Below are positions 1-64,000 of a stretch of 64,000 nt of DNA, in pieces. Made by a program: the position numbers and the translations under genes. Location of the stretch: positions 29,326,001-29,390,000 of the forward strand of contig OZ241826.1 in assembly GCA_965202585.1 (NCBI GenBank), written 5' to 3'. The notes beneath the pieces are model-generated. The model had not been told where the DNA came from, made no database searches, and worked only from the letters and a program-made list of their open reading frames with translations. Source of the stretch: Thalia democratica (taxonomy: Eukaryota). Each line of letters starts with the position of its first letter. Positions within the stretch are counted from its first letter, which is position 1.

Positions 1-307
1 TAAGGATAGTTTTTATATGAACAGATTTAAAACGTTTTACTTTGCTAAAAAAATTATTCGTTTTTTGTAAAATTAATGCATTTTAATTAATTACACATGC
101 TATTTAATCAGTTTGTCTCAACAGATGCTTATAAATGTCAAATTTATTTTGGAAATAATTTTTATGCTGAAACAGCGATAAACGTTGAATTAGGTGCCTA
201 ACAAACAATTAGACAAAGTATGATTTAAAAATAGGGGAAACTTTATTTATATCATCTGGTTCTGAGTTACCATTGTTTTCATAATCATAGTAAAACGATA
301 ATTAAAG

Positions 308-790
308 GCGGCACCATTTCGAACACTAATTAGTGCCAGTCATGTTCAAAGCCTAGCGGCTCGTCAAAGAAATCCTGAACTACATCTCATCGATGACGTG
401 TGGAAACTGCCATCTCAAGGTTATGTTTTTAAAATCTTTAATTTTAATTTTATTTTGTTCGTTAATGTGAAGACAAAAAATTTTCGTATTGCTTATTAAA
501 AAACAATAAAATTCAAGTCTAGTTTGAAAAATGATTTTTTCTTTTAAATGCTCTTCTAGGTGTAATATATCCCAATATCTAGTCTTTGTATTCAGAACTC
601 CTTCTTTAAACCGCAAAAGCTTAAACAACCAAACTTTGACAGGGTAATTAAAATATAGGCAATAAATTCTAAAACTGAATTAAAATCAAATAATTTCGTA
701 CAGGTCTAACAAAGTCGAGAGTGGAAAAGTTCCGGACTTTAACTGCCGACCAGTCGAACTAAAGCAATGTTGCTCGATATGCATGAGCAA
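308..790 (+). pseudogene. Inverted, truncated RING-family pseudogene
   Basis: Exon 308-419 (ag|GCG...CAAG|gt) reads AAPFRTLISASHVQSLAARQRNPELHLIDDVWKLPSQG, homologous to the class I middle exon minus the acidic tract. Exon from 704 reads LTKSRVEKFRTLTADQSN* (TAA 760-762), then a frameshifted CSICMS; the rest of the RING is absent. Confidence 0.85.
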
Positions 791-2735
791 TAAACTGGTT
801 AGCTATATTAAGCTGTTAGATTACCACTTATTACGTGTAGCCTAGTGTTAACATTCTAGAATTTACAAAATTATCCGGATCTACTTAGGTTTTAAGAAAA
901 TTGTTTTTTACAAACAGCTTCTTTCAGCTTTATACAATTACATTGTTGTGTTTCTAATATTTTATATACATAAAATTAGTCAAGCAAAACAGACTTAAAA
1001 AATTTAGTTAGTTCGATCATTTGGTATAAACATATAGGTACATTTATTAATTAAAGTAAAAATAGCGGATTATTAGTTTAAAGTTTCTTGCAGATTACAA
1101 TTTGCTACTGACTTTATAATTTATCTTTTATATATATACTTAAAATATTTGCTTATTTTATTATCAAACATGTGTTTAAGTTTCAATTTATTTCAATTTC
1201 TTAAAATTCTTTACAGTTTTAATTTAACTATTTTGTTCTCATTCAGATATATTAAATAATTTAAAAACTCTACAAGTACAGCTCATTAAATATATGGTTA
1301 CTATTACATTAAGAGGCAGCGATTGTTCTACAAACTTTTTTATTATTTTGTTTGTCATCTTAGAAAATGTTTCACTTTTTATAATTTCTGATTTAGATGA
1401 AAAATATTATACTGTAGTATAAAATATTTCTGTGAAAAGTTTAAATGTTGTTAAACTTATGCTGCCTTTTAAACTTATGGTAACCTAATATTTTAAATAC
1501 TTTATTTAATATATATACTTATAAATAAAGTGTTTTCGCAACGATAGTTTTTGTATTTAACAAGAATGGCAGCCACAAACTCAATACATTAGAGGGGGTC
1601 ATTGCTTTTTTAATTTTTTTAAAAGCAGTGCTTATAAAAAAGTTTAGAAACCTTTGCTAAATTCTTTGTTATCTATTTCTATATTAAAATGTGTTATTAA
1701 CGTCTATTATTGTTATTGTTGTTCTCTTTTACTTTTCTTACAGCTTTTGTTTATCTTGTTGAACTAAAAGTAACTTAAATCAAATAACTTAAAATTACTT
1801 TTTTATTTTACAGATTAAGCATATATTTAATAAATAATAATCAATCTATCAATCACTTTTAAGCCGTTCGGACATATTAAAAACCTTTTTTATATTACAA
1901 AACGTAGTCACTAAAGCAAACTTAAAATAAAAGAAAATTAAAACGATTAAGAAAATAGCTTAACAGTTTTATTAAACATCCTTTGTTTCTGAAAAATTTC
2001 TTTTTAATCAAAACAATTGATTTTGTACACCGAAATGACAAAACTATTAATATTTTATTAGTTTTAAGCTTAAAACACAATTAAACAAACAAATAAAGTT
2101 TAAATTAATTGTGACTTAACTTTTAAATCGATGATACTTAGGTAAATAGTGATTTATTAAGTTACGAAATCGTACATACTTGAGCGAGTTTTAAATTTTA
2201 TTTAAGTTATTCCAAGCAAATTTTTTAAAAGTTTTTTTCATTTAAAATTGCAAAACAACTACATGAATATCACAATTTTAAGGCGAAGTTTAAACAAATT
2301 AAACTTAGTTCTTGTCTTTTCAGTCTTAGAATCAATATTGTAAAAAAAAAACAAACATTATTCATTGCTTTGTTTATATATAATACTTAACAACTTGTTA
2401 CTGTAAATGACTATGATACATGAACTGTTATTATTAACTAATGAATTATGCTTGTTTTAAATAGTTTTTTTTTACTTCGACATCATGACCTACTAACAAA
2501 ATTGTACAAAACATTACTGTTTAGTAACTTAGTTGATCATGACTTTTAAGATCAGTATGTAACCATTCTTAGATTGTAGTTACGTTTCGTTTCTGTTTCC
2601 ATATAATTAAATGACTCTAAATATTTGACAACTGTTAAATCTGCACTAATTTTGCAAACTTTGAAAACTTTGTAAAAAAACACAATCTTCCAATTGAGCT
2701 GGTTTATTACTACGCAAAAACATAAAACGACCGTT

Positions 2736-5700
2736 TTAGTCGCAAACAAACAGTTGCCTGCAGTTGGGGCATGTATGATGCCCTTCAAACCACTTGGTGG
2801 CGCATTCGGTGCAGAAAACGTGTTTCCCGACACAATCGAGCTCGATCAGCTGATTACCGGGTTCAAAATCACTCATGCATATCGTGCACGCATCGTTTAC
2901 ATTGGACTGGCTGGCCTTGAATTTCCTGAACTTTTCCACTCTCGACTTTGTCAGACCTGTACAGATTATTTAATTTTAGAATTTTTTGTATACGTTTAAA
3001 TTACTTTGTTAAAGGTTGGTAGTTTGCGACTTAACGGTGTAAAGAAAGAGTTTTTAGAACAAAAAATAGTTATCGACATAAATTCAGTCTAGTTTAATAT
3101 TTAAAAGGAAAATTCATATATTAAATGAGTTAGAAGTCTTTTTGGTTTTAAATAAACAATACAAAAATAATGAAAATTACTTTAATGATTTTTACATTAA
3201 CTAAAAAAAGTTTCTTTCTAACAAAACCTTGAGATGGTAGTTCCCAGACGTCATCGTTGACATCAAACATCAACTCTTCATCAGCGACGTCATTAAACAA
3301 GTAATCACCAAAGTCATCACCGACGTCATTAAAGAAGTCATCACTGACGTCATGACCTACGTCTTCAAAGAAGTCGTCACCGACGTTTTCACCGACGTCT
3401 TCAAAGAAGTCATCTTCGATGTCATCAAAGAAGTCGTCACCGACGTCTTCACCGACGTCTTCAAAGAAGTGATTACCGAAGTCAACACCGAAGTCATAAA
3501 AGAAGTTATTACCAACGTCATCAAAGAAGTCATCAGCGACGTATTCACTGACATCATTACCAACGTCATTACTAGCACCATTATGATAATGGTTAATGTT
3601 AACAGTATGTTGTAAGTTAGGGACTTGGCTACTACTGACTTCATCGTAAGTGTTGATATTCACATCAAGTTGCCCATCCGGGCTACTTTGATGAACCACT
3701 TGGCTTTGAACGTAACCTGTATTCATTTGAGTTTAAAGTGGTGATGCCTGTGTGAAAACGTTTCAAAAACAAAGAAAAAAATACTTAAATTATCGTTATA
3801 TGATGAATATAAAAATATATAGTTTATTCACAACCGAATGACTTGAACTATATTAACCCAGTTTTTTGAGCCTTACTTCGTTTGTTTACTTTTCAGGCAC
3901 TAAATAAAACGTTTATCTCTATTTAAGCAAAAAAAATCTTTAAAAATAAGTTAATATCGTTTATTAGCATTTATTGGGACTAACTAATTGAATTATGAGT
4001 ATAGCTGATTAAAGTGCATTTATTTTACTGTAGTTTTAAACATTTTAACCTAAAAAACAGTAAAGGTTCAATTAACAAATAATAAAAAAACTTTTTTAGT
4101 AAAGTAAAACGTTCTAACGTGTTCAAAACACCCTTAATTTATTGTTTACACATTTTCATTTAAAAACAATGAAATAGCCTTTTATTGGCAAACACGCCAG
4201 GACTACCGATGTGGTCTTCGATTGTAACCTTTTACTTAATAACATTCTTAAACTAAAAGTATAATATTTGGAGCGTGTAGTCCATTGTAGTTTGCAAATG
4301 ATGTTTGTAAACCCAACTGTAAGAAAAATGAAAATGCATGATAACATTTATCATTGTATTAAAAATAAAAACTAAAGGTTTGTTTAATGTTAATACATAA
4401 TCAAGTTGTTAAAATTTTGATAATGAATAATGAAAACAAATAATAAAATTAATTGGCATTATAATTATTTTCCTATGTAAATTACAGCTTATATTCTATG
4501 TTAAAGATTTTTTTACTAAAACCACAGTTAACTTGTTAAATAAGTTCTTTAAATAGTTCTGAAACGCTAGACTTTGCTAGATTTTGTCTTAGCTTGCCAA
4601 AGGTCTAATTGTATCTAAACTTGAAATTTTGACTTCAATCAGGCTCAAATTATACTGATTTAAAAAATTTGTAATAGCCAATTCTGGTTTATTTTGAATT
4701 TTTAATAGAAATTTGAATCCAACCAATCATACCTATAAACTATCCTAACCGTTAATTTGTTTTAAGTCCAACTAGAACGAGCTACGACCATTTTTCAATA
4801 AAAAAATCAAATCCTGACCTGAACCAGTTTTAAAATAATATCTAGTTGGATCTTGTTTTTTGCAAGGGTCAGATCTTGTGTTAGAACATTAATTAAAACT
4901 ATTTTAGTTTGGTAAACTTGCTAAATTAAATGTAACTAGTAAAAATATTAAAAAATGTAGAAGTTATGTCTTTATTATAAACATTTTAAAGTGTTTTATG
5001 GAATTTTAAAATTTTTAGTAAAAGCTATGGATATTTAATGGTAACAAAATAACAGTATATCTTCAATTTTAGTCAGTTTTTTACTTTCAACGTTGGGATT
5101 AAACTCTTAAGTTCTTAAAGTTTAAATAAACTTTCATAATAATTAGTATGGTTTTTAGAAATTTAGGTAAAATAAGTCTTTTTTAAGATTTAATAAACTG
5201 CATTTCATATTAAGATGTTTAAGAACTGTTTTTGAAACAACTTGTAAACAGGGTTGCCAAATGTTTTCGGTAAATTTTTTCCTGGTTTTTAAAGTTTCCT
5301 CAAGGTTAAAAGTACACATTTTTGAATATATTAAAGTCTATATTTATGTATTAGGTAAAAAACTGTGATGAACAGTATATAAACATTAAAACAAGATACT
5401 CTAAAGCTACTTTAAATGTGTTTTTTTAATTAAAACATTTTGATAATGACACATTTATTGTCTTCTTGATAGATTTTTTGAGTCAAATCAAAGTTTTAAT
5501 ACTAAAAATGTTAAAATTATTAAAAACTCGAAAATTTTCAAGTCTTTTTTAGTTATTTTTGTTTAGAACTCTAGGTTTTTCAGTTTTTTTTTCAATTTTT
5601 TTAAACTCTAGGCTTTTTACAGGTTTTTTAGCCTAAATTGTCAAATATTTGACTTTTCTAGGTGTTTCCAGGTTTCAAGGTTTGTTAGCAAGCTGGTAAA

Positions 5701-5985
5701 AGATTTAAAGTCTTTATCTGAAATTACAAAAATATAAGATTAAATCTCAGCAAATTTGTAAAACTTTAAGAAAATTTACTAAAGAAATTGTGGGTTATAC
5801 AAAAGTTTTTACAAACTGAGTCTTTGTCAGAAATAATACATTTATATAAATTAGTGTTGAAATTGGCACGAATTTGAACAAAAAAAAAACAACAAAATGT
5901 TAGAGAAATATACGAAAGAAAAGAAGCTGAACGTTACCTGAACATTACTAGACAGAGAAAAATTATCAGAATTTATTTCATCCAT
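2736..5985 (-). pseudogene. Class I acidic-repeat RING gene, copy A, with a nonsense codon at codon 21 (possibly re-initiating at ATG 3726 to give 239 aa)
   Basis: Exons 5985-5938 (MDEINSDNFSLSSNVQ, phase 0), 3747-3228 (phase 1) and 2956-2736, all with GT-AG. In-frame TAA at 3735-3733 where copy B has CAA. RING intact: CTICMSDFEPGNQLIELDCVGKHVFCTECATKWFEGHHTCPNCR. Confidence 0.8.
5249..5695. mobile_element. MITE-like element with imperfect CAGGGTTGCCAA termini (paralogues 30109-30556 and 43713-44044)
   Basis: Starts CAGGGTTGCCAA and ends TTAGCAAGCTG; the 43.7-kb paralogue ends TTGGCAGCCTG. Internal ttccagg/tttcagg subterminal motifs. No convincing TSD. Confidence 0.45.
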
Positions 5986-7350
5986 TTTATCTAATAAATC
6001 TGTAAAATAACTTAACAACTTATTTCTCAAGCTACATAATAATTGTAAACTATTAAACTTTTAAAATTGTAGTAAAAGAAAAATCTACTTAAAATTGCAA
6101 AGATGATTTGTGTTTTTTTTTGAATGTTTAGCAGGGATGAATGTAAGCTTTTTTGGGAGGACTAGCACAGAATTTACTTGAATTGTTAAACTACATTTGG
6201 TACAGTTTAAAAAACATGTTATAAAACTAAATTAGTACATGCTAAACTAAATAATTTTTTGCTGTATTTATTTATAGTAATATAAATGTGACTCACTATT
6301 GAAAAAATATATATATTCTCACAAACTAGCATAATATTAAGTAAACCTCTTTGAAATACCAAATTTTTGAGTAACTTTTGTTCAGTTCACATATAATTAA
6401 TCACATAGTTATATCTATAACATTTTATATACATTTCTGAACTATCATTCGTTTTTAATTGTGTTTGTTTTAGAATTGTTCAGTTAATAAATAAATCTGA
6501 GCTTAAAGTTTTAATTTTAGCTAAGCAAATATAATTCTATCTAAGAAAAATGTGATGGTTTTATCCCTGATAATTCTAAAGTATCTTTCAAAAACTATGC
6601 ATCATTACATAGCATTCAATTATAGCAGGGAGTAGGGACGTAGCTAGCTCAATAAAGTTACGAATCTTCAAAAATTGAAACATCTGAAATAACTCGTGAT
6701 AACGTCCTAGCGGGAACACAGTAATATAAACTATCTCTAATATTATTGAATTTAATCTGAGAAAATGTAGTTATGTTAATACATCAAAAATGGAATGTTG
6801 AGGTACGAGTGATAACTCTATACAAGGCAATTTAAATTGCTCCACACCCCCTTTGACTCTTTATGTCTTGCCACTTGTGTAAACCAAAAAACATTCATCA
6901 AATGGTAGGAATTTTAATAGGTAGTTTTAAATATTGGGTATTTTCAATTGCAGCAAATTTGCGAAAAAAAAGTACCAAACATTTTGATGACTTCATTAAC
7001 TTTACTTTGGGTAGTTTTGAAGCTTAAACTTGTAAAAAAACAAAGTTGCTGTCCAAGTCTATTACAAATTCACTTTTTTAATTTTCTAAAATATGAAAAT
7101 AATCATATCTAAAGTAAAACAATAGAATAATACTAAACATTTCCCTATGTTAACAAAATTATAGAAATATTTTTTATTAACATAAAGTTACAATCTTAAA
7201 TTCAAACATAAATTAAAAAAAAAACATTTTTTAAAGTTTTTCTTTTATAGTTTATTAATGAATTTAAATTCATAAAAAATTTTGAACTAATTATACATGA
7301 GTTATGTACTTCAATAAAAGCTACCTTTTTATAGTTTAAAATAAAGTTAA

Positions 7351-7531
7351 CAGGGTGGCCATCAAACCTAAATGCTTATGGGAATCTTTGAATGTTGTAT
7401 AAAATCTTAGAATGACTTGAAATTCTGATCACTTATTTTGTCTAGAAAAGTAAATAAGACTTAAATTTAAAAAAATTTATTAAATTTAGAAAATTGAAAG
7501 AAGTTTCAAAAAAACTTCAGGGGCCACCTTG
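7351..7531. mobile_element. About 180-bp MITE-like element (paralogue 32207-32388)
   Basis: Termini CAGGGTGGCC ... GGCCACCTTG form a 10-bp inverted repeat with one mismatch. Confidence 0.5.
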
Positions 7532-7735
7532 GGTACAGGGAGAGTGTAGATCACTTTTATTACAAATTGATGTCACTTTATGAAGTTTAATCTAAACTAC
7601 ATGTATCTTTATACAGATTTTTATACCAAAACAAATTTTTGATATAAACATTAAAATAGGAGAGTACAGTAGGTTTTAATTGTTATCTTTTACTATTTTT
7701 TAAACATTGAAAGGAATACTTCCTTAAAATTTGAG

Positions 7736-9270
7736 CAGGGTTTCCGAAACACCTGGAATCCAGGAACTTGACAGTTTAAACACATACTGGAAAAACCTTG
7801 AAATTTTGAAATTAAAAAATTTGAATATATATAGTGTTTAATAAAAAAAATCATCAAAAAATCTGTAATTTTTAAACTACTTCTACATGTAAAATAATGA
7901 GTTTTTTATAAAGTATGATAACTTAAAGTCATTAATAATCTATAAAAGAAAAAATTTCAAAGTCAATAGCTTAATTTGTGGTTTAATTAATTTAAAATTG
8001 TAACTCACACATAAAATATCAAGGTTGAAAATTATATTTCCTTAATTTTGTTAACATAGTGAAATGTTTAGTATTGTTTTATTTCAGATATAATTATTTT
8101 TATATTTGAAAAATAAACAAAGTGAATTTATCATAGGCCTAGATAGCAAATTTATTTTTTTTACAAAGTTTAACCTTAATAACTTTAATAACTACCCAAA
8201 GTAAAGTTAATGACATCATCAAAATATTAGGTTTTTTTTTTGCAAAATTGAGGCAATTAAAAGTACCCAATAATTAAAACTACCCATAAAAAGTTTAAAA
8301 GTCCTACTTTTCATTAGAAATAAGTATAAAAAATCAGCATTTAACTCAAAAACACTTATACTGTTTTCAAAATCAAACATTTAGCGTAGTCAATAGTAAC
8401 AACAAAATATGCAAATTTTTGTAACATAAAATTGTATGATTTTGATTTTTGAAGCTACAGCTTCCTTTAGAATCAATTTTGCATTCCATTTTTTCACAAA
8501 ATAAAGCTTCAACGCCCTAAATGTTACAATCTGGATGTATTTAATTAATTCAATTTTTTTACGACACTAAAAATGCTAAAGAGTACATATATTTCAAAAT
8601 TATCTCTCAGGAGTGCAAAATTAAGCATAAATGAATACTAAAAGCTAAGACAGCAGAGTCTTTTCAAGCTGTAATAAAAGCAAGTATTTTCGCACATAAG
8701 TATACGTTTCTGTAGATTTGCAGACACCTACCAAGATACGTCCATGAATTATAGTAAAAAGCTAAAATTAAAATAAATGTTAAGTTGTTCCTATTAAAAA
8801 CAGTCACATTTAAATAGTTTAATAACCATGATTAGCTACTAGTTGGATTTCCTATTTTAAGCAACATTTTTTCAAAACCAATTTATCTTTAGTCAACAAC
8901 AACAAAAATCTATAAATCTATATATTTAGTGATCTATTGTATCCGGATCAGAATAATTTTTTAAATTTAAGATCCTGCCGAATCCGTATCCTAAATTTTC
9001 TATCTTAAATGTTATATATTATGAAACTTAATTACTATTATACCATTAATAAATAAAAACTTTTTAATACAAACATTTGTTAAACAGACACAATGTTTTT
9101 GTCTAAATATTATATTTGAATACTAGAAAAAAAAAGAATGTATTCAAAAACCTACCCATACACAATCTCAGACTAATTTCTAGGTCTTTTTATTTAATAT
9201 AAAATACCTAAAATGGCAGGTTTTAAATTTAATTTTTTGAATTCCAGGTTTCCAGGTTATTTGACTCCTG
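7736..9270. mobile_element. Possible old non-autonomous DNA transposon, about 1.5 kb (paralogue 32594-34119)
   Basis: Left end CAGGGTTTCCGAAACACCTGGAATCCAGG resembles the reverse complement of the right end TTCCAGGTTTCCAGGTTATTTGACTCCTG. Imperfect, no TSD identified. Confidence 0.35.
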
Positions 9271-11853
9271 TATAAATAGAATAATATGTGTAGCATACAT
9301 TTCAAGTATGGTTACCTCTTTAAGTTTCTAAACTGTCTTAAAAGATTGAAAACAATACTTTGTAACCTAAACTAGCCTAAGTTATCCTGATGTGTTAATA
9401 CCCTGAGAAATATTCCTCTTTCTACTTACTTATAACCTTTTTTCTTTCGAAAAATTGTGTTAAATTTGATGCTTATTAAACATATGTTAAGATAAATTGT
9501 TAAAGTCTAAGAAAGATAGCCATAACGATAATAAAAAATAAATTAACTTTAATAAACAATTATTTTAATAACGTTAGTTAGATAAAACCAAATAAAAAAT
9601 AACAAAGTATTAGTTTTAGTTAGTTTTATTCTCATTTAATATCTAAAAAGCAGTTGAAAAAATTTAAAAAAATTAAAACTACCTTGAGTTTTTCACAAAA
9701 AAACTTAGTTAGCATTAGTTTTTAGAAAGTGTATAGTGTAGGCATTAGTTTCTTGAGCTGTCTAAAATATTTAACAAGCTAAAAAACATAAAGAGTTATC
9801 TTGAGTGTTCTTATCATACTGAGTTTGTGGCTGCTATTCTTGTTTAATATAAACGTTATCCTCAAGAAAACACACAGCATGTATGTATATAGAACAAAGT
9901 GTTAAAAATATTAGGCTACTGTAACTTTATAAAGGTATCAGTTGTTCATTATAGTTTGAAACTTTTAACAGAAAATTCTATACCACTATATACTATTTTT
10001 TATCCAAACGAGGGCTAAAAAGAACTTACTTTGTAAAGTTTAAAGTTTTTAAATAGAATATTGTCGAATAATTGCCGCCTCTTAAAGTTGTAGTAATCAA
10101 ACATTAAACGAGATGAATTTGCAAAGTTTTTAGAGCATTAAATATTTATAAATAAGAATAAAATTTGTAAAATAAAACTATGAAGAATTTTAACAAGCTG
10201 AAATACATTGAGTTTTAGTACTTTTCTTATATTAAAAAATAAAATATTTTTTAATTTAAAAATAGAACTAAACTATAAAAACAGTAGAAGAATCTAATCT
10301 GCAAGAAAACTTAAATTAAAAATTCACTATTTTTACTCTTAAGGATGTAAGTACCTGTATATTAACAACAAGTAATTGAACGAACTTAACTTTAATTAGT
10401 CTTTTCGCTTGGCTAATTTTATAAGTATATTATTATTAATTATTAGGTATTTAAAAAACATGAAACTAATAATATATAATTAAAAGAAGCTGTTCGCAGA
10501 AAACAATTTTTTGTAAACTAACTGGATCCGGTGCCAGCTAAGTCTCAGCTAGGATCCGGATCTTTTTTTTTTGAAATTAAGATTATTTAGATCATTAATA
10601 TTAGATACGTTGCCCCCTTATATGAAAACCACTTATCTTTGTGAAAAATAAGAATCAAATAGCATGCAGCAATCTACATCAATACAACATGATTTTAAAA
10701 TGCTATGATAAAATATTTATATAAAAGATTACTGCACATAGAACTTATTTAGATCACATTTTCTGCAGAATTATAAGTTTAGTTCATAATAGTAGTCAAG
10801 AACTTAATATATTTTTACACAAAATATAACTTTTATTTAAATTATTGCAGCATTTTAATTCAGTTAGTTATACTCAAAATTTAATTGAAAAACTGAAACA
10901 GGGCTTATTTTCAAAGTTGAGTCTTGCTATAAAAAACTGTTTTGGAAACAAAACTGATTTTTAAAGCTGGTTACAGTTTTTTTTTTCAGTTTTATTTATT
11001 TTTTTTTGTGTAACTTTATGTTAATATTCTAGGAATCGGTTGGTAAATTTAGCATTCGAAATTAAAAAATATATGAAAATAAGTATAGTTTTTTATTCAA
11101 TATCTTTTTCAGTAAAATAATCTAAACCTGCTTTCTCTCTAAGGGGTAGCACATGCCTAGGAAATAAGCCAATAGCTGCGTATAACTACATATTATACAT
11201 TACAGTATATAGTTAGATTGTTCTGGGTTAAAAAAATTCTTAAACTTCTTCAGTAATAAGAAATAACTGAGTCAAATACTATATTAGATTTAGCTGCATT
11301 TATTTGTAGTAATATAAACATGACTAACTAAAAATAATAATAGTTATAGTCAAAAAGTTTTATTGTTTTAAGTACACCTTTTTAATAATAACAGTAATAA
11401 CAGTTTTGATAACAGAGATTTTTTAGTATCAAGAAATTTTTCTGGTAATTCAGTATTAATATTTCAAGTTGTATAATAACTGTACTGAAAATTTACTTTT
11501 GAGTGTCTTTGTATTTAAACATCTTTTATCAAATATATTTTGGCTCTTTGTTTTCATTTTAGTTTAAAAAACTTCAAATCCATCTATTACAAAACTTAAT
11601 TATTTTATCTACGTCGCTTTTAAGTATCTTTTAATGTACTGCATTATTTTTTTAGTTATAGGAAAAATTGAAAGAAAATATTTTAACTGTTACTATATTC
11701 TAAATATATGATAGTTAAATATCATAACCGAAAGGTTTTTTTTTGTGCACCAGGTCCTAGGATATTTAACGTAGTTGTAAGTAAAAGAACTTATCGGAAA
11801 AATATTGGTTAGAAAGACAGCGATAACAGTTTTGTTTCAGTAACTTAAAAAAA

Positions 11854-12895
11854 ATAACAAACTATACAAGGCTGTCAACTTTTCTGATAGCACTAACGCA
11901 AATTCAACATTAAAACTCGTATTCGAAAAGAGCTCCCGCAAGGCTTGCAAGAACATGGTTCCAAGGCACAGCTCTTTTAACTTTCAAAAATCCCCTTCAC
12001 CCTACGTAATAACAATCAGTAAACATTCTTACGTGGCTCGTGTTCCAGTTTCAAGTAAGCATTTATTTAAGTCAATAAACTACATACTTACAAAAAACTG
12101 ATAAAAATGTTAAGCATATCAAATTTTTTAGTAAAACTAAAAAAGTTTTAGTTTTTGTATATTTAAAAGTCCTACAAAAATAAACTTGATTAAGTATTAA
12201 AAAACCCCTAACTTTAACAGCTCATTTTTAGCTTAAGTCAAACAAACTTAAATTTTTCCAGTCACATTATCGGACCGCAGAGGGGTGGGCTTCAAAGGTT
12301 TGTTCATCCAAGCGAGACGACCATTTAGTTCGGATCCGGTAGGAACTTGGCAGCAGTTTCCCGCCAATTTTATATCAATCAAGTGCAGCAATGCGAACGA
12401 CGCGGTTACTCATTCAAATCCGGATGTAAAGAAGTCCGTCACACTCGAGTCGTTGCCGCTGTTTGACTACGGATAAGTACATTTTAAGTTCGAGCTTTTT
12501 TGTATTTACTTACTCACTTAAATTTTGTTAATATAGTGAGTTTTAAAAGTTAAATTGTAATTGTAGTTAATGTTTTTTTTTTGCAGACTGCAAAAATCTA
12601 ATTAAAATAAACTTGTAAGTAATGTTAACAAACAATCAGAACCTAAACGTTTTAGTTTTAACCAAAAAATTTTTAAACAAATAATCATAGTTAAATTAGT
12701 AAGCATCCGTTAAATATTACAATAGAAAAATTTAAACTAATTTCTACAGGCTTGTCATTGTGAAAAATATAATAATTTTTGGTCAAGCAATTCGATTCCA
12801 ATAAGTCACAAAAAATACTAAAAAAAACTACAAAGTCACCATCGAAATTAATAACTACTAGACTAGCAACGATTCCAAAAAAACCGAACAAGTGA
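11854..12895 (+). pseudogene. Reeler-domain secreted protein pseudogene (defence-protein / ferric-chelate-reductase-type Reeler), three exons
   Basis: Exons about 11854-12054, 12262-12487 and 12750-about 12895 with GT-AG introns of matching phase. Reads ..LSTFLIALTQIQH*NSYSKRAPA-ACKNMVPRH..SPSPYVITIS..ITLSDRRGVGFKGLFIQARRPFSSDPVGTW..C..DAVTHSNPDVKKSVTL..DYG*VHFKLVIVK-YNNFW, matching Reeler hallmarks (Y.SGAP..AC..M.P.H, FKG..IQAR, AVTHS, V.F.ATVV..Y..FW). Lesions: ATA at the likely start, TAA 11911, 1-nt deletion about 11942, TAA 12474, 1-nt deletion about 12765. Confidence 0.88.
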
Positions 12896-15800
12896 ATATA
12901 ATAAAGAAATTACAAGTAGAAATTTACAAGCAGCAGGGCTAAATAATTCGATTAAAACTTGTTCTGTAAAATCTGAAATAAGTTTTATAAAAGTTTTAAA
13001 ATCGTTCAAAATTGATTTGCTTTAAACAATTAAAAATTTTACCGAGTAAGTTTTGTTGTGTAATTTAAGTAAAACTCCAGATAAGGAAATTTATTCAAAA
13101 ACTGGAACAAATACCACAACTAGTTTAATAACTTACTATAATATTAATATAAACCATATTTTAAAAACTTTACTAAAAATGGTACAGGTAATTTATATTT
13201 TAGCGTGACGACAATATTTTTGATTATTGTTTTACTAATTAATTTGAATTCATGTTTAAAACGAAATTAAAATAAAACAGTTTAGATAGCAACCATTGTA
13301 AATGCTTTTTTGAAAGTTTATTTCGCACCTTTTAAAAGTATATTTGTTAATTTTATTCGCACAATATATGATATTATTTTAGTGTCTATATAATAAATAT
13401 TTTGTTGCTGTAGCTAGTTTTTTATTTAAGATGTACTTTTTTATAAATTGTTTTATGTTTTGTATTTTATATTTGAACACAAATGATAGTGATTAAAAGT
13501 AGATAATTTTTAAAATAACCTTTTATTGAAAATTTTTTTTAACAGTATGCTTAATCAACTTCTAGTAGTTTTTAATTTTATTGTCGGAGCACTATTTTAT
13601 ATATATTGTAATTTGTATGTTTAATTTAAATAGTACTGCAAGAAACTGTTTTAATTTAAATAATTTAAATTTAAAACCTAGAGGCATATAACATTATACT
13701 TTAAAAAAGCAACGTTTGTCAGTTTAGCCTTAATATTAGCAAAAGAACTTCAAGCATAAGTATTTTTATAAGTTGTCCTTTATTGTTTACAGTTAGTATA
13801 AACAAAAGTTACAAGTACTGTGTGAAAGAAAGCATTTGTTATATTTATTGAGCCAAAAATAACTTTTTCAGTTACAATTAAACAGTTTAGAACAATTTTA
13901 GATGATTTAAAGTTAAAAAAACCGATAGGTCGTTTAAAAACTTAAAAAATTTAAAATACTTCTATACTAAAAAGTAAAATGTGGATAAAAATCAAAAGTT
14001 TTTGAAAATAATAAAATTTAGATGAAGTACTATAATTAACATTTAAAATGTTTTGAAGTTTATCAGCTATTTTTATTAAAGTCAAAAACTTTAAATTGTT
14101 CTTAATAAACTAGAATATGTGGCATTAAATGATAATCAAAGAATAGGTCTATACTAACTTATGACTAAGTTTTTAAACAACGTTTAAGAATTTTCGAATA
14201 TAAAAAACTATGAGATACTTGAATTTAATTGTATCATGTTTTTTGATAAAGATTTTTCAAGGCTTTAAAATATATTTATTTTGACACATGCATTAAAGAA
14301 TGCTTTAAAATTAAATAAACTGTATTGATCAAAAAATCGTTGAAAATACCATAGAATTATCTATACAATTAGATTATTTGTGTTATAATATTCTAATTAG
14401 TTACAGAGATCAAAAAAAAATAACAGCTTAAAACAAATAGCTTAACACATTTATTAAACAAAAAATTTATGTTAATTTTGAAATGTTTTTTTTATTTTTG
14501 TGTTTAACTTTTTGTTTTGAAATTAAAAGCTTTACCTCATTAAATAAAATTAAAAGTTTAAAGTTTGTACTTGTTGTTTCTCCGAAATAGTAACTTTGTA
14601 TACTTTTTACAGCCTGCGTAAACGTTTAAAGACGTATTAATAAGTAAACGTTTGTGCCGTTACACAATATTAAACAAAATAACACTTAACATTTAATTTA
14701 GTTTTTAAGGAACTATTATTTTTTTCTTGGTTTAAGGCTTTCAAAAGTATAAACGACCGTATAGTACAGATAGTAAATAAAATAAAACTGTTTAAAATAG
14801 CATTAAACTGCAATGCCGAAAACAATCAAGAGAATTTTCTAAACATATAGACTAAACTATAGAAAAAGCTATTATGCATGTAAAACTAATGAGGAATACT
14901 TAAATTACCAGACTTTTATTATCTTACCTAACAGTTAAATTACTTTAGATATTAGTAAGTTAGAAATAATTCAAAATACTCATTAAAGTTTAAACAGAGA
15001 AATTGGTACAATCAAAAGAAAAAAACATTAATTTAAAATAATTCTGGTATGAATCAAAGTTTTGAGAGGTTGTTATTTAAAATACTTTTATGCTTTGTGT
15101 TCAGTTTATTGATATAACAATTCACTTGAATTTTACGTTCAATGACTTAAATTATCAGTGCACTTAACACAAGTAAAAATTTTACGTCTACAAACTAATC
15201 AAAAAGTATATATTGTTTTCATATAAACCTATGTTGTATTTTCAAATAGTCATAAAAATAACTTCCCTTTAACAATGATTTATCCTATTGTTTTTATTAA
15301 TAGAAAAATAAAACGAATTGTAATCTTTTAAAGTCGGCAGATAGGATCTAGTTAGAACTTGGTGAGATTAATGTAGAATCATCCATGTTCAAATCTGAAA
15401 TATTTTAATTTTTCTTATACTTTTTATATACTGTTTACGTTTTTTAACAAACAAATTAAAATTGATAAAAAAATTTCATCATGTACTTCAACAAAACTTT
15501 CTGAAAATTGTTAACTACTTTTTAATGTATGTACTTAAGTTTAAGTACGAAAACAAACCTATCTCGTAAATTAAACTTGAAAAGATAGTTAATAATTGTT
15601 TTTTTAGTTTTTGTATCTACTTATATTTTTTACAACATTTAATATTTATTTTGTTAACAATATAAGAACAATCTTTAGTTTTATTTAAAAAAAATAGTAT
15701 TTTTGGAAATTAATTTATTAATTTTACAGACACTAAAACATTTTATCATTGTAAATGAATCAACAAATGTTAACTAAAATTTCACAAAACTTACTTATTT

Positions 15801-16213
15801 CTAAAATACATGAAAATATACGAATAAATACTTTTAATGGAAACTTCTATTAAGTACTGTTTTATACAAAACAAGTTAAGTTCTCTATAACTACTAGTTG
15901 AATACATGAGCTTGTATTTATTCGATGTCTAGGTTGTCACTAAGATTTTTGTTTTTGATCTGCAGAAGCTTCTTAAATGTATTGATTATAAATATAAGAA
16001 TTATTAAAACTAATCCAAATTGTACACCTGAAAATTTTAATCTATATGAAATATTTTTACACCAAAAATTTATTTTTTACTAAATTTTTTAGTTAAGTAC
16101 GTTGCAAATAACAAATAATTTTTTAAAAATGTGTTTGAAGTTATTTACACTATTTACATATTAGCTAATAAAGTACAAAATAACAAAGATATTGATAAAC
16201 ATGTATTGTTTTC

Positions 16214-16723
16214 TCACAGTTTTTCTAAAATTTTCTCGACTTTCAGTTTAACATCAAGCAGGTCCCTGGCCACTTCCAACTTGCATTCGAAACCTCCGAC
16301 AACATCTAGAACCCCTTCCTCTGTCTATACCATTTTTTGCTTGATCTCCAGCAAGTTGTTCCGTTCCTCTTCTTCATCTCTCGCGCCTGCTAGCGGAGAG
16401 TTTCGTCTGGTTTCGAATTGATCCTCATTCTGAATTTGTTCATCAATCACTTTTTCGAGTACCCGCATTGTTTTCCGAAGAATGAGGAACAAGTACTTGC
16501 TCCTCACAAGCCTCCTGGCCTCTAAAGTCCATTTCATGCCCATTTCGCGACTTCTGCGCCTCACTGCTTCCAACAGCACGTCGACTATGTTCACTGTTTC
16601 GGGTCTGCAGTAGGACCGGGCAAGGTCGTCGTTTCCTTCCTGGTTGAACGCTTGGATGATTTCGGACATCAGTCTGGTGCTGTGAGTCCATTGCGGCTCG
16701 TGGTAAGGAGATAATTTTGACAT
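16214..16723 (-). CDS. Orphan intronless helical protein: 132 aa, extending to 169 codons through one internal TAG
   Basis: GC-rich island in an AT-rich background, starting at an ATG in an A-rich context. After TAG 16327-16325 the same frame continues TEEGVLDVVGGFECKLEVARDLLDVKLKVEKILEKL* (TGA 16216-16214). No family recognised. Confidence 0.6.
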
Positions 16724-19700
16724 TTATTAAATACTAAAAAACATAAAGTATAAGCAAATGCTAAAAAAACATATAAAAACAGTAAAAAATAACTAATTGG
16801 TTTTGTGAAAAGCTACTGTTTAATTTTTTTTGTCGGATATTCGAGTCCACACTTAAACTTAATCGTAAACTAACAAAAAGAAATTAATATTTTATTATTA
16901 TTTTATAGTTTATCAAAAAATAATATAACTGGTTATCGTGTTCGGTAAGTTTTTTCTTTACAAAGTTTTATATCAATTATTGCACAGTGGGTAAGCGGCC
17001 ATTAACATTTTTTGTAACTAGATAATCAAGTCAAGCGTAATACACATTAAACAGAACTAGATTTTTGTTTTCTTAACTTGATAAAGTGTTTACTCTCAAA
17101 AATTAGGTAGGTTTAATTTCAACAGTTTTTAGATTCTATAAAAGTTTACCTTAAATTTACCTCAAAAATAAGATTTAACTCAAGTTCTTTCAGTTCTTAC
17201 GTATATGTTTTTTTTTTCTTTTTATTTAGACACGATGTTGAGCTTAAAATAGCTTAAAAAGAAGACAATATTTTTTAAGGCTTACTTTTCCTTAGTTATA
17301 TTATATTTTGAAGTTTTAAAATGTAACGGTAATTTAAAGATCATCACCTACAAAGCACGTATTTTTTTTTTTTGCCAGACTTATGCACTTATAACAAGAA
17401 TTTTATTATATACACAAACTTACAATAAATTATTTTACTAGTGTGAAAAGCTTTTTTTAGACATTTTTTAAACGTTGTTACGTTTTATTTTGAAACAAAA
17501 AAAATCAAATTAAGAAAAAAAAAAACTAAAAACAACTTGAATTAGTTTTCAATAAATTAAGAAGAAACTCGAATAGTTTATAAACTAAAAATATAAAAGA
17601 CTGCTTAGGTTTATGCTTTTGTGTTTTTTAAAATAAAAATAAAATATAGAAAACGAAACTATTTTTATAAACAATATTAAACTTTGTATAGCACTTAACT
17701 TTTTTAATCAGCTAAAAAAGTTAATGGTTACTTGTCCCATCTTTTAGTTTGTCAAAAGTTGTTTTTTTCTGAAAGTACTTTCTTGACAAAAGAAAAATAA
17801 AACGTAAAAGTAATACTGTTATTACTAAACATAATTACTTTAAACACAAACATTATGCTTTACTAAAATTAAGCAGTAAGATATTTTTTGAAACAAAGTA
17901 TATAAATTTTTGCTGTTTGTCTTCAATTAGTACACAAAAATTCTTACAAGTGTGTAAAAATAATTTCACTTTTATAACTACAAACTACAAACATAAACAC
18001 TTTTACTAAGCAAAATACATTTTTGTACTTTCTTCTACCTATTCACACTTTAGCTAAAGACCGTTGTAAAAGTCATAACTGCGTCCTTTTATAAACTGAA
18101 ATAAAAATAAAAACAGTAATACAGGAAAGAATCATATTTCAAAACGCGCGCAAACAAGATATACGTTGTTACGAAGTTATTACAAAATCTTAAACACGGT
18201 TTGACATTTTTAGTAGTTTTTTTTCAATAGTCGCTTGATAACTTTGCATTTAAAACATTGAAAACTTTAGATAGTATTTTCACTTTCATTTAGCTAAACA
18301 TTGTACAAAAAGTTATGTTTGTGTGTTTGACAAACTGTTCTTAATCAACCATCGAATCATACTTAACTTTACAAAGAAATATATAAAGCGTTTTCCACAT
18401 CAACTTAGCTTTCTTGATTTAGGTAATAAAAAGTTTTAAAAGTTCTAAAAATAAAGGATAGTTGTTCGTGTTTAATGGTAAATACTTTTTATTTATCACT
18501 GCAAAACATAAATGCATATAAAACTTTTACACTTTAAAATATCTTAATTTCAATTTAGTTTGTTGCTTCGTGATTGTTTAAAAATTTTTTATGGATATAA
18601 AAATGGCTAATAACAGCACATTTTACATACAATTTGCTTAAAACTGATATAACAATTACTAACATTTCATTACTTGAAAATTGAAATATAGTTAGGTTGT
18701 TGAGATTAATTAAAAATAAACAAACGATTTTTACTAATTATTTATGGTAGAGCTGTAGTAAACATAGTTTGGCACAAAACAATTTCGTTTCTTTACGAAT
18801 AGTAAAAGTTATAAGTTTTGTTAAAATTTCTACACTGATATAACTTAGGATTAAGCCAATAAATTATATGAAACTGCTAATTTTTAAAGTCAACAATCGG
18901 TTAATAAAAGTCTTTTTATAAACTACAGTATCGTTTATTATTATTTTGATATTCTAATTTTTTAGCCAAGCCAAAAAGTAGTACCTTATTCCACACATGT
19001 GAAGAATTTTTGCATTTAACTTGAGAAACATGTTTAATTTTAGGCAGGACAACCGTTAATATTTTTTTAGAATCTGTTATTTACAACCAGGTTCTAAACT
19101 GTTAAAATTACCATCGAAATTTTTGAACAAAATTTTTAGCTAAAACTGTACAAACTTTTGGCAAGTCAAAGCTTACCTTTTAAGAACAAACGCAGAAAAG
19201 ACATACGATAGAATTCAATAAACGGTCGTTTAAAAATGTTTTTGTAAAAATTTATTTATTTTTTTTAAACAGTTGAATTTTGTTTTTGTAATATTATGAT
19301 TTATAGCAACGTGTTTAAGTACATAATATATATTGTTTCCAATATAAGTTTTTTCAAGTCAAGCTATCAACTTTAAAGAAGTATTAAGATTTCATTTTAA
19401 CGTTCATATTTTAGATATATATTTAGATTTCATTAAAATTCACACTAAGATTCATGATAAATACGATAAAAAATGGGTTTCATTATTTTACTTAATGTTA
19501 ACTAGGATTAGAATATTATACGACTGATACTACAATTGTTTATCAAGGTTTGTGAATTTAAATTTCAATACAAATTAATGCATATTAAAAAATTTTTAAG
19601 TGCGAAACATAAATTAGTATTTACTATTATAATACAAGTAAGAACTAAAAACTCTGTTACACGAATTTTTATTTTTTTAAATATCAACAGAAAACATATG

Positions 19701-20130
19701 AACATAATTAATACTATTATAGTACGGTTATAAACAGTTTACATTTTTTAATAGATAATACAGGAATAAAAAAATTAGAATGTTTTACACGAAAATTAAA
19801 AAGACTTAGATTGAATTGAACTTTGTTCTATAAAAATATATGCTTATAAAATGGAGTTTAAAACAATACTAGAAATAGTTTGATGTAAAGCTTGCTTATT
19901 TGAAAAAGGTATAAACACTTGATGTTTAAAATTTCAACTTTATTTATCATAAAATTTAACAGAATATAAAATATATATAATATATTGAACTTCATCAACG
20001 AGCTACAACTTCAACTTTACAAGATAAAAGCCAAATTAATAAACTCGTTTCACTTATTTATACAGTATATTATACAGTAGATCATCCTAACATTGAGTTA
20101 AAACATAACATAGGGTTTATTGGTTCACAT

Positions 20131-20215
20131 CGCTTCCGTTCATTTTTTCCGTGAGCAAAATGGCAGGCATCTCCAAGTTTAGATGATGGGAAGCTGTGAA
20201 ATGGCATCTAATTAG
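20131..20215 (-). pseudogene. Decayed Tis11/TTP-type CCCH zinc-finger remnant
   Basis: Reads *MPFHSFPSSKLGDACHFAHGKNERK. The paralogue at 48.5 kb supplies SCKFGDAC and HGKNEL. The merged consensus FHSF.SCKFGDACHFAHGKNEL fits C-x8-C-x5-C-x3-H (cf. CKYGDKCQFAHG..ELR). Confidence 0.6.
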
Positions 20216-20527
20216 TACTTTTTTACAGTTAAGGTACTGGCATGTTAAATTCTTATTTGCTCGATATCTAAACCTTATAATAAAGTATTGCTTAAATAAA
20301 ATGCATTTTAGTTGAATGATTTTTTAGACCACTAGTATTAACATAAATATCTTGTTATTTACCATTGTCGTAATTTATACGAATTTGATATATTTATATA
20401 TATATATAGTACTATAAATAATTAAAGTTAAACTACTTATGCGTACTTAAAAAATTAATAAAAAAACAAAAGCAAATTTTTATAGTTTATCTGAATTATT
20501 TCAACGCAAAAACATAAAACGACCTTT

Positions 20528-22388
20528 TTAGTCGCAAACAAACACGTGCCGGCAGTTGGGGCACGTTTTATTTTCTTCGAACCACTTGGTGGCGCATTCG
20601 ATGCAGAAAACGTGTTTCCCGTCACAATCGAGCTCGATCAGCTGCTTGCCGGGTTCGAAATCACTCAGGCATATCGTGCACGCATCGTTTACGTTGGACT
20701 GGTCGGCAGTAAATTTCCTGAACTCATTAACTCTCAAATAGGTTAGACCTGTAAGGAATATTTAATTTTAGAATGTTTTGTATACGTTTTAATTACTTTG
20801 AAGGGTTTGTAGTTTACTTACTTCCGGTATAAAGAACGAGTTCTTAATACAATAACTAGGTATTGGGATAAATTATATCTAGATGAGTTTTTAGGAGAAA
20901 GTTCTGATTTTGAACTAAACTATAATTTTATTGTATTTTATTAGCAAAACAAAGAATTGATTTGTCTCATAAGTTACAGAAAAAAGTAAAGATACATTTA
21001 AAAAATATTTTGTTAAACAAAACCTTGAGGTGGCAGTTCCCACTCGTACATCCCTTGTGCGATGGGATCAAATAATTCATCATCACTGTCGTCATCACTG
21101 TCGTCATCACTGTCAAAAAAGTTATCAAAGGAGTGATCAGCGATGGCATCAGCGAATGTATAACCGTAGTCATCACCGAATTTATAACCGCCGTAGTCAT
21201 CACTGTCGTCATCACTGTAGTCATCACTGTCGTCATCACCGACGTCATCTCCAACGTCGATTGGTTCTTCTTTCTTTTCATTTTCGTTCTGCGTTACATC
21301 AATGATCTCATCGGGTCTTGCATTTCCATTGCTAGACATTCCCTCCTGAAAAATTTCGATATAAAACTTCGTTAAATTTTGTTAGTTCAAAAAATGTATT
21401 GCAGAATATGCCTTAACTTTCATAGTTTTTGGAAAAAGTAATAATTATCTTTTGAGCTTTACCTAAACAAGTAGAAATTATAAACTACAAAAATGCATTA
21501 TAACATTACAACATTATATTATTTGTTTCTAAAATGCTTATTAATAATACTTTACAGCTATTTACTAGCTGGTAAATCTTATATTAAGATATTTTGATGT
21601 GAATTTTCATTTTGGAAATGCAAAAATAGATTAGAAAATTAAAAAGGCACAGTTTGACCTAAGACATAATGTAAAGAAGCTTAAACATTAAACTGATTCT
21701 CAACATTTAAAACTTATGATGTTTTTGGTTTTTGAGCTATTGTACTTTTTAAAATTTTTTAGTACTGCAGCATCAACAGTTTTTAGGGTTTTAAGATAAT
21801 AAGCTTTAGCAATAACAATCATAACTTTAAAAAATATTGTAAAAAAAGTTTAAAATGGAGTAGAAAAAATACAAAAATTTACAATTAAATTTTCAATGCT
21901 AGGTATTAATTTGACTTTACTTAAAAATTACGTTTTGAGATAACTTTTAAAAAATATAAGAAGTAATAATACTTCATTGAAAACAATACAAAAAAGAATA
22001 TTCAACTTAATCTTTGTCAAAAAAATTACAATTAAAACAAAAAAGTGATAAAATTTAGGTACATCAATAAAAATATGTGAAAAATAACATAAAATTTTAG
22101 AGTAATATACAAGTGGGTAAAATAAAGGGTGCACAAACTCTATATTTGAATCTTTTATAGTATAAACTGTTATTGTTAATTAACTATTTTTCTGTTTTGT
22201 TACTACTTTAAACTATATGAATTGTCTTTTGCTTTAATACCATGCTAAAAACTGTTTTCTTATAATTAAAGTTAATCTGTAAATTAAAAAAATAAACAGA
22301 CAATATATACAATAAATATAGAAATAATTAAAAACATTACCTGCACATTATTAGACGCAGAAATATTATTTAAAACCTTTTTGTCCAT
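20528..22388 (-). CDS. Class II SIM-acidic-RING putative E3 ubiquitin ligase, intact, 196 aa
   Basis: Exons 22388-22341 (MDKKVLNNISASNNVQ), 21345-21024 (EGMSSNGNARPDEIIDVTQ..EEPIDVGDD..WELPPQ) and 20748-20528 (GLTYLRVNEFRKF..CTICLSDFEPGKQLIELDCDGKHVFCIECATKWFEENKTCPNCR). 48+322+221=591 nt, open, GT-AG, intron phases 0 and 1 shared with paralogues. Confidence 0.88.
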
Positions 22389-23442
22389 TTTATCTGCAAA
22401 AATACTTTATTTTGTTATCTGCAAAATAACTATACAAAACATTAATCAAGCTTTATAATTTTTGTAAACTAACAAACGTTACAAAAATAGTAAAAGTAAA
22501 TAAACTTTAAATTGCAAAAATGTTTTCTAAAATTTTAAACATGTTGCAAGAATGAATGAAAGCTTTTTTAGGTAAACAAAGTACAAAGTTTACTTGAACT
22601 TATTAAACTACACTAGGTATAGTTAAAAAACTAGTAAATACTAAAGTTTACAGTTTTTTTCGTGATTATTTGAAGTAATACAAACATAACTATTAAAAAA
22701 AATATATACAGTTACAAACTATTAATGTGTTTTCACACCTTACACACCTTTTCAAATACTAATAAAAATTTTGATAGAAAATATTTTTAAATATTACAAT
22801 GATGTCTGTTCAGGTTAAAAAAATAATATTGTTAAATTTATTACATAAATTTATATTAATGTACTAAAATCTATTATTTAATAAATAAATTAATTTAAGC
22901 CTAAACTTTTAATTTTTCTCAAAAAAGTTTAACATCTTATTTATCTAGGACATAATGTGATGGTTTTAGCCCTGATACATCTAAAGTTTCTTAAAAAATC
23001 TATGCATTATTCCACAGCATTCTTTTTCAGTAAGATGCTAAGAATTAAAAAATCAAATTAAATGATCCTATAGATAAGTCACAGTTGAAAAGTTAAACAA
23101 CCATGACTAAATTTTTGTTAGTTTTTTAATTCAAGCTTTATTATTTGAAAACCATTCTGCTTTGAAAGTTTAAGTATTTGTTTTACACTTAAAAATAAAG
23201 TATTTTAATTTTATAAATACAACTAAATTATAAAGTCAGTAAATAAATCTAGTCTGTAAGAAACTTTAAACTAACAATTGTAATGGATGTATGTACCTTT
23301 ATGTTTACAACAAATGATTGAATTAACTTTACTTTAATTAGTTTTAACTGATATTATACATATTAAATATTCAAAACACAATAATCTAAGTATATAAAAT
23401 TGAAAGAAGCTGATCGCGAAAACAAAGCCTTTTCAAACTATC

Positions 23443-23745
23443 TGGATCCGGATCCGGCCTAATTTTAGGAAATTTGGTCTAAATATATATAAAAATTTAT
23501 TAACAAAAAAAATTTAAAAGTTTGAAACAGGTTAAAGCTATTTTTTAACTTTCAAATCCTTACTTACTACTTTTAACAAAATATTAAAATACTAACAATC
23601 TGTTAATAAAATCAACCTTGATCATTTTTAAAATTACTTAAAAAGATCAAAACTATTGATCTACCAGATCTAAAATCCGGATCGGGATCTGGCAATTTTT
23701 TGCTTTGATCCAGATCTGACCGGAACTTAATTTTTGTAAAAGATT
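23443..23745. repeat. GGATCC/CCGGAT-rich interspersed repeat (relatives near 8940, 10523, 33790, 35375, 40235, 43325, 51720-52065)
   Basis: Clusters of ggatccggatccgg / atccggatcgggatctgg / gatccagatctgaccgga recur at these positions. Probably ends of an old DNA-transposon family; boundaries approximate. Confidence 0.45.
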
Positions 23746-24589
23746 CTGATTTGGCCATGTCCTAAATTTACAAAAAGATAAGCTTCTTTCAAATTTATAT
23801 ACTTAGATTATTGTGTTTATAATTTTTGATATAGATAAAATTAGTCAAGCGAGCAATAATAATAAAAGTTTAATTAGTTCAATCATTTGTTGTAAATATT
23901 GTGGTTCATACATCTATTAAAGTAAAATATTGAATTGTTAGTTTAAAGTTGTTTAGTTGCAGATTAGATTCTTTTACTGACTATATAATATGTCTTCTTT
24001 TAAACTCTAAGTATTACATTTTTAAAAGTAAAACATGTATTGAAAATTTAATGTATTTCAACTTATTAAAAGTCATTAAATTTAATTATTAATATGTTGT
24101 TCTTGATTAACAATATTAAATGTTGTAAAAAAATAACAAGTACAGCTCATTTAATTTTTGGTTACTATAACATTAAGAGGCAGCCGTCGTTCAAGAAACT
24201 TTTAAGTTTTCTGGTTTGTCATTAAACAAAATAATTTTTTAGGTTTAGATTAAAAATAGTATAAAGCAGTAAAAAACATTTCTATAAAAAGGTTTAAATA
24301 TTTTTGAAAAACTGTTGCCTCTTAAAGTTATAATAAACAAATATTTTTTACTTTACTTAATATATATATATATATATATAGATTTATTTATTTTACAAAA
24401 AAACAACAACTAATTTTCGCATTGATTACTTAATTTCAACGTTTAAGACGTATCTTTAGAACGAAACAAAGTACATACCAAAAATTTTAAAGAATCACAT
24501 AAAAAAAAAAAAAAAAAATAGTTAGCCTATTTTAAAAACAATTTGTGTACAAGTCAACTTTTTTTTTTCTTTTTTTGTGGTTTTATTTT

Positions 24590-24925
24590 ATTGCTATTTG
24601 TTGTTATTGATTAGTGATTTTTGTTCTTTTAAATCACATGTTTTGATTTTGGAGACAGGGTTGCTGCCTTTTATTTTATGATAATTATTATCTAATTTTT
24701 TCGGTTTCGTACTTTTGTAAACAAGATAAATGGTATGTTCTGTAGTTTTTTGGTTATGTTTTAGTTCTTAAGCTTACTTATGGTTGCTATATCTGTTTTT
24801 AAATGTTGTACTAGTTGAGCCTACGTATAATTTTGTTATATTGTTAGCAGCTCGGTAGATTATATTTTTTGATAGTCAGTTATTTTTTAAAGGGCATTTT
24901 CTTCCTGCAGTGGCTGGTTTTTTCT
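24590..24925 (-). mobile_element. Penelope-like retroelement 3' fragment (GIY-YIG endonuclease), decayed
   Basis: Minus frame reads RKCPLKNN*LSKNIIYRAANNITKLYVGSTSTTFKNRYSNHK*..TTEHTIY..KTCDL..QK.LI. This matches the PLE C-terminal pattern CPL...CL..NI.Y.A..Y.G.T.TTFK.RY.NHK. An A-rich tract follows at about 24560-24590. Confidence 0.75.
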
Positions 24926-24940
24926 TGTTGTTTATATACC

Positions 24941-24964
<24 letters not shown>
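24941..24964. repeat. (TA)12 microsatellite (others near 20390, 24360, 25250-25290, 48770, 52675)
   Basis: Directly visible TA runs. Confidence 0.9.
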
Positions 24965-24973
<9 letters not shown>

Positions 24974-25188
24974 AATGGCGATTTTAAAAATTCTGGAACA
25001 TATGTTTCATGAAGCTTTAATTTTTCATAAAGCTCTAATCATCAGCCAGTTATTTTCAAAATTTTAATTTTGTGATTTTTTTTTTATGATTATGAAAATA
25101 ACTGGCTGATGATTAGAGCTTTATGAAAAATTAAAGCTTTATGAAACATATGTTCCAGAATTTTTTAAAATCGCCATTTTAATAAATT
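24964..25188. repeat. Near-perfect palindrome / foldback element
   Basis: Arms 24964-25058 and 25093-25188 (about 95 bp) are reverse complements with one substitution and one 1-nt indel; 34-bp spacer. Confidence 0.95.
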
Positions 25189-25615
25189 TTTTAAAAGCCC
25201 TTCAAGTGGGCTCAGTTGAAAGTGTTTAAGTTTAAACATTAACCTTATTTTATATATACATATATATATACATATATTATATATATATACATAATTAAAG
25301 TGTTTTCGTAAGGATAGTTTTTGTATGAACAGATTTAAAACGTTTTACTATGCTTAAAAAATTATTCGTTTTTTGTAAAATTAATGCACTTTAATTAATT
25401 ACACATGTTATTTAATCAGTTTGTCTCAACAGATGCTTATAAATGTCAAATTTATTTTGGAAATAATTTTTATGCTGAAACAGCGATAAACGTTTAATTA
25501 GGTGCCTAACAAACAAGTAGGAAAAGTAAGATTTAAAAATGGGGGAAACTTTATTTATATCATTTGGTTGCGGGTTACCATTGTTTTCATAATCATAGTA
25601 AAACGATAATTAAAG

Positions 25616-26095
25616 GCGGCACCATTTCAAACACTAATTAGTGCCAGTCATGTTCAAAGCCTAGCGACTCGTCAAAGAAATCCTGAACTACATCTCATCG
25701 ATGACGTGTGGAAACTGCCATCTCGAGGTTATGTTTTTAAAATCTTTAATTTTAATTGTTTTTTGTTCGTTAATGTGAAGACAAAAAATTTTCGTATTGC
25801 TTATTAAAAAACAATAAAATTCAATTCTAGTTTGAAAAGTGATTTTTTTCTTTTAAATGCTCTTCTAGGTGTAATATATCCCAATATCTAGTCTTTGTAT
25901 TCAGAACTCCTTCTTTAAACCGTAAAAGCTTAAACTACCAAACTCTGACAGGGTAATGTAGGCCGTAAATTCTAAAACTGAATTAAAATCTAATAATTTC
26001 ATACAGGTCTAACAAAGTCGAGAGTGGAAAAGTTCAGGACTTTAACTGCCGACCAGTCGAACTAAAGCAATGCTTGCTCGATATGCATGAGCAAT
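25616..26095 (+). pseudogene. Inverted, truncated RING-family pseudogene (paralogue of 308-790)
   Basis: Exon 25616-25727 (AAPFQTLISASHVQSLATRQRNPELHLIDDVWKLPSRG). Exon from 26007 reads LTKSRVEKFRTLTADQSN*SNACSICMSN (TAA 26063-26065), then RING homology stops. Confidence 0.85.
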
Positions 26096-28039
26096 AAACT
26101 GGTTAGCTATATTAAGCTGATAGATTACCACTTATTACGTGTAGCCTAGTGTTAACATTCTAGAATTTACAAAATTATCCGGATCTACTTAGGTTTTAAG
26201 AAAATTGTTTTTTACAAACAGCTTCTTTCAGCTTTATACAATTACATTGTTGTGTTTATAATATTTTATATGCATAAAATTAGTCAAGCAAAACAGACTT
26301 AAAAAAATTAGTTAGTTCGATCATTTGGTATAAACATATAGGTACATTTATTAATTAAAGTAAAAATAGCGGATTGTTAGTTTCAAGTTTCTTGCAGATT
26401 ACAATTTGCTACTGACTTTATAATTTATCTTTTATATATTTACTTAAAATATTTTCTTATTTTATTATCAAACATGTGTTTAAATTTCAATTTATTTCAA
26501 TTTTCTTAAAATTCTTTACAGTTTTAATTTAACTATTTTGTTCTCATTCAGATATATTAAATAATTTAAAAACTCTACAAGTACAGCTCATTAAATATAT
26601 GGTTAGTATTACATTAAGAGGCAGCGATTGTTCTACAAACTTTTTTATTATTTTGTTTGTCATCTTAGAAAATGTTTCACTTTTTACAATTTCTGATTTA
26701 GATGAAAAATAGTATACTGTAGTATAAAATATTTCTGTGAAAAGTTTAAATGTTGTTAAACTTATGCTGCCTTTTAAACTTATGGTAACCTAATATTTTA
26801 AATACTATATTTAATATATATACTTATAAATAAAGTGTTTTCGCAACGATAGTTTTTGTATTAAACAAGAATGGCAGCCACAAACTCAATACATTAGAGG
26901 GGGTCATTGCTTTTTGAATTTTTTAAAAGCAGTGCTTATAAAAAAGTTTAGAAACCTTTGCTAAATTCTTTGTTATTTATTTCTATATTAAGTTGTGTTA
27001 TTAACGTCTATTATTTTTATTGTTGTTCTCTTTAACTTTTCTTAGCAGCTTTTGTTTATCTTGTTGATCTAAAAGTAACTTAAATCAAATAACTTAAAAT
27101 TACTTTTTTATTTTACAGATTAAACATATATTTAATAAATAATAATCAATCTATCAATCACTTTTAAGCCGTTCGGACACATAAAAAACCTTTTTTTATA
27201 TTACAAAACGTAGTCACTAAAGCAAACTTAAAATAAAAGCAAATTAAAACGATTAAGAAAATAGCTTAACAGTTTTATTAAACATCCTTTGTTTCTGAAA
27301 AATTTCTTTTTAATCAAAACAATTGATTTTGTACACCGAAATGACAAAACTATTAATATTTTATTAGTTTTAAGCTTAAAACACATTTAAACAAACAAAT
27401 AAAGTTTAAATTGGTTGTGACTTAACTTTTAAATCGATGATGTTTAGGTAAATAGTGATTTATTAAGTTACGAAATCATATATACTTGAGCGAGTTTTAA
27501 ATTTTATTTAAGTTATTTGAAGCATTTTATTTAAAAGTTTTTTCATTTAAAATTGCAAAACATTTTTATGAATATGATAATTTTAAGGCGAAGTTTAAAC
27601 AAATTAAACTTAGTTCTTGTCTTTGCAGTCGTAGAATCAATATTGTAAAAAAAACAAACATTATTCATTGCTTTGTTTATATATAGTACTTAACAACTTA
27701 TTAGTGTAAATGACAATGATACATCAACTGTTTTCTATTAGCTAATGAATTACGCTTGTTTTTAATAGTTTTTTTTTTCTTCGACATCATGACCTACTAA
27801 CAAAGTTGTACAAAACATTACTGTTTAGTAACTTATTTGATCATGACTTTTAAGATCAGTTTGTTACCATTCTTAGATTGTAGTTACGTTTCGTTTCTGT
27901 TTTCATATAATTAAATGACTCTAAATACTTGACAACTGTTAAATCTGCACTAATTTTGAAAACTTTGAAAACTTTGTAAAAAAACACAATCTTCCAATTG
28001 AGCTGGTTTATTACTATACAAAATCAGAAAACGACCCTT

Positions 28040-30842
28040 TTACTCGCAAACAAACACATGCCTACAGTTGGGGCACGTGTTGTGTTTTTCGAACCACTTG
28101 GTGGCGCATTTGGTGCAGAAAACGTGTTTCCCGCCACAATCGAGCTCGATCAGCTGCTTACCGGGTTCAAAATCACTCATGCATATCGTGCACGCATCGT
28201 TTACATTGGACTGGCTGGCCGTGAATTTCCTGAACTTTTCCATTCTCGACTTTGTCAGACCTGTACAGATTATTTAATTTTAGAATTTTTTATATTCGTT
28301 TAAATTACTTTGTTAAGGGTTGGTAGTTTGCGACTTTCCGGTGTAAAGAAAGAGTTCTTAAAATAAAATATAGATATCACCATAAATTAAGTCTAGGTTA
28401 ATATTTAAAAGGAAAATTCATATATTAAATGAGTTAGAAGTCTTTTTGGTTTTAAATAAACAATACAAAAATAATGAAAAATTACTTTAATGATTTTTAC
28501 ATTAACTAAAAAAAGTTTCTTTCTAACAAAACCTTGAGATGGCAGTTCCCAGACGTCATCGTTGACATCAAACATCAACTCTTCATCACCGACGTTATTA
28601 AACAAGTAATCACCAAAGTCATCACCGACGTCATTAAAGAAGTCATCACTGACGTCATCACCGACGTCTTCAAAGAAGTCGTCACCGACGTCTTCACCGA
28701 CGTCTTCAAAGAAGTGATTACCGAAGTCAACACCGAAGTCATAAAAGAAGTTATTACCAACGTCATCAAAGAAGTCATCAGCGACGTCATCACTGACATC
28801 ATTACCGACGTCATTACTAGCACCATTATGATAATGGTTAATGTTAACAGTATGTTGTAAGTTAGAGACTTGGCTACTACCGACTTCATCGTAAATGTTG
28901 ATATTCACATCAAGTTGTGCATCCGGGCTACTTTGATAAACCACTTGGCTTTGAACGTAACCGGTATTCATTTGAGTTTGAAGTGGTGATGCCTGTGTGA
29001 AATTGTTTAAAAAACAAAGAAAAAAATACTTAAATTATCGTTATATGATGTATATAAAAAAAATTGTAACCTTTTACTTAATACATTTCTTAAATTAAAA
29101 GTATAATATTTGAAGCGTGTAGTCCATTGTAGTTTGCAAATGATGTTTGTAAACCCAACTGTAAAAAAAATGAAAATGCATGGTAACATTTATACTTGTA
29201 TTAAAAATAAAAACTAAAGGTTTGTTTAATGTTAATGGACTACACGACATTTTACATAATCAAGTTTTTAAAATTTTGATAATGAATAATGAAAACAAAT
29301 AACAAAATTAATTGGCATTATAATTATTTTCCTATGTAAATTACAGCTTATATTCTATGTTAAACATTTTTTTTACTAAAATCACAGTTAACTTGTTAAA
29401 TAAGTTCTTTACTAGTTCTGAAACGCTGGACTTTGCTAGGTTTTGTCTTAGCTTGCCAAAGGTCTAATTGTATCTAAACTTGAAATTTTGACTTCAATCA
29501 GGCTCAGATTATACTGATTTAAAAAATTGGTAATAGCCAATTCTGGTTTATTTTAAATTTTTAATAGAAATTTGAATCGAACCAATCATACCTATAAACT
29601 ATCCTAACCGTTAACTTGTTTTAGGTCCAACTAGAACGAGCTACGACCATTTTTCAACAAAAAAATCAAATCCTGACCTGAACCAATTTTTCAAATAATA
29701 TCTAGTTGGATCTTGTTTTTTGCAAGGGTCAGATCTTGTGTTAGAACATTAATTAAAACTATTTTAGTTTGGTAAACTTGCTAAATTAAATGTAACTAGT
29801 TAAAATATTAAAAAATGTAGAAGTTATGCCTTTATTATAAACATTTTAAAGTGTTTTATGGAATTCTAAAATTTTTAGTAGAAGCTATGGATATTTAATG
29901 GTAACAAAATAATAGTATATCTTTAATTTTAGTCAGTTTTTTACTTTCAACGTTTGGATTAAACTCTTAAGTTCTTAAAGTTTAAATAAACTTTCATAAT
30001 AATTAGTGAGGTTTTTAGAAATTTAGGTAAAATAAGTCTTCTTTAAAATTTAATAAACTGCATTTCATATTAAGAGGTTTAAGAACTGTTTTTAAAACAA
30101 CTTGTAAACAGGGTTGCCAAATGTTTTCGGTAAATTTTTTCCAGGTTTTCAAAGTTTCTTCAAGGTTAAAAGTACACATTTTTAAATATATTAAAGTCTA
30201 TATTTATGTATTAGGTAAAAAACTGTGATGAACAGTATATAAACATTAAAACAAGATACTCTAAAGCTACTTTAAATGTGTTTTTTAATTAAAACATTTT
30301 GATAATGACACATTTATTTGTCTTCTTGATAGATTTTTTGAGTCAAATCAGAGTTTTTATACTAAACATGTTTAAATTATTAAAAATTCAAAAATTTTCG
30401 AGTCGTTTTTAGTTATTTTTTGTTTAGAATTCTAGGTTTTTCAGTTTTTTTTTTCAATTTTTTTAAACTCTAGGCTTTTCCAGGTTTTTTAGCCTAAATT
30501 TTCAAATTTTAGACTTTTCTAGGTGCTTCCAAGTTTCAAGGTTTGTTAGCAAGCTGGTAAAAGATTTAAAGTCTTTATCTGAAATTACAAAAATATAAGA
30601 TTTAATTTCAGCAAATTTGTAAAACTTTAAGAAAATTTACTAAAAAAATTGTGGGTTATACAAAAGTTTTTACAAACTTAGTCTTTGTCAGAAATAATAC
30701 ATTTATATAAACTAGTGTTGAAATTTGCACGAATTAGAAAAAAAAACAACAAAATGTTATAGAAATATACGAAAGAAAAGAAGCTGAACGTTACCTGAAC
30801 ATTACTAGACAGAGAAAAATTATCAGAATTTATTTCATCCAT
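28040..30842 (-). CDS. Class I acidic-repeat RING putative E3 ubiquitin ligase, copy B, intact, 242 aa
   Basis: Exons 30842-30795 (MDEINSDNFSLSSNVQ), 28992-28533 (ASPLQTQMNTGY..DDFFEDV repeats..DDVWELPSQ) and 28260-28040 (GLTKSRMEKFRKF..CTICMSDFEPGKQLIELDCGGKHVFCTKCATKWFEKHNTCPNCR). 48+460+221=729 nt, open. Confidence 0.88.
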
Positions 30843-33800
30843 TTTATCTAATAAATCTGTAAAATAACTTAACAAATTATTTCTCAAGCTACATAATAAT
30901 TGTAAACTATTAAACTTTTAAAATTGTAGTAAAAGAAATATCTACTTAAAATTGCAAAGATTATTTGTGTTTTTTTTTTTTGAATGTTTAGCAGGGATGA
31001 ATGTAAGCTTTTTTGGGAGGACTAGCACAGAATTTACTTGAATTGTTAAACTACATTTGGTACAGTTTAAAAAACATGTTATAAAACTAAATTAGTACAT
31101 GCTAAACTAAATAATTTTTTGCTGTCTTTATTTATAGTAATATAAATGTGACTCACTATTGAAAAAAGTATATATTCTCACAAACTAGCATAATATTAAG
31201 TAAACCTCTTTGAAATACCATATTTTTGAGTAACTTTTGTTCAGTTCACATATAATTAATCACATAGTTATATTTATAATATTTTATATACATTTCTGAA
31301 CTATTATTCGATAAAAATTGTGTTTGTTTTAGAATTGTTCAGTTAATAAATAAATCTGAGCTTAAAGTTTTAACTTTAGCTAAGCAAATATAATTCTATG
31401 TAGGAAAAATGTGATGGTTTTATCCCTGATAATTCTAAAGTATCTTTCAAAAACTATGCATCATTAGATAGCATTCAATTATAGCAGGGACGTAGCTAGC
31501 TCAATAAAGTTACGAATCTCCAAAAATTGAAACATCTGAAATAACTCGTGATATAGTCCTAGCGGGAACACAGTAATTTAAACTATCTCTAATATTATTG
31601 AATTTTATCTAAAAAAATGTAGTTATGTTAATACATCAAAAATGGAATGTTGAGGTACGAGTGATAACTGTATACAAGGCAATTTAATTTGCTCCACAGC
31701 CCCTTTGACTCTTTATGTCTTGCCACTTGTGTAAACCAAAAAACATTTATTAATTGGTAGGAATTTTAATAGGTAGTTTTAAATATTGGGTATTTTCAAT
31801 TGCAGCAAATTTGCGAAAAAAAAGTACCAAATATTTTGATGACTTCATTAACTTTACTTTGGGTAGTTTTGAAGCTTAGACGTGTAAAAAAAAACAAAGT
31901 TGCTGTCCAAGCCTATGACAAATTCACCTTTTTTAATTTTCTAAAATATGAAAATAATCATATCTGAAATAAAACAATAGAATAATACTAAACATTTCCC
32001 TATATTAACAAAATTATAGAAATATTTTTTATTAACATAAAGTTACAATCTTAAATTCAAACATAAATTAAAAAAAAAAACATTTTTTAAAATTTTTCTT
32101 TTATAGTTTATTGATGAATTTAAATTCATAAAAAATTTTGAACTAATTATACATGAGTAATGTACTTCAATAAAAGCTACCTTTTTATAGTTTAAAATAA
32201 AGTTAACAGGGTGGCCATCAAACCTAAATGCTTATGGGAATCTTGGAATGTTGTATAAAATCTTAGAATCACTTGAAATTCTGATCACTTATTTTGTCTA
32301 GAAAAGTAAATAAGACTTAAATTTAAAAAAATTTATTAAATTTTGAAAAATTGAAAGAAGTTTTAAAAAAACTTCAGGGGCCACCTTGGGTACAGGGAGA
32401 GTGTAGATCACTTTTATTACAAATTGATGTCACTTCATAAAATTTAATCTAAACTACAAGTATCTTTATACAGATTTTTATACCAAAACAAATTTTTGAT
32501 ATAAAACATTAAAATAGGAGAGTACAGTAGGTTTTAATTGTCATCTTTTGCTATTTTTTAAACATTGAAAGGAATACTTCCTTAAAATTTGAGCAGGGTT
32601 GCCAAAACACCTGGAATCCAGGAACTTGACAGTTTAAACACAAACTGGAAAAACCTTGAACTTTGGAAATTAAAAAATTTGAATATATATAGTGTTTAAT
32701 AAAAAAAATCATCAAAAAATCTGTAATTTTTAAACTACTTCTACATGTAAAATAATGAGTTTTTTATAAAGTATGATAACTTAAAGTCATTAAAATCTAT
32801 AAAAGAAAAATTTTCAAAGTCAATAGCTTAATTTGTGGTTGAATTAATTTAAAATTGTAACTCACACATAAAATATCAAGGTTGAAAATTATATTTCCTT
32901 AATTTTGTTAACATAGTGAAATGTTTAGTATTGTTTTATTTCAGATATAATTATTTTTATATTTAGAAAAATAAACAAAGTGAATTTATCATAGTCCTAG
33001 ACAGCAAATTTATTTTTTTTACAAAGTTTAACCTTAATAACTGTAATAACTACCCAAAGTAAAGTTAATGACATCATCAAAATATTAGGTTTTTTTTTTG
33101 CAAAATTGAGGCAATTAAAAGTACCCAATAATTAAAACTACCCATAAAAAGTTGAAAAGTCCTACTCTTCATTAGAAATAAGTATAAAAAATCAGCATTT
33201 AACTCAAAAACACTTATACTGTTTTCAAAATCAAACATTTAGCGTAGTCAATAGTAACAAAAAAATATGCAAATTTTTGTAACATAAAATTGTATGATTT
33301 TGATTTTTGAAGCTACAGCTTCCTTTAGAATCAATTTTGTATTCCATTTTTTGACAAAATAAAGCTTCAACGCCCTAAATGTTACAATCTGGATGTATTT
33401 AATTAATTCAATTTTTTTACGACACTAAAAATGCTAAAGAGTACATATATGACAAAATTATCTCTCAGGAGTGCAAAATTAAGCATAAATGAATACTAAA
33501 AGCTTAGACAGCAGAGTCTTTTCAAGCTGTAATAAAAGCAAGTTTTTTCGCCCATAAGTATACGTTTCTGTAGATTTGCAGCACCTACCAAGATACGTCC
33601 ATGAATTAAAGTAAAAAGCTAAAATTAAAATAAATGTTAAGTTGTTCCTATTAAAAACAGTCACATTTAAATAGTTTAATAACCATGATTAGCTACTAGT
33701 TGGATTTCCTATTTTAAGCAACATTTTTTCAAAACCAATTTATCTTTAGTCAACAACACAAAAATCTATATATTTAGTGATCTACTGTATCCGGATAAGA

Positions 33801-36800
33801 ATAATTTTTTAAATTTAAGATCCGGCCGAATCCGTATCCTAAATTTTCTATCTTGAATGTTATATATTATGAAACTTAATTACTATTATACCATTAATAA
33901 ATAAAAACTTTTTAATACAAACATTTGTTAAATAGACACAATGTTTTGTCTAAATATTATATTTGAACACTAGAAAATAAAAAGAAAGTATTCAAAAACC
34001 TACCCATACAAAATCTCAGACTTATTTCTAGGTCTTTTTATTTAATATAAAATACCTAAAATGACAGGTTTTAAATTTAATTTTTTTGAATTCCAGGTTT
34101 CCAGGTTATTTGACTCCTGTATAAATAGAATAATATGTGTAGCATACACTTCAAGTATGGTTACCTCTTTAAGTTTCTAAGCTGTCTTAAAAGATTGAAA
34201 ACAATACTTTGTAACCTAAACTAGCCTAAGTTATCCTGATGTGTTAATACCCTGAGAAATATTCCTCTTTCTACTTACTTATAACCTTTTTTCTTTCGAA
34301 AAATTGTGTTAAATTTGATGTTTATTAAACATATGTTAAGATAAATTGTTAAAGTCTAAGAAAGATAGCTATAACGATAATAAAAAAATAAATTAACTTT
34401 AATAAACAATTATTTTAATAACGTTAGTTAGATAAAACCAAATAAAAAAAATAACAAAGTATTAGTTTTAGTTAGTTTTATTCTCATTTAATATCTAAAA
34501 AGCAGTTGAAAAAATTAAAAAAAAATAAAACTAACTTGAGTTTTTCACAAAAAACTTAGTTAGCATTAGTTTTTAGAAAATGTTTAGCTAGGCATTAGTT
34601 TCTTGAGCTGTCTAAAATATTTAACAAGCTAAAAAACACAAAGAGTTATCTTGAGTGTTCTTATCATACTGAGTTTGTGGCTGCTACCTTGTTTAATATA
34701 AACGTTATCCTCAAGAAAACACACAGCATGTATGTATATAAAACAAAGTGTTAAAAATATTAGGCTACTGTAACTTTAAAGAGGTATCAGTTGTTCAATA
34801 TAGTTTGAAACATTTTACAGAAAAATTCTATACCACTATATACTATTTTTCATCCAAACGAGGGCTAAAAAAAACTTACTTTGTAAAGTTAAAAGTTTTT
34901 AAATAGAATATTGTCGAGTAATTGTCGCCTCTTTAAAGTTGTAGTAATCAAATATTAAATGAGATGAATTTGCAAAGTTTTTAGAGCATTAAATATTTAT
35001 AAATAAGAATAAAATTTGTAAAACAAAACTATGAAGAATTTTAACAAGCTGAAATACATTGAGTTTTAGTACTTTTCTTATATTAAAAAATAAAATATTT
35101 TTTAATTTAAAAATAGAACTAAACTATAAAAGCAGTAGAAGAATCTAATCTGCAAGAAAACTTAATTTAACAATTCACTATTTTTACTCTTAAGGATATA
35201 TGTACCTGTATATTAACAATAAGTAATTTAACTAACTAATTTTTAACTAGTCTTTTCGCTTGACTAATTTTAAAAGTATATTATTATTAATTATTAAGTA
35301 TTCAAAAAATATAAAACTTATAATATATAACTAAAAGAAGCTATTTGCGGAAAACAATTTTTTGTAAACTTACTGGATCCGGAGCCAGCTAAGTCTCAGC
35401 TAGGATCCGGATCTTTTTATTCGAAATTAAGTTCTTTTAGATCATTAAATTTAAGATACATTGCTCCCTATATGAAAACCACTTATCTTAGTGAAAAATA
35501 AGAATCAAATTTATTAGTAAATTTCTGTGCTAAATAGCATGCAGGAATCTACATCAATACAACATGATTTTAAAATGCTACGATAAAATATTTATATAAA
35601 AGATTACTGCACATAGAACTTATTTAGATCACATTTTCTGCAGAATTATAAGTTTAGTTAATAATAGTAGTCAAGAACTTAATATTTTTTTACATAAAAT
35701 ATAACTTTTATTTAAATTATTGCAGCATTTTAATTCAGTTAGTTATACTCAAAGTTTAATTGAAAAACTGAAGCAGGGTTTCTTTTCAAAGTTGAGTCTT
35801 GGTATAAAAAAATGTTTTGGAAACAAAACTGAATTTTAAAGCTGGTTACAGTTTTTTTTTCAGTTTTATAATTTTTTTTTGTTTTTTGTATGTTAATATT
35901 CTAGGAATCAGTTGGTAAATTCAACATTCGAAATTATAAAAATATATGAAAATAAGTATAGTTTTTTATTCAATATCTTTTTCAGTAAAATAATCTAAAC
36001 TTGCTTTCTCTCTAAATGTAGCACATGCCCAGGAAATAAGCCAATAGCTGCGTACAACTACATATTATACATTATAGTATATATTTAGATTGTTCTAGGT
36101 TAAAAAAAAATTCTTAAACTTCTTCAGTAATAAGAAATAACTGAATCAAATACTATATTAGATTTAGCTGCATTTATTTGTAGTAATATAAACATGACTA
36201 ACTAAAAATAATAATAGTTATAGTCAAAAAGTTTAATTGTTTTAAGTACACCTTTTTAATAATAACAGTAATAAAAGTTTTGATAACAGAGATTTTTTAA
36301 AGTTCAGTAATAATATATCATGTTGTAAAATAACTCTACTGAAATTTCACTTTTGAGTGTTTTTGTATTTAAACATCTTTTATTAAATATATTTTGGCTC
36401 TTTGTTTTCATTTTAGTTAAAAAACTTCAAATCTATCTATAACAAAACTTAATTATGTTATCCACGTAGCTTTTAAGTATCTTTCAATGTACTGCTTAAT
36501 TATTTTTAGTTATATTAGAAGTTGAAAGAAAATTTTTTAACTATTACTATATGTTAAATCTATGATATGTTAAAAATCATAACCGAAATAATTTTTTTGT
36601 GCACCAAGTCCTAGGACCAAATATTATGAGCGCTTACGTTTTTTCAATAAACAATATACTACACAGTCAAATACTTGTACTAAATTGAATTATTTTTTGT
36701 ATGGTTTAAAATTTAATAAACATTGCCGCCTTGTTTTTTAAGCCAACCTCCTTACAACCAATAATAATCTAATATATTAGTCAACTATCATGCTAAAAAG

Positions 36801-38582
36801 CATGCAAAAATCTACTTTAAACATAAAAATATTTTCAAAGGCTTTAAATATATAAATTATATAAATTGAATATACACAGAATTCTCTTTATTTTAAATGT
36901 TTAATTCATACTAAAAGCTTAGAATTGAAGGCTTTTTAAATAAAGTTGTCGCTTTTAGTTCAAAATTATGACATAAAACAATCCATTATAATATACCATA
37001 ATTTAATATTAAAAAATTAATTGAAGGCTTCTTCGGACAAACTTGGTCAAATTATTTTCACACTTACGTTACACATTAATTAGTTTACAATTTAAAGCTG
37101 TTTTATGCTGCTATTTTATCTAATGTTAATATTATAGAAATCAACTTATAAAATCAACATTTGACACTTTTAAAACTGTTTAAAAAGGTAAAAGTGTTTC
37201 TAATATAGACATAGTTTCTTATTCAACATCTTTTTCGTTGAATTAATCCTTTTTTTTACATGAGCTCCAGGAAACAAGTATAGATTTAAGTAGTTCAGAA
37301 TGAAATCCCCCACTGTAACTAGTAAATTAAAATTATAGTATCAGGGACAAAACTAGTTAAACTTTAATTGTTTAACTAATAAATCATAACTACACTACTA
37401 AGGACAAAAAATTCTATTATTATTTATTATAAAATATAATGACATTATTCCGCGAAACTAAATCTAAAAACCGCTCATCGACTAAAGGTAAAAATTAAGG
37501 GTTAACAGAAGTAAAAAAGTTAACAAATAAAGTAAGAAAAATTAAATTAGATAGGAATTAATCGCGTGTGGTGATATTTTTCGGGAACGAATTCTTACCC
37601 TCGGTTTATTTAATTCATTTATGTTAAACTCAAACTATGATATGAAAACTATTAAATAAATGCAGTGGAAGCTTTAATAATGTTTTAGATTAAATCTAAA
37701 TAATAACTAAGTAAAATTTAAATTCTAAACGTATTACCAGTTATTAAGGTTTAGTAAAAATTACTTTTGAGTTTGAAAGTAAAATTGCAATTGTCAAACT
37801 TGTTTTAAATCAACGATAATTGTTTAAAGCAAACTTTATAAATTTATTTTTTTAAGACTCTAATCTACAAGCTAAGTTTCGGTCAAAGACCTCGTCAAAG
37901 CTTAAGTAATAAATCTCAAAAGATATGTAACAGTCATGGAAAATAGCATTTAAACATTAAAATAAATGAAAAAGTTTCACTTAAAATAATTTCTGAATCA
38001 ATGATGTTTCGCTTAATAGTGATTTATTTAAGTTACGAAATCATACATACTTGAGCAAGTATTAAATTTAATTAAAGTTATTCTAAGCGTTTTATTTAAA
38101 AGTTGTTTTACAAAATATTATTCTGAATATGATATTTTTAAGGCAAAATATCAACAAATTAAACTTAGTTCTTGTCTTTGCAGTCATACAATCTATATTA
38201 TAAAAACAAACACTATTTATTATTTAATTTAGACATAATACTAAATTAAATTTCTAAATTAATATGATAAATGAGCTTTCTTTTGACAAATCAAAATGCA
38301 TATTTCTAACAGTTTTTTTTTTCGATATCATTGACCACTAACAAACATTGTGCAATACTATTACTGTTTAGTTACTTATTAGAATTAGATCAAGAATTCT
38401 AAACACAGTATGTAATCATTTTTAGATTTTTGTTACTTTTTTGTTCGGTGTAAGTAAAGGACTCTAAATACATGACAACTGTTTAATCTTGGCAACTTTT
38501 GCACATTAAAAATTTTCAAAAAAGATACACAGTATTTTTATTGCGCTGGTTTATTACTACACAAAACCAGAAAACGACCAAT

Positions 38583-40003
38583 TTAGTCGCTAACAAACAC
38601 GTGTTGGCAGTTGGGGCATGTGTTGTGTTCTTTGAATCATTTGGTGGCGCATTCGGTGCAGAAAACGTGTTTCCCGCCATAATCGAGCTCGATCAGGTTG
38701 TTGCCCGGTTCGAAATCACTCATACATATTGTGCACGTATCGCTTACGTTCGACTGGTCGGCAGTGAATTTCCTGAACTTTTCTACTCTCGACTTTGTCA
38801 GACCTGTACAGATTTTTTAGTTTAAAAATTTTTTGGGTACGTTAAAATTACTCTATTTAGGGTTGGTAGTTTACGATTTTTTGGTGTAAAGAAAAAGTTT
38901 TAATACAAAATCTAAATGTTTGGCACAAATTAAATCTACGTAAATACTTGAAAGAAAAACTCATGATTTTAACTAAGTTAGAAGTCTTTAGTCTTTTTAG
39001 TAAGCAATACGAAGATAACAAAAAATAATTTTTATGTTCTTTACATTTACAGAAAAAAATTACAAAAAAAAGAGAGTCCTTTGTAAAACAAAACCTTTAG
39101 ATGGCAGTTCCCATACGTCATCGTTGGGATCGAATAATAATTCATCATCACTATCGTCATCAAAGAAGTCATCAATGAAGTCATCACTGACGTATTCACC
39201 GACGTCATTACTAACGTTATCACCGACGACATCACCGACGTCATTACTAACGTCATTACTGACGTCATCACGAACGTCATTATGATAATGGTTAACGTTA
39301 ATAGTAAGTTGTATGTTAGGGACCTGACTATCACTGACGTTATCGTAAGTGTTAATATTGGCATCAAATTGCCCACCTTGGCTACTTTGACTAACCACTT
39401 GGCTTCGAACGTGACCGGCACTCACTGGAGTTTGATGTGGTGCTGCCTGTATTCAATTTTTTTGATGAGTTTAAAAAACTGTTAATTCACAACCAAATGA
39501 TTTAAAATGTGTTAGTCCTATTTTTAAACCTTACTGTGTTTTTTTATTTTTTAGCCACCCAATTCAACGTTTATCTTTATCTAAGCCCAAAAATTTCTCT
39601 AAAATAAAGTCAATACTATTTATATGCATCTATTGAGACTAAATAGCTGAAAAATTCGTGTAATTAAGTAAAAAAAGTTTATGTTACTGTAGTTTTAATC
39701 GTTATAAACTAAAAAAAACAGTTAAGATTAATATACAAAAACCGAAACACTTTTTTAGTTAAGTAAAGCTTCCTTAATTTTTTCAAAACTTCTTTATTTA
39801 TTGTTTAAATACTTCTATAAAAAAAATCGAAATAGCCTTTTATTGGAAACCACGCTGGAAGTTCCTTTTACTTAATATATTTTATAAATAAAAAGTACTT
39901 ACATGTATTTTACAATTACTAACAAGTACTTACACAATTTCAAACTTACATAATTTTGAGCTTGTTGTCCATTGTAGTTTGCAAATGGTGTTTGTAAACC
40001 CGG
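38583..40003 (-). pseudogene. Class I RING pseudogene, copy Z
   Basis: Exons 40003-39950 (PGLQTPFANYNGQQAQNY, phase 0/0), 39446-39095 (AAPHQTPVSAGHV..DDVWELPSK) and 38803-38583. The RING has Cys3->Tyr (TAT 38681-38679), Trp->TGA (38639-38637) and linchpin R->Q. No 16-codon first exon was found upstream. Confidence 0.88.
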
Positions 40004-40353
40004 CTGTAAAAAGTTAAAAATGCATGATGAATATTTTACTTCGATTATAAACAAAAACTATCTTAATGTCAAAACATAACTCAAGTTATTAAAAATATGA
40101 TGATAAATTAGGAAAACATTAAATAAAATTGCTTGGAACTTTATAAATTTCCACTTTTATATTACAGCATGTATTCAATGATAAACTTATATTTTACCAA
40201 AACTACGATTAGTTTATTAATCTGGTTTTTTACCAGATCCGATACTCTGACGGATCTGGCCTTGGCTTGACAAAGATGCAATTGTATTTAAACTTGAAAA
40301 ACTGATTTAAACCCAGTTCCGACTATAATGATCAAAAAAAAACTGGTACTAGC

Positions 40354-43141
40354 CAGTGGCGTAGCGTGGTGTTTTGGTCAGGGGGTGCGCAAATTTTTTT
40401 CTCAAAAAATCCCCTAAGTTGCAACTTTTGCAATTAACTATAAAAAGATCGTTTATAAGTAATATAATTGAAATAAATTCATTAAGTAAAATAAGTTCAA
40501 AGCAACTGTTTTAAAAAATAGTTATTTATTACAAAATTAAATAATTAAAAAAAGTGTAAACTTTATTCGAATTACTTATACTTATACAAATGTAAACTTA
40601 CTTCGAGGTCGATTTTCTTGGAAATTTAAAAGATTATTAAAAATCTATCTTCTTCTTCATTTTTCAAGCAATCTTTATAAATTTTATAAAGTGATCCTTA
40701 CTTTACAAAAAAAAAAACGTAATTTATGAATTTTGATAATTAAAATAAATATATATTTTATAAAAAAACTTTAAAATTTATTTTTATTTTTCATAAAAAA
40801 TACATTGTTACTACAATTTTTTTAAATTCACAAGTAATGTTATTTTATTATTGTAAAAAGATTAAACTGTTAAAGTTTGAAGAAGATTGTTTGAAAAATG
40901 TAGGAGGAGATAGATTTTAAACAAAATAGTCTTTCTCGCTGTTTTAGTTTTCCCTTCCCATAGGGAACCTATTATGCGGCCCAACTTTGACTAGTCATAT
41001 CTCAAAAAATAATTCGAATTTTTTATAACAATAAAAAGCACCTTATTGCTTAGAAAAAGTTTTATAAGTTAAGATCAACTTCTAAAAAACATGGCTTACC
41101 CCCCTATGGCCTTAAACTACAAATAAATAGTCAACTAAGTATAACAATTAATGCCTCTAAACATTTTCTCTGTGCATTTTCTATATAATTTTTAATATCT
41201 ATTTTATATCAACAAATAGAATTGTATTAAACTAAAAATAACTCATACTTTTAGTTTGTTGCAGCTTTTAATATACTATCTCTATCTTTTATATAAAAAT
41301 GTTAAATCTTCAGTATTAAAATTAAAAGTCTTAAATTTTTTATTTATTTGTAGTAAAAATCTAAAGAGCTAGTTTTTTTTAACTTCTACATTTTTGGCTA
41401 TATTACAAAATAAAACTGTAAAAATATATCTTAACGAATGAAGAAAATCTGAAATATAAACAAAAACTAAAATTTCATACCACTTGAACTGCAGTCTTGA
41501 GTAATAGCAATATCTGGTGTTGGTCTGCTATTTTTCAATTCAAGTTTTTGAACTTCAGATAATTTTCCTATCTGACATATTTTTAGATTTGCAACATTCC
41601 ATACAATACTACTTTGCATATTTTTTTAAAATAATAGTCTAAAAATTAATGAAAACAGATTTTTACTTTTTATTTAGTATTATAAAACAAATTTTCAAAA
41701 AAAAACAAACAACTTTGAAGGTATCAGGATTGCCTTGCCACTCTTTGAGTCAAAATAACTGTCCTGAGTTAGTTTAAAAATATCATGTGTCATCATAGGC
41801 GTTTTAAATTATTTCAAAGATATTTTTTATTGTTTTTAAACTAATAGAAACTAGGCTCTTAAAAAAAAGCTTTTAAAACCACTAAATCTACCCTGAGTTA
41901 ACAAAAAAACAAATATATCCTTAGTCAGCCTGAGCTTAAAAATACTTAATTTTATAAAATATTAAAAAAGTTATCCTGGTTTTAACTGAGTCATACTAAA
42001 GTTTTCCAAAACTTCATAGAATCTTGAGTTATCCTGAGTGTGTGGAAAGATTTTACTAAATGTTTCTGATACAAAACAAAAAATTTAAAAGATAAATTTT
42101 TGAAGGTCAACCTTTTCCATGCTTTTAAAAATTAACAAGAAATATAGCTTTTCATTTATCTTGAAATTTTCTATGATCTTTAGGGAATAGCATTTTTTAA
42201 ATACTACAAACAGTAGGTAGAAAGATTTTTTTTTAATTACCATTTAAACTTGATTTAAAATTAAATAAATTTAAGTTTAAAATTAATCAATTAAGTATTT
42301 AAGACTAAATATTGATTGTAAAAAATCTGTTTTACAAGTTGCTATAATATTATTCATGATGTGACTGAAGAAATTTTAAAATAACTAGCTACAAAAATTG
42401 ATTAATTTTTAAACTTTATGGCTGATAGAATAGCAAAGTTTGATTTGTTTGTTATCTTAATAAAAAAAGAAACTACTTTTAATAAAAATTTTAAGTTTAG
42501 GGTAATTTAAAGAATACTTTTTGTACAGTTAGATTAAAACTGCAATCACAGTATGAACTGTTTATTTAATATTTGTTTTAATTTTTATTTTTATTGTTAT
42601 TTATCTTTTAGATTATGTTGTTAATATTTTTTGTTCTTATTATCAATTTATTTTAGTTTTATTAGCAGTTATTAATTGCTATTTTTACTACTATTTGTTT
42701 ATTCTTGAATCATTATCACTATAAAACAGGTTTAGCTTTATGGTTTGCTAACAAAATGTTAGCATTTGTCCTTGTAGTAAATTCTTTCATAAGGTTATAC
42801 TACTGCGGTGCACTAACTGATTGCGTACTGTTTGAGTGTAAATTCTTATGAAGTTAATGAAGTTATAAAAATTTTCCTAATGGAGTTTTGCATCAACATT
42901 GGTGCACATTTGAAATTACGCACCGAATCAGTATACTGGGTGATTTCCCTAACTTGTCAATAATTGGTATTTCAAATTTCGTTTTACTTTTCAAATACTA
43001 GAAAAATTTAGTTGAAAAACGGCAAATTAATCAGAAAAAATAAACAATAAAGAATAAAGATATTACATTTTTTTTACTTCTTTATTTTTCTTTTTTGGGT
43101 GGCACGCATGCGCCAGCGTCCCTCCCCACGCTACGCCCCTG
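40354..43141. mobile_element. hAT-superfamily DNA transposon, probably non-autonomous, 2788 bp
   Basis: TIRs CAGTGGCGTAGCGTGG (40354-40369) and CCACGCTACGCCCCTG (43126-43141) match 15/16. Perfect 8-bp TSD GTACTAGC (40346-40353, 43142-43149). The empty site is visible in paralogues (gtaatagccaattctgg at about 4671 and 29530). Confidence 0.93.
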
Positions 43142-44483
43142 GTACTAGCCAATTCTGGTTTGACCTAAATTTGTGACAAAAATTCTGATCCAACTAATCA
43201 TATTTGAAAGCTATCTCAACGAATTATCTTGTTTTGGGTCAAACACTCAAACTACAACAAGCTACGACCATTTGAAAAAAAAATTAAATCCTGATCTGAA
43301 TCTAATTTTTCTTTAGTGTGTAGTTGGATCCGGATTTGGGCAAGCTATTGTTAGATCTATCGCTTAGATCCGTCAACCACTAATTACAACTTTTTTAATG
43401 TAAAAAACTAGTTAATTTAAATTAAACTAACTAAAATTATAAAAATGTAAATGTTATGCCTTTACTATAATTTATTTAATTTTTTTTATGAACTTTCTGA
43501 ATTTTTAATAAAAAATAAGCATATTTGAATATTCTTTTAATTTTAGTCGTTTTTTACTCTTTTACGATAGTTAAACTTTTATTTTCTTAAGTTCATATAA
43601 ACTTTCCTTAATATTGAAGAGGATTTTAGAAACTTAGGTATAATAAGTCTAATAAAAAAAAAAGCATTTAATATTTAGAGTTTGAAAAACTGTTTTTCAT
43701 ACTACTTATATACAGAGTTGAAAAAGATTTTTGCCAAATTATTTCCGAGTTTTCCTCCAGGTTTTTTAAAAGTACACATTTTTTGGTCTATATTTAGTTT
43801 AAAGTTAAGTTAAGGTAAGAAACTGTGTTAAATAGTTTATATAATATTAAAAAGATACTCTAAAGCTACTTTAGCTGTGTTTTTTTAAACTTTATAAATA
43901 TTTAAAATAGATTTTGTGAGTCAAATCGAAATTTACACACTAAACATGTTAAAATTGTTAAAAATTCCAGGCTTTTCCAGGTTTTTTAGCCTAAATAGTC
44001 AAATTTAAGGTTTTATCAAGGTTTTAAGGTTTCTTGGCAGCCTGTATATAAATTAAAAGTGTGTATCTCAAAATACAAAAATAATTGACAATGTTTATAA
44101 TAAAATAATATAAATAAATACTCAATAATCTTTGATTAACATTTAGCAAACTTGTAAATTTAAAAAAATATATGATTGAAAAAATACGACCTATACAAAA
44201 GTTTTAACAAAACTTATGTCTCAAAAGTGATATGTATCACTTCCAAATAAAAATAAAACGACATGTAGTCTGTAAAGTGATTTTTTTTAGGAGTCCTTGC
44301 TCGTGCGACAAAATACTTAGTGCTAATACATTCAATTACTTTTATAAATAAATGTTTTATGTTCATAAATGTTTCTCACTTGAAACTTTTGAGTTATCAA
44401 AACTTAATAAACTAATGCTACATTTATAAGAAGGACTAGTATTTAGACAGTTTTTAATAAAAATTAACAAATATATAAGTTAC

Positions 44484-47400
44484 CTGAAAAATTCTTGGTT
44501 GGCTAGTATAAGCAACAGGGTAAGGATAAACCAAAGGATTATAACCAAAAGAATTCAAAAGTGCCCTAATGTAATTGTCTTGAGCAGTATAGTATGCTAG
44601 TGCTGCATTGTGCATATTTTAAGCAAAATAATTTGTAGGTGGTCGAAACCTGATGTTTTGAATATAAATATTAGAAGGTGCTCCAATGTTATTGTTTTGA
44701 GCATAAGTATTAGAAGGTGCTCCAATGTTATTGTTTTGAACATAAATATTAGAAGGTGCTCCAATGTTTTTGTTTTGAGCATAAATATTAGAAGGTGCTC
44801 CAATGTTATTGCTTTGAGCATAAATATTAGAAGGTGCTCCTATGTTATTGTTTTGAGCAGAAGAATTAGAATGTGCTCCAATGTTATTGCTTTGAGCATA
44901 AATATTAGAAGATGCTCGAATGTTATTGCTTTGAGCATTAATATTAGAAGGTGCTCCAATGTTATTGTTTTGAGCATAAATATTAGAAGGTGCTCCAATG
45001 TTATTGTTTTGAGCATAAATATTAGAAGATGCTCCAATGTTATTGTTTTGAGCAGAACAATAAGAAGGTGCTCCAATGTTATTGTTTTGAGCATAAGTAT
45101 TAGAAGGTGCTCCAATGTTATTGTTTTGAGCATAAATATTAGAAGATGCTCCAATGTTATTGTTTTGAGCATAAATATTGGAAGATGTTCCAATGTTATT
45201 GTTTTGAGCATAAATATTAGAAGGTGCTCCAATGTTATTGTTTTGAGCATAATTATTAGAAGATGATCCAATGTTATTGTTTTGAGCAGAAGAATAAGAA
45301 GGTGCTCCAATGTTATTGTTTTGAACATAAAAATTAGAATGTGTTCCAATGTTATTGTTTTGAGCAGAAGAATTAGAATGTGCTCCAATGTTATTGTTTT
45401 GAGCATAAATATTAGAAGATGCTCCAATGTTATTGTTTTGAGCATAAATATTAGAAGATGCTCCAATGTTATTGTTTTGAGCATAAATATTAGAAGGTGC
45501 TCCAATGTTATTGTTTTGAGCATAAATATTAGAAGATGCTCCAATGTTATTGTTTTGAACATACGAATTAGGATGTGCTCCAATGTTATTGCTTTGAACA
45601 TAAGAATTAGAATGTGCTCCAATGTTTTTAGGTTGAGCATAAATATTATAAGATGCTCCAATGTTATTGTTTTGAGCATAAATATTAGAAGATGATCCAA
45701 TGTTATTGTTTTGAGCATAAATATTAGAAGATGCTCCAATGTTATTGTTTTGAGCATAAATATTAGAAGGTGCTCCAATGTTATTGTTTTGAGCATAAAT
45801 ATTAGAAGGTGCTCCAATGTTATTGCTTTGAGCATAAATATTGGAAGATGCTCCAATGTTATTGTTTTGAGCATAAATATTAGAAGGTGCTCCAATGTTA
45901 TTGTTTTGAGCATAAATATTAGAAGGTGCTCCAATGTTATTGTTTTGAGCATAAATATTGGAAGATGCTCCAATGTTATTGTTTTGAGCATAAATATTAG
46001 AAGATGCTCCGATGTTATTGTTTTGAGCAGAAGAATTAGAAGGTGCTCCAATGTTATTGTTTTGAGCATAAATATTAGAATATGCTCCAATGTTATTGTT
46101 TTGAGCAGAAGAATAAGAAGGTGCTCCAATGTTATTATTTTGAGCATAAATATTAGAAGGTGCTCCAATGTTATTGTTTTGAGCATAAATATTAGAAAGT
46201 GCTCCAATATTACTGTTTTGAGCATAAATATTAGAAGGTGCTCCAATGTTATTGGTTTGAGCATAAATATTAGAAGATACTCCAATGTTATTGTTTTTAG
46301 CATAAATATTAGAAGATGCTCCAATGTTATTGTTTTGAGCATAAATATTAGAAGGTGCTCCAATGTTATTGTTTTGAGCAGAAGAATAAGAAGGTGCTCC
46401 AATGTTATTGTTTTGAACATAAATATTAGAAGGTGCTCCAATGTTATTGTTTTGAACATAAATATTAGAAGGTGCTCCAATGTTATTGGTTTGAGCATAA
46501 ATATTAGAAGATGCTCCAATGTTATTGTTTTGAGCATAAATATTAGAAGATGCTCCAATGTTATTGTTTTGAGCATAAATATTGGAAGATGTTCCAATGT
46601 TATTGTTTTCAGCATAAATATTAGAAGGTGCTCAAATGTTATTGCTTTGAGCATAAATATTGGAAGATGCTCCAATGCTATTGTTTTGAGCATAAATATT
46701 AGAAGGTGCTCCAATGTTATTGTTTTGAACATAAATATTAGAAGGTGCTCAAATGTTATTGCTTTGAGCATAAATATTGGAAGATGCTCCAATGTTATTG
46801 TTTTGAGCATAAATATTAGAAGGTGCTCCAATGTTATTGTTTTGAACATAAATATTAGAAGGTGCTCCAATGTTATTGTTTTGAGCATAAATATTGGAAG
46901 ATGCTCCAATGTTATTGTTTTGAGCATAAATATTAGAAGGTGCTCCAATGTTATTGTTTTGAGCATAAATATTAGAAGGTGCTCCAATGTTATTGTTTTG
47001 AGCATAAATATTAGAAGATGCTCCAATGTTTTTGTTTTGAGCATAAATATTGGAAGATGTTCCAATGTTATTGTTTTCAGCATAAATATTAGAAGGTGCT
47101 CCAATGTTATTGCTTTGAGCATAAATATTAGAAGATGCTCCAATGTTATTGTTTTGAGCATAAATATTAGAAGGTGCTCCAATGTTATTGTTTTGAGCAT
47201 AAATATTAGAAGATGCTCCAATGTTATTGTTTTGAGCATAAATTTTAGAAGATGCTCCAATGTTATTGTTTTGAGCATAAATATTGGAAGATGTTCCAAT
47301 GTTATTGTTTTGAGCATAAATATTAGAAGATGCTCCAATGTTATTGTTTTTAGCATAAATATTGGAAGATGTTCCAATGTTATTGTTTTGAGCATAAATA

Positions 47401-47963
47401 TTAGAAGGTGCTCCAATGTTATTGTTTTGAGCATAAATATTAGAAGATGCTCCAATGTTATTGTTTTGAGCAGAAGAATAAGAAGGTGCTCCAATGTTAT
47501 TGTTTTTAGCAGAAGAGCTAATAGGTGCAGCAAAATTATTATTTTGGGCAAAATAGTTAGAAGCTCCCATGTTACTGAATTAACTTAAAGAGTAAGTAGG
47601 TGATCTTGTGTTACTGTTTTGACTAAAAGAGTAAATAGGTGCTCCTGTTTTATTGTTTTGAGCAGAAATTTCAGCAGGTCTTCTAGTAGGGTTGTTATGA
47701 GTAGAAAGATCAAGAGGTGTACTAAAAAAAATTTCATTTCAAAGAGTGAAATTATTATTCGCTGTAGTATTAGTTGTTGGATATGCTCCAGAAGTTTGAA
47801 CACTTGAAACAGAAGTTGAACTAGGAAAACCTTCAGCATTGAACCTATCACTCTCACCATTAGACTGTGTCAAGTCAATTGTTTCTTCTTCTTTTTGCTT
47901 TTTGTTCTGGGTCAAATCAATGATCTCACCAACTCTCGTGTTTCCATTTCTGGACGTTTCCTC
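44484..47963 (-). pseudogene. Giant 1160-codon exon: two SIMs plus about 80 x 13-aa N/S/A-rich repeats, interrupted by five stops
   Basis: Acceptor ttccag|GAGGAAACG is homologous to the class II exon-2 acceptor. One frame runs EETSRNGNTRVGEIIDLTQ..ETIDLTQ.., then (NNNIGA[P/S]SNIYAQ)n, then ..YTSQPRIFQ|gtaact. 3480 nt with no frameshift. Stops at 47741, 47582, 46751, 46634 and 44621. Confidence 0.75.
44560..47760. repeat. 39-bp minisatellite, about 73 regular plus about 8 degenerate flanking units
   Basis: Consensus (+) aatgttattgttttgagcataaatattagaagg/atgctcc. Unit length is preserved throughout; counts are estimated from span/39. Confidence 0.97.
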
Positions 47964-48519
47964 CTGGAAAAAAATATTTAAAACTTGATAATTTTTTTTT
48001 AATTCAGATTAAAATTTACTGCAAAATTTTCTATGACTTATATGGTTAGTTATATTAAGTAACCTTTTTTTTCATACGTTTTTTACTGTTAGGTAAAATA
48101 GGAAAAAGTTTTTAGTATGCAAAAATATTCTTTATATTATTTGTTTCTAACTTATTAATCAAAAGTTCAGCGTGATATTTTCTTAGTGTCATAAGGGGTG
48201 CGGAACAAGATTAACTTAAATGTTGTCTTTTTTATGCTAGCCTGAGCTAAAATTTAATGATAAAACTTTTTAGAAATTAAAACTACCTTGGTCTAAAGCA
48301 GTTTATGTTGCCTTTTGGTGTTTAAAATTTCTACTTCATTTATCACAAAATTTAACAGAATGTAAATTCATTGAACTTTATCAACGAGCAACAAGTTCAA
48401 CTTTACAAGATAAAAGCCAAAACTCGTTGGTTTATTATTTATACAGTATATTATAAACTAGACCATCCTAACATCGAGTTAAAACATAACATAGGGTTTA
48501 TTGGTTCACATCGTGTTTA

Positions 48520-48592
48520 GTTACAGCTCATTTTTTCCGTTAGCAGGCATCTCCAAATTTGCATGATAGGAAGCTGTGAAATGGTATCTAAT
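48520..48592 (-). pseudogene. Decayed Tis11/TTP-type CCCH remnant (paralogue of 20131-20215)
   Basis: Reads PFHSFLSCKFGDAC, then a deletion of about 10 nt, then (H)GKNEL. Confidence 0.55.
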
Positions 48593-48900
48593 TAATACTT
48601 TTTCACTGTTAAGGTACCGGCATGTTATATTTTTATTTGTTCGGTATCTAAACCTTATAACAAAATATTGTTAAAATTAAATAGCTTTTTAGTTCAATGA
48701 TTTTTTAGCCAATACTAATAACATAAATTTCTTGTTTTTTACCATTGTCGTATTTATACAAATTCGATATATATATATATATTATTTTAAATAACTAAAG
48801 TTAAACTACTTATGCGTACTTTAAAAACTAGTAAAAAAATAAAATCAAAATTTTATAATTTATCTGAATTATTTCAACACAAAAACAGAAAACGACCTTT

Positions 48901-50662
48901 TTAGTCGCAAACAAACACGTGTTTGCAGTTTGGGGCACGTGTTGTGATCTTCAAACCACTTGGTGGCACATTCAGTGCAGAAAACGTGCTTCCCGTCACA
49001 ATCGAGCTCGATCAGCTGCTTGCCGGGTTCGAAATCACTCTGGCATATCGTGCACGCATCGTTTACGTTCGACTTGTCGGCAGTGAATTTCCTGAACTTT
49101 TCCACTCTCGAATTTGTTAGACCTGTACGGAATATTTAATTTTAGAATGTTTTGTATACGTTTTAATTACTTTAAAGGGTTGGTAGCTTATTTTTTTCCG
49201 GTTTAAAGAACGAGTTAACTAGGTATTGGGATAATATTACATCTTGATGAGTGTTTAGAAGAAAATTATGATTTTGAACTAAATCATAATTTTATTGTAT
49301 TTTAAAAGCTTAACGAAGATTTGATTTGTCTTAAAAGTTACAAAAAAAAGTAAATAGATATTTTTAAAATGAATTTGTCAAACAAAACCTTGAGGTGGCA
49401 GTTCCCAATCGTCACTGTCGTCATCATTTTTGTCATCACTGTCAAAGAAGGAACCGTAAAAATCAATGACGCCATAACCGAAGAAATCAATGACGTCATT
49501 TTCGACGTCATCACAGACGTCATCACCGACGTCGATTGGTTCTTCTTTCTTTTCATTTTCGTTCTGCGTTACGTCAATGATCTCATCGGCTCTTGCATTT
49601 TCATTGATTGACGTTTCCTCCTGAAAAATTTTAATTGAAAACTTGTTAAAAATTTTATTAGTTCAAAAAATGTATTGCAGAATGTCCCTTAACTTTTATA
49701 GTTAGTGGAAAAAGTAATAATTATCTTTTATGAGCTTTATCAAAACAAGTAAAAATTATAAAGTACCGAAATGCACTATAACATTACAACATTATATTAG
49801 TTGTTTCTAAAATGCTTATTAGTAATACTTTACAGTTGTTTAAAAACTGGTATATTAAAACTAAAGATATTTTTATATAAATTTTCATATTGAAAATGCA
49901 AAAATAATTTTAGGAAATTAAAAAGGCACAGTTTGACCTAAAACATAATGTAAAGCAACTACATAGACTTAATTTAACAAAACTGCTTCTCATCATTTAA
50001 AACTTATGATGTTTTTGGTTTTTGAGCTATTGTACTTTGTATAATTATTAGTACTGCAGCATCAACAGTTTTTAGGGCTTAAAGATAATCAGCTTTAGCA
50101 ATAACAATCATAAATAAAAATAACTTATCAAGTGTAAAATTGATAGGAAAAATACAAAAATTTTACAATTAATTTTTTAATGCTAGATTTTAATTTGAAT
50201 TTACTTACAAATTACGTTTTAAAGTTTTACTAACAAAAAAAAATTAAAAACATATAAGAAATAATAATAGTTCATTAAAAACAATACAAAAAAGAATACT
50301 AAACTTACTCTTTGTCAAAAAAATTATATTTTAAATGAATAAGTGTTGAAATTAATGTACTCCAATTAACTACAAAAAAAATCTTTAAAATTTTAGAGTA
50401 ATATACAAGTGGGTAAAACAAAGGAATAGTATTAGCTGTTATTGTTAATTAACTTCTTTTTTTTCGTTTCGTTGCTACTTTCAACTTTATGAATTGTCTT
50501 TTGCTATAATACCATGCTAAAAACTGTTTTTTTTATAATTAAAGTTAACCTGTAAAAAAAGAAAAATTACAGACAACATATTTAATATATAAAGAAGATA
50601 ATTAAAAACATTACCTGCACATTATTATGCGTAGAAATATTATTTAAAACCTTTTTATCCAT
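48901..50662 (-). pseudogene. Class II SIM-acidic-RING gene, copy b, with a +1 frameshift before the last Cys (or an assembly indel)
   Basis: Exons 50662-50615 (MDKKVLNNISTHNNVQ), 49620-49389 (EETSINENARADEIIDVTQ..EPIDV..WELPPQ) and 49122-48901 (222 nt versus 221 in paralogues). An extra T at 48929-48931 turns CPNCK into CPKLQTR. Confidence 0.8.
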
Positions 50663-52929
50663 TTTATCTGCAAAAATACTTTAATTTGTTAACTGCAAAA
50701 TAACTGAACAAACCATTACTTAAGCTTTATCATTTTTGTAAACTTACAAACGTTAAAAATATAGTAAAAATAAAAAAAATTAAATTGCAAAAATAATTTG
50801 AAAAATTTCGAACATTTAGCAAGGATGATTGAAAGTTTTTTAGGTAAACAAAGTACAAAGTTTACTCGAACTTATTAAACTACACTAGGTTTATTTAAAA
50901 AACGAGTTATAAAATTAAACTAGTAAATACTTAAGTATACAGTTTTTTGCTGTAAATTTTTGAAGTAATACCAAAATACTAACATAAAAAAATGTAGTTA
51001 AAAACTGTTATTGTGTTAAATATACGTTTTCAAATACTAATAAAAATTTTGATATAAAGTATTTTTAAATTTTATAATGATGTCTGTTCAGGTAAGAAAG
51101 AAATAAAATCGTTCGAAAATTATTACATACAGTCTATATTACTGTACTAACATTCATCCTTAAATAAATGATTTAATTTGAGCCTAAACTTTAAACTTTT
51201 GTTATAAAAGTTTAACATCTTATTTATCTAGGACATAATGTGATGGTTTTAGCCCTGGTATATCTAAAGTATCCTAAAATATGTATGCATCATTACATAG
51301 CATTCAGTTTCAGTAATATGCTACGAAAAAAATTAAATGATCCTATAGATAAGTCACAATTAAAAAGTTAAACAACCATGAATAACTTTTTGTTGTTTTT
51401 TAATTAAAGCTATATTTTTTGAAACCCATTCTGTTTTGAAAATTTAAGTACTTGTTTTATATTTAAAAATAAAGTATTTTAAGTTTATAGGTAGAACTAA
51501 ATTATAAAGTAGTAAATAAGTCTAGTCTGCAAGAAACTTTAAACTAACAATTGTAATGGATGTATGTACCTTTATGTTTACAACAAATGATTAGATTAAA
51601 TTAACTTTACTTTAATCAGTCTTAACTGATATTATACATATTAAATAATCAAAACACAATAATCTAAGTATATAAAACTGAAAGAAGCTGATTGCGAAAA
51701 CAAAGCCTTTTCAAACTATCTGGATCCAGATCCAGCCTAATTTCAGGAAGTTGGGTCTAAATATGTATATATTTTTATTTAACAAATAGAAATTCAAAAT
51801 TTTAAAACTGGCTAAAACTATTTTCAACTTTTAAACCCTTACTTACTATTTTCAACAAAATATTAAAATACTAAAAATCAGTTAATAAAATCATCCTTGG
51901 TCATTTTGAAAACTACTAAAAATGATCTAAACTATTGATCTAACAGATCTAAGATGCGGATTGATATCTGGCAGTTTTTTGCTTGGATCCAGATCTGACC
52001 GGAACTTAATATTTATAAAAGATTCAGATTCGGCCGGGTCCTAAATTTACAAAAAGATCCGGGTCCAATTAGTTTAAAAATACTTTGCTTACCTCAATCA
52101 GCTTCTTTCAGATTTATAAACTTAGATTATTGTGTTTTTAATCTCAATTTATATGAAATTAGTCAAGCAAGCAAGAATAATAAAAGTTTAGTTAGTTTAA
52201 TCATTTATTGTAAACATTGTTGTTTATACATCCATTAAAGTAAAATATTAAATTGTTATTTTAATGTGTTTTGCAGATTCGAATTTTACTGGCTATATAA
52301 TAAGTCTTCTTTAAAACTCAAAATATTTAATTTTCAATAATAAAACATGTACTTTAGTTTTAATATGTTTTAACTCGTTAAAAGTAATGAAATTTTAATT
52401 TTCCTTTTATCTTCTCAATAAAAGAATTAAATATTGTAAAAAATTAACAAGTACAGCTCATTCAATACTTTATTACTATAACGTTAAGACGCAGCGATTA
52501 TTCAACAAATTTTAAATGTTTTAGTTTGTCATTTTACAAAATAATTTTTTTAGCGGTGGCTTAGATAAAATATGGTGTAAATTATAAAAAACATTTTGTG
52601 AAAACGTTTAAATATTGTTGAACAACTGCTGCCTGTTAAAGTTATAGTAACCTAATATTTCAAATACCTTATATAATATATATATATATATATATATTTA
52701 TTTATTTGTAATAACAAAAAACAACTAAATTTTGTACCGTTTGCTTAGTTTAAAGCTTTATCACGTATCTTTAGAACAAAACAAATTACATAGTAAAATT
52801 TTTAAAGAGTCACACAAAAAACACATTATGACGTTTTAAATAAAATTAAAAAATTTTAGTTAGCCTATATGTAGAACAACTTATGTACAAGTCAAATTAT
52901 TTTTTGCTTTGTATGTTCTTTTTTTTTTA

Positions 52930-55900
52930 ATTTATTTACGTACCTTAATACTAACGCGATTAAGTTAAAGGTTTCTGCAGCTGTTAAAAGTATTAGGTTG
53001 CTGGAAAATTGAGTAATAAAAAATGTTCAATCAAATTAGTTGCTAGGAGCTTAAGGTAAATTGATTACTCTTAAAAAATACAAATTTGAATCTTAACAAG
53101 CAGATTAAACGTACACTTGAAATTCAAATCTCCTGTTAAAGCTATAGAAATAAAGATATACAAATAACTGCTATTATTTAGAGGCAGTTAAAAAAACTGA
53201 TAGTTTTGATGTTTTAAAGTATACTGTTTATGTTAGATTTTTAGACACTATTTTATATGTTAAGTTAATAAAGTGAATATTCTGTGAAAAAAAAAAATTA
53301 TGGGGTCACATATTGAGTTTTTTCTTCTAAACCTTAGCATAGATAGAATTGTTTTTAATGACATTGAAATATTGTTGTATTTGAAATATGTGTTCTGATA
53401 GACCAAGTATTTATTATTTAGTTCATTGTTTAAATATAGTATCGAATCGAAAATAAATATTTTAACAAACTACTTTTAAAACATTGGTTGAGACGTTAGT
53501 TTTTTTCTACTAAGAATGAAAAGCTTTAACACTTATTATGAAATTTCCACTAAATTATGAAAATATAAACAAACTTCTAACTTGTAAAATATATAGAGCT
53601 AATTAGTTATCTTTATATCGCTAAGTACCTATAATCCTTTACAATTTTGTTACGCTATAGAACCAATAGTCTTTTTTTCATTGGTAAACTTGAAATAAAA
53701 AACGTGCTCTAATACAAAACGTTTTTTATGAAAGATGTTTAAATTTTTATTTGTTTAGTCTGTTATAAATATGTTACAAAATATATAACATAATACACAT
53801 TTTGTTTTTCTAAATCAAATGTATTACAAATGTACAAAAACTTTAACGATCGTTTAAATTAAAAAAAACTCTTATATTTCTCCAGTCTAATTTTGTTCAG
53901 TAAAAACAGAAAAATAAGGAGCACATATGTATACAGCCTTAAAAATTATTCTAAACTTGGAAAACTATATCATAACTAACTATCAATTAAATTTTGAACT
54001 TTGGCTAATATCAGGTTACTCAGGATAGTTTACATTTTTTTTATACTATTTAAATAATCGACTTGCTTTAAACAACTTTTAAGCAATATTTAATTAAAAT
54101 GTTATTTGTTCTTTTTTATATCGTTTATGCCAGACCATAAAAATATTAATATAAATATAGATATATGTTTAGTGACTCAGGTTATAGTTTTTACTCGTAA
54201 AAAAAATTAGAACGATAATGCTTTTAATGAGAGAATTTAGTTATAATCACTTTTAAGGTTTAATTAGTTGTAATAGCTGCTAAGGACTAACTACCATGGT
54301 AAATAATAAGAAACAATATTTAAGTAGGTGTTAATACGGAGAAAATCGTTTAAAACTCTAACATAAGCTTATCTAACTTATGTTAGATTTTTAAAGTTAG
54401 AGTTATTATTTTAAACAAACAAATTAAAACCAGTATAAGTTCTAAAAAAAAAAATTTTTTTATCAAGTTAAAAAGTAAGAACAATAACAAACAGATCTAA
54501 AAACGGGTTTGCAAAGAAACAAAATTTTATTAACATATAGTTATTAATTTTGTTTTATTAAGTTTTATAGTTTGCTGAAACATCGGATAGCCATTAGATT
54601 TTAAAAAATATCCTCTATGTTTTCTGATTTTCTTTCTGTTTTTTAAACTAAATCTAGTTTAAAAATGAGATTTACTTTTTTTAACTTTGAAAAGATACTA
54701 CAATTCTACTATAACTATATTATTTTATTACTAGAGTTATAAAGTTTCGATTTAAATATATTATTTATAAGTAGAAAGCAACATTGTTATGTGCAGTTTT
54801 CTATTTTGTTTTACTTGGAGAAGTAGCATTTTTTTGTCACCATAAACCTGGTTGTAAATTAAATTTTTAATTTTCTCATCCCTTTTTAAAAAAATTTAAT
54901 AGAAAAAGTTTTATGTAAAACATAGTTCATATCTAGTCTCAAATTTATTTTTTACTAGTAAATATTGTTCAACTTTTTGAATTTTGTCTCTTTATTTTCA
55001 ACTGCAGGTTTTTATGAATTTCAGGTAATTTTTTTTCAGGTAAAAAATTTCAGCTAATAGTTTTAAGCTATAATTTACGTAAGGGATTTTTACGAATTTC
55101 TAGGTTTCTATGACCTTGATAACCTGAAATGCAAGATTTAATCAAATAAAAATTTTTATAATATAAAAACTTTGCAAGGTTTAATAGTTTATTTCACTAA
55201 AGTGGTTTATTATTCTAAATCGAGTCTTTTCAAACTCATTTTTATACGGACCGTCGAAAGAAATTAATAAAAAAAACTTTTCTTATATAATAGACAAAAA
55301 TTAATTCTTAATCGGTTTATTTTTCATCGCCTTTTTAAAAAACACCCCCTGACAGCCAAAACCTTCAGTAAAGAGGCAATATAACCGTCTTTGGTAAACC
55401 CTGGTCTCGGTCCGATTGTGATGTGATGGTATTTTTTATAATATTTGATGAGTAAGCCAAAATTGAAAAAGGCTTTTTTAAATTAACTCTTAATTTTACT
55501 TTTATTCCATACCCGTCTTATCCAAACTAATTAAATTAATTTTTAATAGATAAAAATAAGAAAACATGATAATTTTTTTGCTGAATTAGAAGATACTAGG
55601 GGAAAGAATGTCACTTTCCAACAAGAATTCACTAGTCTTGGAGATTAAATTTAAATATTTTATTACTAACTAATTACTTTAATATTTATGCAGTTAAGAT
55701 AAAGTTTTTAACAGCTATTAAAATTATCAGGTTGCTTGAAGTTTGAGTAGTGAAGAAAATTTAATCAAATTATTTGCTTAGAGTTTAAGATAAATTGATT
55801 AATTTTATTTAAATCGTAACAAGTAAATTTAATTTACACTTTAAATTTTAAGCTTTTCTTAAAGTTATAAAAATTTACATATAGAAACAACTGCGGTTTC

Positions 55901-58900
55901 TAGAGACAATTTGATAATAGTAAGTAGTACTAATTTTGAAAAGTATAAAATTTTGTGTTAGATTTGTATATACTATTTTATATGTTAAGTTAGTAAAGTC
56001 ACTATGCTGTGAAAACATATATATAGTCATATATCAGATTGAGTATTTTCTTCTAAGCCTTAGCATAGATTGAAGTATGTTTCAAATGCCATTGAAATAT
56101 TATTCTATTCGAAAAATGTGTTCTGATAGACTAATTGTTTTTTTTTTAGTTTTTATTGTTGATATAGTATTGAATTTCAATTAACTATTCAAAAATATAA
56201 TTTTTAAAACTCAGGTTGATACGTTAGTTTATTTATTCAACAAAAGAACGGAAAAAGTTTTACACTTGAATTGAAAAACCCACTGAACTATGAAAAGTAA
56301 AAAAAAAAATCTTATTTCTAAAATCTATAGAGCTAATTAGTTATTTTTATATCGCTAAATACATATAATCCTTTACAATTTTGTTAAGCTACAAAGCTCA
56401 ATAGTCTTTTTTACATTGGAAAAATGTAAAACTTAAATATAAAAATTAAGAGCTCTATTACAAAACGTTCTTTATGATAACAGTTTAAACTTTTATTTGT
56501 TAAGTATGTTATAAATATGCTACAAAAATTATAATATAATACACATTTGTTTTTTATAAATCAAACTAATGCACTTAAACTTTCACGATTGTTTGAAACA
56601 AAAAAAAACATTATTTTTCTCCAGTCTAATTTTTTACATTGAAAACACAAATATAAAGAGCGCATAAAGCCTTAAATACTATCCTTAACTTCGAAAACTA
56701 TATTATAATCAATTAACATTTATATTTGACACTTTGGCTACTCTCAGGCTGTTCTGGATAATTTACATTATTTTGAAAGTTAAAAAAAATAGACTTGTTT
56801 TAAAATAACTTTAAAGCAATAATAAATAAATATTTTATTTGTTCATTTTACCATAAACATTTTGATATGAAAACAGACATATTTTTAGTGACTCAGGTTA
56901 TAGTTTATACTCGTAAAAAAATCTTAGAATGATAATGCTTTTAATGAGAAAGTTTTGTTTAATTGCTTTTAAAGACTGATTAGTAGTGACAGTTGCTGAT
57001 GACTAACTACAATGGCAAAGAAAAAATAATACTCAAATATGTATTATCACAAAGAAAGTTGTTACTAGCTTTAACATAAGCTTATTTATCTTATGTTAGA
57101 GTTTTAAAGTTAGAGTTACTATTTTAAACAAACCAATTAACACTAGTACACGTTCTTAAAGCACACGTTCTTAAAGTATTTTTTTCAACTTAATAAATAA
57201 GAAAAATAACAAACCGGACTATAAACGAATTGCAAAGAAATAAATTTTGATTAACATTGAGTTAAAAATTTATTTAATTAAGTTTTATAGTTTGCCAAAA
57301 GTATAGGATAGCCATTATATTTTTGTAATTTTTTTCTTTGTTTCTGGTTTCTTTTCATTTATTTTAGAAGAGCAACAAAATGCATTTTTTTAATTACGAA
57401 TGAAATTAAATTTGAGTTTAAAAAAGGTATTTTATTTTTCAATTTTTAAAAGATACTACAATTCTACTTTAAATATAGTTTTATATAAATAGAATATTAA
57501 AATTCTACTTATAAATATAATTTAATTATTTAAAGCAACATTGTGCAGTTTTATTTTTTATTTTACTTAAATCGGCCGCAATTTTTTTGTCACCGAAAAC
57601 CTGATTGTATTAATTTTCACATCACTATTTAAATAGTTATTCATAAAAAAGTTAAATAAAATATATATCTTATCTAATCTCAAATTCATTTTTATTATTT
57701 CAAATTGTTCGAAACTTTTAAATTTGTATCTTTATGTTCAATTGCAGGTTTTTATGAATTTCAAGTTAAATGACTAGTTTAAAAAATAAAATTAGAAGAT
57801 AATATACCAAAATTAAAAGCCAATTCTATTAGTTTTAAGAGTTTTGTTGCGTCTTATAGTTTTTAGCTACAATCTTCACGTAAGGGATGTTCAATAATTT
57901 CTAGGTTTTTATGACCTTAATGACCTGTGATGCAACATTTAATCAAATAAAAAGCTACCTTAATACAAAAACCCTTGCAATGTATTTAGTTTGATTCAAT
58001 AAACATGTTAATTGTTTTAAATCGGGACTTCCCAAACTCATTTTTATACGGACCGTCGAAAGAAATTAAAAAAACAAAAAGTTTCCTCAATTGTTAGATA
58101 ACAATCAATCAATAGTAAGACAGCCAAAATCTCCAGTAAAGATGCGATATAGCCGACTTTAATAAACCTTGATCTCGGTCTGATTGTGATGTTACGGTAT
58201 TTACTGTAGTATTTGCTAAGACAGCAAAAGTTAAATTATGTTTTATTTTTTTTTAATTATATCCTTCTTTCTAACCCACTTTACCCAAACTTATTAATAA
58301 TGTATCAATAAAAGTTTAATTACATAAAATTTAAAATTTATGACAATTTTTACTTTTTTACTGACTTCGTAAACATTAGGAGGAACACCGTTACACTACA
58401 ACAAGAATCCTAGTCTTAGATATAAAATATTTATCTTTTACTACTTACCGAATCACTTCAATACTTGAGCAGTAAAGTTAAAGTTTTTTGCAGGTGTTAA
58501 AAGTATCAGGTTTCTTGAAGTTTGAGTAATGAATTTTATATTAGTTGCTAGGAGTTTAAGATAAATTTATTACTTTTTTAATAACATAGATTTGAATCTT
58601 TATTAGTAAATTAAGTTAACACTTAGATTTAAAACTTCTTATAAAAGATATATCACTTAAGATTTGAAATAACTGTAAATATTTTAGAGACAACTTTATA
58701 AAGTTTATTAGTTGTGATATTATAAAGTATATAGTTTTGTGTTACATTTAAAGATAGTAATTTGTATGTTGAATAACTGTGCTATAAAAATAAATATATG
58801 GTCATATGCTAGCAAGAGTTTTTTTATTCTAAACTTCAGCTTAGATTAAAAATTGTTCAAAATTGTAAATTTAGTGTTTTAAAATTGTAGATTTTTGAAG

Positions 58901-61700
58901 AAATGCAGGTAAATTGACAACCTTTTCAAATTAATCAGGAGCTAACAGACTAAAATTTAAAGTCATTTACATTAGACTTAGAGTTTTGTTGTGTCTCTAG
59001 TTTTTAACTACAGTCTTTACGTAAGGGATTTTCAACAGTTTTGAAATTTCTATGACTTTAATGACTTGTGATGCAACATTTAGTCTATTAAAAAAGTTCT
59101 ACAAAATAAGAATCCTTGCAAAGTATATAGCTTTATTCACTAAACTTGTTAGTTGTTCCAAATAGTGATTTCCCGAACTCATTCATAAACGCCCCTTCAA
59201 AAGTAATTAAAAACCAAATTTTTTTCTCATTTTTAAATAACAGGTTGTCCTTGATTTTTTAAGTTCTTATCGCCTTTGTAATTAACACCCTCAACAGCCA
59301 AATCTTCAGCGATATTGCCTAATTTGGCAAACTCTTGTTATAAATATAAAATTTTAATTTATTATTACTTACTTAATTAGCTCAATACTGACGCGATTAA
59401 GTTAAAGTTTTCTGCAGCTATTAAAAGTATCAGGTTGCTTTAAGCTTGAGTAATGAAGAATGTTTAATTAAATTAACTGCTAGAAGTTTTAGATAATTTT
59501 AACACATTTAAAAAACTATAATTTTGAATGTTAGGAAGTAAACTAAGTTTACATTAAAAATTCAAACTTCTTCTTAAAGTATAGCAAAATATATATAAGG
59601 AAATAAGTGCAGTTATCTAAAGACAGTTTAATAAAAGTTAGTTTTTGAACAGTTTTAAAGTATGTAGTTTTGTGTTAGATTTGTAGATATTATTTTATAC
59701 GTTGAAATATTAAAGTAACTGAGCTATAAAAATTAGTATATAGTCATTACGGTGCATCTTGTGCCCCGTCCTCGGAATTTTACTTAGTTATTTTTTTTTG
59801 TAGGTGGAAATCACATATATAAACATCACGAAAAAAAAATAGCTTCTAAGCTTTAGGCTGTCGGAGTTTTTATTTTTTGAAACTTTTAGTTTATATCATT
59901 ATTTTTAAAAATATTTTTATTTTCATTTAGCTTTGTTTTATAGAACTTTATTAAAGCTATAAGTTCTTTATTAGAGTTATGAAAAAATTAGCTTATTTGT
60001 AAAATATGAATATCCTAAGTTTTTAATTTCATTGGTTTCTGAAAATAAAAGCTAATTATAAAAGCAATAAAAAAGGCTACTTTATTTAAAATTTATCTTC
60101 TCCAACAAAGTATATGACATTTAAGTTTTGTAAAGTAAATAGTTGCAACCTCCTTGTGTGCGAGCAGTTTATGGAAATTTTATTTGGTTGAGTGTTGAAT
60201 TAAACAAAACGGCTCAAAATTTACCTTTTAAATATGAAAGAGCAGTGGTAATAATGGTTTCTTAAAAAATGCCCTACGAAAATATACCGACAAAAATGGC
60301 TTCATCAAAAAGTAATTTAGTTCATTCTAGATTAGTTAGTAAATGTAACAGTACAGTACAAAGTATCCACACAATAGTATACTCAGAATAAATCAGGATT
60401 TTGATTTTAGATTTTGTTATATGAGTTAAAAATGATGAGTTTATTTTCGTATATACATGATTTCAAGTACATGATACTTTTTTTTCAAAATAAAACAGAT
60501 AAAAAGTTATGTGATGCAGTTTATCATACTGAAAAAGTAAAGTTGATATTTTTTCTTTTTTAGTAGTAAAACTTCAAAGTCCTAAATCAAATTCTAAAAT
60601 TTATATTAAATTGTGTTTAACTTTATAAGAAACTTTAGATAATGCTAAAGTTTTTCTGTACACTGACTTGATTATAACCATTGATAAATTTTCAAAACTC
60701 TCACACATACTTGTTAGTTCTGTAATACAATGTATCTTAATTTTTAAATAACTATAGTTTCTTTTTTACATCTAACAAAACATTCGAAATTCAAATTAAA
60801 TAAGAAAATTAACTTCTAACGAATGTTTGTGATTATTGTTTTTTTCATTGTATAAGTGCTAAAAAATTTTTTATGAGTATGAATATACTATAAAAGTTGT
60901 TTGATAACAACATTTTTAAAAAGGTAAAAAAAATAAAACAAAAAACACTTTTTCCAAATATATCAATAAAAAGCAAATTTCCAAAATAAATTAGCTCCAA
61001 CAGACTTAAAGCTATGAAGCTAGTTGTTTTGTGCTGTCGATGTATGTGATTACTTACTAACAAAAATGGACTAAGTGAAATTCATAAATTTTAATTTTTG
61101 AGTCGCAACAGATGCACTCTAGTGGTCATAGAATAGATTTCGTCTTTCTTTGACCAGAATCAAAATTTGTTCAAAATTTTAGATGTTTTGTCTACATATT
61201 AAAACTGTAGGTATTTCAAAGGTAATATGACCACCCTTTGAAATAAAATCAGGAGTTAACAGACCAAAATTATAAGCCAATTATACTAGTACTTAAAGTT
61301 TTTTTTGTATTCTTATAGTTTTTAGCTACAATCTTTAAGCAAGGGAAATTTATCAATTTCTAGGTTTCTATGACCTTGTTGACCTGTGATGCAACATTAA
61401 ATCAAATAAAAGCTTTATAATGTAAGAAAGAACCCTTCCGAGGTATTTAATTGTATTCACTAAACTTGTTAGTTGTTCTAAATTGGGTCTTCCAATACTA
61501 ATTTCCATAAATGCACCTTCGAAAAAAATTAAAAAATACAACTTTCCTCATTTATTAGATAACAATTAGTCCTTCATCTCTTCAATTCTAAAGCCTTACT
61601 AATTAACACCTCCTGAAAGCTAAATCTCCAGTAGAGAGGCAATATTGCTAAATTTGGTATATTCTAGTCTTAGGTATAAAATTTCAATCCTACATTACTT
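52930..61700 (-). repeat. Four decayed tandem units (about 52.9-55.4k, 55.5-58.2k, 58.3-59.3k, 59.4-61.7k), possibly pseudogenes
   Basis: Module gttaaagtttt.tgcag.t.ttaaaagtatcaggttgct recurs at about 52960, 55700, 58480 and 59400. Module cgtaaggga..ttctaggtttctatgacctt..tgacctgtgatgcaacatt recurs at about 55080, 57880, 59020 and 61340. Period about 2.75 kb, with one internally deleted unit. Confidence 0.8.
59750..61119. mobile_element. Possible TA-flanked DNA-transposon remnant inside a tandem unit
   Basis: TA|CGGTGCATCTTGTGC ... GCAACAGATGCACTC|TA is an imperfect inverted match, and the interval is not shared with the other units. Confidence 0.3.
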
Positions 61701-61734
61701 ACCTAATTACCTAAATACTATAGCGATTTCATAA

Positions 61735-64000
61735 AATTAATAAGTTCATAATGAATATTTAAAAAAATAATAATCTAATACTGGAATTAATGAGTGGCGA
61801 TTTTCTCATAGAAGTTTGGAAACTATGGTATTTAAAATGCATTTTAAAAGTATAAATATTCTTTACATTTGTTGTATTTTGCTAATTTTTTGAATAGTTA
61901 ATATTAAAAAAAAATCATATAAAATCCTGATGTCACCACATATTTCTCAGTTGTAGCTGATGAAGCTGAGACAACATCCAACTAGGGTTGCCATACACTT
62001 ATGTTATAAATTGAATTTTTTAAATCTAAAACTTAGTTAGGCAGTTTGTTTTTTAATATATTACTTAAGATTAGTTCTACATTCTAAGTTGAAATTTGTT
62101 TTAAACTATGATAATTGTTTACTATTTAATTTTAGACATTGAAAACTTATATATCATCATAATTTTCTTTGAACTTTTCTAGAAAATTAAAATTCTAATT
62201 CCTTTCCTTTTTAATATTTTTTGTTTATTGAGTAAATTAATTTTAACTTTTTATTTATAAAAGTAGAAAATCTTTATAAAAGTAATAATGATATTAGTTT
62301 TAGTATTAATATAAGTTTTGTAATATTTTTATTTTTAAGTTTTATGAAGTTTTAGAAAAATCTTAAAATGTCACAATATTAATATCAAGGTCACTATTAA
62401 GGGAACTAAAATTACCCGGTAATCTAATTTAATGTTAGCAAATTGATTTACAATAATGAATAAACTCAATTTTTAGGGTTTTAATTAAGTTTAGTTTAAA
62501 TATAGCTTATGATATTCAAAATTGATTTCCTGGAGTCTACCATTGATAATAATATAAAAAAGTTTCACTAAATAAATTTTTCAATCAAACACTACAATTA
62601 TGAATAAATAACATATTGGTATAATTTGATGAACTTTTGAACAATGAATATTGATATAAATATATGATATGAAAGTTTAATGGCAATACAATGAAATCAA
62701 ATATAGTTAGTAGAGCATCAATCAAAGACATTGAAATAGAATTTAAAATTTAATACTCAGGGTAGTTTAATAATTTTTAAATCTGAAGCTAGATAATTTA
62801 CATTCAGGATGACTCATGCCAGTAAAGGAGTATTAAAAATAATTAAGTTATTTTAAGAATTTTAACAGTTTCTAGTCATAATTGTCAAAATCATTAATGA
62901 AATATTGTTGTTTTATATTCAAAAGTATAATAATTTAAAGACTAACTAGTTACATAACTTCATTTTTATTGGAAAACGTATAATTATGTAAGGATTTAGA
63001 AAATAAAGGAAAACTCGGAACAATAAAATGTTACTTAGGACAGATTTAAGCAAGATCCACACATTCTGGATACTCAGGACAGTTTTAACTTTTCGGAAAT
63101 TTCAGGACCACATAGTTTAAAAACTTAGCCTCGTGGGAAAATTTATACGAATTCCGGATAACATAGGTCAGTTTGATTGTGTTAAAAAAGCTCCAAATAT
63201 TCTAGTTATTTTTGAAAAATTTAAGCTAGTTTATTAAATCTTAAATAAGAATTATTTGTAACAGATAGTTTAATTTAAAAAAAATTGATATTTTTATCAA
63301 TTGTGTTCAACAATTCGCTAGTTTTTGAAATACGTTTTAAATTCAAAGTTAATTGTAAAATCATAATGTATATTTTTTAAACTAATAAGTAATGGTCGAA
63401 TTATTGAGTGACGATTTTCTCATAGAAGTTTGGCAACTATGGTATTTAAAGAGTGTTTTAAAAATACAAATATACATCACAATTGTGGTGTTATGCTGAT
63501 TTTATGAACAGTGAATATTAAAAAAAAACAACATATAAAATCCCGATATTATTCCAGACATATCAGTTGTAGCTGATAGAGCTGAGAAAACATTAAATTA
63601 TGGTTAAGATACATTTAAGATATAAGTTAAAATATGAAAATCTCAAATTTAATTAGACAATTCGTTTTAAATATATTACTCAGGATTGGTTTTATAATAT
63701 CAGTAAAAATTTGTTTTAAAGCTATGATAATATTTTACTAACTAATTTTAAACATTTAAAATTTATATATTATCACAATCTGCTTATACAAATAAAGTTC
63801 TGATTTAATTCCATTCAAATTTTTTGTTTATTGACAATAATATTTTAAACATTTTATTTATAAAAGAGGAAAATCGAAACAAAAATAATAATGACACAAA
63901 CTTTAGAATTAACATAAACTTTGAAACAATTATACTTTTAGTTAAATGAAGTTTTAAACTAGTCTTGAAATTTTACAATAATAAAATTATGGTCATTTTA
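61735..64000. repeat. Diverged direct repeat of about 650 bp (61735-62400 and 63345-64000)
   Basis: Shared gagtg.cgattttctcatagaagtttgg.aactatggtatttaaa and tcagttgtagctgat..agctgaga at an offset of about 1614 bp. Confidence 0.85.

Follow-up and report, generated by a model that had tools for sequence, protein, structure and literature searches.

In the organisms examined to date, SUMO-targeted ubiquitin ligases (STUbLs) are, to our knowledge, small in number and low in copy. The RING of the RNF4 type is a RING-HC that dimerizes, has a long first loop, and ends in an aromatic tail, and the linker region of RNF4 includes a basic stretch. Arkadia is a protein of ~990 aa with additional domains and three SIMs in mid-protein, and RLIM is a RING-H2 protein with a long basic N-terminal region, for which we know of no SIM role. 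In RNF4, SIM2 and SIM3 form a type-b VDLT tandem that is both needed and enough for di-SUMO binding (PMC3901395), and a preprint presents Arkadia as a STUbL bearing SIMs (bioRxiv 10.1101/2021.06.17.448718).

Here, we describe a window, i.e., the whole stretch of 64,000 nt that was analyzed, from Thalia democratica (GCA_965202585.1, OZ241826.1, 29,326,001-29,390,000 of the forward strand). It holds a tandem birth-and-death cluster of small RING-type E3 genes, of which we tentatively propose that one copy, c20k, may act in an RNF4-like manner through predicted ligase activity and putative SUMO binding, expression being presumed.

A tandem cluster of three-exon genes

The minus strand of the window carries seven copies or fragments of one three-exon gene. 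Exon 0 comprises 16 codons and is conserved across class I and class II with a canonical donor, as seen in a four-way alignment of upstream regions; exon 1 is variable, low-complexity, and made of coding micro- and minisatellites, so that its size varies in entire repeat units; and exon 2 is conserved and encodes the RING. The features, in window positions, are the following.

2736..5985, minus strand: c3k, class I twin of c28k (94% segmental duplicate), with exon 0 at 5938-5985, exon 1 at 3228-3747, and exon 2 (RING exon) at 2736-2956
20528..20748 (stop codon included), minus strand: c20k exon 2, GLT helix and RING
21024..21345, minus strand: c20k exon 1, preceded by the acceptor TTTTTCAG and ending WELPPQ-G/GT
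21253..21264, minus strand: c20k SIM-like motif 2, PIDV, followed by GDDVGDDDSDD
21292..21306, minus strand: c20k SIM-like motif 1, IIDVT, residues 30-34
22341..22388, minus strand: c20k exon 0, MDKKVLNNISASNNVQ, with donor CAG/GTAATG, found by four-way upstream alignment and pattern search
25390..26095, plus strand: rearranged, truncated gene fragment in inverted orientation
28040..28260, minus strand: c28k exon 2, intact RING
28533..28992, minus strand: c28k exon 1, class I, with a long DDVG/DDFF acidic-aromatic repeat tract and no SIM-like motif
30795..30842, minus strand: c28k exon 0, MDEINSDNFSLSSNVQ, found by four-way upstream alignment and pattern search
38586..39446, minus strand: c39k, class I pseudogene, RING exon at 38586-38803
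44621..47963, minus strand: p47k, the 47.9-kb paralogue, with acceptor TTTTTCCAG and then an exon encoding EETSRNGNTRVGEIIDLTQNKKQKEEETIDLTQ
48869..50662, minus strand: c49k, class II pseudogene, with exon 0 at 50615-50662, exon 1 at 49389-49620 (DEIIDVTQ..EEPIDV), and exon 2 from 49122 (RING exon 48869-49122)

The span 20528-50662 delimited by the initial annotation runs from the stop codon of c20k to the start codon of c49k, in the conserved 48-nt exon 0, and c3k lies outside it. Only c20k (class II) and c28k (class I) are fully intact. Through canonical GT..AG introns, exons 0, 1, and 2 of c20k join into a product predicted from the genomic sequence at exactly 196 aa, the size first given for the spliced protein, and the predicted c28k product measures 242 aa. 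The sequencing runs that a search turned up all contain DNA, and they showed no splice junction.

Disabling lesions are found in five of the seven copies or fragments. In c3k, a TAA at 3733-3735 (codon 21) shuts the three-exon frame and the RING is intact; compared with c28k, its intron is 94.8% and its exon 2 92.3% identical, and exon 1 shows 11 nonsynonymous and 4 synonymous changes. The c39k copy, for which a pattern search found no exon 0, has lost the third RING ligand (Cys to Tyr, 38681), a Trp (to stop, 38639), and the linchpin Arg (to Gln). In c49k, an extra A in the run from 48935 causes a +1 frameshift ahead of the last Cys pair of the RING. What remains in the inverted fragment is a 5' region, the exon 1 end, the intron, and a RING exon that is cut to its first 29 codons and has a stop; a twin of the fragment is at 81-787. 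The p47k exon is in frame with ~73 to 80 units of a 13-aa Asn-rich repeat, NNNIGA(P/S)SNIYAQ (a 39-nt minisatellite at 44654-47511), bears four in-frame stops (47741, 47582, 46751, and 46634), and has neither exon 0 nor an acidic tract nor its own RING. A birth-and-death family of RING E3 genes is thus well supported, in keeping with the tandem duplication and rapid turnover originally described, to which the 94% segmental duplicate and the damaged copies attest. The annotation as a lineage-specific family also stands: every homologue found comes from marine metagenome assemblies at ENA or JGI and is unnamed.

The RING module

In c20k, c28k, and c3k, the RING reads C-x2-C-x14-C-x3-H-x2-C-x2-C-x11-C-x2-C, which provides the eight zinc ligands of a cross-brace. 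Pfam zf-RING_2 matched at 51.1 bits and 53.6 bits, well past its gathering score of 27.3 (E 1.6e-13, the value for c20k exon 2, and 2.6e-14). The AF2 model of the c20k RING exon has a pLDDT of 90, and its top Foldseek match is the RLIM RING in an E2 complex (TM 0.88-0.92, rmsd 1.2 A over 71 residues). When compared with the PDB, the family profile scored ARK2C at 4e-13, RLIM at 5e-12, and Arkadia at 2e-11. RNF4 scored far lower. RNF4 kinship was rejected, its RINGs reaching 35-36 bits (e.g., 35.8) on this profile compared with 52 bits for ARK2C, as was an RNF4-type fold, the RNF4 dimer ranking 47th in Foldseek (E 0.028, TM 0.57). A specific kinship with Arkadia does not follow from these scores, RLIM being nearly level on the profile and the closest in structure. 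Judged from the alignments and the model, the module is of the RLIM/ARK2C/Arkadia structural type, predicted to be monomeric.

The hydrophobic residue of C-x-psi-C, the helix Trp, and the Pro after ligand 7 are E2 contacts in such RINGs, and the Arg after ligand 8 is the linchpin. Aligned to RLIM, all three of c20k, c28k, and c3k keep C-x-I-C, W, C-P, and C-R (contacts I, W, and P; linchpin R). With the full set of eight zinc ligands, the E2 contacts, and the linchpin Arg in place, c20k and c28k most likely encode active E3 ligases. Identity between class I and class II is 87% in exon 2 compared with 68% in the intron, synonymous and intron divergence are both about 0.35-0.4, and the dN/dS of the RING exon is 0.19-0.41. 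The pattern of genetic conflict or of germline or antiviral function read into the expansion found no result in its favor, RING exon dN/dS lying at 0.2-0.4 and not above 1.

That the entire cluster is a non-functional, decaying gene-derived tandem array, of which c20k and c28k are merely the youngest members, would accommodate the lesions in five of seven copies or fragments, the c3k/c28k differences, which are as under neutral change, and a search that yielded no RNA evidence, but is unlikely in view of the two frames open over three exons with canonical splice sites, the retention of every zinc ligand and E2-contact residue, the between-class RING dN/dS of 0.2-0.4 at that synonymous and intron divergence, and the SIM block (below), whose changes are synonymous only.

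The SIM-like pair and its acidic tract

The features first ascribed to class II, i.e., DEIIDVTQ..EEPIDV, an acidic tract, and a RING, were indeed seen in c20k (21306-21253), with a matching site in c49k. Two conserved SIM-like motifs, 15 residues apart, stand at the start of class II exon 1 and are followed in both copies by a (DDxx)n acidic tract, aromatic as well in c20k, encoded by 12-nt tandem repeats (21080-21114 and 21196-21249 in c20k) and rich in CK2 sites; the c20k linker is strongly acidic (D+E 52 compared with K+R 14). Among the three SIM-bearing copies of the window, c20k is the sole intact gene. The canonical motifs attributed to the 47.9-kb copy are present (GEIIDLTQ..ETIDLTQ, 47924-47865), but the RING is absent and the copy is dead.

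We scanned the published PROSITE-style patterns SIMa, SIMb, and SIMr (PMC3395311). IIDLT of the dead p47k is an exact SIMb match, and the only one among the copies. Both c20k and c49k fall short of all three strict patterns and give near-matches only: IIDVT is outside strict SIMb because it has V where L is required, PIDV-GDD is close to SIMa with G in the first acidic position, and IIDV of c20k fits the looser psi-psi-x-psi core. A chance origin of the motif is unlikely, as [IVL][IVL]D[IVL]T arises in 7e-4 of shuffles of the N-terminal part of c20k, and a six-frame translation of the window shows just two other occurrences. Between c20k and c49k, the 24 codons of the SIM block show 3 synonymous changes and 0 nonsynonymous ones, compared with 1 and 8 in the 16 codons of its exon 1 flanks (Fisher p = 1.7e-4, for a codon block picked after the alignment was viewed). 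On this comparison, the SIM block appears to be the sole clearly constrained part of class II exon 1, and EIID-psi-TQN and EE-x-ID-psi are retained in the far more diverged p47k.

The presence of SIM plus RING as a family trait was not borne out. A pattern scan found no SIM-like motif in the class I copies c3k, c28k, and c39k, and strict SIMb occurs in 0 of ~175 relatives (P0002-P0186), all unnamed marine metagenome proteins. These relatives share a 70-residue C-terminal module, GLTxxRIxKF...C-x2-C...LDCDGxHxFC...WFxxHxTCPxCRHxF, at 45-59% identity, within lengths of 100-230 aa and with tails of 4-5 residues; unlike those of the cluster, their N termini are mostly K/E/Q-rich and coiled-coil-like, being acidic-aromatic in few (P0012 and P0031). 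Two relatives, L001 and L002, have a matching acceptor ahead of the main exon but no intron preceding the RING part. The EIIDL core is found in P0017 only, among the relatives; the matching exon of L002/P0017 opens CAG/GAGGAAAC..EIIDL, and this sequence falls in the same subclade with 99/95 support, but on a long branch. Exon 1 itself showed no detectable homologue or family.

These observations leave room for generic lineage-specific RING E3s whose exon 1 recruits non-SUMO substrates, the motif or the acidic tract serving another partner, e.g., another ubiquitin-like fold or any beta-strand-addition partner for IID(V/L)T as a conserved short linear motif, and basic proteins for the acidic tract. 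We regard this as a serious alternative, if a somewhat doubtful one. It fits relatives that combine the RING module with coiled-coil-like or acidic N termini devoid of SIMb, class I copies that have RING and acidic tract with no motif, an intact c20k outside the strict SIM patterns, and an exon 1 for which no homologue or family was detected. It fits less well with purifying selection on the SIM block and with the specific combination of a tandem psi-psi-D-psi-T beside acidic residues, RNF4-like spacing, a low-complexity N terminus, and a C-terminal RING; no result suggests an alternative partner.

A possible RNF4-like ligase and its known counterparts

A STUbL-like function is plausible for the class II subclass only, and we advance it with some reserve, from sequence and from analogy with RNF4. 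In the mechanism that we regard as the most likely for c20k, its motif pair and acidic tract would dock on a modified substrate by binding one SUMO or two neighboring ones. Its RING would recruit a charged E2, resulting in an RNF4-like ubiquitination of the substrate. The architecture would be convergent with that of RNF4 and not inherited. An extension of this model, which we consider unlikely, would be a miniature STUbL family built independently of RNF4 on a RLIM/Arkadia-type RING, with tandem arrays swapping or resizing satellite modules between SIM pair and RING and thereby yielding fast-evolving poly-SUMO readers of varied reach, possibly via conflict with SUMO-dependent viruses or transposons. 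The satellite modules in that reading are the 13-aa Asn-rich minisatellite and a 4-aa acidic microsatellite.

Should c20k bind no SUMO, the cluster would add to the lineage-specific RING expansions, rich in dead copies, that are common in invertebrate genomes. Should it bind SUMO, the copies would offer a natural spacer-variant series relating SIM-to-RING geometry to substrate choice, and a first functional handle on a large RING family seen only as unnamed marine metagenome proteins.

Among described ligases, RLIM/RNF12 is the top single-sequence PDB match of the module (4e-9, from the GLT helix to the last Cys), with linchpin Arg and E2-contact residues aligned, although identity is ~27% and the N-terminal parts are without similarity. 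With Arkadia/RNF111 and ARK2C/RNF165, the cluster proteins share a C-terminal RING preceded by a helix and CTICLS at the first Cys pair. Unlike in Arkadia, metal ligand 5 is Cys and not His, two residues are inserted between ligands 3 and 4, and only low-complexity sequence lies ahead of the RING in proteins of 196-242 aa; the Arkadia/RNF111 family layout was rejected, the products of 196 and 242 aa not being long multi-domain proteins.

The vertebrate STUbL RNF4 (190 aa) differs from the cluster proteins in several respects: the cluster RING opens with a GLT helix, as is typical of RINGs of the RLIM/RNF38/Arkadia type, no more than 6-7 residues follow its last Cys compared with the aromatic tail of the RNF4-type RING, the linker is acidic and repeat-built, and the motifs are two here compared with four in RNF4. 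Yet overall size and layout agree, in that a short disordered N terminus with a psi-psi-D-psi-T tandem is joined by a linker to a RING that closes the protein; the VDLT tandem of RNF4 has its likeness in IIDLT..TIDLT of p47k and IIDVT..PIDV of c20k, whose SUMO binding is putative, and ligands 4 to 6 of either RING read H-V-F-C-x-x-C. If c20k binds SUMO, convergence would have produced the RNF4 design, a type-b SIM tandem and a C-terminal RING within fewer than 200 residues, on a RING of another lineage.

Copies and exon structure of the family

The cluster at 20528-50662, first read as a tandem expansion of genes joining SUMO-interacting motifs (SIMs) to a RING as in SUMO-targeted ubiquitin ligases (STUbLs), was confirmed as a sequence observation. 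The earlier interpretation was partly supported. We describe the cluster as a lineage-specific, tandem, fast-decaying family of predicted RING ligases of the RLIM/Arkadia type, whose variable exons are satellite-encoded. One subclass (class II) carries a conserved SIM-like pair. The family falls outside the RNF4 family, and the genetic conflict proposed in the initial annotation has no support beyond gene turnover itself. A six-frame motif scan, tblastn searches with peptides from the exons, and a five-way alignment at the DNA level recovered a single gene family, with every full-length copy on the minus strand and only c20k and c28k fully open.

Copies of the RING gene family in the window
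2736-5985: c3k, class I; stop at codon 21, RING intact
20528-22388: c20k, class II; intact, 196 aa
25390-26095, with a twin at 81-787: inverted fragment, no class; truncated, with a stop
28040-30842: c28k, class I; intact, 242 aa
38586-39446: c39k, class I; stop, one zinc ligand and the linchpin Arg lost
44621-47963: 47.9-kb copy, class II-like; four in-frame stops, no RING
48869-50662: c49k, class II; RING frameshift

Aligning the regions upstream of c20k, c49k, c28k, and c3k revealed a conserved 48-nt exon 0, ATG..CAG|GTAA, whose product is MDKKVLNNISASNNVQ in class II and MDEINSDNFSLSSNVQ in class I. It lies ~1 kb upstream of exon 1 in class II and ~1.8 kb upstream in class I. Class II exon 1 begins directly after a TTTTTCAG acceptor, and this acceptor followed by GAGGAAAC recurs in the 47.9-kb copy, in c49k, and in the metagenome homologue L002. 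The c20k join (22388-22341, 21345-21024, and 20748-20528) yields a protein of exactly the length quoted in the initial annotation, and position 50662 is the ATG of c49k exon 0. We rejected the idea that c49k, c39k, and the 47.9-kb copy have lost their starts, since the ATG within c20k exon 1 is internal and exon 0 supplies the start. In both classes, acceptor-like sequences, TTTTGCAG and TTTTTGCAG (22389-22440, 50663-50710, and 30843-30860), precede the exon 0 ATG by a few bases and could mark an intron in the 5' UTR or a site of trans-splicing. The introns are short and GT..AG. Two Tara/ENA metagenome loci (L001, 210-707; L002, 187-561) retain the acceptor ahead of their main exon and have no intron between the variable and RING parts, so that the RING-exon intron is not universal in the family.

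The lesions of the broken copies were located individually. In c3k, CAA became TAA (3733-3735) at codon 21 in the frame of the three joined exons. In c39k, for which no exon 0 was found, Tyr replaces Cys as the third RING ligand (38681), a stop stands in place of the helix Trp (38639), and Gln replaces the linchpin Arg. An extra A in the run from 48935 shifts the c49k frame ahead of the last Cys pair. The 47.9-kb copy, to which the initial annotation assigned the "canonical" GEIIDLTQ..ETIDLTQ pair, encodes EETSRNGNTRVGEIIDLTQNKKQKEEETIDLTQ followed by an in-frame 39-nt minisatellite coding for NNNIGA(P/S)SNIYAQ; its frame is interrupted by stops at 47741, 47582, 46751, and 46634, and it has no exon 0, acidic tract, or RING of its own, and is thus a pseudogene. 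Homology between the end of its repeat exon and class I exon 0 was tested and rejected. A chimera of this exon with the c39k RING was also rejected as a working gene, given the four preceding stops, a fifth (44621) ahead of the putative donor at 44486, and the broken RING of c39k. The minisatellite itself (44654-47511; 73 units by TRF, 91% matches, no indels) can be read through in several frames on either strand, the longest ORF reaching 903 aa. Within the window, the predicted combination of SIM and RING fits one open gene (c20k) and one frameshifted gene (c49k).

Duplication and selection

Self-BLAST revealed how the gene family grew: an 11.7-kb segmental duplication pairs 1-11762 with 25309-36616 at 94% identity and includes a class I gene together with its exon 0 and the inverted truncated gene fragment, and 19919-24589 matches 48315-52927 at 80%. 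The window, which is free of N runs, is AT-rich (24-30% GC), and near-identical DNA occurs in sequencing runs from the organism and in several marine metagenomes. The run searches returned DNA runs only. In runs X1-X3, coverage was even across introns and intergenic DNA (19600-25500) with no GT..AG splice joint, and the summed depth of the RING-exon bin, which is not a copy count, reached ~5-6x that of its flanks at ≥90% likeness, hinting at further copies elsewhere in the genome.

Several other features lie in the window. A near-perfect, MITE-like foldback hairpin at 24973-25180, both arms of which begin AAATGGCGATTTTAAAAATTCTGGAACATATG, had a summed depth ~500x that of flanking DNA in the DNA runs and is thus a very high-copy element. 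Between gene copies, an isolated 132-aa ORF (16325-16723, minus strand) is without a Pfam match. The region 52921-63995 holds several diverged direct-repeat families (70-78% identity), including units ~2.7 kb apart (52941-56087 versus 55675-58863), and no ORF of at least 90 aa. Neither an Rfam nor a tRNA scan gave a match in the window.

In the dN/dS check proposed earlier, the RING exon gave 0.19-0.41 in all pairs and, between classes, exon 2 is 87% identical versus 68% for the intron, so that the RING has been under long-term purifying selection. The young twins c3k and c28k are 92.3% identical in exon 2 versus 94.8% in the intron, and their exons 1 differ by 11 nonsynonymous (including the stop) and 4 synonymous changes plus an indel of a 20-residue repeat unit; this divergence is roughly that of neutral DNA, which fits a dead c3k. 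Within exon 1 of class II, a block of 24 codons encoding DEIIDVTQNENEKKEEPIDVGDDV shows 0 nonsynonymous and 3 synonymous changes between c20k and c49k, versus 8 and 1 in the 16 flanking codons (Fisher p = 1.7e-4 for block versus flanks, the block having been picked post hoc, after the alignment was viewed). The 47.9-kb copy, which is far more diverged, shares the residues EIID-psi-TQN and EE-x-ID-psi.

The RING module and its relatives

Exon 2 scored 51-54 bits on Pfam zf-RING_2 (cut-off, 27.3 bits), with the ligand pattern C-x2-C-x14-C-x3-H-x2-C-x2-C-x11-C-x2-C, in which the fifth ligand is Cys and a two-residue insertion precedes the His. A single-sequence PDB search returned RLIM first (4e-9), then RNF24, ARK2C/RNF165, and RNF38, with single RNF4 RINGs at only ~4e-4. 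A family profile built from 43 sequences gave ARK2C 4e-13, RLIM 5e-12, and Arkadia 2e-11 versus RNF4 5e-8. The AlphaFold2 model of exon 2 (pLDDT 90) had its closest structural match in the RLIM RING from complexes with E2 enzymes (TM 0.88-0.92, rmsd 1.2 A), followed by RMR1, RNF13, RNF38, and ARK2C, whereas the RNF4 dimer ranked 47 (TM 0.57); in the alignment to RLIM, the residues that contact the E2 (Ile, Trp, and Pro) are retained, as is the linchpin Arg. Altogether, these ranks, the superposition, and the alignment identify exon 2 as a predicted helix plus monomeric-type RING of the RLIM/RNF38/Arkadia group, and not an RNF4 RING. An ESM Atlas search with the RING gave generic RING clusters only.

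Among 1.84 billion representatives, phmmer found 186 proteins below 1e-10, all from ENA or JGI marine metagenome assemblies (including Tara Oceans) and none named; cluster look-ups and a word-indexed protein search likewise gave no named member except an unrelated plant multi-RING protein. Most of the 186 are 100-230 aa long and share the 70-residue C-terminal module at 45-59% identity, ending in a 4-5-residue tail, behind N-termini that are mostly K/E/Q-rich, a few being acidic-aromatic as in class I (P0012 and P0031). One JGI relative (P0051, 743 aa) follows a complete domain of glycoside hydrolase family 1 in one reading frame on a 2.4-kb contig, and is thus either a chimeric assembly or a read-through. 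In the RING-module tree, the window copies form a clade (support 99/98) nested in a six-member clade (99/95) with P0002, P0005, and the L002-encoded P0017, the latter on a long branch. When JGI metagenomes were scanned for closer relatives in their genomic context, every match was a RING of ≤49% identity.

SIM-like motifs and a possible SUMO reading

Against the published SIM patterns (PMC3395311), the only strict SIMb match is the IIDLT of the 47.9-kb pseudogene; TIDLT, IIDVT, and PIDV-GDD are near-misses, and IIDV fits the general psi-psi-x-psi core with acidic flanks. Among the 175 relatives of ≤300 aa, none has a strict SIMb and only P0017 has an EIIDL core, directly after the same acceptor as in class II; a search with P0017 matched only P0017 itself. 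No homologue of class II exon 1 was found in 5.8 billion proteins, no PDB match to either of the SIM regions with E ≤10, and no useful ESM Atlas match to this exon.

The class II motif cores start 15 residues apart, the motif occurs at a frequency of 7e-4 in composition-preserving shuffles, and the second motif is followed by an S-D-D-rich acidic tract whose S-D-D look like CK2-type sites. Di-SUMO binding by RNF4 requires SIM2 and SIM3, both VDLT motifs of type b; the two also suffice for it, and the distance between them is important (PMC3901395). Together, the near-SIM fit, this parallel, the acidic tract, and the rarity in shuffles make SUMO binding a reasonable hypothesis for class II only. 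If the motifs work, class II, with its conserved RNF4-like SIM pair, would be a convergent mini-STUbL.

Follow-up and report, generated by a model that had tools for sequence, protein, structure and literature searches.

SUMO-targeted ubiquitin ligases, among them RNF4, Arkadia/RNF111 and the yeast Slx5-Slx8, join clustered N-terminal SUMO-interaction-type motifs (SIMs) of the psi-psi-D-L-T form to a C-terminal RING, and the SIMs of RNF4 are of the IVDLT/VVDLT type. The locus considered here has the same arrangement. It would belong to a group of E3 ligase genes, lineage-specific and arranged in tandem, in the pelagic tunicate Thalia democratica, with predicted products that combine SIMs, an acidic tract and a RING; all copies discussed lie in one window, a stretch of 64,000 nt (GCA_965202585.1 OZ241826.1:29326001-29390000) from whose first letter all positions are counted. 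Copies without a SIM exon are referred to as class I (copies A and B, with which the downstream exons of a further copy, Z, group), and copies with the SIMs fused directly to the acidic tract as class II (21k and 49k). Our subject is a stretch of 9.4 kb on the minus strand (47963-38583) that comprises a giant exon followed by the exons of copy Z. This locus is dead and promoter-less, with five stops in the giant exon, a stop and a lost zinc ligand in the RING, and no exon 1 of its own; together with the retained exon-intron structure and an intronic transposon, the six in-frame stops mark an unprocessed pseudogene. On balance, we lean towards reading the whole stretch as one dead, 5'-truncated gene copy, probably the relic of a full-length ancestor of which class I and class II would be deletion derivatives.

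An earlier note on this DNA had described an exon of 3480 nt with a class II-type acceptor, two SIM-type motifs, five in-frame stops and a phase-0 donor, and every one of these features was recovered. The exon keeps one frame for 1160 codons (47963-44484, minus strand), from an acceptor (tttttccag/GAGGAAACG) that matches those of exon 2 in class II (49620 and 21345) to the donor CAG/GTAACT. Its head (EETSRNGNTRVGEIIDLTQNKKQKEEETID, 47963-47874) contains EIIDLTQ and ETIDLTQ at a spacing of 13 residues, the counterparts in class II being EIIDVTQ/EPIDV at the level of motifs, and is 77% identical to the beginning of exon 2 in class II. The homology to class II continues into ~190 bp of the intron directly upstream, where the 3' part of a class II-type intron 1 survives (48157-47964, minus strand). 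No exon 1 or promoter was found further upstream of this remnant; the interval 48158-48314 has no match in the window, low-stringency searches giving AT-rich noise, and from 48315 on the sequence belongs to the 3' flank of class II-49k. Downstream of the head lies a unique, coding-like stretch (47873-47544, minus strand) that passes gradually into old, degenerate 13-aa units and contains two of the stops (47741-47739 and 47582-47580). On the far side of the repeat array, the tail (44657-44484, minus strand) comprises three degenerate units, 59-67% identical to the consensus, and then unique sequence (YPYPVAYTSQPRIFQ) up to the phase-0 donor, with a stop at 44621-44619.

The giant exon is, as far as sequence can tell, the descendant of a real coding exon, because its head has a homologue in exon 2 of class II, and the two differ preferentially at third codon positions (6/4/11 and 7/4/10 by position). 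The non-repeat head has 2 stops where shuffled sequences lead one to expect 9.7 (P=0.002), and in the tail the coding frame is the one with the fewest stops. GC content is 0.35 in the exon vs 0.23-0.25 in the flanking introns, with a sharp step at the canonical donor, and the degenerate units on both edges of the array are in register with the SIM frame and the phase-0 donor. The 3.48-kb exon would thus be a relic internal coding exon, in which an Asn-rich 13-aa repeat comes after the two IDLTQ motifs and would place a low-charge spacer rich in N/S/A/I/Y/G/Q between the SIMs and the RING.

For the repeat itself, Tandem Repeats Finder reports a period of 39, 73.3 copies, 91% matches and 0% indels, and with ~7 degenerate flanking units this agrees with the ~80 units of the earlier note. 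The minisatellite proper (consensus NNNIGAPSNIYAQ, 47543-44658, minus strand) consists of one diverged unit (67% to the consensus) and 73 homogeneous units without indels, 13 of the 73 being identical to the consensus; mean pairwise identity is 92%, compared with 70-77% between paralogous gene copies (class I A/B vs Z, class I vs class II). Identity is flat at ~0.92 over lags 1-24, with no higher-order period. Its composition is 28% Asn, 14% Ile, 7% Tyr, 7% Gln and 1.2% charged residues, with regularly spaced aromatics. Among 152 differences between units, 17 are synonymous and 135 non-synonymous, where chance would give 21% synonymous, so that there is no synonymous excess of the kind that a selectively maintained coding repeat would show. 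The array also contains two stops (46751-46749 and 46634-46632), and one was copied from the other: both TGA-bearing units carry an identical two-site variant signature, so the stop was duplicated after it arose. The array is young and unconstrained. Its open frame is no evidence of coding, because a frame is kept automatically by an indel-free unit of 39 nt and in the consensus three of six frames are open, another of them forming an uninterrupted ORF of 903 aa. One alternative frame (TITLEHLLIFMLK) was considered as coding, with 63 of the 152 differences synonymous, but was set aside, since a single polymorphic site, copied 32 times, accounts for this apparent excess. What remains is a young homogeneous core between old degenerate units, and this core, a minisatellite with a 39-bp unit, probably expanded for the most part or entirely once the frame was no longer under selection. 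The ancestral protein of about 1370 aa, with about 1000 aa of repeat, that the earlier note proposed is unlikely in the light of the copied stop-bearing unit, the lack of purifying selection among units and the old units around a young core. In place of a "giant chimeric protein", the more fitting picture is that of a decayed copy, with a repeat that expanded once the gene had died.

Downstream, the exons of copy Z were found on the same strand and in compatible phase, as previously noted. The 18-codon exon (PGLQTPFANYNGQQAQNY, 40003-39950, phase 0-0) ends at a canonical TAT/GTAAGT donor that is lost in copies A and B. Its derivation from a degenerate repeat unit is not supported: its best identity is 56% (P about 0.05), and intron controls do equally well. 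The acidic exon (39446-39095, minus strand) is open, contains a 12/36-nt tandem repeat of the DDVS type and ends with WELPSK in phase 1, with GTG at the position of the ATG in copies A and B. The RING exon (38803-38583, minus strand) has the single stop of the earlier note, a TGA where the paralogues have Trp, and an additional lesion in which the third zinc-binding Cys is replaced by Tyr. The dN/dS of this exon is 0.20 against copy A and 0.20-0.22 against copies A and B (dS 0.44-0.52); the Z RING is, on these rates, a domain that was constrained during most of its history. Copy Z requires an upstream coding sequence, because its acidic exon is without ATG and the donor of its 18-codon exon is retained, and the combination of long purifying selection on the RING with no start in the acidic exon would therefore imply that a functional coding exon was long present upstream.

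The intron that separates the giant exon from the 18-codon exon is composite. Its first 262 nt (44483-44222, minus strand) have no homologue in the window, a low-stringency search again giving AT-rich noise. The next segment (44221-43151, minus strand) corresponds by homology to intron 1 of the class I copies A and B, starting 123 nt past their exon-1 donor, and this is where the claim that copy Z is without its own first exon is borne out: homology to A and B stops at Z 44221, ~123 nt into intron 1 of copy A, and no homologue of exon 1 was found in copy Z. There follow a Z-specific terminal-inverted-repeat transposon of 2785 bp (40355-43139) with 11-bp target-site duplications (40344-40354 and 43140-43150), which stretches the intron from ~1.68 kb to 4.48 kb, the equivalent intron of copy A measuring 1.62 kb, and the remaining class I-type intron up to the 18-codon exon acceptor (40343-40004, minus strand).

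The locus is thus a mosaic, in which the head of the giant exon and ~190 bp of intron before it match class II, everything downstream of Z 44221 is 70-77% identical to copies A and B of class I, and the post-SIM stretch, the repeat, the tail, the donor and the next 262 nt have no match within the window. What bears on its origin is where the boundaries fall. In intron 1 of copy A, homology to class II spans positions 25-125 and homology to Z begins at 123, i.e. within 3 nt, although in introns of 24% GC the ends of local alignments can be placed only to within several nucleotides. In exon 2 of class II, homology to the giant head ends at 21256 and homology to the acidic tract of class I and Z begins at 21257-8, within 2 nt, a boundary that depends on the alignment register because the acidic tract consists of tandem units; the junction reads GAC/GT, a motif also present in the acidic repeat unit. 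Both coincidences are predicted by single deletions from a full-length ancestor. Such an ancestor may have consisted of exon 1, the SIM/Asn-repeat exon, the 18-codon exon, the acidic exon and the RING exon, with class I and class II each derived from this layout by one contiguous deletion and the giant exon once co-spliced with the exons of copy Z. The boundary mapping favours the relic of such a gene over a secondary chimera, and the deletion model fits the boundaries better than fusion would. The full-length ancestor is a parsimony argument from one window, because no relative was found in the collections searched.

The chimera proposed by the earlier note would have arisen by a rearrangement that deprived a class I copy, Z, of its promoter, of exon 1 and of ~120 nt at the start of intron 1 and brought a SIM/repeat exon of a different gene in front of it, the fused gene working for a while before it decayed. 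We regard this as unlikely, although several observations agree with it: in every exon and intron downstream, Z falls with class I (75-77% to A/B vs 72.5% to class II), and of the intron in front of the giant exon only a truncated part is left, next to the 3' flank of another gene. A motif of 10-20 nt (GACAAAGA.TAAGTTT) at the boundary also seems to be common to Z, copy A and class II, so that Z could once have had a class I intron start, and this would be a point in favour of its 5' end having been replaced later. The giant-exon donor and the class I exon-1 donor, both TTCAG/GTAAC, hint at other rearrangement histories as well. While the head resembles class II and the tail exons class I, as in a fusion gene, the middle 3.3 kb is without a parent, and a separate source would be needed for ~600 nt of unique exon-like sequence, the donor and 262 nt of intron. 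Moreover, two independent breakpoints would have to fall within 1-3 nt of the older class I/class II boundaries, a match that independent fusion breakpoints would achieve only by chance, and the label "chimeric" is not supported. The head is 77% identical to the adjacent class II-49k and 77% to the distant 21k, which are 92% alike, and because of this equal distance any fusion would be about as old as the split between class I and class II.

Two further explanations dispense with a joint history in part or altogether. Rather improbable, in our view, is that the giant exon and copy Z are accidental neighbours that were never co-spliced, the former left stranded when a separate gene had its 3' exons deleted, or else an alternative 3' exon formerly served by the class II-49k promoter, and the latter a copy that died separately on losing exon 1. 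The nearest upstream start-codon exon, class II-49k exon 1 (MDKKVLNNISTHNNVQ, 50662-50615, minus strand), has a phase-0 donor and could splice in frame to the giant exon; the earlier note had overlooked that the giant exon is without an exon 1 and a promoter and that the class II start codon lies in such a 16-codon exon, ~1 kb upstream of exon 2. The match in phase would then reflect shared family phases, and phase compatibility is cheap, because the internal exons of the family are all 0-0 as far as the acidic exon. Damage in every gene part of the 12-kb stretch, the class II-49k RING frameshift included, also suits this account. It is harder to reconcile with the long-lived upstream coding exon to which the purifying selection on the Z RING and the missing start of the acidic exon point, and with an intron between the giant exon and the 18-codon exon that, minus the transposon, has 1.68 kb vs 1.62 kb in copy A. 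Less probable still is that the repeat was never coding, but a 39-bp satellite beside a short piece duplicated from exon 2 of class II, its Asn-rich reading being an artefact of an AT-rich, stop-free unit. The three open frames of six, the 903-aa ORF in a different frame, the lack of synonymous excess and the absence of any protein with the repeat among 1.84 billion representative sequences would all follow; the diverged edge units in register with the SIM frame and the donor, the tail frame with its fewest stops, the sharp GC step at a canonical donor and the coding constraint that the head retained after the class II split would not.

Taken as the relic of a full-length gene, the locus is a fossil: no other copy in the window retains a connection between the SIM exon and class I-type exons, and with its help a single deletion each suffices to obtain both living classes from a five-exon ancestor. 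If nearby intact relatives confirm the layout, this would be an unusual lineage-specific expansion of SUMO-targeted-ligase-like genes with a length-variable, prion-like spacer, and a tractable case of a tandem E3 ligase family that diversified through exon loss. Tentatively, and with more doubt than belief, it can be hypothesized that SIM-SIM, the Asn-rich 13-aa repeat, the acidic tract and the RING make up a living, salp-lineage-specific class of SUMO-targeted ligase, in which the length of the prion-like spacer varies between paralogues and alleles, as that of a minisatellite does, and tunes condensate or substrate engagement, the present locus being an allele or paralogue that died recently and classes I and II deletion derivatives. 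Intact versions would then be expected in a neighbouring cluster or in other haplotypes.

Searches of sequence collections were made at several levels. The class II SIM/acidic exon had no match among 5.8 billion protein clusters, candidates being swamped by acidic low-complexity words, and neither the class I N-terminal region nor the RING-exon alignment gave a candidate in protein collections. An exhaustive HMMER search with a 276-aa piece of the repeat against 1.84 billion representatives returned 124 matches, of which all those inspected were unrelated and similar in composition only (e.g., phage fibre repeats and other N/S/Q-rich arrays). Exact look-up found none of three window ORFs on record, the back-translated repeat pattern had 0 matches in metagenome contigs, and an Rfam scan of the window gave nothing. 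Pfam matches of the repeat to RexA and Lysostaphin_N were dismissed as repeat artefacts with no significant stretch, and an origin related to the secreted-RING effectors of grape phylloxera (PMC6892190) was rejected, since the proteins here are without signal peptide and the motifs are absent from that paper's supplement.

The paralogue RING exons match PF13639 (zf-RING_2) with E=1.6e-13 (51.1 and 48.0 bits, cut-off 27.3), and the RINGs of 21k, A and B are intact; that of copy Z is 79-81% identical to the other RING exons by tblastn, but with ligand 3 missing and a stop inside it is not a competent RING. The nearest solved structures are RLIM, RNF24, RNF165/Arkadia and RNF38 (E 4e-9 to 1e-7), whereas single RNF4 RING chains reach only 4e-4 to 7e-4, which does not make the family RNF4 orthologues. 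An intact product would most plausibly be SUMO-targeted ubiquitin ligase-like, its SIMs binding SUMO-modified substrates and its RING recruiting ubiquitin-loaded E2. With the known SUMO-targeted ligases the family shares its arrangement and, in the intact class II paralogues of ~199 aa, a size near that of RNF4; it differs in its RING, in its long DDVS-type acidic tract, in the Asn-rich repeat of the dead copy and in its tandem amplification, and SUMO binding is here predicted from motifs. The GLTK...-type lead-in, the ligand spacing and the C-terminal position of the RING recall RING-H2 ligases of the RLIM/RNF12-RNF6 and Arkadia type, but the fifth zinc ligand is Cys and not His (C3HC4), the similarity is confined to the RING and the proteins are much smaller. 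In its unit of a multiple of 3 nt, its homogeneous core and degenerate flanks and its mosaic of unit types through unequal exchange, the array behaves like coding minisatellites (variable-number tandem repeats), except that here the frame is already broken and a stop unit copied, so that its length reflects neutral satellite dynamics and not a maintained domain. Finally, the Asn, Tyr and Gln content, low charge and spaced aromatics are those of prion-like N/Q/Y-rich low-complexity domains, from which the array, known here from its sequence, is set apart by its Ile content (14%) and by a regularity that stems from recent DNA amplification.

The window is AT-rich (22-31% GC in 2-kb bins) and its genes are spliced. 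Self-comparison by tblastn and blastn revealed a cluster of small RING genes, which fall into two classes; all of those discussed here lie on the minus strand. Class I consists of copy A (RING exon 2957-2739, acidic exon 3747-3229, exon 1 at 5985-5938), copy B (28261-28043, 28992-28534 and 30842-30795, respectively) and copy Z (RING exon 38803-38583, acidic exon 39446-39095, 18-codon exon 40003-39950). Class II consists of the copies 21k (RING exon 20749-20531, SIM/acidic exon 21345-21016, exon 1 at 22388-22341) and 49k (49123-48923, 49620-49381 and 50662-50615), SIM standing for a SUMO-interaction-type motif of the IDLTQ kind. The RING exons match Pfam zf-RING_2 (E=1.6e-13). Copies A and B lie within a recent segmental duplication of 11.7 kb (1-11762 and 25309-36616, 94-95% identity), which contains the class I gene, about 6 kb upstream of it, and an inverted partial class I fragment on the plus strand (308-787 beside copy A, 25616-26095 beside copy B) made up of the starts of the acidic and RING exons. 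Identity of copy Z to A and B is 70-77%, and that between the two class II units about 80%. The spliced product of class II-21k is intact (199 aa), as is that of copy B if its decayed 18-codon exon is skipped. The GT donor of this exon was lost in A and B (4266-4316 and 29108-29158) and kept in Z. In copy A the acidic exon has a TAA four codons from its start (~3735), directly upstream of an ATG common to A and B, and class I translation may now start inside the acidic exon. The acidic tract itself is made of coding tandem repeats, 12/36-nt DDVS/NDVG units (39145-39282 in copy Z, also in A, B and class II), whose copy number varies among the paralogues. Elsewhere in the window, a 132-aa ORF (16325-16723) sits in a local GC bump; a protein-atlas search with it returned no convincing match, the best feature score, 0.80 for plant DUF594 clusters, being below the reliable range.

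Upstream of the copy Z exons lies a giant exon (47963-44484, minus strand), and what the earlier note saw there is real and was accurately described. The exon opens at the acceptor tttttccag/GAGGAAACG at 47963, runs for 3480 nt (1160 codons) in a single frame and ends in a phase-0 donor, CAG/GTAACT, at 44484. Its translation starts EETSRNGNTRVGEIIDLTQNKKQKEEETIDLTQ and continues through about 100 unique residues into an array of 73.3 copies with period 39, 91% matches and no indels (Tandem Repeats Finder). Degenerate units flank the array; at the 3' edge their DNA is 59-67% identical to the consensus, where the background is 30 +/- 7%. All the stops that had been counted are there, namely five in frame in the giant exon (47741, 47582, 46751, 46634 and 44621) and a TGA in place of the conserved Trp of the copy Z RING, in which the third zinc-ligand Cys is also changed to Tyr. 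The copy Z exons downstream are phase-compatible, as had been claimed, and copy Z indeed lacks an exon 1 and ceases to be homologous to A and B early, at 44221. The frame is also kept through the minisatellite; as evidence, however, this counts for little, since retention is automatic with an indel-free unit of 39 nt and the consensus unit is open in three of its six frames. A second frame of the minisatellite holds a 903-aa ORF (a LKTITLEHLLIFM repeat, 44840-47551), and the opposite strand one of 625 aa; both result simply from a repeat unit free of stops, and gene callers that rely on ORFs would be misled by them.

The non-repeat parts of the giant exon nevertheless argue that it was once coding. 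Over its first 90 nt it is homologous with class II exon 2, and the differences between this head and the two class II copies are distributed over the codon positions as 6/4/11 and 7/4/10, a third-position excess from which it follows that the head kept protein-level constraint after splitting from class II. The non-repeat head has 2 stops where shuffled sequences have 9.7 (P=0.002), and in the tail the proposed frame is the one with the fewest stops. GC content is 0.35 in head and tail and drops sharply at both splice sites, to 0.23-0.25 in the neighbouring introns, and the diverged edge units on both sides of the array keep the register of the SIM frame and of the donor.

Comparison of copy Z with A and B also suggests that the giant exon and the copy Z exons may formerly have worked together. 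The Z RING has a dN/dS of 0.20-0.22 against A and B, at a dS of 0.44-0.52, and was thus constrained through most of its history. At the start of the acidic exon, Z has a GTG in the place of the ATG of A and B, and Z keeps the canonical donor of the 18-codon exon that A and B are without, so the reading frame of Z must have come from upstream exons. With a transposon subtracted, 1.68 kb of intron separate the giant exon from the 18-codon exon, and the equivalent intron in copy A measures 1.62 kb. This element, 2785 bp within 40344-43150, is bounded by terminal inverted repeats, AGTGGCGTAGCGTGG / CCACGCTACGCCCC, and by copies of a duplicated 11-bp target site, TGGTACTAGCC; only the Z intron carries it, the site being empty in A (4668-4679) and B, and it is probably a non-autonomous DNA transposon, given that it has no long ORF.

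The earlier note had proposed an ancestral protein of about 1370 aa, which the repeat itself does not support. The 73 core units have a mean identity of 92%, 13 of them equal the consensus, and the array is a mosaic of a few unit types, whereas the paralogous gene copies (A/B vs Z, class I vs class II) share only 70-77% identity. The two units that carry a TGA stand three units apart and agree in a two-site signature on a common 'SNNI' background, so the stop has a single origin and was duplicated afterwards; with its frame already broken, the array went on turning over. Among the 152 differences from the consensus, 17 are synonymous, where 21% would be expected under random mutation of the consensus, and there is thus no sign of purifying selection on the units. 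The huge repeat is therefore probably not ancestral. An old, short Asn-rich repeat, now represented by the degenerate edges, would likely have expanded recently at its centre, and the present size of the minisatellite is best explained by neutral expansion after inactivation.

As to how the locus arose, the sequence of the family can be divided into six segments: P (promoter, exon 1 and the first ~125 nt of intron 1), M (the remainder of class II intron 1), S (the SIM head), R (the post-SIM stretch, repeat, tail, donor and next 262 nt), D (the class I-type intron, 18-codon exon, next intron and N-terminal part of the acidic exon) and X (acidic tract, RING exon and 3' flank). Class I then reads P-D-X, class II P-M-S-X, and the studied locus (end of M)-S-R-D-X. 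From an ancestor P-M-S-R-D-X, class I would follow by a single deletion of M-S-R and class II by a single deletion of R-D, and two coincidences of boundaries would then be expected. In intron 1 of copy A, positions 25-125 match class II and the match to Z begins at position 123, although alignment ends are fuzzy in AT-rich introns and a motif of 10-20 nt at this boundary is seemingly common to Z, A and class II, a caveat to such a reading. In class II exon 2, homology to the giant head ends at 21256 and the class I-type acidic repeats begin at 21257-8, at a junction GAC/GT that also occurs in the acidic repeat unit GATGACGTC; the acidic tract being repetitive, the position of this boundary varies with the alignment register.

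The other possibility, a secondary chimera in which a class II head was later joined onto a class I gene, seems rather unlikely to us. It would require two independent breakpoints within 1-3 nt of older boundaries, and it leaves 3.3 kb of R in need of a separate origin. Moreover, the head is 77% identical to each class II copy, while these are 92% identical to each other; with the head equidistant from both, any joining would date from roughly the time of the class I/class II split. For these reasons we lean towards the locus being a relic of the full-length layout, and prefer the deletion model to the 'chimeric' gene of the earlier note.

The start of the relic is missing. The class II start codon, which had been overlooked, lies about 1 kb upstream in a 16-codon exon 1, a homologue of class I exon 1 with a phase-0 end; hence the ACG at the position of the internal ATG of 21k is not a lesion. 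The giant exon has no such exon 1, only ~190 bp of class II-type intron upstream; beyond this, a stretch of 157 bp has no counterpart in the window and adjoins the 3' flank of class II-49k. About 100 nt upstream of the acceptor, ATG AAA AAA AAG followed by GTTACT (48063-48075) could be read as a 4-codon phase-0 start mini-exon, but it is at chance level in this AT-rich sequence. Upstream, the sole start exon in frame belongs to class II-49k (50662-50615) and might be used by read-through. The 49k RING exon (48923-49123) is frameshifted ahead of its last zinc-ligand pair by a 1-nt insertion near 48930, and this copy is therefore probably a pseudogene too. Upstream of the 49k unit, 52941-58863 is occupied by tandem repeats of ~2.7-2.9 kb with ~71% identity.

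As a dead, 5'-truncated gene copy, the locus is itself of modest interest, and it matters mainly as a fossil of the probable original five-exon layout of the family. Searches of protein collections with the repeat, the N-terminal regions of class I and class II and the RING exon found no relatives, and exact look-up and metagenome contigs yielded none either. The motif architecture suggests an intact product resembling a SUMO-targeted ligase, in which the two IDLTQ motifs, SIMs at the motif level, would bind SUMO. In the present array the spacer between SIMs and RING is Asn-rich and punctuated by Tyr (28% N, 7% Y, 1.2% charged), a prion-like composition. Similarity of the RING speaks against orthology to RNF4, which stands lower in the list of solved RINGs than the nearest ones, RLIM, RNF24, RNF165/Arkadia and RNF38, and it is the acidic tract together with a C-terminal RLIM/Arkadia-like RING that would recruit an E2.
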